This document shows positions 1-64,000 of a DNA stretch of 64,000 nt, piece after piece. A model generated the notes under the pieces. The model was not told where the DNA came from and did not search any database. It saw nothing but the letters and a program-made list of their open reading frames with translations. Source of the DNA: an uncultured delta proteobacterium. Lineage in GTDB: Bacteria > Myxococcota_A > UBA9160 > SZUA-336. Every line of letters begins with the position of its first letter. The first letter of the stretch is position 1. The stretch covers positions 576,001 through 640,000 of the forward strand of contig CAVPHD010000001.1 of the NCBI GenBank assembly GCA_963704165.1. Reading direction: 5' to 3'. The position numbers and the translations under genes are program-made.

Positions 1-255
1 GGCGAGCTTCAGGAACTGAAGCTGCGTCTCGAGCAGGATCTCACCGAGCTTTGCGTCACCAAGCAGGGCGTCGTAGGTGTCCGCCCCGTAGTCCGACGGT
101 GAAAAGCCCAGGCTCGACGTCGCATTCGCCTGGGGATCGAGGTCGATCAGAAGAGTCGGGCACTCCGCGGCCGCCAGCGAAGCCGCGAGATTTACAGCGG
201 TCGTCGTCTTTCCGACGCCGCCTTTCTGGTTCGCAACAACGATGACTCGAGCCAC
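1..255 (-). CDS. parA: ParA/Soj chromosome-partition ATPase (5' part; runs off window)
   Basis: Manual translation from GTG at 255 (not in the ORF track): MARVIVVANQKGGVGKTTTAVNLAASLA...LLIDLDPQANATSSLG. Deviant Walker A and DLDPQ motifs; GGAGA RBS; follows rsmG. Confidence 0.95.
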   Translation of the reverse strand, partial: MARVIVVANQKGGVGKTTTAVNLAASLAAAECPTLLIDLDPQANATSSLGFSPSDYGADTYDALLGDAKLGEILLETQLQFLKLA

Positions 256-295
256 TCTCCACCCCGCGGCATCCCGCGCCCCGATACTACCCCAT

Positions 296-311
296 CGTTC
301 CACGTGCAAGG
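296..311. promoter_or_regulatory. parS-like site (degenerate)
   Basis: CGTTCCACGTGCAAGG compared with the parS palindrome nGTTYCACGTGRAACn; lies in the rsmG-parA gap. Confidence 0.5.
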
Positions 312-339
312 AGTCGAAGTGAGCAGACCCCGAGGCACT

Positions 340-891
340 TCAGGTCGTTCCACGGGAAACCGCCGCCGCAGGAACGCGCAAGATCGCGCCGCTCGAGGCG
401 AGGGCGATGCGTCGTGCGCCCGGTAAATCGACGCCGGGGCCAGCCCAGATCCAGACTTCGCCCTCCTCGCAGGCCCAGGGCCGGCCGAGCTCGACGGAGC
501 GCTCCGGCGCCGCAACTGCTCGCAGCAACACCCGATCGAAGCGCTTAGGCGGCGTCTTTTCGATCGACTCGCGAAGCACCTCGACCCGGAGGTCCAGGGT
601 GCGGATGACGTGCCGCAGGAAGGCGACGCGTTTCTCGCGGATCTCGACGAGACTCACGCGAAGATCACGTCGGGCGATCGCGATCGGAAGTCCCGGGAAT
701 CCTGCCCCGCTGCCGAGATCGACGACGGAGAGGTCAGGTTCCAGGTGTGGAACAGCGGCGAGCGCATCTTCCACGTGCCTCGAGATCGCCGCCGGAGCGG
801 TCGAGCCGACCAGGTTCATCCGCTCACCCCAGCGGCAGAGCTCCTGGACGAAGAACTCGAGCGCCTCGCCGCCGGCCGCCGCTCGACTCAA
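340..891 (-). CDS. rsmG: 16S rRNA m7G527 methyltransferase RsmG (GidB)
   Basis: WGERMNLVG, RHVEDAL, VVDLGSGAGFPGLP SAM motif, KRVAFLR; upstream of parA. Confidence 0.93.
   Translation of the reverse strand: MSRAAAGGEALEFFVQELCRWGERMNLVGSTAPAAISRHVEDALAAVPHLEPDLSVVDLGSGAGFPGLPIAIARRDLRVSLVEIREKRVAFLRHVIRTLDLRVEVLRESIEKTPPKRFDRVLLRAVAAPERSVELGRPWACEEGEVWIWAGPGVDLPGARRIALASSGAILRVPAAAVSRGTT
346..361. promoter_or_regulatory. parS site
   Basis: CGTTCCACGGGAAACC, one mismatch to nGTTYCACGTGRAACn; encodes VSRGT at the rsmG C-terminus. Confidence 0.7.
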
Positions 892-1900
892 TCGGGAGTA
901 ATACGGACGCGCTTGCGCGGGCCGTCGCCCTCGCTCTCCGAGCGGACGCCGCGCTCATCCTTCAACGTGTTGTGCACGACCCAACGCTCGCGCGAGTTCA
1001 TCGGGCGCAACAACTCCGGCTCACCGGAGCGCCGTACGATTTCAGCCGCTTCTCGAGCCATGCGCTCGAGTGCCACCTCGTCGATGTCGCGCTCGCGGTC
1101 GTCGGAATCGCGGCGATTTCCGTCGCGGCGGCCATCGCGTCGAGGTCGGTCGTCCCGCTCGTCGCTCTGGGGGCGACGGGCACCGCGAATATCCACGCGC
1201 GCTGCCACCTCGTCATCGACGAGCATCTCGGCCGCGCGGTGAGCGAGGTGCGAGAGCGCGGCCGCAAACCGCGGCTCGCGATCGCTGAGGGCCGCGATCG
1301 CCGCGCCGTCGAGCGAAATGATGATGTCGCCCTCCTCGGTTTCCGTTTCGGTCACGGCTATGCCGCGCAGCTTCATGCGCTCGAGAATTCCGGCGACGAA
1401 CTCACCGACCGGCCCGAGTTCTCCGTCCTCGAGATCCGCGTCGGAATCCTCGACCGGCTCTGGTACGGCGCGGGGGGCCGGGCGCTCGGGTCGCGCGGCT
1501 CGGGCGGGTGCCTCGACCCGATCGGAGCGCTCGGTTCGCTGCGGCCGCTCCGTCGCTCCTGTCGCTCCGGTCGCTCCGGTCGCTCATTCCGCTCACTCCG
1601 CTCGGGTCGCTCGCTCCGCGGCGGACGCGCGGGACGTTCCTCGAGACGCTCGTCCCGCCTCTCCGGCCGCTGTTGGGATCGCGGTTCCGGGCGTCGTTCT
1701 TCCCGGGGCGCTGATCGCGCCGACAGCGGCGCGGCGATCAGGAGTACGTTTGAACCCAGTCCCGAGACTGTGACTGTGGCAGGAACCACCCACACATCGA
1801 GCTGATCTGGGGACAGTCGGAAGAATGCTGCGGCCTTGCCGAGGGCCTCCTCCCGGCTCTCCGCCACGAATTCCCGAGCGTCGTCTACCGATGCGTTCAT
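888..1900 (-). CDS. jag: Jag/EloR (KhpB) RNA-binding protein, split by one frameshift (probably a sequencing error)
   Basis: Jag_N domain (EFVAESREEALGKAAAFF) in ORF 1373-1900; KH and R3H domains (MNSRERWVVHNTL, SEGDGPRKRV) in ORF 888-1376. One extra base in the G run at 1472-1477 joins the frames. Follows yidC. Confidence 0.85.
1552..1617. repeat. Degenerate 9-bp tandem repeat in the jag linker
   Basis: tcgctccgg-like units encoding ERPERSERNERPERPERQERR. Confidence 0.6.
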
Positions 1901-1922
1901 TCCTCGATCCTCCGAGCCCTCG

Positions 1923-3605
1923 TCAAGTCGCCGTCGGCTCCGCCGGCGTCCGATTGACGAAGAGCTGCTGCGCGATCCCGAGAAGGTTGCTCACGAACCA
2001 ATAGAGCACGAGCCCCGACGGGAACTGGTAAAACATGAACGTGAAGGCGACACTCATCAGTGTCATCATCTGGCGCTGCTGCGGATCCGCGTTGGGCGCG
2101 GGCGTCAACCGCTGCTGCAGGAGCATGGACCCGCCCATCAGCAGCGGGAGTACCCGGATCGGCAGACCCGCGATCGCGAAGAAATCCTCCGGCGACGACA
2201 GATCGTTGATCCAGAGTCCGAACGGAGCGTGGCGCAGCTCGATGGACGTCTGCAAAGCGAAATAGAGCGCGATCATGAACGGCATCTGGATCAGGATCGG
2301 CACGCAGCCGCCACCCATCGCCGAGAGCGGGTTCATCCCCTTCTGGCGGTAGAGCTTCATCATCTCTTCCTGGAGCTTGTCGCGGTCGCTCCCGTACTTG
2401 GTCTGAAGCTCCTTCATCTGCGGCGCGATGACGGCGAAGCGCTTCATCGACTTCATGGAGCGCTGCGTCAGAGGGAACGTCACCAGGCGCACAAGCAGGG
2501 TGACCAGGATGATCGCGATCCCGTAATTCGAGACGATGTTCGCGTAGGTCCAACGGAGCATGGCCTCGAACGCGTGAACCAGTGGCCGAACGAGTGCCCA
2601 GCCGGCGTTGATCGAATTCTCGAGACGAGGATCCACCGTGGCCACGATCTCGGGCACCTTGGGCCCGAAGTAGAGTCGGAAGCTGCGCTCGACACCGGTG
2701 CCGGGCGGCACCTCGAAGCTCGCGGCCCCGAGTGCCGACTGGCCGAGATCGCGACCGAGCGGACCGAGAAAAGCCGTGCTGTCGCGGGGGCTTTCCGGGA
2801 TGGCGGCGATCAGGAAGTACTGGCTGTCCACACCGACCCAATCGACGGGTGCGGGGTAGGAAGTGCCCGTCGGCGCGGACCGCCCGAGCAAGCCGCCGAA
2901 GAACCCGGCGGTCCCGATACCGGACACGGCCATGCGCTCGACCTCGCCATCGACCGACGCCACGAGGCTGTACTGCATGAAGTAGTCGGGCGAGCCGCCC
3001 GGTCGCTCCTGACCGTATCCGACCACATCGAGCTTGGGCACGAGCACCGCTTTGCTCTGGTTCTGGATTGACACGGTCGCGCGCCCACCATAGCCCGCGT
3101 CATCGAGTTCAACCCGGCGCGTCACGGAGACCCCGTCCTTGCTGGTGCGGAGCTCGACGGCGCGCGGACCCGACGACACGATCTCGTAGCGGGTAGCCTC
3201 GAGTGATCGCAGCGGCTCGGGTCCCAGAAAGATGAACAGCGCTCCGCGAGGCTGGGTCGTGACGAGCTCCACCGGCCCGGAGTCCAGATCGACCGTCGCG
3301 CGATACTCGAGCAGTTCGACGCTGTCGAGTCGGCCGCCGAGATTGCTGACGCCGACCCTCACTGCGTCATTCTCGAGCGTCATGATTTCCGCCGGCGGGC
3401 TGGTGGCGGACGGCTCCGAAGGCGCCGTCGGCCCGGCATGGCGATCTGGTGGCTCCGATGCGGGCGGCGGCAGCGCCGCGGGCGTCTCAGCCTCGGCGGC
3501 GGGAGCGTCGACCGGAGGAGCGGGGGGAGGAGAAGGCGCGAACAGAAACGACGCCACCATCAGTGCGACCGCGGCGGCTATGGCTGCAATTTGTATGCGA
3601 TCCAC
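1923..3605 (-). CDS. yidC: Membrane protein insertase YidC
   Basis: N-terminal TM, periplasmic domain, YFGPK, NYGIAIILVTLLVR, GGCVPILIQMP, FPSGLVLYWFVSN. Confidence 0.97.
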   Translation of the reverse strand: MDRIQIAAIAAAVALMVASFLFAPSPPPAPPVDAPAAEAETPAALPPPASEPPDRHAGPTAPSEPSATSPPAEIMTLENDAVRVGVSNLGGRLDSVELLEYRATVDLDSGPVELVTTQPRGALFIFLGPEPLRSLEATRYEIVSSGPRAVELRTSKDGVSVTRRVELDDAGYGGRATVSIQNQSKAVLVPKLDVVGYGQERPGGSPDYFMQYSLVASVDGEVERMAVSGIGTAGFFGGLLGRSAPTGTSYPAPVDWVGVDSQYFLIAAIPESPRDSTAFLGPLGRDLGQSALGAASFEVPPGTGVERSFRLYFGPKVPEIVATVDPRLENSINAGWALVRPLVHAFEAMLRWTYANIVSNYGIAIILVTLLVRLVTFPLTQRSMKSMKRFAVIAPQMKELQTKYGSDRDKLQEEMMKLYRQKGMNPLSAMGGGCVPILIQMPFMIALYFALQTSIELRHAPFGLWINDLSSPEDFFAIAGLPIRVLPLLMGGSMLLQQRLTPAPNADPQQRQMMTLMSVAFTFMFYQFPSGLVLYWFVSNLLGIAQQLFVNRTPAEPTAT

Positions 3606-3617
3606 TGCCAGACCCCT

Positions 3618-3812
3618 TCAGGGAAGATCCAGGCCGCCGCGGCCCAGTGGGTGACAGCGCGAGAGCCGTCGAAGTGCGCGAAGCCCTCCGCGGACGGCTC
3701 CATCGCGCTCGATGACTGCGACCGCATACTGCGAACAGCTCGGATTGAAGCGACACGCCGAACCCAGCCAGGGCGAAATCACCAACCGATACCCGCGGAT
3801 GAGTCCGATCAA
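3618..3812 (-). CDS. yidD: Membrane protein insertion efficiency factor YidD
   Basis: IRGYRLVISP...CRFNPSCSQYA...RLSRCHP..GGLD; TTG start inferred, overlapping the rnpA stop. Confidence 0.9.
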   Translation of the reverse strand: MIGLIRGYRLVISPWLGSACRFNPSCSQYAVAVIERDGAVRGGLRALRRLSRCHPLGRGGLDLP

Positions 3813-4150
3813 GGCTGCGCTTCCCGCACGCCGAGCGGTGTGAGACGCAGATCCAGGTCTTCGCGCACGTCCTCCAATCGCAGCGATTGCGGGATGTTGC
3901 GCTTGGCGATGAGGACTAGATCGCACGATCCGAACTCTCGAGAGCGACTGCGGAACCATTCGCGGGCGAGGCGCTTGATTCGGTTGCGCCGCACAGCGCC
4001 GCCGACCTTGCGAGTGACGGTAATGCCTAGGCGGGTGGGGCCGCCGTCCTTTCGATCCATGAGCAATGCAATGAAAAACCGAGTCGTCCGACGTTCGCCG
4101 AACTCGGAGGACGCGACGAAGTCACTTCTGCGCATTCTCCGACGAGGCAC
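3809..4150 (-). CDS. rnpA: Ribonuclease P protein component
   Basis: RLGITVTRKVGGAVRRNRIKRLAREWFR (RNR motif); start uncertain, GTG at 4150 chosen. Confidence 0.9.
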   Translation of the reverse strand: MPRRRMRRSDFVASSEFGERRTTRFFIALLMDRKDGGPTRLGITVTRKVGGAVRRNRIKRLAREWFRSRSREFGSCDLVLIAKRNIPQSLRLEDVREDLDLRLTPLGVREAQP

Positions 4151-4184
4151 TCTGCGGGCGTCAACGGCCGGCGCCGACTGATCG

Positions 4185-4334
4185 CTACTTCCTCTTCGAG
4201 ACCCGCGTGAGCTCGTGACGACCCTTCGCGCGCCGACGCGAGAGCACATTGCGCCCGGCTGCAGTGCTCATGCGGGCGCGGAAACCGTGATTGCGTGCGC
4301 GCCGGATTCGGCTGGGTTGGAACGTACGTTTCAT
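4185..4334 (-). CDS. rpmH: 50S ribosomal protein L34
   Basis: [39 protein letters not shown]. Confidence 0.97.
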
Positions 4335-4372
4335 CGGAAAGCCTCTCGAACCGGGCGACTGGGTGGGCGTGT

Positions 4373-4401
4373 ATAGAAGCACCGCCCCCAAGCAGTGTCA
4401 A
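4373..4401 (-). promoter_or_regulatory. Putative sigma70 promoter for the rpmH operon
   Basis: Minus strand TTGACA, 17 nt spacer, TTCTAT (perfect -35, weak -10). Confidence 0.4.
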
Positions 4402-4524
4402 CGTCGGCTCGTTCGGGAATTTCTCGACGAGAATCCGCCTCGTCTTCTTGCTTTGCTGCGCGCCGCTTTGATATGAGCAGGGAATCCCACTCCGCCATCG
4501 CCTCGTGAAAGGCTCGAAGCCCCC

Positions 4525-5841
4525 ATGACTGCCAGCACCCCGGGCCTCGTCTGTACGGACGGGGCGTCTTCACTTTGGAAGTCGGTGCTGAGCACCCTTG
4601 CGCATCGGCTGGCTCCCGGTACCCGCGACTCGCTCGCCCACGGCACGCACTGTCTCGGGCGAACGCCGGATTCGCTCCGGCTCGCGGCGAATCGGAGCGA
4701 GCTCGAATCGTGGATTCGCGCGGGACACATCAATGCGATCGAGACATCGCTCTCGAGCTCGACCGACGGTGCGGTGTCCCTTGCGCTGATCCCCGTCGAT
4801 GACGTCTCGGCGCTCCGAGCGGATCCGGTCTTCACCTTCGCGACTCTCGTTGCAAGCCCGGCGAACTCACGCGCGCACGCGCGCGCCCGAAGATTCGCGA
4901 GTGACGGGATCGCTTCTGGAGGTGGTCTCGCGATCCACGGCGCCGTCCGCTCGGGCAAGACCCACCTGCTGCGCGCGATCGCGGCGGCGCGCGGGGACTT
5001 CGATCCAGAGGGAACCGTCCTGTACCGGCGGGCCGATCAGCTCTCGCTCGATCTGGTGAGTGCGATCTCCACGGACGACGTCGACTCGTTCCGCGAGCAG
5101 CTGCTTGCCTCGACGGCCCTGCTGCTCGACGACGTTCACGAACTGCACGGCCGCGAGGCGACTCAGGAGGAGCTTCTGGGAATCCTCGATCTCTTCGAGG
5201 AGCGCGGGATCCCCGTGGCCATGGCCATGGCGAAGCCACCCGAGAGGTGCCCGGGGTTGATCGAGCCGCTGCGTAGACGCCTCACACGCCTGGAGTCGGT
5301 CGCGGTCCGCCCACCGGAATGGGAGACCCGGGTCGCCATCGTCCTGGCCCGGACCCGGAGCTGGGGCGTCGAGCCGAAGCCCTCGATCGCCGCCCTGCTC
5401 GCGAGCAACCTGCGGGGTGACCTCTCGCGCCTCGATGCGTTGCTGACGCGTCTCCTGTGCCAGTCGTCGTGGTGCAGCGGTCTCGAGGACGCCGAGGCCG
5501 TGAAGCTCCTGCTGAGCCACGCGAGCGACCCGCCCACCCTCATCACCCCAGAAGACGTGATGAACGCCGTCTCCCAGCAGTTCAATCTTCGCCCACGCGA
5601 CCTTCGCTCCGACAAGCGCAGCCCCCGCTTCACGACGCCGCGCCAGATCGCGATGTACCTGGTGCGACGCCACTGCGGGCTCTCTTACCCCGAGATCGGG
5701 CGACGATTCGCCAAACACCACACGACCGCGCTGCACTCGGACCGCGTGATCCAGAAACAGCTGGGTGAGAGCGCGAGCCTGCGCGCGGCGGTCCTCCTCG
5801 TCGAGAAGGAGCTGATGCGGGTCTCGGAGGCCGGTGGATAG
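4525..5841 (+). CDS. dnaA: DnaA-family replication initiator, highly divergent (copy 1, canonical locus)
   Basis: Lies between rpmH and dnaN. FTFATLV..AN, GAVRSGKTHLL, LLLDDVH, TQEE, PPEWETRVAI, RQIAMYL, SYPEIGRRF, HTT; several key residues are altered. Confidence 0.85.
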   Translation: MTASTPGLVCTDGASSLWKSVLSTLAHRLAPGTRDSLAHGTHCLGRTPDSLRLAANRSELESWIRAGHINAIETSLSSSTDGAVSLALIPVDDVSALRADPVFTFATLVASPANSRAHARARRFASDGIASGGGLAIHGAVRSGKTHLLRAIAAARGDFDPEGTVLYRRADQLSLDLVSAISTDDVDSFREQLLASTALLLDDVHELHGREATQEELLGILDLFEERGIPVAMAMAKPPERCPGLIEPLRRRLTRLESVAVRPPEWETRVAIVLARTRSWGVEPKPSIAALLASNLRGDLSRLDALLTRLLCQSSWCSGLEDAEAVKLLLSHASDPPTLITPEDVMNAVSQQFNLRPRDLRSDKRSPRFTTPRQIAMYLVRRHCGLSYPEIGRRFAKHHTTALHSDRVIQKQLGESASLRAAVLLVEKELMRVSEAGG

Positions 5842-6005
5842 TCGGTGGATAACGCGGGCACCCTGCCGGTACTCCCCATCTGCCTCCGGATTCTCGCGGA
5901 CTCCACCCGGCTCGCGGTGGAGAACATTCCCAGTGGCTGCCCTCAGATGAAGGAGTTTTCCAGATTTCTACGGTCCTCCCTCCTACTCCTACTCACTTTG
6001 CTTTA
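5833..6005. other. Candidate replication origin oriC (dnaA-dnaN gap)
   Basis: DnaA-box-like GGTGGATAG (5833), GGTGGATAA (5844), GACTCCACC (5899), GGTGGAGAA (5916). Then TTTTCCAGA-TTTCTACG-GTCC followed by CTC CTA CTC CTA CTC (5980-5994), the layout of the basal unwinding system. Confidence 0.65.
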
Positions 6006-6037
6006 AGATCAGAAGAGGAAGTGGGAGGAATTCGGAC

Positions 6038-7144
6038 ATGAAGCTGACGATCGAGCGCGACGAGCTTCTGCGAGGCTTGGGACGCGTGCAGGCCATCGTC
6101 GAACGCCGCGGGACCATGCCGATCCTCGCGAACGTGTTGATCGAGGCTCGCGAAGACGGGCTGACGCTCGCCGCGACCGACCTCGAGGTCGCCGTGGTCG
6201 CGGACCACCCCGCGACGGTGAAGACACCCGGAACCGTGACGCTGGGCGCGAAGAAGCTCTACGAGATCGTTCGAGAGCTCGAAGGTCCCGAAGTCGCGCT
6301 CAGCACCGAGGATGGCGCGCGGGTGACGCTCACCTGTGGACCGGCCAAGTTCACACTGCTCTCCACCTCGCCCGAGGAGTACCCGTCGATTCCGAGCTCC
6401 GACGGCGTCGCATTCGCGCAGATCGACACCGCGCTGGTTTCGGAGCTGATCGATCACACCCTCTACGCAACCTCGAACGACGAGACGCGGTACAACTTGA
6501 ACGGCGTCTTCCTCGAGAGCGCCGACGGCAAGCGGATCCGATTCGTCGCGACCGACGGGCATCGTCTGGCGATGATCGAGCGATCGGTGCCGACCGCGGT
6601 GGGCTTTCTCGCGAAGGGCATCATTGCACCGCGCAAGGGAGTGGCCGAAATCCGCAAGCTCTGTGACGAGGGCGAGGGCGCCGTCGATCTCGGGCTTGGC
6701 GACGGATTCCTGATGGTCCGGCGGCCCGGTCTCTTGCTCACGACCCGGCTCATCGACGGTGAGTTCCCAAACTACCGTCAGATCCTTCCCAAGGGCCACA
6801 AAGTCCGACTGCTCATGGACCGGGAGCGACTCCAGCACGCCGTGCGCCGCATCGCGCTCATGGCGCACGAGCGCTCTCGCGGCTTTCGATTCGTCCTCAG
6901 CGAGGGTCAGGTCGATCTTTCGGCCAGCAACCCCGATCTCGGTGAGGCGCGCGAGGTGCTGCCGGTCGAGTATCAGGGCGATCGCTTCGAGACGGCCTTC
7001 AACGCGCGCTATCTGCTCGACGTCCTCGGTGCGATGACGGCCAAGGAGGTCGTGCTCGAGCTCGCGGAGGAGCTCAGCCCGGCCCAGTTCCGGCCCGCCG
7101 ACGACCCAGACGAGGTCGCCGTGATCATGCCGATGAGGCTCTAG
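6038..7144 (+). CDS. dnaN: DNA polymerase III beta clamp
   Basis: ATDLEV, ETRYNLNGV, VATDGHRLA, LIDGEFPNY, FNARYLLD, VIMPMRL. Confidence 0.98.
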   Translation: MKLTIERDELLRGLGRVQAIVERRGTMPILANVLIEAREDGLTLAATDLEVAVVADHPATVKTPGTVTLGAKKLYEIVRELEGPEVALSTEDGARVTLTCGPAKFTLLSTSPEEYPSIPSSDGVAFAQIDTALVSELIDHTLYATSNDETRYNLNGVFLESADGKRIRFVATDGHRLAMIERSVPTAVGFLAKGIIAPRKGVAEIRKLCDEGEGAVDLGLGDGFLMVRRPGLLLTTRLIDGEFPNYRQILPKGHKVRLLMDRERLQHAVRRIALMAHERSRGFRFVLSEGQVDLSASNPDLGEAREVLPVEYQGDRFETAFNARYLLDVLGAMTAKEVVLELAEELSPAQFRPADDPDEVAVIMPMRL

Positions 7145-7261
7145 CCGAGAGCCTCTCTCTGGGTTAGTTTTCCGAGCGTTTGCAGCACCTTGCGCCGCAA
7201 CGGGCCCCTTGCATCCGTCGCCTGACGTTTCCGAGACGAGGTCGGTGCCAAAGCAGGGTAA

Positions 7262-9763
<2,502 letters not shown>

Positions 9764-9773
9764 GCGGAAATCC

Positions 9774-12239
9774 ATGACCGACACGCCAGAGACGCCCGCG
9801 CTGCCACCCGTGAATCCTCCGATTCCCGTCGCGATCGAGGACGAGATGCGCCGCTCGTTCCTCGACTACTCGATGTCGGTGATCATCAGCCGCGCACTTC
9901 CCGACGTGCGCGACGGCTTGAAGCCGTCGCAGCGGCGCATCCTCGTCACGTTCAACGACCTGAATCTCACCTCGGATCGGCCGTACCGGAAGTGCGCGAA
10001 GATCGCCGGCGACGTTTCGGGCAACTACCACCCGCACGGCGAGGCGGTGATCTACCCGTCGATCGTCCGCCTCGCGCAGCCGTTTTCGCTCCGCTACCCG
10101 CTCGTCGACGGCCAGGGGAACTTCGGATCGGTCGATGGCGATCCGCCCGCGGCCATGCGCTACACCGAAGCGCGTCTCACGAAGATCGCGGCGGAGATGC
10201 TCGCCGATCTCGAGCGCGAGACCGTCGATTTCGTCCCGAACTACGACAACACGCGCACCGAACCGATCGTCCTGCCGACGCGCATCCCGAATCTCGTCAT
10301 CAACGGGTCGTCGGGGATCGCGGTCGGCATGGCCACGAACATTCCCCCGCACAACCTCGGCGAGACCGCCGACGCCCTGATCCTGCTGGCGCGAAACCCG
10401 AAGGTGACGCTCGACGAGGTGATGGAGAAGCTTCCCGGGCCCGACTTCCCGACCGGCGCGCTGATCTGCGGCGGCAGCGGGATCCGCGAGGCCTACCGGA
10501 CCGGGCGGGGACTTCTCACCGTGCGCGCGCGCGCCTCGACCGAGGAGATGCGCGGCGGTCGCATCCGCATCGTGCTCGACGAGATCCCGTACATGGTCAA
10601 CAAGGCTTCGATGATCGAGAAGATCGCGGAGCTGGTGCGCGACGGGCGGATCGACGGGATCTCCGACGTGCGAGACGAATCCGACCGCCGCGGCATGCGC
10701 GTCGTGGTCGAGCTGAAGAAGGACGCCGACGATCAGGTCGTCCTGAACCAGCTCTTCAAGATGACGCCGATGCAGACGACCTTCGGTGTGAACATGGTCG
10801 CGCTGGTGCGGAACCGGCCACAGACCCTCGGTCTGATCCCGCTTCTCCAGTACTTCCTCGATTTCCGCCGCGAGGTCGTGCGCAGACGCGCGGCCTTCGA
10901 CCTCCGCCAGGCGGAGGCCCGTGCGCACATCCTCGAGGGTTTCGCGATCGCGCTCGACAACCTCGACGCGCTCATCGCGCTGATCCGAGCGAGCCAGAGT
11001 CCGGCCGCGGCGCGCGATGCGATGATGGCGCGCTTCTCTCTCTCCGAACGCCAGTCACAGGCGATTCTCGAGCTTCGACTCCAGCGGCTCACGGCAATGG
11101 AGCGCCAGAAGATCCTCGACGAGCTCGCAGAGGTGCGCGCGAAGATCGAAGAGCTGAAGGCGCTGCTCGCCAGCGACGAGAAGGTGACCGAGCTGATCAT
11201 CGGAGAGCTCACGGAGATGCGCGCGAAGTACGCCGACGCGCGCCGGACCGAGCTCGCGGCGCCAGTCGAGGACTTCACGACCGAAGATCTGATCGCGGAA
11301 GAGGACATGGTCGTGACGATCACCCACCGCGGTTACGCGAAGCGCCACGTGCCGACGCTCTATCGCGCACAGCGGCGCGGCGGAAAGGGGAAGGTCGCGG
11401 CATCGACGGCGGACGAGGACTTCGTTTCGATGGTCTTCGTCGCGTCGACCCACGCCTACCTGCTCTGCTTCACGAACAAGGGGCGCGTGCACTGGCTGAA
11501 GGTCTTCGAGCTGCCCGAGCTCTCCCGCGGCGCGAAGGGGAAGGCGCTCGTCAATCTGCTGTCCCTGGCCGAGGGCGAGCGGATTCAGGCGATCCTGCCG
11601 GTGCGCGACTTCGCCGAAGCCGGCTACGTCGTGCTGGCCACGCGCAATGGAACGATCAAGAAGACCGAGCTCGAGCAGTTCTCCAACCCGAGGCGCGGCG
11701 GAATCATCGCGATCAACATCGCCGACGGCGACGAGTTGATCGCGGCTTCGCGCACCGGCGACGGCGACCAGATCCTGCTCGCCACCCAGGACGGGAAGTC
11801 GATCCGCTTCAACGAAGAGCAGGTCCGCGCGATGGGTCGGTCCGCGACCGGCGTGCGTGGAATCTCCACCCGCGAGGGCGACGCCACCGTCGGCATGGAG
11901 GTGCTGAAACCCGGCAAGACCATCCTCACCGTTTCCGAGCATGGCTTCGGAAAGCGCTCGCCCCTCGACGAATACCGCGAGCAGAAGCGCGGCGGGCAGG
12001 GAATCATCACGATCAAGACGACCGAACGAAACGGGCAGGTCGTGGGGATCATGCAGGTCGACGATCGCGACGAGATCATGCTGATCACGAGCGGCGGGAA
12101 GATGATCCGCACGCGCGTCGCCGAGATCCCCACGATGAGCCGGAACACCCAGGGCGTTCGGCTCATGGAGCCGAACGAGGGCGAGCGAGTCGTCTCGGTC
12201 GCGAAGCTCGGCGAGGAAGACGAGGTCGAGGCCGAATGA
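9774..12239 (+). CDS. gyrA: DNA gyrase subunit A
   Basis: [14 protein letters not shown] (catalytic Tyr), GyrA box QRRGGKG, beta-pinwheel repeats. Confidence 0.98.
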
Positions 12240-13522
12240 ACACCGCGCGATCGAGGCAATTGCTCGAGCGCGCACGCACGCGGATTCCCGGCGGCGTCAA
12301 CAGCCCGGTGCGCGCGTTCGGCTCGGTGGGCGGACAGGCACGCTTCATCCGCTCGGCCGCGGGCGCGCGGATCGAGGACGAGGACGGGAACCGCTACATC
12401 GACTACGTCGCATCCTGGGGTGCGATCCTGCACGGACACGCACACCCGGCCGTGCTCGAGGCGATCGCGAAGGCCGCGGCGCGCGGAACGAGCTTCGGTG
12501 CACCGACCGAGGCCGAGGTCGTGCTCGCCGAACGCCTGTGCGCGCTCGTGCCGTCGCTCGAGATGGTGAGGCTCGTCTCGTCGGGCACCGAGGCGACGAT
12601 GAGCGCGATCCGACTCGCGCGTGGTGCGACCGGCCGCGACCGGATCCTGAAGTTCGACGGTTGCTACCACGGCCATCCCGATCACATGCTCGCTGCCGCC
12701 GGCTCCGGAGTCGCGACGCTCGGCATTCCCGGCACCGACGGCGTGCCGCGCGCGGCGGTCGCCGACACGGTGGTGTTGCCGTTCAATGATCTCGCCGCGG
12801 TCGAGGCGCTCTTCGCCGCGCGAGGCGATGAGATCGCGGCGGTGATCGTCGAGCCCGTCGCCGCGAACATGGGGCTGGTCTTGCCGGCCGACGGCTTCCT
12901 CGGTGGATTGCGCTCGGTCTGTGATCGGCACGGCGCGCTCTTGATCTTCGACGAGGTGATTACCGGTTTCCGTGTCGCGCTCGGCGGTGCGCAGGCGAGG
13001 TTCGGCGTCGCGCCCGACCTGACCACGTTCGGCAAGGTGATCGGCGGCGGTCTCCCGGTCGGCGCCTACGGCGGTCGGCGCGCGCTGCTGGAACGCATGG
13101 CGCCCGTCGGCCCGATCTACCAGGCGGGAACGCTCTCGGGCAATCCGCTCGCGACCGCAGCCGGGCTCGCGGTCCTCGATCTCGCGGCGCAGCCCGGTGT
13201 GTACGAACGGCTCGAAGCCGGCACGAAGCGCCTGGCCGACGGCCTCGCGGGCATCGCTCGCGAAGCCGGGGTCCCGTTCTCTGCCAGCTCGCTCGGCGGG
13301 GTCTTCGGTTTCTTCTTCCACCCCGGACCCGTTCGCAACTACGCCGACGCGCAGAAGGCCGACACGGCGGCATTTCGCAGCTTCTTCCACGCGATGCTCG
13401 AGCAGGGGATCTATCTGGCGCCTTCCGCCTTCGAGGCCGGCTTTCTCACGACCGCGCACGGCGATGCGGAGATCGAGAAGACGCTCGACGCCGCGCGGCG
13501 CGCGCTCACCCGGGCCGGCTAG
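12236..13522 (+). CDS. hemL: Glutamate-1-semialdehyde 2,1-aminomutase
   Basis: [61 protein letters not shown] overlap with gyrA. Confidence 0.97.
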
Positions 13523-13771
13523 ATGTCCGACCCGAAGTCGACCGGTCCGCGGCGGTCGGCGATCCGGATGGGTCGCGGAGTCGAAGCCGCCTGGGAGGCC
13601 GCCCTCTCGATCGTGCTCGGCGCGGTGCTCGGCATCTACGCCGATCGCTGGCTCGACACGTCCCCGATCCTGCTCTTCGTGTTCCTGACCCTCGGGGCGG
13701 TGGTCGCATTCCGGCGCTTGATCGCGCTCGGCAAGCAGGCCACGAAGGACGCAGAATCACCTCCGCGGTGA
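13523..13771 (+). CDS. AtpZ/AtpI family F0 accessory protein
   Basis: Two TMs with GIYADRWLDTSP (GxxxDxxxxTxP); precedes atpI and atpB. Confidence 0.8.
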   Translation: MSDPKSTGPRRSAIRMGRGVEAAWEAALSIVLGAVLGIYADRWLDTSPILLFVFLTLGAVVAFRRLIALGKQATKDAESPPR

Positions 13772-14130
13772 TGTGGCGCAGCGCTTCGTTGCACGCCAAG
13801 TACTCGTTCGTGCTCGCGCTTGCAATCGCGGGGGCGATTCCGTATGGATGCCACGCCGCTTGGAGCTTGGCCCTGGGCGGAGGGATTCAACTCGTGAATC
13901 TGAGCATCCTGGATCGAAGCGTGCGCGCCGTACTCTCGACCGGCGGCACCGGAAATGCGGCTTCACTGGCTCAGATCACGCTCGTGCTCCGGACCGTCGT
14001 CTTCTTCACCGCGGTGATCTACGTGCTCACATCCACACCTGCCAAGGCGCTCTTCTTCCTCGCGGGCCTTCTGGTCGTCGTCCCGGCTGCGATCTGGCAC
14101 GGACTCGCGCTCCCGGTGCGGGGGGACTGA
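13768..14130 (+). CDS. atpI: ATP synthase subunit I-like membrane protein
   Basis: Four-TM 120-aa protein (GGGIQLVNL) immediately before atpB. Confidence 0.65.
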   Translation: MMWRSASLHAKYSFVLALAIAGAIPYGCHAAWSLALGGGIQLVNLSILDRSVRAVLSTGGTGNAASLAQITLVLRTVVFFTAVIYVLTSTPAKALFFLAGLLVVVPAAIWHGLALPVRGD

Positions 14131-14131
14131 G

Positions 14132-14824
14132 GTGGGCCACCCTCCCTCGATCTACGACGCACTCGCGGCCACCGTGCCGGTGCTGTTTCAGTCGGTCATC
14201 GCCGGGATCCTGATCGTGGTGCTCGTCGCATGGCGCGTTCGCGCGAGCCTCGGCGCCGACGCCGTGATCCCCGACGGGCGCTTCACGCTGCGCAACTTCT
14301 TCGAGGTCGCCTTCGAGGGCATCGCATCGCTCGCGCACGAAGCGATCGGCCACGACTGGCGCAAGTACATGCCGATGCTCGCGACGCTCGGCATGTTCAT
14401 CCTGATCGGAAATCTGATGGGGCTCGTGCCGGGGCTTGGCGGGCCGACGTCCTACGTCGAGACGAATCTCTCCTGGGCGCTCGTCTCGGTCTTCACGGCC
14501 GAGGCGGCCGCGATCCGGGCGAACGGCATCGGGGGCTGGCTCAAGCACATGTCGCCCGGCCCGATCTGGATGGCGCCGCTGATGCTGCCGATCGAGCTGT
14601 TCAGCCACCTGGTCCGCTTCGTCACGCTCACGATCCGCCTCACGGCCAACATGTTCGCCGACCACACGCTGGCGGCGATCTTCATCGGCTTTGGCGGTGT
14701 GATCTCGGTGTTCGTGCCCTGGATCGTGCTCGGTCTCGGGGTCTTCATCTGCTTCGTGCAGGCGTTCATCTTCACCTTCCTCACCATTCTGTACATCGGG
14801 ATGGGTCTCGAGGAATCTCACTAG
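14132..14824 (+). CDS. atpB: F0F1 ATP synthase subunit a
   Basis: NLMGLVPG, PIELFSH, LTIRLTANMFADH (conserved Arg), VQAFIFTFL. Confidence 0.96.
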   Translation: MGHPPSIYDALAATVPVLFQSVIAGILIVVLVAWRVRASLGADAVIPDGRFTLRNFFEVAFEGIASLAHEAIGHDWRKYMPMLATLGMFILIGNLMGLVPGLGGPTSYVETNLSWALVSVFTAEAAAIRANGIGGWLKHMSPGPIWMAPLMLPIELFSHLVRFVTLTIRLTANMFADHTLAAIFIGFGGVISVFVPWIVLGLGVFICFVQAFIFTFLTILYIGMGLEESH

Positions 14825-14837
14825 AAAGGGAGTAGCG

Positions 14838-15146
14838 ATGCGTGCGTTCTTCTTCGTTGCGGCCGTCGTGGCCATGGCTCTCTCGCCCGATCTGGCCTTC
14901 GCGGCCGAGGAAGGCGGTGGATCGGGTTGGGGGATCGCGATCGGCTCGGGGCTCGCGATCGGCCTCGCGATTCTCGGCGCGGGCATCGGCCAGGGCATGA
15001 CCGCCGCGAACGCGGTCCAGGGCATTGCGCGCAACCCCGGTGCGGCCGGAGTGATCCAGACCCCGATGATCATCGGCCTCGCGCTGATCGAGTCGATCGC
15101 GCTGCTCGCCTTCGTCATCGCGTTCCTGATCCAGGGCAAGATCTAG
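14838..15146 (+). CDS. atpE: F0F1 ATP synthase subunit c with N-terminal leader-like extension
   Basis: GAGIGQG, GIARNP, LALIES (ion-binding Glu). Confidence 0.96.
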   Translation: MRAFFFVAAVVAMALSPDLAFAAEEGGGSGWGIAIGSGLAIGLAILGAGIGQGMTAANAVQGIARNPGAAGVIQTPMIIGLALIESIALLAFVIAFLIQGKI

Positions 15147-15195
15147 TCCGGCGGGATCCCGCGCGCTTCGAGCGCGGCGCCCCGACAACGACTCC

Positions 15196-15237
15196 GCGCC
15201 CGGGCGTTCACACGAGCGCCCGGGCGCTTCTGTATTT
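15196..15237 (+). terminator. Probable intrinsic terminator of the gyr-hemL-atp transcript
   Basis: 11-bp stem GCGCCCGGGCG / CGCCCGGGCGC, 10-nt loop, then TTCTGTATTT. Confidence 0.7.
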
Positions 15238-15251
15238 CGCGGGTTTGCGCG

Positions 15252-15267
15252 CGGCACGCGCCTTGCT
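15252..15267 (+). promoter_or_regulatory. Sigma54 (-24/-12) promoter
   Basis: CGGCACGCGCCTTGCT: GG-N10-GC with GGCACG and TTGC matching the consensus. Confidence 0.65.
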
Positions 15268-15277
15268 CTCTCGATCC

Positions 15278-15396
15278 GGCAGGTGGAACGGACATCCCTC
15301 TCACGGGACCAGGGATTCCGGGAAGCTCATGTCGGATGGGGAACGGGGAAAGGCGCACGATGAACGGGGTGAGGCGTGCGCATTCCCCATCCGGCA
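15278..15396 (+). ncRNA. Candidate structured GGA-rich small RNA
   Basis: Starts at the predicted sigma54 +1. Eight GGA in 15285-15349; hairpin ATCCCT/AGGGAT; 14-bp stem 15330-15343/15383-15396 with inner stem GCGCACG/CGTGCGC. Confidence 0.45.
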
Positions 15397-15418
15397 ACCC
15401 CTGAGTCACACTGAAGGC

Positions 15419-16006
15419 GTGAAGGCGCGCGGCGGATTCCTGGTGCTCGAGGGGATCGACGGATCGGGCAAGAGCGAGCAGTCGCGCAGGCTCGCCGCCT
15501 GGCTCGTGTCGCGCGGACACCGTGTGGTGTCGACCCGCGAACCGACGGATGGCGCGCATGGACGGCGCTACCGCGCCTGGGCGCGCGGTGACTTCGAGGC
15601 GACCCCCGACGACGTCCTGCAGCTCTTCCTCGAAGACCGCCGCGAGCACGTCGCCCGCGTGATCCGACCCGCGCTCGATCGCGGCGAGATCGTCGTCTGC
15701 GATCGCTACAAGTACTCGACGCTCGCGTACCAAGCCGCGCAGGGCCTCGATCGCGCGCGCCTCCGCGCGCTCTTCGACGGTGCCGAGTTTCCCGTTCCCG
15801 ATCTCGTGCTCTGGCTTCGGCTTCCCGTCGGGACGGCGATCGCGCGCATGGGCGCGAATGCGACCGAGCGCTTCGAGCGCGAGGAGTTCCTCGGCCGCGT
15901 CGATGCCGAGTACGCACGCCTCGGGCTCGAGGCGATCGACGCGAGCGGAACACCCGATCAAGTGGAGCAGGCGATCCGCGCGCGGGTCGATCGCGCGCTC
16001 GCGTGA
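15419..16006 (+). CDS. tmk: Thymidylate kinase
   Basis: LVLEGIDGSGKS, TREP, DRREH, VVCDRY..STLAYQ. Confidence 0.95.
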   Translation: MKARGGFLVLEGIDGSGKSEQSRRLAAWLVSRGHRVVSTREPTDGAHGRRYRAWARGDFEATPDDVLQLFLEDRREHVARVIRPALDRGEIVVCDRYKYSTLAYQAAQGLDRARLRALFDGAEFPVPDLVLWLRLPVGTAIARMGANATERFEREEFLGRVDAEYARLGLEAIDASGTPDQVEQAIRARVDRALA

Positions 16007-16578
16007 GCGAGCAGAGCGCGGTCGAATGGATCGGCGCGCTCGCGGGTCTGTCGTGTGTCTGGCTCCTCGCGCGCGCGAGCATCTGGAACTGGCCGGTGTC
16101 GATCGTCAACACCACGCTCTACTTCGTGGTCTTCCTGCGCGCGCGCCTGTACGGCGAGGCGCTCCTGCAGGTCGTCTTCACGCTGCTCGGGCTTTACGGC
16201 TGGTGGAGCTGGCGATTCGGCGGGGCTCGAGGTGCCGAGTTGCCCGTCCGCCGTGCACTGCGCGTGGAAGTCGGCGTCGCGCTCGCGATCTCGATCGCCG
16301 GCACCGCCTTCGCCGCGCTCGTGCTTGCGCGCACCACCGACTCGCCGGTTCCGATCTGGGACTCGAGCGTCCTCGTGCTGAGCCTGGCGGCCACCTGGGC
16401 GCAAGCCCGCAAGGTGCTCGAATCCTGGTGGATCTGGATCGCGGTCGACGTCATCTCCGTGCCGCTCTACGTCGCCCGCGAGCTGTACCCGACCGCCGTT
16501 CTCTACACGCTCTTCCTCTTGATCTGTGTCTCGGGGCTGCGCCGCTGGAGAGAGCTTCTGGTCGAGCAGACGGCATGA
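16003..16578 (+). CDS. pnuC: PnuC-family nicotinamide riboside/vitamin transporter
   Basis: IWNWP, LYGEALLQ, YGWWSW, RKVLESWWIWIAVD. Confidence 0.92.
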   Translation: MSEQSAVEWIGALAGLSCVWLLARASIWNWPVSIVNTTLYFVVFLRARLYGEALLQVVFTLLGLYGWWSWRFGGARGAELPVRRALRVEVGVALAISIAGTAFAALVLARTTDSPVPIWDSSVLVLSLAATWAQARKVLESWWIWIAVDVISVPLYVARELYPTAVLYTLFLLICVSGLRRWRELLVEQTA

Positions 16579-17174
16579 TCGCTCGACGCGTCGTGCTGAT
16601 CGGCGCGGAGTCGACGGGCAAGACGACGCTCGCGCGTGATCTCTGCGACGCGCTCGTGCGGCGGGGCGGTGCGTTCGCTGCGACACGCTGGGTCCCCGAG
16701 TACGGACGCGACTACACGATCGAGAAGCTCGCGCGCGAGGGCGGCGCCGACGCCCGCATGGATCGGCTCGTCTGGACCACGGCTGATTTCGTCGCGATCG
16801 CGCGCGAGCAGAATGCGCTCGAGGAACGCGCGGCCCGCGTCACCGGACCCGTTCTGGTCTGCGACACCGACGCGTTCGCCACCGCGGTCTGGCACGAGCG
16901 CTACCTGGGCGCGCGCTCGGACGACGTCGAAGCGCTCGCGATCACGCAGTCCTCGCTCTACCTGCTCACCCACCCCGACGACGTTCCGTTCGAGTCCGAC
17001 GAGATCCGCGATGGCGAGCACTTCCGCGCGTGGATGACCGACGCGTTCGCGGAGCGTCTGCGCGGAAGCGTGCATCGCCTCGAGCTCGTGCGCGGAGCCC
17101 GCGAAGAGCGCGTCGTCCGCGCGTGTCGGGCGATCGACGGCTGGCTCGCCGGAGATCGGCCGCTCACACCGTAG
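16575..17174 (+). CDS. NadR-type kinase/ATPase (AAA_28)
   Basis: VVLIGAESTGKTTLA, VPEYGR, VCDTD, DVPFESDEIRDG; overlaps pnuC. Confidence 0.88.
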   Translation: MIARRVVLIGAESTGKTTLARDLCDALVRRGGAFAATRWVPEYGRDYTIEKLAREGGADARMDRLVWTTADFVAIAREQNALEERAARVTGPVLVCDTDAFATAVWHERYLGARSDDVEALAITQSSLYLLTHPDDVPFESDEIRDGEHFRAWMTDAFAERLRGSVHRLELVRGAREERVVRACRAIDGWLAGDRPLTP

Positions 17175-17191
17175 GACCCGGACGCCTGACG

Positions 17192-18242
17192 TCAGCGCCG
17201 CGTCAGACTCGTCGCGGTCTGGATCAGGAAGAGCAGGATCGCGGCGACGTTGAGCAGCGCGCCCCAGGCGCGAAGCTCGTGGACGCCCGCGACGTCGCCG
17301 GCGATTCGCATCACGAGTCCCGACGTGGAGCAGCACGAGGTGGATCCAGAAGCGGGGCGTGAAGCGAATGCGCAGACGAAGGATCGCGGGAAAGATGATC
17401 GGCGCGTGGCCGAAGATCATCGAGAACGCGAAGCCGACGAAGAGCGCGTGCAGGATCGCGTCCCAGGCTGGCCCTGCCTGTGGTGCGCCCCACGCGAGCG
17501 CGAACACGCCCGCGAGCGCGAGCCAGACGTGACCCGACATCACCGCCCATGCGAGGAAGCGCGGCGCACCGGGTCGGCGGAGTGATTTGCGCGCGAGATC
17601 CCAGCGCAAGAGCCACGCGGCAAGGCCGAGCCACGCGAGTCCGGAGATTCGCGCCCCGAGCGGTCCATCGACGAATGCGACGAGTGGCCCGGCGATCGCA
17701 ATCGCGACCAGCGTCGCGAACGCGACGAGCGCCGGACGCGTGGGCGCGAGCAGGCGCGAGAGCTCGAGTCGCTCACCGGCGACGGTGAGGATGATGAACG
17801 CGGCCCACCACGGCACGACGTCGACGAGCGCGCGGCCGAGGAGCCACGCGAGTGCTCCGGTCGCGAAACACGCAGCCCCCGCGAGCTGCGTCGCCGTCCA
17901 GCGCGTCGCGCGTTCGTAGAGTCCGACGGCGAGCACGGAGAAGAACACCAGCCCACCCAACGCGATCGCGACGCGTCCGGGCGTGACGGGGCCGCCTGCG
18001 GCGAGCGAGAGCGCGCCGATCCCGATCAGGACGGGCGCCGCGTAACCGAAGCTGCGCCGGAGCGCGACGGCCTTCTCGAGCGAGATCAGCGTGCCGAGAA
18101 ATCCCGTCAGCATGAGTGCGCCGTGCTGGAGCGTGACCTCGGCAGGCACGTTCGGCACCGCCCAGCCGACCCGAACCAGCCCACCGAGGAGGCCCGCGAG
18201 CAGGGAGAGCATTCCCAGCAGAAGCAGCGGTGCGCGTTCCAT
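17192..18242 (-). CDS. Polytopic membrane protein (NnrS-like), one frameshift near 17320
   Basis: About 11 TMs; HGALMLTGFLGTLISLEKAVAL, AGERLELSR, HALFVGFAFSMIFGHAPIIFP. Removing one base near 17320 gives ...HVGLVMRIAGD...TRR-stop at 17192. Confidence 0.7.
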
Positions 18243-18273
18243 CCCGACGATTCCCCGATGTTCGCGGCTCCGG

Positions 18274-18302
18274 AGTATAGAGGCTCGCGGTCACCGTATA
18301 AT
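18274..18302. promoter_or_regulatory. Divergent -10 elements
   Basis: TATACT on the minus strand (18274-18279) and a perfect TATAAT on the plus strand (18297-18302) between divergent genes. Confidence 0.55.
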
Positions 18303-18323
18303 GCCGACCGAGAGGATCGAACC

Positions 18324-19247
18324 ATGAAGCGAGAAGCGACACTTCGCGAGAACGTCGAGTTTCCGAGCCGAGGCGCGCGCTGCCGCGGATGGCTCTACCG
18401 ACCGGAAGGCCAGACCGGACGACCCGTGCCCGCGATCGTGATGGCGCACGGATTCTCGGCGGTGAAAGAGATGTACCTGCCGTCGTTCGCGGAGTCCTTT
18501 CGTGCGGCTGGATTCGCGGTGCTGGTCTTCGACTTCCGATTCCTCGGCGAAAGCGATGGCGAGCCGCGTGGCCAGGTGTTTCCCTTCGAGCAACACGAGG
18601 ACTACCGAAACGCGATCTCGTGGATCTCGCTCCAGCCCGGGATCGACGCGTCGCGCGTCGGGATCTGGGGCTCCTCGTACAGCGGAGGGCACGCGATGCA
18701 CCTCGCCGCCTTCGACCGCCGCATCAAGGCGGCCGTCGCGCAGGTACCCGCGATTCGCGTCTGGCCGCTCTTGCACGCGCTGATGGGACGCGCGGGCCTC
18801 GACGCGTTTCTCGGCATGATCTCGGCCGATCGCGCCGAGCGCTTCGTCAGCGGAAAGGTGACCGAGATCCCCGTCGTCGCTCCGACCGGGCAACCCTGTG
18901 TGCTGGCGGCCCCCGACGCGTGGGAGTGGTTCCAGAAGACCGGCTCGTCGATCGCTCCGAGCTGGCGCAATGCCGTGACGCTCGAGTCGCTGGAGAAGAT
19001 GCTCGAGTACGATCCACCCGGTGCGATCGAGCTGATCTCCCCGACGCCGTTGCTCGTCATCGCGGCGCGGAACGATTCGCTGGTCCCGATCGAGCAGCTT
19101 CGCGCGACGGTCGCGCGTGCGGGCGAACCCAAGCGTTATCTCGAGCTCGATTGCGGACACTTCGATGTGTACGACACCGCGCCGTGGTTCGAGCGCGCAT
19201 CCGGGGCCGCGACCGAGTGGTTCCGGACGCACCTGAAGCCGGAGTGA
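18324..19247 (+). CDS. Alpha/beta hydrolase (peptidase S15/YcjY-like)
   Basis: VMAHGFSAVKE, FDFRFLGESDGEPR, GSSYSGGH nucleophile elbow, GHFDVY. Confidence 0.88.
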   Translation: MKREATLRENVEFPSRGARCRGWLYRPEGQTGRPVPAIVMAHGFSAVKEMYLPSFAESFRAAGFAVLVFDFRFLGESDGEPRGQVFPFEQHEDYRNAISWISLQPGIDASRVGIWGSSYSGGHAMHLAAFDRRIKAAVAQVPAIRVWPLLHALMGRAGLDAFLGMISADRAERFVSGKVTEIPVVAPTGQPCVLAAPDAWEWFQKTGSSIAPSWRNAVTLESLEKMLEYDPPGAIELISPTPLLVIAARNDSLVPIEQLRATVARAGEPKRYLELDCGHFDVYDTAPWFERASGAATEWFRTHLKPE

Positions 19248-19270
19248 AGCCCGACTCGTGGTGACGAGCG

Positions 19271-20100
19271 TCAGATCCGCGGCGGCCCGGCAGGATCCTC
19301 GGCGTCGCGTGCCGCCGCGCGCAGCAGTCCGAAACCGACGCCACTGAGCAGGGCCGCGCCCGCGAGCCAGGCCGGCGGGGTGTGCGCCGCCGTGACGTCG
19401 TCGAAGCCGGCCAGACCGAAGGCCTGATACATCGCGGCGACGGTGACCAGACCCGTGAGCGCGTGAAGCGCGATCGGTGGCCAGAGCGACCCGGACGCCT
19501 GTCGCAGCACACCGAGCACGAGTGAGTTCGCGAACGCGGGCGCGATCCCCCAGAGACCGCCGAAGACGAGGCCGCTCGCGAAGCCCGAGAGCATCGCGGT
19601 CAGTGCGATCCCGCCGACGATGCCGAATCGCAGCACCGCGAGCGGCTGAAGGATCCCCCGGAAGAAGAGCTCGTAGGCGAGCGGGAACACCGCGATCTGG
19701 ACGACCGCGAGCGTCGATCCCCAGAATGGCGGGAGCTCGACGGGCTCCGTCGCGGGGGTGAATTCGCTCGGCACCGGGAACATCGCCTTCACCAGGTTGT
19801 CGATCTCGCTCGTGAGCACGACGGACGAGACCAGGAACGCGACCGCCAACCACGCCGTCGTCGGCGCGCGCACGAGCGAGAGCTGTTTCAGTGGCGGCTC
19901 GCGAAAGCGAACCGCACAGACCGTGAAGACGCCCCCGTAGGCGAGCACCGCGCCCATGCCGGCGACCGGCAACGTCCCGCGAAAGCCGATCAGCGACAGG
20001 ACCGTGACGCTTAGCAAGTGAAGGATCGGCGCGAACGCAGCGAGCATGAAGACGAACGCGAACGAGAGAGGGGGCCGGGATTCGCCTTCTCGCTCGGGGA

Positions 20101-20104
<4 letters not shown>
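19271..20104 (-). CDS. CPBP (CAAX/Abi) family membrane protein
   Basis: Multi-TM; YELFFRG and [11 protein letters not shown] motifs; ATGA overlap with uvrA. Confidence 0.75.
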
Positions 20105-22928
<2,824 letters not shown>

Positions 22929-22932
<4 letters not shown>

Positions 22933-23882
22933 GTCTTCACCGTGTCCGTCTCGTTCTGGTTGCGCGACAACTCGAGCGCCAATCTTACCGCCTCGATCAT
23001 CGAGCGTGAGTCCGCGCGACCCTGCCCGGCGATGTCGAAGGCCGTCCCGTGATCGACGCTCGTGCGCACGATCGGCAGTCCGAGCGTCACGTTCACGGCC
23101 TCGCCGAAGGCGTGGGTCTTGAGTGGCCCGAGGCCCTGATCGTGGTACATCGCGAGCACGGCGTCGAATTCACCGGCGACCGCGCGATGGAAGAGGCTGT
23201 CGGCCGAGTAGGGACCCGAGGCCGCGATGCCGCGGGCACGCGCCGACGCGATCGCGGGGGCGATCACGCGCGCCTCGTCGTCACCGAATCGTCCGGCCTC
23301 GCCCGCGTGTGGGTTCAGGCCGCATACCGCGATTCGCGGCGCGTGTATGCCGAAGCGGCGTTCGAGATCCGCGTGCATGATCGCGAGCACCTCGAGAATC
23401 CCCGCGGTCGAGAGCCGATCCGGTACCTCGCGAAGCGCGCAGTGGATCGTCGCGAGACCGACGCGAAGTCCACGTCCTACGAGCAGCATCACCGCGCGCC
23501 CTGCGCCGCAGGTCTCCTCGAGCAACTCCGTATGACCCGGGTACGAGAACCCACCCGCCGCGATCACCTCTTTCGAGATCGGTGCGGTCGCGATCGCGTC
23601 GAGGGATCCCGACAGGCAGTCCCGCGCGGCGGCTTGGATCGCCGATACGATGCCGCGCGCGCTCGACGGATCGGGACGCCCGGGAGAGACCCGCGCGCTC
23701 GAATGCGCGTGGGTTTCGATGCCTTCGAGAACGCCACCTCGGCTTCGCAACGCGTCGATGTCGCCGTAGACGACGAGCTCCGCGTCCGCGCTCGGGATCG
23801 CGCGAAGTGCTGCCGCGACCACCTCCGGGCCGATGCCCGCTGGATCGCCGATGCTGATTCCGATCCGACGACGCGAGCTCAC
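22929..23882 (-). CDS. pdxA: 4-hydroxythreonine-4-phosphate dehydrogenase
   Basis: [53 protein letters not shown]. Confidence 0.96.
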
Positions 23883-24841
23883 TTCAGCTCCGGAGCGACC
23901 ACCTCGACGTAGCGGTTCTTCCGCACCTCGGTCATCCACTTCTCGAGCTCGGGCATGGTGCGACGCTCGATGATCTCTCCGCGGAGCTTGTCGGCGACCT
24001 GCTCGTACTTCACCGTGCTCGGGTCGAAGCGATCGAGAAACTGGAACAGATTCTGACCGTGCGCGTTCTCGATCACGTCGGTGATCTCGCCCGGCTTCAG
24101 GCCGTCGATCGCGCCCTTGATCAGCGCGGGAGCATCGGCCTCGCGGAAGACGGTCAGCCCACCCTGCTGTGCCGTCGGCGCCGACGAGTATTTCCGCGCG
24201 AGCCCTCCGAAGTCGCCCTCCTGGCGCGCCTGGTCGCGAAGCTTCAGCGCGAACTCGCGTGCCTTTTCCTGAGAGCCCGGAGGCGCATCCGGGGGAACGG
24301 CGAGCAGGATGTGCAGAACGCGAATCCGCTCGCCCGGCTTGGCCTGTCCGTAGCGTTCGTCGTAGAGCTTGCGGACCTCCTCGTCGCTCACGCGGACCCG
24401 CCCTTGCACCGAGCCGGAGATCATCTTCATTCGGGTGATCTGCGCGCCGAGCTGTTCGCGATAGGCCACCCGGGGCAGGCCCTGATCGGCCGCGGCGGCG
24501 TAGATCGCATCGACACTGACGCCCTCCTCTTCCGCGATTCCCTTCACGGCCGTATCGATCTCGTCCTCGCTGGCGGACACGCCCTGGAATCTGGCGACCT
24601 GCAGAATCAGCTTCTCGTCGATCAGGTTCTTGAGCGCGTTGTCGCGCAGCTGCTTCATCTCTTCCGGTGTCAGCGTCTGACCCTTTGGCACACGTGAAGC
24701 GATGGCCTGCATCGCGACGCGCACCTCGGAGAGCAGCACCACCTCGTCTCCGACGATCGCAGCGACGCCGTCCGCGACCTCGGCGCGAGCGGCGTCGCCG
24801 AACGCCAGCAGCAGTACGAGGAGGCAAAGTCTCCGTCTCAT
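23879..24841 (-). CDS. surA: SurA-type periplasmic chaperone/PPIase
   Basis: Signal peptide, DGVAAIVGDEVVLLSEV SurA N-domain, rotamase domain (HILL, LARKYS); between the PPIase gene and pdxA. Confidence 0.85.
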   Translation of the reverse strand: MRRRLCLLVLLLAFGDAARAEVADGVAAIVGDEVVLLSEVRVAMQAIASRVPKGQTLTPEEMKQLRDNALKNLIDEKLILQVARFQGVSASEDEIDTAVKGIAEEEGVSVDAIYAAAADQGLPRVAYREQLGAQITRMKMISGSVQGRVRVSDEEVRKLYDERYGQAKPGERIRVLHILLAVPPDAPPGSQEKAREFALKLRDQARQEGDFGGLARKYSSAPTAQQGGLTVFREADAPALIKGAIDGLKPGEITDVIENAHGQNLFQFLDRFDPSTVKYEQVADKLRGEIIERRTMPELEKWMTEVRKNRYVEVVAPELK

Positions 24842-25710
24842 CGCAGGGTCTCCAGATAGTCGTCGTTCGATTGGATCGCGGCGTTCTTGCGCAGGCCGCG
24901 CACCCACTCGAGTCGCAGCTCTTCGAGACTCCGTTGGCCGAGCTCCGCTTCCAACTGCCCGCGCAGCTCCTCGAAACTCGGCTCCCGCGTGGGGATCTTG
25001 CGCTCCAATAGAAAGATGTGAAAGCCGTATGGAGATTCGATCACTGCGGAGATCTGGCCTTCCTCGAGCTCGAAGGCGCGATCGAAGGCCTCGGGAAGCT
25101 CGCCGCGTGCGAAGACCGGCAGCTCGCCGCCCGATGGCGCTTCGGGCGCGAGGCTGTTCGCGCGGGCTTCCGCGGCGAAGTCACCCCCCTGTTCGAGCCT
25201 CGCCCTCAACTCGTCGGCCTTCGAGCGGTCCTCGATCACGATCTGGCGGACCTGCACGCGCTCGGGATGTGCGTACTCGCTGCGATGCTCTTCGAAATAG
25301 GCGCGCAGAGCGCTCTCGGGTACGCGCGTACGCGGCGCGAGCTCCACGAGTGCGATGCGATCGATGATCATCTCGCGGCGAACCGCCTCGCGATACCGCG
25401 GGTCCTCGTCCTTCCATTCCTCGCCGTGCAGAGCGCGGAGGCGCGCGGTCACTTCGGCGTCGGTGACGGTGACCCCGGCCTCGGCGGCGCGATTCAGCAC
25501 GACCTGCGCGGACACCAGGCGGTTCAGCTCCTCGGTCACGATGTCGTCACGATCGGCGTCGGGCGAGTCCGCGAGCCGCTGCTCGACGAGATGGCGCAGC
25601 TCGGTGGCGGGAATCCGCACGCCATCGACGTCGGCGACCCAGGTGTCGTCGGTCCCGCGCCCACCGCAGGCGAGCGCGAGACTCGCGAGCACGACGACAA
25701 TTCGCTTCAT
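24838..25710 (-). CDS. PpiC-type peptidyl-prolyl isomerase lipoprotein
   Basis: Lipobox LALAC; FAAEARANS...GGEL...ISAVIESPYGFHIF. Confidence 0.88.
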   Translation of the reverse strand: MKRIVVVLASLALACGGRGTDDTWVADVDGVRIPATELRHLVEQRLADSPDADRDDIVTEELNRLVSAQVVLNRAAEAGVTVTDAEVTARLRALHGEEWKDEDPRYREAVRREMIIDRIALVELAPRTRVPESALRAYFEEHRSEYAHPERVQVRQIVIEDRSKADELRARLEQGGDFAAEARANSLAPEAPSGGELPVFARGELPEAFDRAFELEEGQISAVIESPYGFHIFLLERKIPTREPSFEELRGQLEAELGQRSLEELRLEWVRGLRKNAAIQSNDDYLETLR

Positions 25711-28700
25711 CGGTGTACGCTCCCCGCGACCGGCACGTCCGTGCCGGGCTGGAGAAGATCGAGGAGGCCGAAGCTCTCGGCCAGGGCGTCGCCCGCCTGG
25801 CGCAAACGCAAACCGAGCCGTCGGTCGGGATACGCGCGGATCGGCGCGCCCGGCCGGCCGATCACGCGCACGAGCCGCGTCGGATCGACGGCGGTGCGCT
25901 CGGCGATCCGCATCTGCAGCTCCCCGTTCTTGACCTCGACGGAGAGCACGCCGAGCGTGCGGCAACGGATCTTCAGACGGATCACCTCGAGCAGGTTCTG
26001 CGCCGATTCGGGCAGCGCACCGTAGCGGTCGAGCAGCTCGCCACGCAGCACGGCGAGCTCGTCGTCGTCTCGCGCCGACGAGAGCTGCTTGTAGAGCGCG
26101 AGGCGCTGCGAGACCTCGGGCACGTACGTCTCGGGTAGCAGCGCGGGAAGCGGCAGGCGGATCTCGGGATCGATCGCATCGGTCGTCTTCTCGCCTCGCA
26201 GTCGCGCCATCGCCTCGTCCATCATTTCCATGTAGAGGTCATAGCCGACCGAGGCGATGTGCCCGGATTGCTCGCCGCCGAGCAGGTTGCCGGCGCCGCG
26301 GATCTCGAGGTCCTCGGTCGCGAGCCGGAATCCCGCGCCGAGTTCGGACAGATCCTGGATCGCTTCGATCCGCCGCTGCGCGTCCTCGCTGACCTGCCCC
26401 GTCGCGGGCATCAGCAGATAGGCGTAGGCACGCCGGTTGCCGCGACCGACGCGCCCGCGCAGCTGGTACAGCTGTGCGAGCCCGAACATGTCGGCGCGGT
26501 GGATCAGGATCGTGTTGGCGTTGGGAATGTCGAGTCCGGATTCGATGATCGCCGTACACAGGAGAACGTCATATTCTCGGTGCATGAAGGCGAGCATCGC
26601 TCGCTCGAGCCGCTGCGCCGCCATCTGACCGTGCGCGATTCCGATCCGGACGCTCGGCAAGATGCGCTGTAGGTAGCCGGCGATCTCTCCGATCGTCTCG
26701 ACCCGGTTGTGCACGAAGAAGACCTGGCCGCCGCGCCGGAGCTCGCGCTCGACGGCCTCGCGTATCAGCTCGTCCGACCCTCGCGCGATCTGCGTGCGCA
26801 CGGCCGTGCGGTCCGGCGGGGGTGTCGCGATCACCGACAGATCGCGCATGCCCGAGAACGCCATCTGCAAGGTCCGGGGAATCGGCGTGGCCGAGAGCGT
26901 CAGCACGTCGACGAGCTTGCGCAGCTGCTTGAGCCGCTCCTTGTGCGCGACACCGAAGCGGTGCTCCTCGTCGACGATCACCAGGCCGAGGTTTCGGAAC
27001 GTGACGTCCTTCGAGAGCAGACGGTGCGTGCCGATCACGATGTCGAGCTTTCCGCTCGCCAGCCCGTCCCGCACCTCGCGCAGCTGTTTGGGGGAGCTCA
27101 GACGTGAGAGGCCGGCGATCTCGACCGGGGTGCCGGCGAAGCGCTCCCGGACCGTCTCGAGATGCTGCTGACACAGTACGGTGGTGGGCACCAGGAACAC
27201 GACCTGGCGTCCGGACATCGCGCACAGATACGCCGCGCGGCAAGCGACCTCGGTCTTTCCGAAGCCCACGTCGCCGCAGATCAAGCGATCCATCGGCCGG
27301 CGCTTCTGCATGTCGGCCAACACGTCGTCGGTGGCCTTGCGCTGATCGGGCGTGTCGTCCCAGCGGAAGCGCGCCTCGAATTCCTCGTAGACCGCGTCCG
27401 GCGCCGGAAACGGCGTACCCTCGAGCGTCTCGCGAGCTGCGACGACGGCGAGCAGCTGCTCGGCCATGTCCTGTACGGCACGGCGCACGCGCGACTTGGT
27501 GCGTGTCCACCCCTGTCCGCCCAGGCGGTCGAGCGTCGGACTCGCGTCCTCGGCCGAGGCGTAGCGCTGAACCTGGCCGAGCCGGGACACGGGCACGTAG
27601 AGCTTGTCGGACTTGTCGTAGAAAAGGAGCAGGAACTCCTGTTCACCACCCAACACGGAAATGCGTACGAGCCCGCCGAAGCGCCCGATCCCGTGCTCGG
27701 CGTGCACCAGGAAGTCGCCCTCCTGGATCTGCGCCAGCCGTTCGATCGCATTCGTCCGGCGGGTGATGCGCACCGCGCGGCGCTGCTGGCGCTGTCCGAA
27801 GACGTTCTGCTCCGTCAGCACCACCAGTCCGTCGTCGGGAAGCTCGAAGCCGTCGGCGAGGGGCGCCACCGCCACGTCGACCTCGCCCGGCTCTGGCCAA
27901 CTCCCGAACGCGTGGCCGCGCACGACGCGGAGCGCGAGGCCGTAGTCGGACAGGATGTCGACGAGCCGCTCTGCCGCCGATGGCGTCGGACAGGTGATCC
28001 GGACTCGCCGCCGCTGCGCTCGCCAGGTCTCGAGCCTGCGCAAGAGCGGCTCGAGCGCGTGGCCGCTGCCGCGCTGCTCCTCGATCTCGCGGCGCAGATC
28101 GCGGTGGTCGTCACCGCGCACGTCGATCACGTCCTCGTGCACGAGCGGGTCGGGCATGCCGAGCGGATCGAGCAGCACCGGATTGCGCGCGAGCAGTTCC
28201 TTCCACGCGGACTCGTCGGTCGTGTAGAGCGAGAGCGGGTCGCAGACGAGGCGGTCCTGCTCGGAGGCGCGCTCGTGTCCGGAGAAGATCTCACCCACGT
28301 AGGCGAGCGCGCGGGTGCGACCGGCGTCGGGATCGTCGATCAGAATCCGCGTCGAGGGCGGAAGATAGTGGAAGATCGTCTCGAGATCGTCGTGCAGGAG
28401 CGCCTCGAGGTTCTCGATCCCGGGCGGAAGCGACCGGCGCACGAACGCCTCGGTGACCGAGTAGATCTGCGACTCGGGCAGATTCCGCTCGCGGCCGCGT
28501 CGCCGGACCTCGTCGATCAGCGCATCGACGTCGTTCGGGATGCGGTAGGCGCGTGGTGGGATCGCGACCACCGAGTCGATCTCGCCCTCGGAGCGCTGGG
28601 TCGTCGGGTCGAATCGGCGCAGCGAAGCGATCGAGTCGAAATCGAACTCGATCCGAACGGGCCGATCGAGCTGAGGTGGGAACAGATCGACGATCCCCCC

Positions 28701-29189
28701 GCGCGCGCCGACCTCGCCGCGTTCCTCCACGAGGCTCGTGCGGTGATAGCCCGCCTGGACCAGCACATCGACGAGGGCGTCGCGGTCTACCGACAGGCCG
28801 CGCTCGAGGTGCGTCACGCGGCTGCGCAGCTCCCTGCGCGAGGGCACGCGCCGGAGCAGCGCGGACCACGGGGCGACGACCGTGAGGGGTGTCTCCGGAC
28901 CGGCCGAGAGCCACGCGTAGAGCAGGCTCATGCGCCGGGCCTCGATCTCCGGGTGGGCGGAGAAGCGATCGTACGGGGGTACGTCGTAACGCGGCAGGAT
29001 CCGGACGTCCGTGTCCGGTGAGAACGCCCGCAGCGCAGCCGCGAACACCTCGGCCCGGTTCGAACCCGGAGTGATCACGAGGAGTGGGCCGGGGTACGAC
29101 GCGCGCAGCTCCGCCGCGAGCCATGCGCCGGCGGAGCCCCGAATGCGTCCGAGACGCAGCGGGAGCCTCGGACTCTGCGCCAACTGCAC
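25707..29189 (-). CDS. mfd: Transcription-repair coupling factor
   Basis: RGGIVDLF, VHAEHGIGRF, GDVGFGKTEVA, DEEHRFGV, SATPIPRTL, QLRGRVGR, DLEIRGAGNLLG. Confidence 0.98.
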   Translation of the reverse strand: MQLAQSPRLPLRLGRIRGSAGAWLAAELRASYPGPLLVITPGSNRAEVFAAALRAFSPDTDVRILPRYDVPPYDRFSAHPEIEARRMSLLYAWLSAGPETPLTVVAPWSALLRRVPSRRELRSRVTHLERGLSVDRDALVDVLVQAGYHRTSLVEERGEVGARGGIVDLFPPQLDRPVRIEFDFDSIASLRRFDPTTQRSEGEIDSVVAIPPRAYRIPNDVDALIDEVRRRGRERNLPESQIYSVTEAFVRRSLPPGIENLEALLHDDLETIFHYLPPSTRILIDDPDAGRTRALAYVGEIFSGHERASEQDRLVCDPLSLYTTDESAWKELLARNPVLLDPLGMPDPLVHEDVIDVRGDDHRDLRREIEEQRGSGHALEPLLRRLETWRAQRRRVRITCPTPSAAERLVDILSDYGLALRVVRGHAFGSWPEPGEVDVAVAPLADGFELPDDGLVVLTEQNVFGQRQQRRAVRITRRTNAIERLAQIQEGDFLVHAEHGIGRFGGLVRISVLGGEQEFLLLFYDKSDKLYVPVSRLGQVQRYASAEDASPTLDRLGGQGWTRTKSRVRRAVQDMAEQLLAVVAARETLEGTPFPAPDAVYEEFEARFRWDDTPDQRKATDDVLADMQKRRPMDRLICGDVGFGKTEVACRAAYLCAMSGRQVVFLVPTTVLCQQHLETVRERFAGTPVEIAGLSRLSSPKQLREVRDGLASGKLDIVIGTHRLLSKDVTFRNLGLVIVDEEHRFGVAHKERLKQLRKLVDVLTLSATPIPRTLQMAFSGMRDLSVIATPPPDRTAVRTQIARGSDELIREAVERELRRGGQVFFVHNRVETIGEIAGYLQRILPSVRIGIAHGQMAAQRLERAMLAFMHREYDVLLCTAIIESGLDIPNANTILIHRADMFGLAQLYQLRGRVGRGNRRAYAYLLMPATGQVSEDAQRRIEAIQDLSELGAGFRLATEDLEIRGAGNLLGGEQSGHIASVGYDLYMEMMDEAMARLRGEKTTDAIDPEIRLPLPALLPETYVPEVSQRLALYKQLSSARDDDELAVLRGELLDRYGALPESAQNLLEVIRLKIRCRTLGVLSVEVKNGELQMRIAERTAVDPTRLVRVIGRPGAPIRAYPDRRLGLRLRQAGDALAESFGLLDLLQPGTDVPVAGSVHR

Positions 29190-29361
29190 CAGTTCCGGGA
29201 TCTTCAGTGGACTCGTCCAAACACGACAGGGCCCCCCTCCCGGGAATCTCCCGGGGGGTGGGTGGCCCCGTGCTCACTTTGCGAGCCCGAGTATAGGAAA
29301 GGGTTGGGCCGTGGAGAGGGCCCTGCTACTATGCGCGGCCCTCGTCTTTGGAGCCCCCGCG

Positions 29362-30000
29362 ATGAGTCTCGAACTGATTGGCCGCAAGCTCGGCATGACC
29401 CAGATCTTCACCGAGAGCGGTGATCGCATTCCCGTGACCGTGATCGAGGCCGGACCGTGCACGATCGTGCAGAAGAAGACCGGCGACCGTGACGGCTATG
29501 CCGCCCTTCAGATCGGCTATGGCACCAAGCGCGCGAAGCTCGTGCCGAAGGCCATGAAGGGTCACTTCGCCAAGGCAAACTCGGAGCCGAAGCGCGTGCT
29601 CGTCGAGGTTCGGGTCGGAGCGAGCGAGCTCGACGGCTACCAGCTCGGCCAGGAGCTCACCTGCGAGGGCTACAAAGTCGGACAGCGCGTGGACGTCATC
29701 GGCACGACGATCGGCCGGGGATTCAGCGGCGTCGTCCGGCGCCACGGCTTTCCCACCCGCAGCGTCTCGCACGGAAATCACGAATCCTTCCGCCACGGCG
29801 GCTCGATGTCGGCCGGTACCTTCCCGGGCCGCATTCGTCCCGGGCTGCGCATGGCCGGCCAGATGGGCAACGCGCGCCGCACGCAGCTCAACCTGAAGGT
29901 CGAGCGCATCGAGCCGGAGAAGAACCTGATCTACGTGCGCGGCGCGGTGCCCGGCCACCCGAACGCGATCGTGCGCATCCGGCCGACCGTCAAGGGCTAG
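29362..30000 (+). CDS. rplC: 50S ribosomal protein L3, outside the S10 operon
   Basis: LIGRKLGMTQIF, PVTVIEAGPC, DGYAALQ, VDVIGTTIGRGFSG, MAGQMG, RGAVPG; GGAG RBS. Confidence 0.95.
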   Translation: MSLELIGRKLGMTQIFTESGDRIPVTVIEAGPCTIVQKKTGDRDGYAALQIGYGTKRAKLVPKAMKGHFAKANSEPKRVLVEVRVGASELDGYQLGQELTCEGYKVGQRVDVIGTTIGRGFSGVVRRHGFPTRSVSHGNHESFRHGGSMSAGTFPGRIRPGLRMAGQMGNARRTQLNLKVERIEPEKNLIYVRGAVPGHPNAIVRIRPTVKG

Positions 30001-30003
30001 CGC

Positions 30004-30651
30004 ACGGCCCGCTACGAGCGGAAGGACGGGTTCTACCGCAGAGCGAAGGAAGAAGGCCTGCGCTCGCGGGCCGCGTTCAAGCTCGAAGACCTGCTGCGAC
30101 GTGCTCCGCCGCTTCGACGCGGCTCGCGTGTCCTCGATCTCGGCTGCTGGCCCGGTAGCTGGCTGCAGATCCTGTCCGCGCGCGTCGGACCCGACGGATG
30201 CGTGGTCGGTGTCGATCTCGAGCCGACCGACACGGTCGCGGCAAACGTCACGGTGCTCGCGCTCGACATGACCGAGCCCGAATCGGCATCGCGGATCGCG
30301 AACGCGCTCGGCGGGCCGGCCGACGCGGTTCTCTGTGACGCCGCGCCCAAGCTCACCGGCATTCGCGACGTCGACCTCGCCGCGATCGAAGAGATCTACA
30401 CGGCCGCGCTCGCGCTCGCTCGGCGGGTCCTGTCTCCGGCCGGATTCCTGATCGTGAAGGGCTTCCCCGGCCAGGAAAGCGATCTCTTCCGCAAGGAACT
30501 TCGCCGTGTCTTCGCGAAGGTCGACGAGATCCGGCCCGAGGGGAAACGCTCGACGTCGAAGGAGTTCTACTGGGTCGCGAGCTCGCTCCGCGATGCCGCA
30601 CGCGGATCCGGTAGTCCTTCGCGGATGAGCTCCGAGAACTCCGGGCTCTGA
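30004..30651 (+). CDS. rlmE: 23S rRNA Um2552 methyltransferase RlmE (start codon reads ACG)
   Basis: Open from 30001: (T)ARYERKDGFYRRAKEEGLRSRAAFKL, VLDLGCWPGSW, CDAAP, VKGF, SKEFY (K-D-K-E tetrad). Confidence 0.88.
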   Translation, partial: TARYERKDGFYRRAKEEGLRSRAAFKLEDLLRRAPPLRRGSRVLDLGCWPGSWLQILSARVGPDGCVVGVDLEPTDTVAANVTVLALDMTEPESASRIANALGGPADAVLCDAAPKLTGIRDVDLAAIEEIYTAALALARRVLSPAGFLIVKGFPGQESDLFRKELRRVFAKVDEIRPEGKRSTSKEFYWVASSLRDAARGSGSPSRMSSENSGL

Positions 30652-31565
30652 CCGGCGGCCTTCGCGCGCGCGTCGATGTTGCTCACCTTGCGAAGCTCCG
30701 CAAACGGCAGGGACGTGTCGAGCGTCCCGCGCTCGTAGAGGAGCTGATCCAGATAGCCGTTCACGAGCAACCGCCAATCGACGGGCGGCCCGTCGGGATG
30801 GATGTGTCGCACGTGCCGCTGGATGCTGGTCGTACAGTTGTCCGAGAACGCGTTGTACCATTCGGGCCGCTCGACGAGATCGTTCATGCTTCGTAGGTAG
30901 TCGAGCAGCAAGAGCCGCGCGTTCTCCGGCGGTGCGCTCAGGCGGTACAGCCAGACATTCTCGTTCCGGAAGTTCGTGCGCAGTCCGATCACGTCGCGTT
31001 CATCCGCGGCGACGTAGTAGATCGGAAACTGGCGGAAGAACCCCGCGACCGCGGAGTACTCCTGCCCGGTCACCTTGCGCGTCTCGATCGAGATGGCGAG
31101 GTGCTGACCGTCCGAGAAGTCCCACGACATGATCGTGTGGGCGATCAGCGGTGAGCCCCAGTGGGAGAAGTACATGTCGAGCCCATCGAGCTTGGCGAGG
31201 TCGTAGCTGCGGGTCTCCCAGTGCTCGGTGTAGTCCGTCTCGTTGCGATAGACGAAATCGCGCACGTTGTGCAGCGTCAGGATGTCCCCGTTCACTTCAC
31301 CGTACGCGAGCTGGCTGACGTCGGGCTGCCAGTCGCCCGTGTTCGACGGCGCGAGCGACAGGAACCAGACGAGCGCGAGCGCGAACGCCCCGAGCGCGGC
31401 GACGACCCCGCGCGCGAGCGGCCGGAGCGCGGCAAGCGCGCCAAGCGCCGCGAGCACGCAGACCAACGCCACGGCTCGTGCGATCCACCACGGTCCCGGC
31501 ACGGTGTAGTCGAGCGCGAGGCCGCTCCACCCGAGCGCGACCAGCACCGGCACGAGAATCAGCAC
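30567..31565 (-). CDS. DUF4105 (Lnb N-terminal-like) domain membrane protein
   Basis: Three N-terminal TMs, NVRDF.YR, AHTIMS, ISIETRK, ERDVIGLRT, YNAFSDNCTT. Confidence 0.85.
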   Translation of the reverse strand: MLILVPVLVALGWSGLALDYTVPGPWWIARAVALVCVLAALGALAALRPLARGVVAALGAFALALVWFLSLAPSNTGDWQPDVSQLAYGEVNGDILTLHNVRDFVYRNETDYTEHWETRSYDLAKLDGLDMYFSHWGSPLIAHTIMSWDFSDGQHLAISIETRKVTGQEYSAVAGFFRQFPIYYVAADERDVIGLRTNFRNENVWLYRLSAPPENARLLLLDYLRSMNDLVERPEWYNAFSDNCTTSIQRHVRHIHPDGPPVDWRLLVNGYLDQLLYERGTLDTSLPFAELRKVSNIDARAKAAGQSPEFSELIREGLPDPRAASRSELATQ

Positions 31566-31582
31566 ACGTGAGGCGTTCTTGA

Positions 31583-33031
31583 TCAGAACGAGATGGTAGC
31601 CTCCGCGAAGGCGTAGTCAGCCTCATCGTCCTGGAATGCTACGTCGATCATCCCGCTGCCGAAGACGTGCGCGTAGTAGATGTTGAACGAGAGCCAGTTC
31701 ACGGGCTTCACCGTCACCGAAGCGTCGATCATCGTCCCGATCGACTTCCGGTCTCCACCCGTCGCGGTGCCCGAGAAGCCGAAGATCGAGTTGTTCGTCG
31801 CGCCGCCGCCCGCGTACAGGAAGTCGTCGTTCTGGCTCACCCGCAGCCAGTGCACCGTCGCTTGTGCGCTCACCATCGCATGGGGCTTCAGGACGAGCTG
31901 CCCGAACAGGTCGCGATTGTTCATCAGGTTGTAGAACGGGAACATCGCGTAGACGCGTGCGGTCGGAAGGATCTGGAAGAAGGTCTCGTGGTCGTCGTCG
32001 TACGGGTCGGGATCGCCCGAGCTGTTGTTGTACCCGACGCGCAGCCACGGCGCGCTCCAGACGTCGGGCAGCTGATACCCGACTTCGAGGGCATAGGCCC
32101 ACGAGTCCTGGCTCTGGCTCTGCCAGTCGCCGAATTGCGTCGCGCCCCAAGCGAGGAAGTCCGCCTTTCCGGGACCGATCGCGTGGACGTGTGTCACATT
32201 GGCACCGAGCGTGGTGATCTCGATGTCTCCGCTGTCGGCCTGTCGCACCGCGAGAGGCCGGTTGTCGACGGGCACGAGCTCCCGTCGATCCCGGTACCAG
32301 ATCCCGAAGATCCGCGCGTTGGTGCCCGGAAGCGCTTCGAGCGCCTTCAGGCTCGCGGATGCGCCGGCAATGCCGACTTCGAGCTCGCGGTTCGCGTTGT
32401 TCTCGAAGCCGCCCCAAGTGGGGATGAAGCCGAAGGCCGTCACGTTCATGGACGCATTGTCGATCGCGATCTGTCCGCCGTCGAAGCTTCGCCCGATGTG
32501 GGTGAAGTCGAACGGACCGACGAGCCGCTCCGCGATCCTGTTCTTCTGCAGCCAGAGCAGCGTCGGATCTGCGGATGGCGCCTCGAGCCCGTCGCGGTAG
32601 ATCTGTCGGCCCGCTTGCAGCGACACGCCCTTCGCGCCGAACGGATCTTTGAAGCGCAGCCACAGGTTGCGCAGCACGCCCTTCTCCTGATTCACCTCGG
32701 GCGTGTTCGCGAAGTACGCTCCGCCCGGCCCGGGCGCGTTCTTCGGCAAGCTCGTGATCATCGCGTGCTGGTACTGGGCGAAGAACTCGACCGGGTCCCG
32801 TGTGACCCTAAGCCCCAGTTGGAGCTTGTTCGCGAAGTATCCGTAGTCGTAATTCCGGGTCGAGGACGTCGGGTCCGTATCGAACCAGTGGACGCGCTCG
32901 TAGCGAGCGCGGTCCGAAATCTCGAGCTTGATCTTGGAGTTGAGCGGTCCTTCGACCTCGAGCTGGGCTTGCGCGCTGCCGGCGACCAGAAGGAACGAGA
33001 GCGACAGGATCGAAAGTGAATGATTTCTCAT
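31583..33031 (-). CDS. Alginate export-family outer-membrane beta-barrel
   Basis: Signal peptide MRNHSL...AQA, AGRQ, RLVG..GRSFDG, SGDPDP..DHETF; terminal Phe. Confidence 0.75.
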   Translation of the reverse strand: MRNHSLSILSLSFLLVAGSAQAQLEVEGPLNSKIKLEISDRARYERVHWFDTDPTSSTRNYDYGYFANKLQLGLRVTRDPVEFFAQYQHAMITSLPKNAPGPGGAYFANTPEVNQEKGVLRNLWLRFKDPFGAKGVSLQAGRQIYRDGLEAPSADPTLLWLQKNRIAERLVGPFDFTHIGRSFDGGQIAIDNASMNVTAFGFIPTWGGFENNANRELEVGIAGASASLKALEALPGTNARIFGIWYRDRRELVPVDNRPLAVRQADSGDIEITTLGANVTHVHAIGPGKADFLAWGATQFGDWQSQSQDSWAYALEVGYQLPDVWSAPWLRVGYNNSSGDPDPYDDDHETFFQILPTARVYAMFPFYNLMNNRDLFGQLVLKPHAMVSAQATVHWLRVSQNDDFLYAGGGATNNSIFGFSGTATGGDRKSIGTMIDASVTVKPVNWLSFNIYYAHVFGSGMIDVAFQDDEADYAFAEATISF

Positions 33032-33045
33032 GATGAGGAACGCGT

Positions 33046-33061
33046 AGCAGGAAGCATGCCT
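33046..33061 (-). promoter_or_regulatory. Putative sigma54 promoter for the beta-barrel gene
   Basis: Minus strand AGGCATGCTTCCTGCT (GG-N10-GC). Confidence 0.5.
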
Positions 33062-33072
33062 TCCGGTCCCCG

Positions 33073-33762
33073 TCATCCCCATCGGAAGGCCGTGCGGAAC
33101 GCCTCTCGCCCGTCCACCTCCAGGACGTCTCCGTGCGCGACCGTCACGCGGTCGAAATCCCAGCCGAGGATCTGATCGATCGAGCTTCGCAGCGCGCGCG
33201 CATCCTTGACGATCGTGTACCGAAACAGCCGCGACGGACCGAATCGCGCATATGCGCCATTCAGGCGCATGAACGCGCGCGTGAGCAAGCTCGGCGAACG
33301 CTGGACGTTGAAGCACAGATCGACACAGAGCAGCGTTCGGCTCGCGCGGTGCAGGAAGACCACTTCGCTCATCCCGGGTGCGCCGCGCACGAAGAGCTGA
33401 TCGATCTCGTTCGCCCAGAGCGCAGGCGGAGTCCCACCGAGGTCCTCGTCGATCAGGGTCGAGCCGAGCTTCTCGCGCAGGCCGGGGGCGCCGAAGACCC
33501 GGGCATCCGGAAACGTCCGGGCGCAATCCGCGAGGAAGAGATGGTGCAGGAGATTCGGCGCGATCAGTGCCCGCACGGGACCGAGGGCCATGATCTCGTC
33601 GCGGAGTCTCTCCGTCCCCGGGCCGGGCGCGTGGACGATCACCCCGCCATCCGCGAGCCGGATCACGCAGGTGCGCGCGCCGAGGTCGAGACCCCCGACG
33701 CGGAGCGGCTGCTCGATGGCCCAGAGATCACGGTCGAGCACGCGCAGCGCGGTTGCGCTCAT
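33073..33762 (-). CDS. DUF4336 domain protein (metallo-beta-lactamase-like)
   Basis: VIRLADG, IAPNLLHHLF, EVVFLHRASRTL, WDFDRV..AHGD. Confidence 0.85.
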   Translation of the reverse strand: MSATALRVLDRDLWAIEQPLRVGGLDLGARTCVIRLADGGVIVHAPGPGTERLRDEIMALGPVRALIAPNLLHHLFLADCARTFPDARVFGAPGLREKLGSTLIDEDLGGTPPALWANEIDQLFVRGAPGMSEVVFLHRASRTLLCVDLCFNVQRSPSLLTRAFMRLNGAYARFGPSRLFRYTIVKDARALRSSIDQILGWDFDRVTVAHGDVLEVDGREAFRTAFRWG

Positions 33763-33810
33763 CCTGTTCCCATCGTGCGCCGCGTCGCGCGGTTGTTCAA
33801 GAACTTCGAT

Positions 33811-34950
33811 CTAGTCGGCCTCGGGGTCCGCGGTCCTCCGCTCGCCAGGCTCGCCGTACTCGGCGTGGAAGCCGGCCTTCCAGGCGACGAAGCTCCCCGC
33901 GACGATCGCTTCGCGCATCTCCGTCATCAGCCTCTGATAGAAACGCACGTTGTGGATCGCGCCGAGAATCGCGGCGAGGATCTCGTTCGCTGCGTACAGG
34001 TGGTTCAGGTACGCGCGCGTGAAGGTCGCGCACGCGTAGCAGTCGCAGCTCGTGTCGATCGGATACATGTCGCGGCGATAGCGGCGGTGGTTCATGCGGA
34101 TCCGACCGCGGCGCGTGAAGAGCGTCGCCGATCGCGCGTACCGCGTCGGGATCACGCAGTCGAACATGTCGATTCCGCGCTCGACCGACGCGACGAGATC
34201 CTCCGGCAGTCCCACGCCCATCAGGTAGCGCGGCTTCGATTCCGGAAGCAGGGGCGCCGTGACCGAGACGATGCGCTTGAGCTCTTCGATACCCTCGCCG
34301 ACCGAGACGCCGCCGATCGCGTAGCCGGGCATGTCGAAGCGAACGATCGCGCGCGCGCAGTCGCTGCGAAGCTCCGGGTACACCGATCCCTGTACGATCG
34401 GAAAGAGCGCCTGGGACGACGAGCCGTGCGCGGAGATGCAGCGCTCGAGCCAGGCGAGCGAGTGATCGACTCCGCGGCGCGCGAGCTCGCGAGTCGCCGG
34501 ATAGGGCGTGCACTCGTCGAACGCCATGATGATGTCGGCGCCGAGCGCGTGCTGGATCTCGATCGAGCGCTCGGGAGTGAGCATCACCGCCCCGCCGTCG
34601 ATCTCGTTCCGGAAGCGCACGCCCTCGGGCGTGATCTCCTTGTGCTTCAAGCTGAAGACCTGAAAGCCGCCCGAGTCGGTCAGGATCGGTCCGTCCCAGG
34701 CCATGAACGCGTGGAGTCCCCCGGCCTTCTTCACGAGATCGGGTCCGGGACGGAGCAGCAGGTGGTAGGTGTTCGCGAGCACGATTCGCGCGCCGGTGGC
34801 CTTGACCTGCTCGGGCGTCATCGCGCGCACGGCAGCGTGCGTGCCGACGGGCATGAATACGGGCGTCGCCACCTCGCCGTGGTCGGTGAAGAGCCGGCCG
34901 GCGCGGGCCGCGCACGCGCGGTCCGTCGCCTCGAGCGCGAACCGGATCAC
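33811..34950 (-). CDS. tgt: tRNA-guanine(34) transglycosylase
   Basis: TPVFMPVGT, LANTYHL, TDSGGFQVFSL, PRYLMGVG, DMFDCV, CDCYAC Zn site. Confidence 0.97.
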   Translation of the reverse strand: MIRFALEATDRACAARAGRLFTDHGEVATPVFMPVGTHAAVRAMTPEQVKATGARIVLANTYHLLLRPGPDLVKKAGGLHAFMAWDGPILTDSGGFQVFSLKHKEITPEGVRFRNEIDGGAVMLTPERSIEIQHALGADIIMAFDECTPYPATRELARRGVDHSLAWLERCISAHGSSSQALFPIVQGSVYPELRSDCARAIVRFDMPGYAIGGVSVGEGIEELKRIVSVTAPLLPESKPRYLMGVGLPEDLVASVERGIDMFDCVIPTRYARSATLFTRRGRIRMNHRRYRRDMYPIDTSCDCYACATFTRAYLNHLYAANEILAAILGAIHNVRFYQRLMTEMREAIVAGSFVAWKAGFHAEYGEPGERRTADPEAD

Positions 34951-36017
34951 GACTCGCGGACGAAGAGCTTCGACCGCCCGATCAGTCGTTCGGGCAGGAT
35001 CCGGATCGCGCGCTCGGGATCCGCGACCGCGCGGCCGAGCCGCCACGCTTCGACGCCCGTTCCGTGGAGCGCTGCAAGCGTACGCTCGACGTCGGACTCG
35101 GGCACGACCACGGTCAAGCCGATGCCGAGGTTGAAGACGCTGGCCATCTCGGCCGCATCGAGCTCACCGAGCTTGCGGATCATCGCGAAGATCGGCTGCG
35201 GCGGCGGCAGGAAGTCGATCTCGAAGCCGACCGGTGCTTCGATCCGCCGCACGTTGAGGAAGCCGTCACCGGTGATGTGGGCGAGCGCGTGCGGCCGAAC
35301 GCCCGCCTTCGCGAGCGCCTCGACCTGGGCGACATAGATCCGTGTCGGGCGCAGCAGCTCGTCCGCGAGCGTGCCGCCGAGCTCCTCGACGTACTCCTCG
35401 AAGCCGAGCTTGCGTTGCAGGACCGAGCGCGCCAGCGTGAGACCGTTCGAGTGCACACCGTTCGAAGCCACGCCGATCAGCGCATCGCCAGGCTGCACCT
35501 TCGAGCCGTCGATCAGTCCGCCGTCGGGCACGAGACCGATCGCCATGCCCACCAGGTCCAGTCCGCTGCCTTCGCGCGCGCCGCGCAACATGGCGGGGAT
35601 CAGCGCGGTCTCTCCGCCGACGATCGAGATGCCCGCCTGGCGCGCACCCTCGCAGAGACCCTTGCCGATCTGGCCGAAGACCTCGGGATCACAGCGCTCG
35701 ACCGCGATGTAGTCGAGCATCGCGATGGGCTTTGCGCCGACGCAGATCAGGTCGTTGACGTTCATGGCGACACAGTCGATCCCGATCGTGTCGTAACGGC
35801 CTACGGCCTGTGCGACCAGCAGCTTCGTGCCCACGCCGTCGGTCGTCAGCGCCACGTGCAACGGTCCGAGCCGGATGACCGCCGCGAAGTGCCCGATGCC
35901 GATTTCGCTGGCGGCGCCGAACGCCTGCGTCGGCGAGATTTCCAGGATCAACCGCGCCAGCGCGCGATCCGCTTCGCTCGTGTCCACGCCGCTGCGCGCG
36001 TACTCGCTCTGGCTCAT
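34947..36017 (-). CDS. purM: Phosphoribosylformylglycinamidine cyclo-ligase
   Basis: YARSGVD, TDGVGTK, DCVAMNVND, GGETA, SNGVHSNG, HITGDG, FNLGIG. Confidence 0.96.
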   Translation of the reverse strand: MSQSEYARSGVDTSEADRALARLILEISPTQAFGAASEIGIGHFAAVIRLGPLHVALTTDGVGTKLLVAQAVGRYDTIGIDCVAMNVNDLICVGAKPIAMLDYIAVERCDPEVFGQIGKGLCEGARQAGISIVGGETALIPAMLRGAREGSGLDLVGMAIGLVPDGGLIDGSKVQPGDALIGVASNGVHSNGLTLARSVLQRKLGFEEYVEELGGTLADELLRPTRIYVAQVEALAKAGVRPHALAHITGDGFLNVRRIEAPVGFEIDFLPPPQPIFAMIRKLGELDAAEMASVFNLGIGLTVVVPESDVERTLAALHGTGVEAWRLGRAVADPERAIRILPERLIGRSKLFVRES

Positions 36018-36042
36018 TCGCGCCCCGCGCTGTGGCAAGAGG

Positions 36043-36168
36043 TCAGGTGTTGGTGGACTCGCCGCGGCTGCGCCGTAGCCGGACGCGCCGAGTCTTGGCC
36101 TTCAACTTCGCCCGGTGACGCACGCTCTTCTTGCGGTTCCGGTGCCCGAGCTTGGTCGATTTCTTCAT
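36043..36168 (-). CDS. Small highly basic protein (41 aa)
   Basis: MKKSTKLGHRNRKKSVRHRAKLKAKTRRVRLRRSRGESTNT fills the purM-dehydrogenase gap; TAAGCT -10-like box 10 nt upstream; AAG-rich. Confidence 0.6.
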   Translation of the reverse strand: MKKSTKLGHRNRKKSVRHRAKLKAKTRRVRLRRSRGESTNT

Positions 36169-36262
36169 GGCGTCGCGCAGCTTACCCGCCCCGGCGCATC
36201 CCTGCCAGCAGCCCGCGCTAGGATCCGGTCGTGCCGGCGCCGAGCGAAGCTGGAGGCGAAAG

Positions 36263-37156
36263 TTGAACGCGCGCGTGCGCGTGCGCCCGGGAGTCCCCGA
36301 GGCGTCCCATCGCATCCTCGCCGAGGCTGGCCTCGCCTTCGATGTCGGCCCGCTCGACTGCTCCGGCGCCGAAGCGCTGCTCTGCCTGCTGACCGACCGG
36401 ATCGACGCCGGCTTCCTCGCCAGCCACCCCGGGCTGCGCATCGTCGCGAACATGGCGGTGGGCACGGACAACGTCGATCTGGCCGAAGCCGCACGTCTCG
36501 GCATCGCCATCTCGAACACGCCCGACGTGCTGACCGACGCGACCGCCGACCTCGCGTTCGCTCTCCTGCTCGCCGCCGCGCGCCGCCTCGCCTGGGCCGA
36601 CCGCTACGTGCGCGCGGGCGGCTTCGTCGGCTGGAATCCCGAGCTCGGAATCGGTCTCGACGTGACCGGGCGAACGCTGGGAATCGTCGGCGCGGGCCGG
36701 ATCGGCCGCGCGGTCGCGGAACGCGCGCGGGGCTTCAAGATGGAGGTGCTGCTCCACTCGCGGAGCACCGGGCTGCCGCTCGCGGAGCTGCTCCCGCGCA
36801 GCGACTTCATCTCGCTTCACGTCCCGCTGGGCGCCGAGACCCGCCACCTGATCGGCGCACCGGAATTCGCGCGCATGAAGCCGACCGCCGTCTTGGTGAA
36901 CACCGCGCGCGGGCCGATCGTCGACGAGACCGCGCTGGTCCGCGCGCTCCGCGAGGGACGGATCGCCGCGGCTGGCCTCGACGTCTTCGAGAACGAGCCG
37001 AAGCTCGCCCCCGGCCTGTGCGATCTGCCCCAGGTCGTGCTCGCGCCGCATGTCGGCAGCGCCACGATCGCGACGCGCACGCGAATGGCCGAGGTCGCCG
37101 CACGAAACATCGTCGCCGCGCTGCGCGGAGAGAGGATTCCGAACCGGGTCGCGTAG
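36263..37156 (+). CDS. D-glycerate/glyoxylate reductase (D-2-hydroxyacid dehydrogenase)
   Basis: GGAGG RBS; NTPDVLTDATAD, GAGRIG, NTARGPIVDE, GLDVFENEP, PHVGSAT. Confidence 0.93.
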   Translation: MNARVRVRPGVPEASHRILAEAGLAFDVGPLDCSGAEALLCLLTDRIDAGFLASHPGLRIVANMAVGTDNVDLAEAARLGIAISNTPDVLTDATADLAFALLLAAARRLAWADRYVRAGGFVGWNPELGIGLDVTGRTLGIVGAGRIGRAVAERARGFKMEVLLHSRSTGLPLAELLPRSDFISLHVPLGAETRHLIGAPEFARMKPTAVLVNTARGPIVDETALVRALREGRIAAAGLDVFENEPKLAPGLCDLPQVVLAPHVGSATIATRTRMAEVAARNIVAALRGERIPNRVA

Positions 37157-39547
<2,391 letters not shown>

Positions 39548-39572
39548 GGCGTCAACGACGGAGGAGATCCCG

Positions 39573-39980
39573 ATGGACGTTCAGGGCGGGTGCTATTGCG
39601 GAGCGGTCCGATACCGCGCGACCGGCGACGCGCTGATGCGAGCGCAGTGTCACTGCCGCGAGTGCCAGTACATCAGCGGTGGAAGCCCCAACGTGTTCAT
39701 GGCCGTGCCCGAGTCGGGATTCAGCTACACCAAGGCGCAACCCAAGGTCTTCCGCCGCAAGGATCTGCCGAATCCGGTCACGCGCGAGTTCTGCGCGGAG
39801 TGCGGCACGCACATCCTGGCGCGTGCGCCGGGCTTGAAGGGAGCGGCCATCCTGAAGGTCGGAACCCTCGACGATCCGAGCGCCTTCGGCAGCCCGCAGG
39901 TCGCGATCTTCACCATCGACAAGCAGATCTTCCACCAGATTCCCGCCGGCGTGGCCGCGTTCGAGCGCGTCCCCGGCTGA
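39573..39980 (+). CDS. GFA (glutathione-dependent formaldehyde-activating) family protein
   Basis: GGCYCGAVRY, CHCRECQ, FCAECGT; GGAGG RBS. Confidence 0.92.
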   Translation: MDVQGGCYCGAVRYRATGDALMRAQCHCRECQYISGGSPNVFMAVPESGFSYTKAQPKVFRRKDLPNPVTREFCAECGTHILARAPGLKGAAILKVGTLDDPSAFGSPQVAIFTIDKQIFHQIPAGVAAFERVPG

Positions 39981-39997
39981 GGCGGGATCCGGCATCG

Positions 39998-40681
39998 ATG
40001 GAAGCTCCCACCCCCGGACCCATGGGCATGCTGCGCGAGGGGCTCGGCTTGCTCGAGCTGCCGCTCCTCGCGTTGCGATTCCCGGAGCTCGCGCGCATGC
40101 CCCGAGGGTCCGGCCAGCCCGTGATGGTCCTGCCCGGCTTCGGGGCGGGTGACACGTCGACCCTCGTGCTTCGGGCCTACCTCGGCTTCCTCGGCTACCG
40201 CGTTCGGGGCTGGAGCCTGGGCGTGAACACGGGCGAGGTGCGCGCTCTGCTGCCGCGCATACTGACGACGGTGGCGGACATGGCCGAGGCTGCGGGCGCG
40301 CCGGTTCGATTGATCGGCTGGAGCCTCGGCGGTGTGCTCGCACGCGAGGTCGCGCGTGAGCGGCCCGACCTGGTCGGGCGTGTGCTGACGCTGGGTTCGC
40401 CGGTGATCGGCGGGCCGAAGTACACGGCAGCCGGCCGCACGTTCCGGAAGCGGGGCGTGGACCTCGACGCGCTCGAAGCCGAGGTCGAGAGCCGCGAAGC
40501 TACGCCGATTCGTGTACCCATCACGGCGATCTGGTCGCGCGCGGACGGCATCGTCGCCTGGCAGGCGTGCGTCGATCGGCGCAGTCCGGACGTCGAGAAC
40601 GTCGAGGTTCGCGCGACGCATCTCGGGCTCGGGTTCGCCGCCGACGTGTACCGCGTGATCGCGGAGCGGCTCGCGAGATGA
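39998..40681 (+). CDS. Alpha/beta hydrolase (esterase/lipase-like)
   Basis: VMVLPGFGAGD, GWSLGG, TLGSP, DGIV, THLGL. Confidence 0.88.
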   Translation: MEAPTPGPMGMLREGLGLLELPLLALRFPELARMPRGSGQPVMVLPGFGAGDTSTLVLRAYLGFLGYRVRGWSLGVNTGEVRALLPRILTTVADMAEAAGAPVRLIGWSLGGVLAREVARERPDLVGRVLTLGSPVIGGPKYTAAGRTFRKRGVDLDALEAEVESREATPIRVPITAIWSRADGIVAWQACVDRRSPDVENVEVRATHLGLGFAADVYRVIAERLAR

Positions 40682-41310
40682 AGTTGTACGTCTTCCCGGT
40701 CGCGCCGAACCCGACGCGCGTGCGCTTGTACCTGGCCGAGAAGCGCGAGGCCGGCACGGAGCTGCCGGTCGAGGAAGAGCGCGTGAATCTGCCCAGGTCG
40801 GAGCAGCGCATGCCCGAGCACCTGGCGCGCAACCCGCTCGGGCGCGTACCCGTGCTCGAGCTCGACGATGGCTCCCATCTGACCGAGTCCCTCGCGATCA
40901 TCGAGTATCTCGAGGAGCGCTACCCCGAGCCGCCATTGATCGGACGCGATCCCCTCGAGCGCGCACGGGTGAGGGAGCTCGAACGCATCGTCGAGATCGG
41001 CGTCCTGCTTCCCGTCGCGCGCATCGTCCACGCCACGAAGTCGCCGCTCCGTCTGCCACCGTCGCCCGAAGTCGCTGCACACTTCCGGGGTCTCTTGCCG
41101 GAGGCGCTCGAGCTTCTGGATGCGAAGCTCGCTGACGATCGCGCGTTCGTCGCCGGCTCGCGGCCGAGCATCGCCGATTGCACGCTCGCGGCCGCATTTC
41201 AGTTCGCGCGTTTCGGTGGCGTCGAGATCGACGCGCGCTTCTCGAACATCGCGCGCTGGGATCACTCCTACCGCGAGCGGACGCCCGCGAAGACGGTCCT
41301 CGTCGTCTAG
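40678..41310 (+). CDS. Glutathione S-transferase family protein
   Basis: APNPTRVR, NPLGRVPVL, LTESLAIIEYLEE, SIAD. Confidence 0.92.
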   Translation: MKLYVFPVAPNPTRVRLYLAEKREAGTELPVEEERVNLPRSEQRMPEHLARNPLGRVPVLELDDGSHLTESLAIIEYLEERYPEPPLIGRDPLERARVRELERIVEIGVLLPVARIVHATKSPLRLPPSPEVAAHFRGLLPEALELLDAKLADDRAFVAGSRPSIADCTLAAAFQFARFGGVEIDARFSNIARWDHSYRERTPAKTVLVV

Positions 41311-44300
41311 TAGTCGTACGTCCAGATCAGGTCGACGTGCGAGTCGCCTCGGCTCGACGCGCCGCTCTCGATCGTCCAACGTGGTGCGAAGTTCCAGTCG
41401 ACCCGTACGTCGCTGTCGCCGTTGCCGCCGATGTCCTGGCCGTAGTGCACGTAGATGTCCTCGGTCAGATACCGCCCGACGCCGATCGTCGGCGTGCTGG
41501 TCGATTCCGAGGTCTTCACGTCGAGCGAATCGACCGGAAGTGGAATCGCGAGGCGTTCGGTGAGTTCTGCCAGCGCTGCGCCGCCGGCGGTCTCGGTGAG
41601 AACCGATTGCAGTGCGCTGGCCTGAGCGGAGTCGAGCTCCTGGCGCGTGCGTCCGAACAAGAGAAGCGCCAGCACATCGTGCTCCGGATAGGGCGGATCG
41701 CTCTCGAGGCGAAGGGTCGGCGCCGAAGCGCGGCCGCCGATCAGCGCGAAGATCGAGATCTGTCGCACGCGGTAGCGCGCGCGCAGATCGAGGTCGGGAT
41801 CGAGATCGGCGCGGCCCGAGAAATCGGCGGCACCGTGCTCGACGATGAAGGTCTTGCCGCGCAGCCGGTAGCTGCCCGAGAGCGTCTCGATCCGGCCAAG
41901 GACGCCAATCGACCGGCCCGGGAACTTGCGCGCGCGCAGTCGGCCACCGACGACGGCGTCCGCGCCGTCGCCCGTCACGCGACCGCCGGGTGGAACGTCG
42001 ACGCGAAGATCGAGCGACGCCTGCTCGTAGAAACGCGGGATCTCGGATGTTTCGGTCTCGGCCCGCCGCGCCGGTGGGACACCGCGCCGTACCGAGATTT
42101 CACCGAGCAGGGGATGGGTCTCGCGTGCGAGCGAGTAGTGAAGATCGCGCAGGGTCAGATCACCGTTCGCGACGAGCGAATCGAACGGCCCGACGAGCGT
42201 GACCGAGCCGTCGAGGTTGCCGCGCAACGACGTTCCGCGCCGCACGGGATATGCGTGTGCGTCGATGCGAAGATCGACGCCGAGGGGAAGCAGATCCGCG
42301 AGCAGAACCTCGCCGGTCAGGGTGGCATGACCGCCGCCCTCGCTTTCGATCCGAAGCTCCTCGACGTGGACCGCATCGCGTGAGAATCGGAGCTTCGCGT
42401 CGAGTGGACCGACGCGCTGCCCGAGCGTTGGAAGATCGATCAAGGCGCGCGTGACTCGGAGCTCGCCCTCGAGTCTCGAATCGGGACGGCCACCCTGCGC
42501 CTCGATGCGAACCTGCGCCCTGCCCTCGACCGGGCGAAGCGCCTCCGGGAAGAACGAGGCGATCTGCGCGAGATCGAGATCCTCCCCCGACACGGACGCA
42601 AACATCTTCGGAGACTCGAGTATTTCGAGAAGATCGATCCCCGGAATCCATGGCGCGCGCAGAGTTCCGACCAGGAGATCCCGGCCACCGCTCGAGAGGC
42701 GCGCGTCGGCGCGCAGACTCCCCGCGCCGGTCTCGAACGAGATCGCGAGCGGCGAGGCCGAGATCTTCTCGAGCTCGGGCCCGGTCCAGACCGCGTCACC
42801 GCGGAGCTCCGGCCGGGGCAGCGCGCCTTTCGAGACGAACGTGCCCGTCAACAGACCACCGACCGGAAGCGGGGCGTCGAGCCGCGCGGAGAGGCGCTCG
42901 AGATCGAGCGCGTCGATCTCGACGCGCAGCTCGTGAGTGCCGCTCGCGTCGAGCTGTCCCGAGAGCAGCAGCGAGCGGACCTCCGGCAGGATCAGGCCCG
43001 CACGCTCGAGCACGATCCGATCGGCTTCCCGGTGCGCCTCGATCGGACCGTCGTTCTCGAGCTTCACGAATTGCCCGTCGACGACGAACGGATCGAGCCG
43101 GAAGCGATCGCGACCCGCGCTCGTGATGCGCGTACGGAACGCACCGATCTGCCGGTCGGCGAGGCGGAGGTCGCGCACGTCGATCTCGACCGATCCGGTC
43201 GGATCTCGAAACGCCCCTTCGAGCTTTCCGGAAACTCTCGCGCTTCCGCCGACGTCATGGCCCGCAATCGAGGCGAGCGCGTGCAGATCGGTGACATCGA
43301 GCTCGAGATCGAAGGCCGTCATCCGCTCCAGGTCGCCCGATCCGCTGGCCCGCAGTGCCGCCGAATCCGATTCGAACGTCACCGCGAAGAGCTCCCAGCT
43401 GCCGTCGGCGAAGCGGCCACGGAGCTCACCGGTCTCGATGCGAAGCGCCCCGATCCGCGACGGCGCGAGGCGGATCGTCGCTTCGCCGCGACTTCGGAGC
43501 AGCGGTTCCCCGGAACGATGCGATGCCTCGAGTTCGAGCGTGCCGCAAAACGCTCCTTCGAGCCCGGGGCGCGCGAGCAGGACGCCGAGGTCCAGCTCCT
43601 CTGCGAATCCCGAGACCCGAAACGACGCCGGCATCGACGGGTCGAGCCAGCCGGCGAGATCGGTCGAACCTTCCACCCGGGCGCGGCCGAACTCGCTGTC
43701 GAGGCTCGAAGGCACGAGCTCGAGGTGCGAGCCCGCGAGGCGCAGCTCGACTTCCGCCCGGTGAAGCGCGCGACCTGCCACGACGCCCGGCTCGAGCTGG
43801 AGCGAGATCTCGGCTCTCTCCGGCCAGCCCGGCGGACCCGATCGCGGAAACTCGACACGCGACAGTGTTGCCGCGATCGACCCTGCGAGCCGCGTGGCGG
43901 CCTCGGATCCCGGCGCGTCGAACTCGACCCGCGAATCCGAGAGCGACACGTCGCGAAGCTCCACCGCGATCGCTCTCTCGGCTGCGGCCTCGGTGGGGCT
44001 CGGCCAGGTCTCCCACGGCCAGCCGCGCTCGGGATCTCGGGACGCCGAGAGCGTCGCACCCTCGATCCCGAGGCTCTCGACGATGACGAGCCGCCTTTGA
44101 AGCAGCTCACCGAGATCGAGCCGCACCCGCACGGCGCGGACACGGATCGGGGCCGCGCCGTCGAGTTCGAGCGCGAGATCGCGAAGCGTCGCGTCCGGAT
44201 AGAGTGGCCCATCGAGCGCGCCGAGACGGATCCGCGCGGGAAGGCCCGCATCCGCGAGCGCGCTCGACAGCGTCGTCTCGAGCAGCGCGCGCACCCGCTC

Positions 44301-44417
44301 CCGCTGCCAGCCGTGCGAGACCGCCCCGACGACGAGTGCGAGCGCAAGCGTCACCACCACGAGCACGGCGAACACGGCCGCGCTCGTCCACACCAGAGTG
44401 CGTAGAGTGCGGCGCAT
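41307..44417 (-). CDS. tamB: Translocation/assembly module TamB-like protein
   Basis: N-terminal TM, long beta-rich body, C-terminal DUF490-like end (LALLLFG, VGRYLTEDIYV, WTYDY); adjacent to an Omp85 gene. Confidence 0.8.
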   Translation of the reverse strand: MRRTLRTLVWTSAAVFAVLVVVTLALALVVGAVSHGWQRERVRALLETTLSSALADAGLPARIRLGALDGPLYPDATLRDLALELDGAAPIRVRAVRVRLDLGELLQRRLVIVESLGIEGATLSASRDPERGWPWETWPSPTEAAAERAIAVELRDVSLSDSRVEFDAPGSEAATRLAGSIAATLSRVEFPRSGPPGWPERAEISLQLEPGVVAGRALHRAEVELRLAGSHLELVPSSLDSEFGRARVEGSTDLAGWLDPSMPASFRVSGFAEELDLGVLLARPGLEGAFCGTLELEASHRSGEPLLRSRGEATIRLAPSRIGALRIETGELRGRFADGSWELFAVTFESDSAALRASGSGDLERMTAFDLELDVTDLHALASIAGHDVGGSARVSGKLEGAFRDPTGSVEIDVRDLRLADRQIGAFRTRITSAGRDRFRLDPFVVDGQFVKLENDGPIEAHREADRIVLERAGLILPEVRSLLLSGQLDASGTHELRVEIDALDLERLSARLDAPLPVGGLLTGTFVSKGALPRPELRGDAVWTGPELEKISASPLAISFETGAGSLRADARLSSGGRDLLVGTLRAPWIPGIDLLEILESPKMFASVSGEDLDLAQIASFFPEALRPVEGRAQVRIEAQGGRPDSRLEGELRVTRALIDLPTLGQRVGPLDAKLRFSRDAVHVEELRIESEGGGHATLTGEVLLADLLPLGVDLRIDAHAYPVRRGTSLRGNLDGSVTLVGPFDSLVANGDLTLRDLHYSLARETHPLLGEISVRRGVPPARRAETETSEIPRFYEQASLDLRVDVPPGGRVTGDGADAVVGGRLRARKFPGRSIGVLGRIETLSGSYRLRGKTFIVEHGAADFSGRADLDPDLDLRARYRVRQISIFALIGGRASAPTLRLESDPPYPEHDVLALLLFGRTRQELDSAQASALQSVLTETAGGAALAELTERLAIPLPVDSLDVKTSESTSTPTIGVGRYLTEDIYVHYGQDIGGNGDSDVRVDWNFAPRWTIESGASSRGDSHVDLIWTYDY

Positions 44418-46289
44418 CAGAACGCCTGCCCGATCGACAGCCAGACGCGCACGCTCGTGGTGCCCTTCGGGGGATTCAGCGGGAACCCGAGGTCCAATCG
44501 AATCGGGCCGAGCGGCGTGGAATAGCGCAGACCCGGTCCGGCCGCGTACAAGAGCTCATCCGGCCGCCAGTCCCACGGATCGATCGAGATCTGGCCGGCG
44601 TCCGCGAAGAGCACTGCGCCGATCGAGCTCGCGATCGGGAAGCGTGCTTCGACCGAGGCGAGCATCAGGCTCGCACCACCGAGGGGGTTGTCTTCGTCGT
44701 CGGTGGGCCCGAGGCGCTGGTATCCGTACCCGCGCATCGTTCCACTGCCACCGGCGAAGAACAGCTTGGTGACGGGGAGATCCTCGACGCGGCTGTTGCC
44801 GATCGGATAGATCGTGCCGAGGAAGACGCGGCCGCCGAGCACCACACCTGCGACCGGATGAAAGGCCCGCGCGTCGGCGGTCCACTTCACGTAGGTGACG
44901 TCCGAGCGGAGGATGCTCGCCGCCGGTTCGAGCGAGAGCTCGAGCCACGTGCCGCGGGTCGGATCGAGGAGATCGTCGGTCGTGACGCGCCGGACGCGGA
45001 GGTCGAGGTAGCTGAGCAGGAACCGGCTCTCGGGATCGTCGAGCTCCTCTTCGGCGGCGCCCGGTACTTCGTTGACCTTCGTCCACTCCACGTTGTAGGC
45101 CGCCCGCCCGCTCCAGCCACGTCGCAGCTTTCGTTCGAGCGCGATGCTCGGGCGAAGCTCGACCGCGTCGAAGGCCGGTGTCGTCTGGTTGCGGAGCCGA
45201 ACACCGAGCTCGAGCGCGGTCGTGCGGTCGAGAACACGGGGCTCACGCAGGACGGCGTCGAACTCGGACGAGAGCGCGGAGTAGCGTCCCTTGATCTCGA
45301 AGCGGTCGGCGCGACCGAAGGCGTTGCGATGGATCCAGCCCGCCTGTACGCGGACCCTGTCTTCGGTTCCGTAGCCGACTCCGAATCGAACGCTGCGCGG
45401 TTGACGCTCCTCGACGCGCACCTCGATCGCGCGATTCGGCAGCGGCTCGGGATCTCGCGCGGCGATCTCCTCCGCGGTCTCGATCGCCGGTGCGACCACG
45501 ACCGAACGAAAGAGCCCGAGCTCGGATATGCGTTCTCGCATTTCGAGCAGGCGCGACTGCGAGTAGAGTCCGCCCTCGCGAATCGAGATCTCCTGACGGA
45601 CGAGATCCTCGTCCACGCGCTCGAGTCCCTCGATCCGAACCGAGCCGAAGCGCACGCGTTCGCCGGGGAGCAGCTTCCAGCGCACGGACGCCCGGTGCGT
45701 CTCGAGGTCCACGTCGCCCCCGCCCGAGATCACCGCGTCCGGGTAGCCGGAGTTGGCGAGCCGCTCGAGCAGGAGTCGCTTCGCCTCGGCGTAGTTCGCG
45801 AGCGCGAAGACATCCCCGTCGCGTAGCGGAAGCCCTTCGAGCAGTTTCGGGCCGAGTCGCCCCTTGCCGCATCGGGACCTCGGACCGGTCGATCTGCCAG
45901 CTCGCGAGCACGACCGGTTCGCCTTCCTCCACCGCGATCCTCGCGATCGCCGCGTCGCGCTCGGCGCTCCAGTCCAGCGTGAAGCTCGCGCGTGCCTCGT
46001 AATAGCCGCGCTCGCGGTGGATCTCGACGACCCGTCGCATGTCGCCCGCGAGCGCCTCCTCGTCGAGAGCGGGTCGTTGCTGCCAGAAGCGCCAGGCGGG
46101 TCGAGCCCGCGTCTGAAGAATCGGCTCGAGCTCCGCGCTCGAGAGCGCGCCGAGCCCGCTCCACTCCATCCCGGCCAGCACCGGTGCCGATTCCTCCGCG
46201 CTCGAAAGCGGGGCCACGAAGGCGATCGTCAGCGCTACGAGAAGCGCGCGTCTCCAGCGCGACGCAAGATGCGGACCCAGAACCATCAC
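44417..46289 (-). CDS. tamA: Omp85/TamA outer-membrane protein, one frameshift near 45860
   Basis: Signal peptide and POTRA in ORF 45243-46289; POTRA and barrel in ORF 44417-45733 (FFAGGSGTMRGY, TPLGPIRLD, SIGQAF). Confidence 0.82.
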
Positions 46290-46451
46290 GCCGGGACTTT
46301 GCAGAACTCGTTCGGAAAACGGTCGAGGCCGCGCGTCACGCGTTTCACCCGCTGTCCGGTTCTGAGATGTCGGTCGGGTGTCCCCACACCATCTGAGACG
46401 TGTGGCGAAGCGGGGCGTTCAGTCCAGCTCTGATATCGCCGAACCGACGGC

Positions 46452-48700
46452 ATGATCCTCGGAAGACTGTCCGTCGGACGCATGATCCTCTTGATCGGCC
46501 TCTCGTTCCTGCTTCCGATCGCGCTTTCCACGACTCTGCTGATGCGGGAGCACTCGTGGGACGTCCAGCAAGCGGAGCTCGAGCGCTCCGGATTGGCTCA
46601 CCAGAGCGCACTCGTCGACATCCTCGTCGGCCTCGCCGAATACGCGCACGGAATGCGGGCCGGCGAGTCGGTCGCGAAGGCGACGTCCGACATCTCCGCG
46701 GGTTACACCGCGCTCGCCGAGCTTCAAGCGAGTTCCGCGAAGAGGCTTTCGACGACCGCGGAGGCGCTCGCCGCGGCCGAAATCGAGCTCGCTCGCTCCG
46801 GAGGCGCTCGAGGAGCAGTGGCGAAGTCTCGACCGGGAGATCACCGGGCTCGCGGGATTCGAGCGCGAGACCCGGCTTCGCGAGCTGCTGCTCACCACGC
46901 GCGCGCTGATCGAGTACGTCGGCGATACGTCGATGCTGGTTCAGGATCCCGAGATCGCATCCCGCTACCTGACCGGGCTCACGACCTCGACGATTCCGGA
47001 CAGCATCCTTCACATCGACGCGGTTCTCGCGGTCGGCTCGCGGACCACGGCCGGAGAGCGCCTCGCGGAGAAGGATCGCGAAGAGGTGAGCAGCCTTCGG
47101 TCTGGTCGTCGCACAGAGCGATCTCGACCGAGTGAGCACGCAAGCGACCAAGGCCCTGCAGGCGAGCGCAATGCTCGAGGACGGGGGCGAGTCGCTGCAG
47201 CGCGATCTTTCGCCGATTCTCGATCGTCACGGTCACGCACTCATCGAGCTCAATCAGGTCTCGATGCAGCTCGCGTTCACGAGTGACGCAGGTGCGTATG
47301 CTCCCGAGTTCTCGGCGGCGGTGCTCGATCGCGCTCCGGGAAAGCCACGGGCTCTGGCGAGTGGCGGCTTCGGGACTCGACGATCTTCTGGCTCGCCGTG
47401 CGGTCTCCCGCGCGCGCGAGCGAAATCTCACGACTCATGATCGTCGTCGCTTCTCTGATCCTCACGGCGCTGCTCGCGACGCGGATCGCGCTCAACATCA
47501 CGCGCCCGCTCGCGCAGGCGGTGACGGTCGCTTCGTCGCTGGTCGGCGCGGAAACCGAGTCGAGTCGGCAACTCGGCAGCGCAGGCGGGAACCAGCGAGA
47601 TCCTGCGCGCGACTCACGCGCTCGGCCGGCTCGCCGGCTCGCTGCAGGATCTGGTCGGTCGCGTGAAGGGCACCGTCGACAATCTCGGTCGCTCGGTCGA
47701 GGCGCTCTCACCGGTCGCCGAGCAGATCGAGCAGAGTTCGACGCAGCTCGGCGAAAGCTTCCGCGAGATGGATCACGCCAGCGAGGCGGCGGCGCAGAGC
47801 CTCGCCGTGGCGGCTTCGGCCGCGACGCAGGCGAGTCGCGGCGTCGATGAGCTCGCCGCGGGCGCGAGCCGCGTGAGCGAGGACATGGAGGCCGCGCGCG
47901 GAAACGTCGAGTCGGTCAACGACGCGATCCGCTCCGTGTCCGCCGCGGTGGAAGAGCTCTCGATGTCGCTTTCGGACGTCGCTCGGAGCTCGAACCACTC
48001 CGCGGGCATCGCGAACGGCGCTGCGCGGAGTGCACGCGAGACGACGGCGGCCTTCGACAAGCTGCGCGGCGCGGCCGAGGAGATCGGCAACGTCGTGAGC
48101 GTGATCAGCGACATCGCCGATCAGACCAATCTTCTCGCGCTGAACGCCCGAATCGAGGCGGCGAGCGCCGGAGAGGCGGGCCGCGGCTTCACGGTCGTCG
48201 CGAACGAGGTCAAGGAGCTCGCGCGCCAGACCGCGCTCGCGACCCAGGAGATCGAGGAGCGCGTGCTCTCGATCCAGTCGAGCACGCGCGCGGCCGTGGA
48301 CGCGACCGAAGCGATCGTGCGAATGATCGACGAGATCCACGAGAACACGCGCTCGATCGTGATCTCGGTCGAGCAGCAGACCAGCACGAGCGCGGAGATC
48401 TCCTCGAACCTCTCGGAAGCGGTGAATCGGACCGACGCGATTTCGCGCGCGGTCGCGAGCGCCGCTCAAGCGAGCGCGCAGTCGGCGGCCGGCGCGGTCG
48501 AGCTCTCGAGTCTCGCGGCGCGAATGTCGTCGTCGGTCGCGGACGCGTCGCGAAACGCCGACTCGGTGCGCGCGGTCGGCGGTCAGGTCGACAGCGCCGC
48601 GCAGAAGAACCTCGAGGTCTCGAGAGTCGCGCTCGGCGCGGCCGAGCGCGTGGCGGCTGAGCTCGAATCCCTGCGCGCGTTGCTGCGCGAGTTCTCCTAG
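46452..48700 (+). CDS. Methyl-accepting chemotaxis protein, about 5 frameshifts in the 5' half (errors or pseudogene)
   Basis: [37 protein letters not shown] signalling domain. TM, sensor, TM and HAMP pieces (ITRPL) are spread over consecutive ORFs 46452, 46933, 47132, 47283 and 47398. Confidence 0.8.
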
Positions 48701-49192
48701 GCGGTCCGCGACTCGAGCCGCTCGAGCGCGCGCTCGAGCTTGTCGTCCACCTGGCCCATGTGCGCCGCCAGTGTGTTCGTGGTGACTTCGAGCGCGCTGC
48801 TCATGCGCTGTTCGACGCCGTCGGTGCGCTCGACGAGCGACGCGGTCGCGGTCTCGATCTTCCTCCGAGCGACGCGAGGCTCGTCTCGAGGGTGGTTCGA
48901 AGGTCGGTGAATCGCGACAGCTCGGCCTGGTCGGCGAGCGCGCGCTGCTCCTCGACGATCTTGGCCAGGCGCCGCGACTCGAGCAGCATCGCGGTGCGAA
49001 GCGACGCCGCGTAGACGAAGAAGAGCGCCGCGATTCCGGCCGTCACCAGAAGCAGCGAGATCCCGAGCGGCACCTCGAACTCGGGAAGATCAGCGAGAGC
49101 GTCACCGGCGTGGCAAACGCGCTCCAATTCGCGGCGGCGAGCGCGAAGAGCACGAGCAGCACGGCGAGGACGGCGATTCGCAGGCTTCTCAT
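48697..49192 (-). CDS. LapA/DUF1049-like membrane protein, two frameshifts
   Basis: [29 protein letters not shown] / VPLGISLL...[13 protein letters not shown] / ...[14 protein letters not shown]. Confidence 0.6.
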
Positions 49193-49391
49193 GGCGGCTT
49201 CCGCCGGCCCGTCTTCTTCTCGCCCTTGCCCGCCACCAGACCCTTCACCTTGTCCACGGCCTTTCCGATTCCTGCTTGACCTTGCCCGCCGCCTGATCGA
49301 CCCGACCTTCGTCCTTCAGCTTCTTGCTGCCGACGAGTGCGCCCGCAGCTTCCTTCACCCGGCCCTTGAGTTCGTCCGACTTTCCGCCCAT
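49189..49391 (-). CDS. CsbD family stress protein, one frameshift
   Basis: MGGKSDELKGRVKEAAGALVG..LKDEGRVDQAAGKVK. Adding one G gives GIGKAVDKVK...stop overlapping the next ATG. Confidence 0.85.
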
Positions 49392-49466
49392 TTTGCGCCC
49401 CTTTCCGCGTGGATCAAGCACGAGTTCTTCGGCGCTGGATACCGGGTGCCGCGGGCTCGAAGGCCC

Positions 49467-49483
49467 TGCCAACAGTATTGACA
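49467..49483. promoter_or_regulatory. Palindromic regulator site
   Basis: TGCCAA-CAGTA-TTGACA, a near-perfect 6-5-6 inverted repeat in a divergent intergenic region. Confidence 0.45.
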
Positions 49484-49537
49484 ACGGGCACGACGCCGTC
49501 GTCGGATCCGACGTCGGAGGGGAGGTTGAAGGTGGGA

Positions 49538-50577
49538 ATGCGGAGCTGGGTTCCGGCGGCAGCGTTGTCGCTTTCGATGGGTTTCGCTGGGAGCGCGGAC
49601 GCGCTCCTGTTGACTGTCGATCAGAGCTTCCCGCTGGCCGGGTCCCCGGTGACGCCGAGGACATCTCGGTCATCTACGAAGGTCCGAACGCGGGCATCTA
49701 CATCCCGCACGACACCCAGGGCCTCGTCACGGTTCTCGACGTGAACACTGGCGCGTTCCTCTACGACTTCAGCTTCACGTTCGGCACGTTCCCGCACACG
49801 GAGTTCCGCGCGATGGACGTGCTGCCGAACGGCAACCTGATCATCGGCCAGCACGACGTGAACCAGGTCCGCGAGTTCGTGATCCCCGGGAATCCCGGCG
49901 ACGGCAGCGTGCCGGTCGCCACACCCGGCCTGATCAATTTCGCGCTCCCGAATCACCCCGATCTCAACCAGCCCTTCGACGAGTTCGAGTCGATCGCCGC
50001 CTTCGCGCGTCCGTCGGACGGCCAGGTGTTCCTGCTGATCGGCGAGGAGGGTCGAACCCCGACGGGTCAGTCCGTGGAAGCACCGGGAGAGGTCTACATC
50101 GCGCAGGTCGCCGGCTCCGGGATCACGGGCTTCACGAAGCTCTTCAACGTCCCGCTCGCCGACAACTTCGACGACCTCTCCGGTCTCGACGTGATCCACA
50201 TCGCGTTCGACGGTGCGGGCAACGTCGATCTCGCCGGATCGACGGTGATCATGACCGACGACAGCTCCGGCACCCGGTCCGGCGCGTTCGTGCTGAACCT
50301 GATGGGACAGATTCTCGAGTCCCTCGATGGTCCGGGGACCGGGACGACCGAGAGCTTCGAGACCCTGTTCGGCGAGCCGTGGCGCGATGCCGAGGGCGTC
50401 GATTACGACGAGGATTCCGGGGCCATCACGGTCTTCTTCAGCGACGGAGCGAGCGGCACGCCCGCGATCGTCCGCTTCGACTCGGTGATCGAAGCGCCTC
50501 CCGGCTCCCGAGCCGGCGGTGCTCGGCATGCTCGGGCTCGGTCTGGCCGCGCTCGCGCTTCGCCGCGTTCGAGGTAG
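49538..50577 (+). CDS. Secreted PEP-CTERM-like protein, frameshifted at both ends
   Basis: Signal peptide MRSWVPAAALSL..ADA; acidic beta-rich body (DAEGVDYD); in a shifted frame APEPAVLGMLGLGLAALALRR. Confidence 0.7.
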
Positions 50578-50597
50578 ACGCGCAGAGCGGGCTTCGT

Positions 50598-50939
50598 CTA
50601 GAAGAGCGGTTCGAGCTTCGCGGCCGTGCCGACCGCGTGCAGTCGCAGTCCGGTCGCATCGGACTCGGGCGCGTGCGCGAACGGATCGAGGGTGACTTCG
50701 AGACCGACGACCGCGTTCGCACCGAGCAGCCGCGCCTTGTCGCGCAGCGACTCGAGCAGCTCTCGCTCGGCCTTGCTCCACGCTTCCGAGCGATCCTCGA
50801 CCTGGTCGTCCTGCAGGAAGAGCTCGGAGCTGATCGGTCCGAAGTAGGCGGCGGCTCGCGTGCCGCTCACCCACGGGGACGTGTACAGCTCGACGTCGTT
50901 CTCGGAGTCCAACGGTGCTCGGGACTGCGTCTCACCCAC
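50598..50939 (-). CDS. YbjQ/UPF0145-like heavy-metal-binding domain protein
   Basis: LRDKARLLGANAVVGL...AVGTAAK; GGAG RBS before GTG. Confidence 0.65.
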   Translation of the reverse strand: MGETQSRAPLDSENDVELYTSPWVSGTRAAAYFGPISSELFLQDDQVEDRSEAWSKAERELLESLRDKARLLGANAVVGLEVTLDPFAHAPESDATGLRLHAVGTAAKLEPLF

Positions 50940-51049
50940 GATCTCCGCTATCGGCGTGGTCTGCGGCGGACTGTACGTAGATCCGTGTCGCCGCAGCGCT
51001 CGTCGCGCGCAGGCCCTCTCGGGTATCTTCCGCGCGCTTGCGGGGGGAG

Positions 51050-51968
51050 TTGCTGGTGCGGACGAGTGGATGGCCTGCCTACGCGTTGCGTCTCGCCTGC
51101 ATGGCGCTGTCGTGCGCGTGTGTCGCGGGTGTGCCGGAGCCGAAGGCCAGGCCTCGCGCCGGGCGACGCCTCGGGTGTCGCGCCGATCGTCGCGCGCGCC
51201 GAGGCCGCGATCGCGAGCGGGGATCTCGACTCGGCCATCGTCTCCTACCGCGAGGCGTTCGAGCGCACGCCCTGGAACACGCGCATCGCGAGCTCTCTGG
51301 TCGCAGCGTACGTCTCGCGCGCGGAGCGGAGAGCGCACGAAGCCCGGTGGCGCCAAGGGACTCGCGCTCGCGGACGCCGATCTGCGCGAGGCGCTCGAGA
51401 TCTCGCCGCAGCATGCCCGAGGCCCGGCGCAGCCTCGCCACCGTGCTGCTCGAGCGCGCGGCTCTGGCTCGCAGACGACGCCGAGGCGGAGCGCTTCCGC
51501 AGCGAGGCGAACACGCTCGCTCCGGATCTGGCCGAGCAGGACCCGGCGCTGCGTCTGCCGGTCGAGCGTCGGCTCGACGTCGCCTACGACCTGCTCGAGC
51601 GCGGCCAGCTCGACGCCGGACTCGACCAGCTGGAAGCCCTGCTTCGCGAGTACCCGCAGAGCACGGCGGCCGCGCGGTTGCTCGCCCAGGCGCTGGTCCG
51701 CAAAGGGGGTGTGCAGATCCAGCGAGCCGACTACGCCGGTGCGCGGAAAAGCTACGCGCGCGCGGTCGAGCTCTATGCGCAGCTCCTCCCCTGCGACGGA
51801 ACCCGCTGCGATCCGAGCGAGCTCGAACTCGCGCACCGGAACCGGATCAGCGCGGCGCTCGACTCCGCGAGCTGGGACGAGGCCCGGGCGGCGCTCACCG
51901 AGGCCAAAGCCGTCGGTCTCGCCTTCCCCGACCTCGAGCGGAAGTGGCCCGAGCTCCGCTCGCCCTGA
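51050..51968 (+). CDS. Tetratricopeptide-repeat (lipo)protein, several frameshifts
   Basis: TPR-like helices across frames: AIVSYREAFERTPWN, LREALEISPQH, LEALLREYPQS, ARKSYARAVEL. Confidence 0.6.
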
Positions 51969-52023
51969 CCAACCGCCTCTCGCCCCCTGCTATTCTGACG
52001 GCCGGATCACGGGGAGGCTCATC

Positions 52024-53664
52024 ATGGCGGTACATGGAGGCAAGCTCGCAGCGCGTGCGCTGAAGCTCGCGGGCGTCGATTGCATCTTCACGCTCTCGGG
52101 TGGACACGTGATGCCGATCTACGACGGCGCGCTCGACGAGGGCATCAAGGTCATCGACGTGCGCCACGAGCAGGCCGCCGTGCACGCGGCCGACGCCTAC
52201 AGCCGGTTGAACCCGGGCAAGCTCGGCTGTGCGGTGCTGACGGCGGGTCCCGGTGTGACCGATGGCGTCACCGGCATCGCCAACGCCTGGCGCGCGAACA
52301 GCCCGATCCTCGTGATCGGTGGGCAGGGGCCGTTCTCGAACCTTCGCCGCGGCTCGCTCCAGGAAATGGACCACGTGTCGATGATTCGCCCGATCTCGAA
52401 GTGGGCGGACGCGTGCTACGACACCGCGCGAATCCCCGAGTACATCGAGCTCGCGGCGCGACACGCCATCTCGGGTGTGCCCGGGCCCGCCTTCCTCGAG
52501 ATCCCGATGGACGTCTTGATGGGTCCCGCCGACTTCGAGAAGGCCTGGTTCCCGAGCTTCCGCCGCGCGCCGCGACAGGCGCCGGATCGTGCCGACGTGC
52601 TGGCCGCACTCGAGATCCTGGCCGGGGCCAAGCGCCCGATCATGATGGGCGGCACGGGCGTGAAGTGGTCCCAGGGCGGAACCGCGATGCGCCGATTCGT
52701 CGAGGAGACGAAGCTCCCGACGTTCCTGAACGGAATGGGTCGCGGACAGCTGCGCTTCGACGATCCGCAGTTCATGAACCGCTCGCGCAAAGAGGCGATG
52801 AGCAAGTGCGACGTCTTCGTGCTCGCCGGCTCGCCGCTCGACTTCCGGTTGCGCTTCGGGAAGGCGATTCCCGCGAACGCGAAGATCGTGCAGCTCGACA
52901 TGGAGAACACGCTGATCGGGCAGAACCGATCGGCCGATGCGGCGATCGTCGGCAACCTCGGCGTCGCGTTCGAGCAGATGCTGCAGATCATGAAGGAGGA
53001 GTCGCTCCGGCTCGACTTCACCGCCTGGCGCGACGAGCTTCGCGCGCTCGAGGTGAAGATCGAAGCGGGATTCCAGAGCCAGCTCGCCTCCGACGAGGTT
53101 CCGATCGACCCGCTGCGCATGTGCCGCGAGATCCGCGACTTCATCGACGAGGACACGATCCTGATCGGTGACGGTGGCGACATCGTCGCGCAGGCCGCGA
53201 AGGTCGTTCCGGTCATGAAGGAGAACTGCTGGATGGATCCCGGTCCGCTCGGCACGCTCGGCGTCGGCATGCCCTTCGCGCTCGCGGCGCAGCTCTCGTT
53301 CCCGGACAAGAAGGTGCTGATCATCTACGGGGATGGGTCGTTCGGTCTGAACGGATTCGAGTTCGACACCGCGATCCGCTTCAACCTGCCGATCGTCGGC
53401 ATCGTCGGCAACGACGCGGCCTGGGGGCAGATGCTCCGCCCGCAGATCGGGATCTACGGCAAGGACCGCGCGGTCGCGACGTACCTGAACCCGACCCGAT
53501 ACGACAAGGTGGTCGAAGCCCTCGGCGGACACGGCGAGTTCTGCGAGCGGCCGGAGCAGATCCGGCCCGCGCTCGAGCGCGCGTTCGCGTCCGGAAAACC
53601 GGCCCTGATCAACGTGATGATCCGCCGCGACGAGACCGAGCCGAAGGGCAGCACCTACGTCTAG
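52024..53664 (+). CDS. ThDP-dependent enzyme (acetolactate synthase-like / 2-hydroxyacyl-CoA lyase family)
   Basis: FTLSGGH, VRHEQAA, TAGPG, GPLGTLGVG, GDGSFG...NDAAWG; GGAGG RBS. Confidence 0.92.
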   Translation: MAVHGGKLAARALKLAGVDCIFTLSGGHVMPIYDGALDEGIKVIDVRHEQAAVHAADAYSRLNPGKLGCAVLTAGPGVTDGVTGIANAWRANSPILVIGGQGPFSNLRRGSLQEMDHVSMIRPISKWADACYDTARIPEYIELAARHAISGVPGPAFLEIPMDVLMGPADFEKAWFPSFRRAPRQAPDRADVLAALEILAGAKRPIMMGGTGVKWSQGGTAMRRFVEETKLPTFLNGMGRGQLRFDDPQFMNRSRKEAMSKCDVFVLAGSPLDFRLRFGKAIPANAKIVQLDMENTLIGQNRSADAAIVGNLGVAFEQMLQIMKEESLRLDFTAWRDELRALEVKIEAGFQSQLASDEVPIDPLRMCREIRDFIDEDTILIGDGGDIVAQAAKVVPVMKENCWMDPGPLGTLGVGMPFALAAQLSFPDKKVLIIYGDGSFGLNGFEFDTAIRFNLPIVGIVGNDAAWGQMLRPQIGIYGKDRAVATYLNPTRYDKVVEALGGHGEFCERPEQIRPALERAFASGKPALINVMIRRDETEPKGSTYV

Positions 53665-53675
53665 CCGCACGGATC

Positions 53676-54349
53676 TTGCCGACCCCCTCTGGGGGCCTGC
53701 GACGCCGGATCTTCCCGCCGACGGGCACCCGATCGCGAACGCGGTCTGCCGCGGGCTCGCAGACGCGCGCGGCGTCGTGTTCGCGGGTGGGCGGATCGAG
53801 GCGCTCGTTCGGGTCGAGGGAACGGTGCTCTCGACGAGCCGTGCCGACGCGACCGAGTACGGTGTAGCCCAGGTGCGCCGAGCGCTGGCCGCGAACGATC
53901 TGCGCGTCCTGCACGTCGTCTTCGCGCCGGCTGCGCGCCGAGCGCTCCTGCTCGGCTGGGTCCGGCTCGAGAACTCCGGGACGGAGCCGCTCGCGCTCGA
54001 GTACACCGAGACCTGGGACATCCCCGCCGGGGGCTACGCGTCGGTACCGGGCGCCTGTGAGCGGCGTTTCGGCGGACACGTCTTTGCGCTCGCGGATTGC
54101 GCGATCGTCTCGCGCGCGGAGCCGCCGGCGCAGCCGCCGACGCGCGGGCTGGCGCTCGATCTGCGTCTCGCTCTCCCGCCGCGAGCGCGGCGCCACCTCG
54201 CGTTCGCCTATGTCGCCGTGCCCGAGGAGGAGGATCCGGGAGCACTCGTGCGAGCGTTTCGCGGCGAGGTTGGCGCAAGCCTCGAGGAGATCGGCCGCTC
54301 GGGTCTCGACCTGGCAGCCTATCGCGCGCTCGGCCGATACACTCCGTGA
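53676..54349 (+). CDS. Hypothetical protein (start uncertain; probable missing C near 53686)
   Basis: Open frame with coding-like codon bias from about 53688 to 54349; no family recognised. Confidence 0.45.
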
Positions 54350-54351
54350 AG

Positions 54352-55053
54352 ATGTCGAAACCCCGCTCGATGCACCGGGTCGCGAAGCTCTCGATCGCCT
54401 TGCTCATCGCCGTAGCGCTCGCGCCGGACTACGCGCAGGCCGGGCACAGCACCGACATCGTCCGGGAAACCTTTCGAACGCTCGACAGCGGCGACGGCCG
54501 CGTCGCGAGCTTCTGGTGGCTTCCGCAGGAGTACTGGGAACAGGTCGCCAAAGAGCTCGGAGTTCCGGCCGAGGAGCAGGAGAAGGTGCGCGTCGTATTC
54601 CGCGACTACCTGCTCGTCGGCGCGCTCGAGACGAAGCTCGACGGCGAGAAGAAACCGGGGTTCGCCAGCATCGCCGAGATCGCGAAGCGCGCGAAGTTCT
54701 ACCGCAACTCCGAGCCCGTAGAGGTGCTGCGCGACGTGAATCCCGAGCTCGCGCGCCTCGCGCCGGGCCTGGTGTACCTGCTCCGCGCATCGCTCGCGGG
54801 GCTCGGCGAAGGGCTGCGCCTGCTTCCGCTTGCGAACGTCGATGCGAAAGGGAACCCGATCCTCGCCGGATCTGCGCCCGGTGAGCTGCGGCTCGAGTAC
54901 CGCTTCGATGACGCCAGCCCGCCCCGTGAGGTGATCTGGCGCGGGCCGTTCACGGCGGTCGTCGGAGCGGTGAAGTGTCCGAAGGGCGGAGAGGCGCTCG
55001 AGGCGAACTACGGTTGGTGTCCCTGGCACGGAGTGAAGCTCGACGGCAAGTGA
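54352..55053 (+). CDS. Secreted hypothetical protein with C-terminal Cys/His motif
   Basis: Signal peptide (..IALLIAVALAPDYAQA); C-terminal CPKGGE...WCPWHG. Confidence 0.7.
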   Translation: MSKPRSMHRVAKLSIALLIAVALAPDYAQAGHSTDIVRETFRTLDSGDGRVASFWWLPQEYWEQVAKELGVPAEEQEKVRVVFRDYLLVGALETKLDGEKKPGFASIAEIAKRAKFYRNSEPVEVLRDVNPELARLAPGLVYLLRASLAGLGEGLRLLPLANVDAKGNPILAGSAPGELRLEYRFDDASPPREVIWRGPFTAVVGAVKCPKGGEALEANYGWCPWHGVKLDGK

Positions 55054-55079
55054 TCGGCGGCGAGCTTCCGGCCCGCGCT

Positions 55080-55706
55080 TCAGATCGGTGCGAAGACGAC
55101 GTCGATCTCGATCGGCACCGCGCCCGAGACGGCTTCGTGGCCGCAGACGGCCTTCAGGACCGCGAGCGCCTGCTCGAGTCCGAGGTCCTTCGCGGAGAGC
55201 ACGACGGGTCGGGTGTTGCGCACGCGGATCCGGTCGCGCGTCGTGCGCGTGATGCGCACCGGAACCGAGAGCGGGAACTTGGAACCGTGGATCGAGAGCT
55301 CCCCGCTGAGCGTCGTCTCGAGCTCCGAGCCGGGTGCGGTCAACGTCGCGACGCTCGGCGTCCCGGTCATCGCGAACCGCGCGGCCGGAAAGCCGACCGA
55401 GTCGAAGAAGTGCGCGCGCAGGTTCTCGTCGCGGCCGGCGTCACCGGTGTGGACGGTTCCGACACGCACCTCCACCCAGCCTTCGCTCTTCGCGACATCG
55501 AAGCCGCCCTCCATGCCCGTGAACGAGCCCGGCACGGCGACCGCGTTGTTCTTGATGCCGATGAACGAGATCACCGATTCCGACGGCACGAGCAGCCAGA
55601 GCCCCGTGACCGGCACCCTCGCGGAGCTGCCGAATACGCCGCTTCCCTGACAGGAAAGCAGTGCTGCGGTGGCGGCGACGACGAGTGCGGTGTGTGCGTA
55701 CTTCAC
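55080..55706 (-). CDS. YceI-like lipid/polyisoprenoid-binding lipoprotein
   Basis: Lipobox LLSC; SVISF, TGDAGRDENLR..FFD...FP.A.F, GELSIHG. Confidence 0.8.
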   Translation of the reverse strand: MKYAHTALVVAATAALLSCQGSGVFGSSARVPVTGLWLLVPSESVISFIGIKNNAVAVPGSFTGMEGGFDVAKSEGWVEVRVGTVHTGDAGRDENLRAHFFDSVGFPAARFAMTGTPSVATLTAPGSELETTLSGELSIHGSKFPLSVPVRITRTTRDRIRVRNTRPVVLSAKDLGLEQALAVLKAVCGHEAVSGAVPIEIDVVFAPI

Positions 55707-56899
55707 GACGCGTCCCGAATGCAGGCTTCCAGGATGTCGAGCGCCTGGCCGAGATCGCTCTCGGGGATGTTCAACGCGGGGAAGAGCCGCAGCACGCGAT
55801 CCGCCGTCAGATTGACGAGGAGCCCGCGTTCGCGCGCCTCCGAATGCACCCGCAAGGCGAGTGCGGGATCGCGCAGAACCAGGCCGATCAGCAAGCCGAG
55901 TCCGCGCGCGCACTCCACCTTCGCGGGCTCCGATCTCGCGAACGCGCCGAGGCGAGCGAGCACGTCCTTGCCGACGACCGCGGCGCGTTCGACGAGTCGC
56001 TGCTCCTCGATCACGCGAATCACCGTCGCTCCCGCGCGGCAGGCGAGCGGATTGCCCGCATAGGTGCCGCCGTGGTCGCCGGGCTGGATCGCGGCCATGA
56101 CCTCCTCGGTCGCCATGAAGGCCGCGAGCGGAAAGCCGCCGCCGAGTCCCTTGCCGAGCGTGACGATGTCGGGAGTGACGCCCGCGTGATCGCAGGCGAG
56201 CCAGCGGCCCGTGCGGCCGACGCAGGTCTGCACCTCGTCGGCGATCAGGAGCGCACCCGCCGCGTGACACGCATCGGCGACACGTCGCAGGTAGTCGGGA
56301 GGCGGAACGATCACGCCGCCCTCACCCTGTACGGGCTCGACGATGAACGCGGCGATCTCCGGAGACAGCGCGGCCTCGAGCGCGGCCGCGTCACCGTAGG
56401 GCACGAAGACGGCCTCGCGAACGATCCCCTTCCAGGGTCCGCGGTATTTCTCCTGGCCGAGGCAGCCCATCGCCCCGAGCGTTCGGCCGTGAAAGCTGTT
56501 CAGCGTGGCCACGAAGCGATTGCGGCCGGTCTTGCGCGCGGCGAGCTTGAGCGCGCCCTCGTTCGCCTCCGCGCCGCTCGACGTGAAGAACGATTGGTGG
56601 ATGCCGCGCGGTGCGAGGCGCGCGAGCCGATCGGCCAGATCGAGCTGCGGCCGCGTGTAGACGATGTTGGTCGTCTGCATCAGCGTGCGCGCCTGATCGG
56701 CGATCGCGTCGGCGAGCTCCGGGTGACAGTGACCGATCGAGGTCACGCCCCAGCCGGCGGTCAGGTCGATGAACTCGCGGCCTTCCACGTCCCAGACGCG
56801 CGATCCCGAGCCGCGCTCGAGAGCGACGGGCCAGCGGCGCACCGATGGCATGAAGACCTGTTTCTCGCGGGAGACGATCGCATCGAAGATCTCGGACAT
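55703..56899 (-). CDS. argD: Acetylornithine/class-III aminotransferase
   Basis: SGAEANEGALKLA, SFHGRTLG, EPVQGEGG, DEVQT, GKGLGGG, HGGTYAGNPL. Confidence 0.88.
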   Translation of the reverse strand: MSEIFDAIVSREKQVFMPSVRRWPVALERGSGSRVWDVEGREFIDLTAGWGVTSIGHCHPELADAIADQARTLMQTTNIVYTRPQLDLADRLARLAPRGIHQSFFTSSGAEANEGALKLAARKTGRNRFVATLNSFHGRTLGAMGCLGQEKYRGPWKGIVREAVFVPYGDAAALEAALSPEIAAFIVEPVQGEGGVIVPPPDYLRRVADACHAAGALLIADEVQTCVGRTGRWLACDHAGVTPDIVTLGKGLGGGFPLAAFMATEEVMAAIQPGDHGGTYAGNPLACRAGATVIRVIEEQRLVERAAVVGKDVLARLGAFARSEPAKVECARGLGLLIGLVLRDPALALRVHSEARERGLLVNLTADRVLRLFPALNIPESDLGQALDILEACIRDAS

Positions 56900-57092
56900 G
56901 ATTTCACCTCGGGCTTGCGAGTGACTCGATCAGGGGAGCACGTGACGTGCAGCTTCTGAGTCCCGCCGGCGGGAGGAGATCGTACGGATCTATCCGCGCC
57001 GGTGGGACCCGGTACGGGCGCGACGCGCGGACACGTGATCGAAGATCGCGAAGAGCATCGGCCGCGCAGAATGCTGCAGAGGAAATTGCGTG

Positions 57093-57836
57093 TCAATCGA
57101 GCAGGCGCTCGAGGCCGGCCAGGTCGTCGATCACGTGATCCGGTGCCGGACCCTCGTAGCCGCGAAGCGCGGCCTCCGGGTCGGCGACACGTCGGGTGAG
57201 CCAGGCCGTGCGCATGCCAATCCGCGCAGCGCCGCCGACGTCGGCTTCGAGGTTGTCACCGACGTGGATCACGTCCCCGGGATCGGCGCCGATCCGATCG
57301 AGCACGGCTTCGAAGATTTCCGCGCGCGGTTTGCGGATCCCGACCTCGTCCGAGATCACGACCAGGTCGAAGTGCTCGAGCAAGCCGGCCTGTGCGAGCA
57401 CCAGGCGCGCGGTCTCGCCGTGGCTGAAGTTCGAGCAGACGGCGAGCGCCACGCGCCCGTGCAGGCGCGCGAGCAGCGCCGCGTGGTGGCCGAGATGGCT
57501 CACGTGCTCGCGAATCGCGCTCATGTGCGTGCTCGTCATGGACTGCGCCATCTCGGCCTGCGGACTTCCGATCCGCCGCCCGAAGGCCAGGAATCGCTCC
57601 AGCGTCGGCAGCTCGCGGTGCTCCGCGTAGTAGGCGTGGCGCAGCTCGCGGTCGCTCGAGCCGAGCTCCGCGGCAAATCGCTCGAATTCCAGACCGTGCC
57701 ACTGCACACTGGCGGCGTGAAGAAGTCCGAAGGTAGACGGCGTGCGACGCCCCGCGATCTCGATGCGGGGAAGGCGGTCCATGTGCACGTCGACGAGCGT
57801 GTCGAAAAGGTCGATCGAGAGTGCACGGACCGGCAC
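57093..57836 (-). CDS. HAD-superfamily hydrolase
   Basis: DLFDTLV, CSN, RKP, HVGDNLEADVGGA. Confidence 0.9.
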   Translation of the reverse strand: MPVRALSIDLFDTLVDVHMDRLPRIEIAGRRTPSTFGLLHAASVQWHGLEFERFAAELGSSDRELRHAYYAEHRELPTLERFLAFGRRIGSPQAEMAQSMTSTHMSAIREHVSHLGHHAALLARLHGRVALAVCSNFSHGETARLVLAQAGLLEHFDLVVISDEVGIRKPRAEIFEAVLDRIGADPGDVIHVGDNLEADVGGAARIGMRTAWLTRRVADPEAALRGYEGPAPDHVIDDLAGLERLLD

Positions 57837-57854
57837 GCGGCGCAAGATAGCCGC

Positions 57855-58706
57855 GTGCGCTGGATCGTGCAGGGCGAGAACCTGGACGTGCTTCGCGCGC
57901 TTCCCGACGCGCTCGTCGATCTCGTCTACATCGATCCGCCGTTCAACACCGGCCGCACGCAGCGACGCACGCGTCTTCGCGTGGAGCGTGTCGAGATCGG
58001 AGGCGATCGCACGGGCTTCGCGGGCCGGCGCTACGAGAGCCACGTGGTCGGCGTCTCGTCCTTCGACGACAGGTTCGAGGATTTCCCGGCGTTTCTCGAG
58101 CCACGGCTCGTCGAAGCGCGCCGGGTTCTGAAGCCCACCGGCTCGTTGTTCGTGCACCTCGACCCGCGCGAGTCCCACTACGTGAAGGTTCTGCTCGACC
58201 GCCTCTTCGGCCGAAGCTCGTTCATGAACGAGATCGTCTGGGCGTACGACTACGGCGCGCGCTCGCGAACGCGCTGGCCGGCGAAGCACGACACGATTCT
58301 TTGGTACGCGATGGACCCCGCTCGCTTCACCTACGAGTACGACGCGATCGACCGCATCCCGTACGCGGCGCCCGGCCTGGTCGGTCCCGAGAAGGCCGCG
58401 CGCGGCAAGACGCCGACGGACGTCTGGTGGCAGACGATCGTGCCGACGAACTCGCGCGAGCGCACCGGCTACGCGACACAGAAGCCGCTCGCGATCCTGT
58501 CGCGGATCGTCGCCGTGCACTCGCGTCCGGGCGATCTCGTGCTCGACTTCTTCGCCGGAAGTGGCACGACGGGCGAGGCCGCGGCCCGCCTGGATCGGGG
58601 CTTCATCTTGGTCGATTCGAGCCCCGACGCGGTGCGCGTGATGACCGAGCGCCTCGCCTTCGCGAAGCCAAAAACCCTTACGTCACGTCAGCTTGTTGGC
58701 CCGTAG
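57855..58706 (+). CDS. DNA methyltransferase, N6/N4 beta class (orphan)
   Basis: LVYIDPPF (motif IV) precedes YATQKP and LDFFAGSGTTG (motif I). Confidence 0.92.
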   Translation: MRWIVQGENLDVLRALPDALVDLVYIDPPFNTGRTQRRTRLRVERVEIGGDRTGFAGRRYESHVVGVSSFDDRFEDFPAFLEPRLVEARRVLKPTGSLFVHLDPRESHYVKVLLDRLFGRSSFMNEIVWAYDYGARSRTRWPAKHDTILWYAMDPARFTYEYDAIDRIPYAAPGLVGPEKAARGKTPTDVWWQTIVPTNSRERTGYATQKPLAILSRIVAVHSRPGDLVLDFFAGSGTTGEAAARLDRGFILVDSSPDAVRVMTERLAFAKPKTLTSRQLVGP

Positions 58707-58728
58707 AGGCCGATGTTAGCCTGCCCGA

Positions 58729-59943
58729 GTGCCGACCGAGACCCCCCAAGCTGAGCTCCGCGAGCGGATCCGGAAGGCCGTAGACGCCGAGCCGCTCGAC
58801 CGTCTCGCGGCGATCGAGATCATGACGCGGATCGAGCGCGCGCCGGAGACGATCCTCGAGCCGCTGCTCGACGCCGCGCGCGAGCTCGGCATCCGCGGGC
58901 ATGGGCGCGTGGTCTCGGTCTCGCGAAACGTCTTCATCCCGCTCACCAATCTGTGTCGCGACCGCTGTGGCTACTGCACGTTCGCGGTCGAGCCCGATTC
59001 ACCAAAGGCGAAGACCTGGCGGCTCGACGAGGTGCGCGACACGTCCCGCCGCGCTCGCGCGCTCGGTTGTCTGGAGGCGCTTTTCTGTCTCGGTGACAAG
59101 CCGGAGGTCGCCTATCGCGGCTACCGCGCGTGGCTCTCCGAGCGCGGCTACGCGCGCACGACCGACTACCTCGCCGACGCCTGTGCGGTCGCGTACGAGG
59201 AGGGCATGTTCCCGCACACGAACGCGGGAATCATGTCGCCCGACGAGATGACGCGTCTGCGCCGCACGAACGCGAGCATGGGGCTGATGCTCGAGAGCAC
59301 GAGCGCGCGGCTCCGCCAACGCGGGGGTGCGCACTATTACGCGCCCGACAAGGAGCCCGAGAAGCGCATCCGCATGACGCGCGAGGCCGGCGAGCTGCGG
59401 ATTCCCTTCACGAGCGGGATTCTGGTCGGCATCGGCGAGACGGCCGAAGAGCGCGTCGACACGCTCTGCGCGATCCGCGACCTGCACGCCGAGCACGGAC
59501 ACATCCAGGAAGTGATCGTGCAGAACTTCCATCCCAAGCCCGGCACCGCGATGGCGGACGTGCCGATGCCGAGCGACGAGCTCATGGCGGGCACGACGGC
59601 GCTCGCGCGGCTGATTCTCGGACCGCAGATGAACCTGCAGGCTCCGCCGAATCTCTCGCCGACCTCCCTCGAGCTGCTTCTGCGGGCGGGCATCAACGAC
59701 TGGGGGGGCGTGTCGCCGCTGACGATCGACTTCATCAACCCCGAAGCGCCCTGGCCCGAGCTCGACGAGCTGCGCCGTCGCACCGAGGCGGGCGGTTACG
59801 AGCTTCGGGACCGGCTCTGTGTCTATCCCGACTACATCACCGAACGGCCCGAGTTCTTCGAGCCGGAGATGCTGCGACGACTGCGCGCGATCACCGACGC
59901 GCAAGGCTGGCCAAGGAGCCTCGATGCCCATGCAACGCGCTGA
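58729..59943 (+). CDS. cofG: FO synthase subunit CofG
   Basis: SRNVFIPLTNLCRDRCGYC, EALFCLGDKPE, PHTNAG, SMGLMLE, GHIQEVIVQNF, QAPPNL, DWGGVSP..D..NPE.PWP. Confidence 0.93.
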   Translation: MPTETPQAELRERIRKAVDAEPLDRLAAIEIMTRIERAPETILEPLLDAARELGIRGHGRVVSVSRNVFIPLTNLCRDRCGYCTFAVEPDSPKAKTWRLDEVRDTSRRARALGCLEALFCLGDKPEVAYRGYRAWLSERGYARTTDYLADACAVAYEEGMFPHTNAGIMSPDEMTRLRRTNASMGLMLESTSARLRQRGGAHYYAPDKEPEKRIRMTREAGELRIPFTSGILVGIGETAEERVDTLCAIRDLHAEHGHIQEVIVQNFHPKPGTAMADVPMPSDELMAGTTALARLILGPQMNLQAPPNLSPTSLELLLRAGINDWGGVSPLTIDFINPEAPWPELDELRRRTEAGGYELRDRLCVYPDYITERPEFFEPEMLRRLRAITDAQGWPRSLDAHATR

Positions 59944-61162
59944 CCTGTCCGACACACTTCTGCGTGGAACGAGCACACCCGTGCGCGCGGTGCTCGAGCG
60001 TTCGCTCGAAGGGCGAGAACTCTCGCGTGCCGACGTGGAGGTCCTGCTCGGCGCCGGGGGCCGGGATCTACAGGTCCTGTGCGCCGTCGCCGACAGCGCG
60101 CGCTTCGACGACGTAGGTGACGAGATCTCCTACGTCGTCTGCCGGAACATCAACTTCACGAACATCTGCTACGTCGGCTGCAGCTTCTGCGGCTTCGCGC
60201 GGCACAAGCACGAGGAAGAGGCCTACGATCGGACGCTCGAGGACGTCGTGGGCCGCGCGCGCGAAGCGGTCGCGCGCGGTGCTTCGGAAGTCTGCATCCA
60301 GGGCGGAATCCATCCCAACAAGGACGGATTCTGGTACCGCGAGATCGTCCGCGCGATCAAGGCCGAGCTTCCGGACCTGCACATCCATGCGTTCTCGCCC
60401 GAGGAGATCCACTTCGGTCACCAGAAGTCGAAGGGCATGTCGCTGCGCGACTACCTCTCGATGCTGAAGGCCGAGGGACTCGGCTCGATCCCGGGCACCG
60501 CCGCCGAGATCCTCGACGACGAGGTCCGTCGCATCCTGTCGCCGCGCAAGCTGATGACCGATCGCTGGGTCGAGATCGTCACCACCGCCCACGAAGTCGG
60601 ACTGCGCTCGAGCTCGACGCTGATGTACGGACACATCGAGCAACCGCACCACATCGCCGGCCACCTCGAGCTCTTGCGCGAGATCCAGAAACGCACCGGT
60701 GGCTTCACCGAGTTCGTGCCGCTCGGGTTCATCCACCACAAGACGCGGCTCTACAACGAGCAAGGGTCACGCGCCGGCGCGACGATGCCCGAGGATCTGC
60801 GGCTGATCGCGATCGCACGTCTCTTCCTGCGGCCTTGGATCAAGAACGTGCAGATCTCGTGGGTGAAGATGGGTTTCAAGATCGGACAGATCGCGCTGAT
60901 GTCGGGCGCAAACGACTTCGGTGGCACGCTGATGGAGGAATCGATCAGCAACGCCGCTGGCTCGGAGCACGGAGATCACGTCGAAGCCGAGACGATCGAG
61001 CAGCTGATCCGCGAGATCGGCCGCACGCCCTACGAACGCACGACCACCTACGGGCGGCGCGAAGCGAAGCGGCTCGCGCCCGCGCGAACGCTCGGTCTCG
61101 AGCTTGCGCCGGACACGCGCGTGTCGAAGGGCCACGATCTTGCGGTCCCGAGCGGCTACTGA
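59924..61162 (+). CDS. cofH: FO synthase subunit CofH
   Basis: NINFTNICYVGCSFC, EVCIQGGIHP, PGTAAEILDD, GGFTEFVPL, NVQISWVK, NDFGGTLMEE; follows cofG. Confidence 0.92.
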   Translation: MPMQRADLSDTLLRGTSTPVRAVLERSLEGRELSRADVEVLLGAGGRDLQVLCAVADSARFDDVGDEISYVVCRNINFTNICYVGCSFCGFARHKHEEEAYDRTLEDVVGRAREAVARGASEVCIQGGIHPNKDGFWYREIVRAIKAELPDLHIHAFSPEEIHFGHQKSKGMSLRDYLSMLKAEGLGSIPGTAAEILDDEVRRILSPRKLMTDRWVEIVTTAHEVGLRSSSTLMYGHIEQPHHIAGHLELLREIQKRTGGFTEFVPLGFIHHKTRLYNEQGSRAGATMPEDLRLIAIARLFLRPWIKNVQISWVKMGFKIGQIALMSGANDFGGTLMEESISNAAGSEHGDHVEAETIEQLIREIGRTPYERTTTYGRREAKRLAPARTLGLELAPDTRVSKGHDLAVPSGY

Positions 61163-61207
61163 GCACGTCTCTCAAGACGCACGTCGGGTTCCGACGATGA
61201 GCCAGCC

Positions 61208-62235
61208 ATGAGAAGAGTCCTGGTCACGGGCGGCGCGGGCTTCATCGGCTCGCACTTCATCCGCATCCTGCTCGCGGAAGAGCCGGACGCGGAGGTCGTC
61301 AACCTGGACGTGCTCACCTACGCCGGGAACCTCGCGAATCTGGCCGACGTCTCGGGCTCGAAGCGCTACCGCTTCGTGCGTGGCGACATCCGCGACATGA
61401 AGGTCGCGCTGGAGCTGGTCGCGGACTCCGACTGGATCGTGAACTTCGCAGCCGAGTCGCACGTCGATCGCTCGACGAAGGCGCGCGCGGGCGAGTTCAT
61501 CGACACCAACGTCTACGGCGCGTACGTCATGCTCGAAGCGACACGCCAGGTGAATCGCGACGCGCGCTTTCTCCAGGTCGGCACCGACGAAGTCTACGGC
61601 GACGTGCCCTTCCCCGAGTTCCCGGACGAGCAGGCGATGCTGAGGCCCTCGAGCCCGTACTCGGCGGCAAAGGCCGGTGCAGACCACATCGCCCTCGCCT
61701 TCCACCGAACGCACCGGATGGACGTGCTCGTCTCGCGCTGCACGAACAACTACGGCCCGAATCAGTACCCCGAGAAGGTGATCCCGGTGTTCATCACCAA
61801 CTCCCTCGACGGCGTTCCGCTGCCGCTCTACGACGGCGGAACGCAGGTGCGCGACTGGCTGCGCGTCGAGGACCACTGCCGCGCGCTGCTCCTCTTGCTC
61901 CGTCGCGGAACCGCGGGCGAGATCTACAACATCGGCGCGAACCAGACGCCCGAGGTCACGAACGCCGAGCTCACCAAGATGATTCTCGACTCCACCGGTC
62001 GCCCCGAGACGCTGATCCGTCCGGTCGAGGGGCTGCGGCCGGGGCACGACCACCGCTATGCCGTCGACACCGCCAAGGTTCGCGCGCTCGGCTGGCGCCC
62101 CGCCGAGGATCTCCAAGCCGGGATCGCCAAGACCGTCGCGTGGTATCGAGAGAACCGCGCCTGGTGGGAGCCGATCAAATCGGGGAGTACCGCGAGTACT
62201 ATGAGAAGCACTACGGTGAGGCGGTGCGCCGCTGA
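61208..62235 (+). CDS. rfbB: dTDP-glucose 4,6-dehydratase (missing G at 62182-62185)
   Basis: TGGAGFIG, FAAESHVDRS, TDEVYG, PSSPYSAAK, NNYGP.QYPEK. One extra G gives ...IKSGEYREYYEKHYGEAVRR-stop at 62235. Confidence 0.95.
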
Positions 62236-63526
62236 CGCGTTGCGCGAGCGCCTCGAGCTCGTAGCGAAGTTGTGGCTTCTCGACGATTCGTCGCTGCACG
62301 ACATCGATCGCGTACATCACGCTCGTGTGATCGCGGCTGAAGGCGCGCCCGATCTCGGCCAGTGACGCGTCGGTGTAGATCCGCGCCAGGTACATCGCGA
62401 TCTGACGCGGCCGCACGAGACTCTGCTTGCGGGAACGGGCACGCAGATCTTCCTTGCCGATGCCGTACGCTCGCGCGGTCTCGGCCATGATCTCCTCGAG
62501 CGATCGGGCGCGCCCCGGGAGCTCGACCGCGGCGAGCGCCTGTGCGACGAGCTCGGGCGTGATCGCCGTCTTCATCAGGGATGCGCGCGCGACGACCTGG
62601 TTCAAACCTCCGACCAGATCGCGAACCGAGGCGAGCTCGCGCCGCGCGAGCAGCTCGAGGCAGGCCTCGGGCACGCGCACGCCGCCACGCGCGGCGCGCT
62701 CGCGCAGGATCGCCAGGCGCGTTTCCTGCTCGGGCGGCGCGATGCACGCGACCAGCCCGGAGGCCATGCGCGAGGAGAGCTTCGGGTCGAGCTCGTCGAG
62801 CTCCGCCGGCGGGCGATCCGCAGAGAGCACGACCGTCCTTCCGTTCGACATCAGGTGGTCGAGCGTGTGGAAGAGCTCGACTTGCGTCGCGCGCTTGCCC
62901 GCGAGGAACTGCACGTCTTCGAGGATCAGGACGTTCGTCGAGCGTCGGTAGCGATGGCGAATCCGCGGCATCTGCCCGGCGCGAATCGCATCGGTCACCT
63001 CGGTCGTGAACTGCTCGCTCGACCGATAGGTCGCCGCATTCCCCAGGCGCGTGTGGATCGCGCGGCACAGGTGCGTCTTCCCCATCCCGGTGTTCGCGTA
63101 GAGAAAGAGCGGACTGCAGCGACCCGCCTGGCCGCGCGCGATCAAGCGAGCGGCCTCGAGCGCGAGCGCATTCCCCGGCCCCTCGATGAAGCTCTCGAAC
63201 AACCGCTCCTGCGAGCCCGAGTCCACGGCCGGCTCGAGCGGCGCCGGAGCGGGCTCGGCCGCGGCGGGCGCGCGCGCGGGCGGAGCCGATGCGACGACCG
63301 AGTCGACGCGGTAGTCCACGGAACGCACGCCGCTCGCGCACTCCTCGATCAGCTTGCCGTAGCGGCCGCGCAGCCAGTCCCGGCTGAAGCGATCCGGACA
63401 GCGCAGCACCAGCGTCTCGCCTTCGAGCCGTCCGTCGAGCGCCCGGAACCAGGCCTCGAACACAGCCTCGCCGACGCGCCGTCGCAGCTCCGTGCGAACG
63501 GCCTCCCACCCCCCGAATTTGTCCAT
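62175..63526 (-). CDS. dnaA: DnaA-family replication initiator (copy 2)
   Basis: Domain I (WEAVRTELRRRVGEAVFEAWF..PDRFSRDW), FESFIEGPGN, PLFLYANTGMGKTHL, EDVQFLAGK..TQ.ELFHT, SADR, SVRDL, RQIAMYLAR, RDHTSVMYA. The stop at 62175 is restored by the same single-G fix. Confidence 0.9.
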
Positions 63527-63873
63527 CTCGGCCGAATTACCCCTCAATTCGACCGGATTTCCGGCCGACCCCCGTGTGAATCGTTCGCGGGACTCTCCCA
63601 TGGGGTCGCATGGGGGGCAAAGCCGATTCTTTGGCGCGTCGTCTTTCGCCAGCGCCCGACACACTCGCGAACACGACCCGGCTCCGAGGGTCTTCCCCGA
63701 CGGTGGCGCAACTGTGGAGATTCGCGCCGGAGTTTCGGCTTCGCGTGCGACCGGAGTCCTCGCGTTCACGGCCCCGTGCACAGGCGTACTCACAGCGAAG
63801 TGCCACGGAGCGGTGTCTGGCGATCTCCGAATTTCGTCGAGTATCGCGATAATGCGGATCGCCTCGCGATTTT

Positions 63874-64000
63874 TCAGTTCACGCTCTTGGGTCCCTCGGG
63901 AAGCCTCGCTTCGGCGATTCGGAAGATCAGCAGCCGCAGCAGGAGCTCTCCCTGGACGACCGGATCGGCGGCCTCGAGCAGGCTCTGCTTCTCGAGAGTC
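63874..64000 (-). CDS. C-terminus of a LON substrate-binding-domain-like protein (partial)
   Basis: TLEKQSLLEAADPVVQGELLLRLL...KSVN-stop; EKQxLLEA motif. Confidence 0.55.
   Translation of the reverse strand, partial: TLEKQSLLEAADPVVQGELLLRLLIFRIAEARLPEGPKSVN

Follow-up and report, generated by a model that had tools for sequence, protein, structure and literature searches.

Two divergent DnaA proteins in a family of uncultured delta proteobacteria: a predicted off-site initiator and a possible regulator at the canonical locus

The 64,000-nucleotide stretch of contig CAVPHD010000001.1 analysed here (the window), from an uncultured delta proteobacterium, encodes two DnaA proteins, which raises the question of which one initiates replication and what the other one does. 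The first gene, dnaA1 (positions 4525..5841, forward strand; 438 aa), occupies the canonical locus between rpmH (L34; 4185..4334, reverse strand) and dnaN (beta clamp; 6038..7144, forward strand). The second, dnaA2 (62175..63526, reverse strand), lies elsewhere, and its 3' end overlaps an rfbB-like gene. The rpmH gene, named by recognising its translation and by a match to the E. coli locus, is a marker of the canonical dnaA locus, in which the gene order is rpmH-dnaA-dnaN-gyrB. The products (copy 1, DnaA1; copy 2, DnaA2) share 25% identity (105 of 417 columns), and both match the Bac_DnaA and Bac_DnaA_C profiles, in agreement with a first-pass annotation that had placed two DnaA open reading frames here. 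A third DnaA and an Hda were sought in the source genome (84% complete) and neither was found, the Bac_DnaA matches being these two only.

The DnaA pair is a family trait, as both copies are present in 29 of the 32 genomes of the source family. The dnaN gene lies 178-203 bp downstream of dnaA1 in 28 of 29 copy-1 loci, and all 29 copy-1 frames are free of internal stop codons, two of them ending at contig edges. The sole genome shown to be without copy 1 at its locus is G015; its assembly is 73% complete and copy 1 may sit in unassembled DNA. A metagenome scan covering one of 64 parts returned 80 loci (3 of the 80 checked), of which one, from the family, carries copy 1. Passages of a survey (PMC3080875) report two dnaA genes in 40 of 1,067 genomes, including Chlamydia, Desulfovibrio, Pirellula and others; there, likewise, two full-length dnaA genes are kept across a lineage, and those passages assign no roles to the copies. 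No publication on the pair in the present family was found in the literature searched, a coverage that most subscription papers fall outside.

When compared with canonical DnaA (TIGR00362; E. coli; the B. subtilis BUS complex, PDB 8BTG/8BV3), both copies have the AAA+ and helix-turn-helix domains. Copy 2 scores above the TIGR00362 cut-off (362.8 versus 343.9) and also matches DnaA_N, but it is encoded off-site and carries Glu235, Thr211, Gln342 and a changed recognition helix, DHTSVxY. Aligned to E. coli DnaA, the window protein has E203, T178, D237, R302 and R253. Among 96 copy-2 homologs, D269 is found in 78, R334 in 92, and R285 and F46 in all 96, and the filament contacts R227, L290, H252 and F239 in 96, 95, 94 and 95, respectively. 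The exceptions are Q342, T/S208 and G338, the last being mostly Ala or Ser, and Thr occupies position 211 in 95 of the 96. The dN/dS of copy-2 domain III is 0.06-0.18 (12 pairs).

Copy 1 scored 210.5, below the same cut-off. It is without sensors I and II and F46, and the bulk of domain II and of its filament contacts is missing. It did not match DnaA_N, and the distance from W6 to F141 has a median of 90 aa, as against 106.5 aa in copy 2 and 115 aa in DnaAs of the phylum encoded beside dnaN; the domains I-IV originally attributed to each protein need correcting for copy 1, in which domain II is nearly absent. The earlier by-eye residue calls for both copies all hold on alignment to E. coli DnaA. 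In copy 1, D202/D203 (Walker B) and V178 (the 211 position) are kept and R252 is the R285 equivalent, and there are substitutions to A236 for D269, S301 for R334, L37 for W25, E59 for F46 and H398 for D433. In 89 copy-1 homologs, the Walker residues K178, D235 and D236 are present in 89, 87 and 78, respectively, D236 being lost in several distant members, and Val or Ile stands at 211 in 86 and R342 in 77. At the sensor positions, D269 and R334 do not rank among the four most frequent residues, and the same holds for the filament contacts F239, L290 and N187. The F46 position holds E, R, Q or D, H252 is also lost, and contacts are missing on both filament faces. An arginine finger had been assigned to both copies, and R252 and R253 are indeed present in the window proteins, but R285 is found in just 36 of the 89 copy-1 homologs.

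In domain IV of the same 89 proteins, P423, H433 and T436 are invariant, and H434, T435 and H439 occur in 88 each. Among the base contacts R399, P423, D433, H434, T435 and H439, five of six are found in 87-89 homologs and D433 is fixed as His, giving a new, fixed recognition helix, HHTT..H. P423 and H439, which passages of PMC2533591 give as base-contact residues of DnaA, are retained by copy 1 and mostly changed in copy 2. The KHHTTA motif of copy 1 had been read as loss of the DnaA signature; the residue change is real, but it is not decay, since H398 is invariant (89/89). Whole-gene dN/dS of copy 1 is below 0.5 in 12/12 pairs, with 0.01-0.17 in domain IV and 0.10-0.48 in domain III, and mean identity is 37% in domain I and 43% in domain III, indicating fast evolution. 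The dN/dS values point to purifying selection on copy 1, an old paralog, with domain IV the most constrained. Its predicted structure is confident along the whole protein (pLDDT 89) and superposes on 8bv3 with a TM-score of 0.86 by target length and an rmsd of 2.8. With no third dnaA found, copy-1 dN/dS not near 1 and the lost residues confirmed by alignment, the first-pass annotation stands on these points.

Against PRK12422, which we take to be the chlamydial second DnaA, copy 1 scored 114 and copy 2 scored 189 (cut-off 657). The score of copy 1 with the Hda model TIGR03420 was 57.7 (cut-off 194.8), and Bac_DnaA_C is present. Hda/HdaA is likewise a DnaA paralog proposed as a regulator of the initiator. 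Hda has no domain IV and requires its Arg finger, and copy 1 differs in keeping domain IV and losing the finger.

In the sister families, the rpmH-dnaN gap was empty of dnaA in 16/16 genomes. Their sole DnaAs form one clade with copy 2 (SH-aLRT 99 in a quick tree), and 14 of 18 sister-family loci share an upstream gene with copy 2; by tree and synteny, these sole DnaAs are copy-2 orthologs. Copy 2 is likely the working initiator, since its sister-family orthologs are sole DnaAs and no dnaA lies beside dnaN there. Exactly one DnaA_C match was found in 164 of 193 genomes of the class outside the family (copy-2 type checked for 18). The copy-2 type thus occurs alone, against an obligate two-component initiator.

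A recent duplication within the family was ruled out, as a single clade of copy 1 and copy 2 was rejected (p-AU 0.0145); grouping both copies with the sole DnaAs was not rejected (p-AU 0.36), a point against the role swap described below. Copy 1 was sought in 25 class genomes outside the family (all 19 that match DnaA_C at least twice, plus 6 belonging to rare families) and none was found, the best scores being 169-215 bits as compared with 369 and 501 for true copy-1 controls; G236, which is 6% contaminated, gave two matches at 243-258 bits. Intermediates between copy 1 and canonical DnaA were also looked for, and the 16 distant copy-1-like proteins examined all fell inside the copy-1 clade.

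The dnaA1-dnaN gap is a predicted origin. Alignment of 28 gaps, combined with the motif, placed three oriC-type boxes (class I, TTHTCCACM) on the reverse strand at 5833-5841, 5844-5852 and 5916-5924, one of them overlapping the dnaA1 stop codon. A predicted basal unwinding element follows on the forward strand (5956..6010), made up of tandem boxes (5956-5964 and 5965-5973), a short spacer, DnaA-trio-like repeats (5980-5994) and an AT-rich tail. This arrangement upstream of dnaN was seen by eye in the 28 aligned gaps, and the layout is similar to the BUS of B. subtilis (PMC10721633). Class I scores reached z of 2.7-6.2 in 29/29 origins scored, and the best class I cluster of the genome falls in this gap, on which the motif was trained. 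Cumulative GC skew is weak: it flattens from about 500 kb and is lowest at 660 kb, as compared with 582 kb for the gap.

A second class of boxes was found in the leader of dnaA2. The array (63763..63799, reverse strand) consists of boxes at 63787-63795, 63775-63783 and 63763-63771, with a 12-bp period, reads NNRTNCACA-G on the forward strand, and is accompanied by a conserved TTCGC element. Derived from the same seed, the two classes differ across 14 genera: TT stands at positions 1-2 in 43/56 oriC sites versus 4/42 leader sites, and CACA at positions 6-9 in 10/56 versus 33/42. The oriC boxes and the dnaA2-leader array therefore differ in consensus, a distinction that is new here. The predicted dnaA2 promoter (63592..63649, reverse strand) comprises TTGC ... 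TGGGAGAGT with a conserved GCGAAA element upstream, and was not found by a scan for the sigma-70 consensus. The array lies 150-170 bp upstream of the predicted -35; this position, far from the predicted promoter, counts against control of dnaA2 by DnaA1.

In leave-one-genus-out scoring, the array reached z of at least 2.2 in 31 of 32 dnaA2 leaders and was missing only in G015 (z=0.9), the genome without copy 1 at its locus. The G015 leader retains the promoter motif as well as TTCGC and GCGAAA, all normally spaced, and its oriC retains class I boxes (z=5.1). In G050, a two-copy genome of another class, a 12-bp-spaced box pair precedes the off-site copy at -290/-278, whereas 0, 1, 0 and 0 boxes were counted in four relatives with a single, off-site copy. 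Presence of the array tracks copy 1, with a loss test of one genome (n=1). G015 is the first branch in a DnaN+YidC tree, so a late gain of copy 1 together with the array may account for this. The sister families read a different box, predicted as TTGTCGG, and hence absence of the array there says little. A genome-wide class II regulon gave nothing clear (1076 matches and 22 clusters, the dnaA2 array ranking 8th); the class II motif is low in information.

The dnaA1 gene has a promoter-like element of its own (4448..4477, forward strand), TTGCWWTGCNGCGC followed by a TG-n-TA extended -10-like motif, identified from 27 aligned upstream regions. Its exact 14-mer is present in 24 of 32 family genomes and in single copy in 22. 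Boxes at this promoter were not above shuffles. PhaR was considered as a regulator of dnaA1 and rejected: a PhaR-type gene exists, but it has no such element upstream, and the element occurs in one copy only.

The preferred reading is a role swap. An old duplication, older than the split of the family from its sister families, gave one copy at the canonical locus and another off-site, downstream of a gene for a Lon N-domain protein, and the sister families have retained the off-site type alone. DnaA2 would bind the gap between dnaA1 and dnaN at its class I boxes, polymerise on the trio repeats and load the helicase. DnaA1 retains domain IV together with D235 and the Walker A Lys, and is without D269, R334, F46, L290, H252, F239, N187 and a stable Arg finger; it may bind nucleotide weakly, without hydrolysis or filament extension, and may dimerise via domain I, in which W6 is kept. 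Taken jointly, the old duplication, the loss in sister families, initiation by DnaA2 and a non-filamenting DnaA1 make a reading that we hold to be probable. Copy 1 likely became a regulator because the residues for ATP handling and stacking are lost and the DNA-reading helix is fixed. In the last and least certain step, DnaA1 would bind the NNRTNCACA-G array and so set the level of DnaA2, either through looping or by blocking read-through. With this step included, the chances are about even that DnaA2 is the initiator and that DnaA1 regulates by binding DNA, with dnaA2 as its probable target. The boldest form of the proposal, that the ancestral origin-linked DnaA turned into a dedicated non-catalytic controller which reads a box code of its own and governs the off-site initiator gene, falls a little short of that. 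Of the two ideas put forward in the first-pass annotation, the better one is that copy 1 is a pseudo-ATPase regulating copy 2, given the dN/dS below 0.5, the constrained domain IV and the array that tracks copy 1.

DnaA1 could instead act at oriC itself while DnaA2 initiates, from a box beside the trios, gripping the fork and first trio and, being unable to lengthen a filament, serving DnaA2 as a cap, timer or loose anchor. In B. subtilis, R202, K222, E228, I190 and T225 are DNA-fork contacts of the first protomer (PMC10721633), and copy 1 keeps the equivalents of R202 (80 of 89 homologs), K222 (88, Arg or Lys), E228 (80), T225 (88, Thr or Ser) and also I190. Their retention counts against the regulator reading, as promoter binding does not need them. 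The gene stays beside oriC in 28/29 loci, and with no Hda found a negative regulator could be needed. This explanation is nevertheless unlikely, as G015, which is without copy 1 at the locus, has a full set of class I boxes in its oriC, and the face with the Arg finger, required in protomer 1, is variable in copy 1. It also leaves unexplained why G015 selectively lost the array upstream of dnaA2.

Less likely again is that DnaA1 regulates other genes and the dnaA2 array provides low-affinity sites for autoregulation by DnaA2. Autoregulation of dnaA via promoter boxes is established, according to passages of PMC5835720, and the single loss of the array may be chance. A head-to-tail array with a 12-bp period would fit cooperative filament formation, of which DnaA2 could be capable but DnaA1 probably is not, and this counts against DnaA1 as its ligand. 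However, the array accompanies two copies (31 leaders and G050) and is absent from G015 and the four single-copy off-site relatives, no other class II clusters stood out, and the dnaA1 promoter has no boxes. As in the autoregulation of E. coli dnaA, boxes lie ahead of a dnaA gene, and they are proposed here to set its level; under the role swap, that task would fall to a second paralog that does not initiate and reads a box variant of its own.

The other first-pass idea, a hetero-filament with complementary losses, is very improbable as an obligate mixed filament in which each protein supplies parts lost by the other. Strict co-occurrence in the family and the pairing of Val/Ile211 and R342 in copy 1 with Thr and Gln in copy 2 would fit it, but the supposed losses of copy 2 occur in the sole DnaAs of sister families (Glu235 in 16/18, Thr211 in 5/18, Gln342 in 18/18), contacts are missing from both filament faces of copy 1, and G015 is without copy 1 at its locus. 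Least probable is that dnaA1 is a slowly decaying relic, retained for the ties of its 3' end to oriC and of its promoter to the expression of dnaN. Although domains I and III evolve fast, a box overlaps the stop codon and other families lack the gene, its frames have no internal stop, domain IV is constrained with a fixed new helix, the protein model is confident and the promoter element is conserved.

Since a single essential protein normally serves as both initiator and regulator, the two roles of DnaA are difficult to study apart, and evolution seems to have split them here into two genes. If true, the role swap would be a natural separation of the initiator and transcription-factor jobs of DnaA, and the first concrete, testable division of labour for a two-dnaA genome found in the literature searched. 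Natural controls exist in the family member without copy 1 and the sister families with the off-site type only. There would also be three co-evolved helix/box pairs in one class (HHTT..H, DHTSVxY and DHP(A/S)VxN), which are material for probing the DnaA recognition code. A dnaA gene beside dnaN need not be the initiator.

The dnaA2 sequence in the window is one base short in a C-run (62182-62185) as compared with 4/4 aligned relatives, which shifts the last codons beyond the stop at 62177-62175. This gap is probably an assembly error.

The G000 genome (3.87 Mb, 84% complete; window at C1:576001-640000) carries dnaA1 (4525-5841, forward strand) between rpmH and dnaN, and dnaA2 (start 63526, reverse strand) in tail-to-tail overlap with an rfbB-like gene. 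The score of DnaA2 passes the TIGR00362 cut-off and that of DnaA1 fails it. The AlphaFold2 model of DnaA1 is confident (pLDDT 89, pTM 0.82), DnaA structures are the top structural matches of this predicted structure, and domain II is almost absent. Proteins 73-74% identical to DnaA1 occur in two records, labelled Myxococcota and Deltaproteobacteria bacterium; the class is probably UBA9160 in GTDB. An Hda-like third Bac_DnaA match was not found in the whole G000 genome. At 62182-62185, dnaA2 has one base fewer than all four relatives compared, which removes its stop codon; the missing base, probably an assembly error, lies in the overlap with the rfbB-like gene, and the 3' ends of both genes are shifted. 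Two neighbouring genes at 58729-61162 were recognised by eye as radical-SAM genes resembling cofG and cofH (F420 precursor synthesis).

The dnaA pair is real and family-wide. At least two DnaA_C matches were found in 29 of 32 family genomes, and the remaining three (G015, G016 and G042) are only 71-75% complete. The distance from dnaA1 to dnaN is 178-203 bp at 28 of 29 loci, the 29th stopping at a contig edge. G013 has a weak third match, and G002 has two copy-2-type genes on separate contigs (L021 and L054), each adjoining an rfbB-like gene, a finding that may reflect contamination (4%). Among the 193 class genomes outside the family, a single DnaA_C match is present in 164, more than one in 19 and none in 10, and a copy-1 profile search of 25 of them did not find the copy-1 type. 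The rpmH-dnaN interval (289-869 bp) is without a DnaA match in G015 and in all 16 genomes from sister families, in which the sole DnaA is an ortholog of DnaA2. Two dnaA genes are described in 40 of 1,067 genomes (PMC3080875), in Chlamydiae (PMC4009838) and in Desulfovibrionia and Chlamydiales (bioRxiv 10.1101/2025.08.05.668638). No report of the present pair, or of a canonical-locus DnaA turned regulator, was found in a literature search covering mostly non-subscription papers in their main text.

In the dnaA1-dnaN gap, boxes occur both inverted and as a tandem pair, together with trio-like repeats and an AT-rich tail, the same layout as in the B. subtilis unwinding system. The consensus of these class I boxes is TTHTCCACM, and that of the class II boxes, up to three of which lie upstream of dnaA2 at a spacing of 10-12 bp, is NNRTNCACA-G, both motifs having been grown from one canonical seed. 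Among non-independent sites from one genome per genus (14 genera), TT at positions 1-2 occurs in 43/56 class I versus 4/42 class II sites, and CACA at positions 6-9 in 10/56 versus 33/42. Sister-family origins (L075-L090) have class III boxes, TTGTCGG, with z of at least 2 in 11 of 16 in a search seeded with that variant, and class I z no higher than 1.2. The recognition helix of their sole DnaA is DHP(A/S)VxN; this protein also has Q, H or E at the Arg-finger position in 12/18 and R in place of W50 in 17/18 (loci including L003-L006, L009, L012 and L014). Separately, a strongly conserved near-palindromic element at 4448-4477 in the dnaA1 promoter is present in 24 of 32 family genomes; PhaR was not supported as its binder.

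With each genus excluded from training in turn, the class II array scored z 2.2-4.8 in 31 of 32 dnaA2 leaders. The exception is G015, which lacks dnaA1 at the locus: its dnaA2 leader retains other motifs at normal spacing and scores only 0.9, and its oriC retains class I boxes (z 5.1). Leaders of four single-copy off-site relatives have no box array. P423 and H439, which touch the box at its 3' end, are kept by DnaA1 and mostly changed in DnaA2, and this end is strict in class II and relaxed in class I. Against a link between DnaA1 and the array stand its single loss, in the 73%-complete G015 only; its presence in G016 and G042 without an assembled dnaA1 (G016 also lacks dnaN); its period, which suits a filament; its distance of 150-170 bp from the predicted dnaA2 -35; and the lack of any wider class II regulon in a genome-wide motif scan. 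In nearly all family genomes the dnaA2 leader is bracketed by inverted GCGAA elements ~150 bp apart (63643-63649 and 63795-63799), and phased A/T tracts lie further upstream.

It is likely that DnaA2 initiates and that DnaA1 is a box-binding regulator of whatever target. In the favoured fuller reading, about as likely as not, replication would be started by DnaA2, and DnaA1 would bind boxes without polymerising and probably control dnaA2. DnaA1 retains the first-protomer fork contacts K222, R202 and E228, which would suit a cap or anchor at oriC, a role considered rather unlikely. Autoregulation of dnaA via boxes is established (PMC5835720); that the array is autoregulatory and DnaA1 regulates other genes is more doubtful still.

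A two-component initiator with complementary losses had been proposed in the first-pass annotation. Its residue calls for both copies were all confirmed by alignment to E. coli DnaA (NC_000913.3); the proposal itself was not upheld. Glu235, Gln342 and Thr211 of DnaA2 also occur in the partnerless sole DnaAs (16/18, 18/18 and 5/18) and are class traits, so that the losses are not complementary. R334, W6 and domain II length have known roles in DnaA. Of 96 DnaA2 homologs, 78-96 keep F46, sensors I and II, the Arg finger and the majority of the interface residues. DnaA1 retains R202, E183 and R321, and has lost contacts on both filament faces (F128, R206, H231, L269 and mostly R264 on one; N187, F218 and G317 on the other; cf. 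PMC6669920), and an obligate hetero-filament of DnaA1 and DnaA2 is very improbable. F46 binds the helicase (PMC6127211), R264A blocks oligomerisation of B. subtilis DnaA (PMC10721633) and, by the title of a reference in PMC5835720, D269 serves tight nucleotide binding.

Nei-Gojobori dN/dS from 12 close, non-independent pairs was 0.01-0.17 for domain IV, 0.10-0.48 for domain III and 0.15-0.62 for domain I of DnaA1, and 0.06-0.18 for domain III and 0.07-0.38 for domain IV of DnaA2. The base contacts R399, P423, H434, T435 and H439 (PMC2533591, PMC5043019) are retained in 87-89 of 89 DnaA1 homologs, and position D433 is fixed as His. The 16 remoter members show further AAA+ decay, yet all have P423, H433 and H434. 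These patterns indicate that selection on DnaA1 acts on DNA binding, and that dnaA1 is a relic is the least credible reading.

In a quick tree of 59 of 116 sequences, DnaA2 groups with the sole DnaAs in a single clade (SH-aLRT 99), and DnaA1 forms a separate clade on a long stem. A clade of DnaA1 and DnaA2 was rejected (p-AU 0.0145, 33 sequences), and the duplication therefore predates the family; a clade that adds the sole DnaAs is compatible (p-AU 0.36, 33 sequences). Retention of the ancestral gene, coupled with two losses, is preferred. As G015 branches first in the DnaN+YidC tree (support 0.92) and not in the DnaA trees, re-insertion of dnaA1 after its divergence is possible. An upstream gene, which we take by eye to encode a Lon N-domain, is common to dnaA2 and 14 of the 18 loci in sister families; its absence from the other four may be due to short flanks. 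The sister of the DnaA2 and sole-DnaA clade is the off-site second copy of G050 (SH-aLRT 99, same tree), a genome of a different class, alone there, that also carries a dnaA beside dnaN, with F46 changed to D (L109, L110). A box pair with 12-bp spacing lies upstream of its off-site copy, at nearly the same distance as the array from dnaA2, and the two dnaA genes of G050 may preserve the same split at an early stage.
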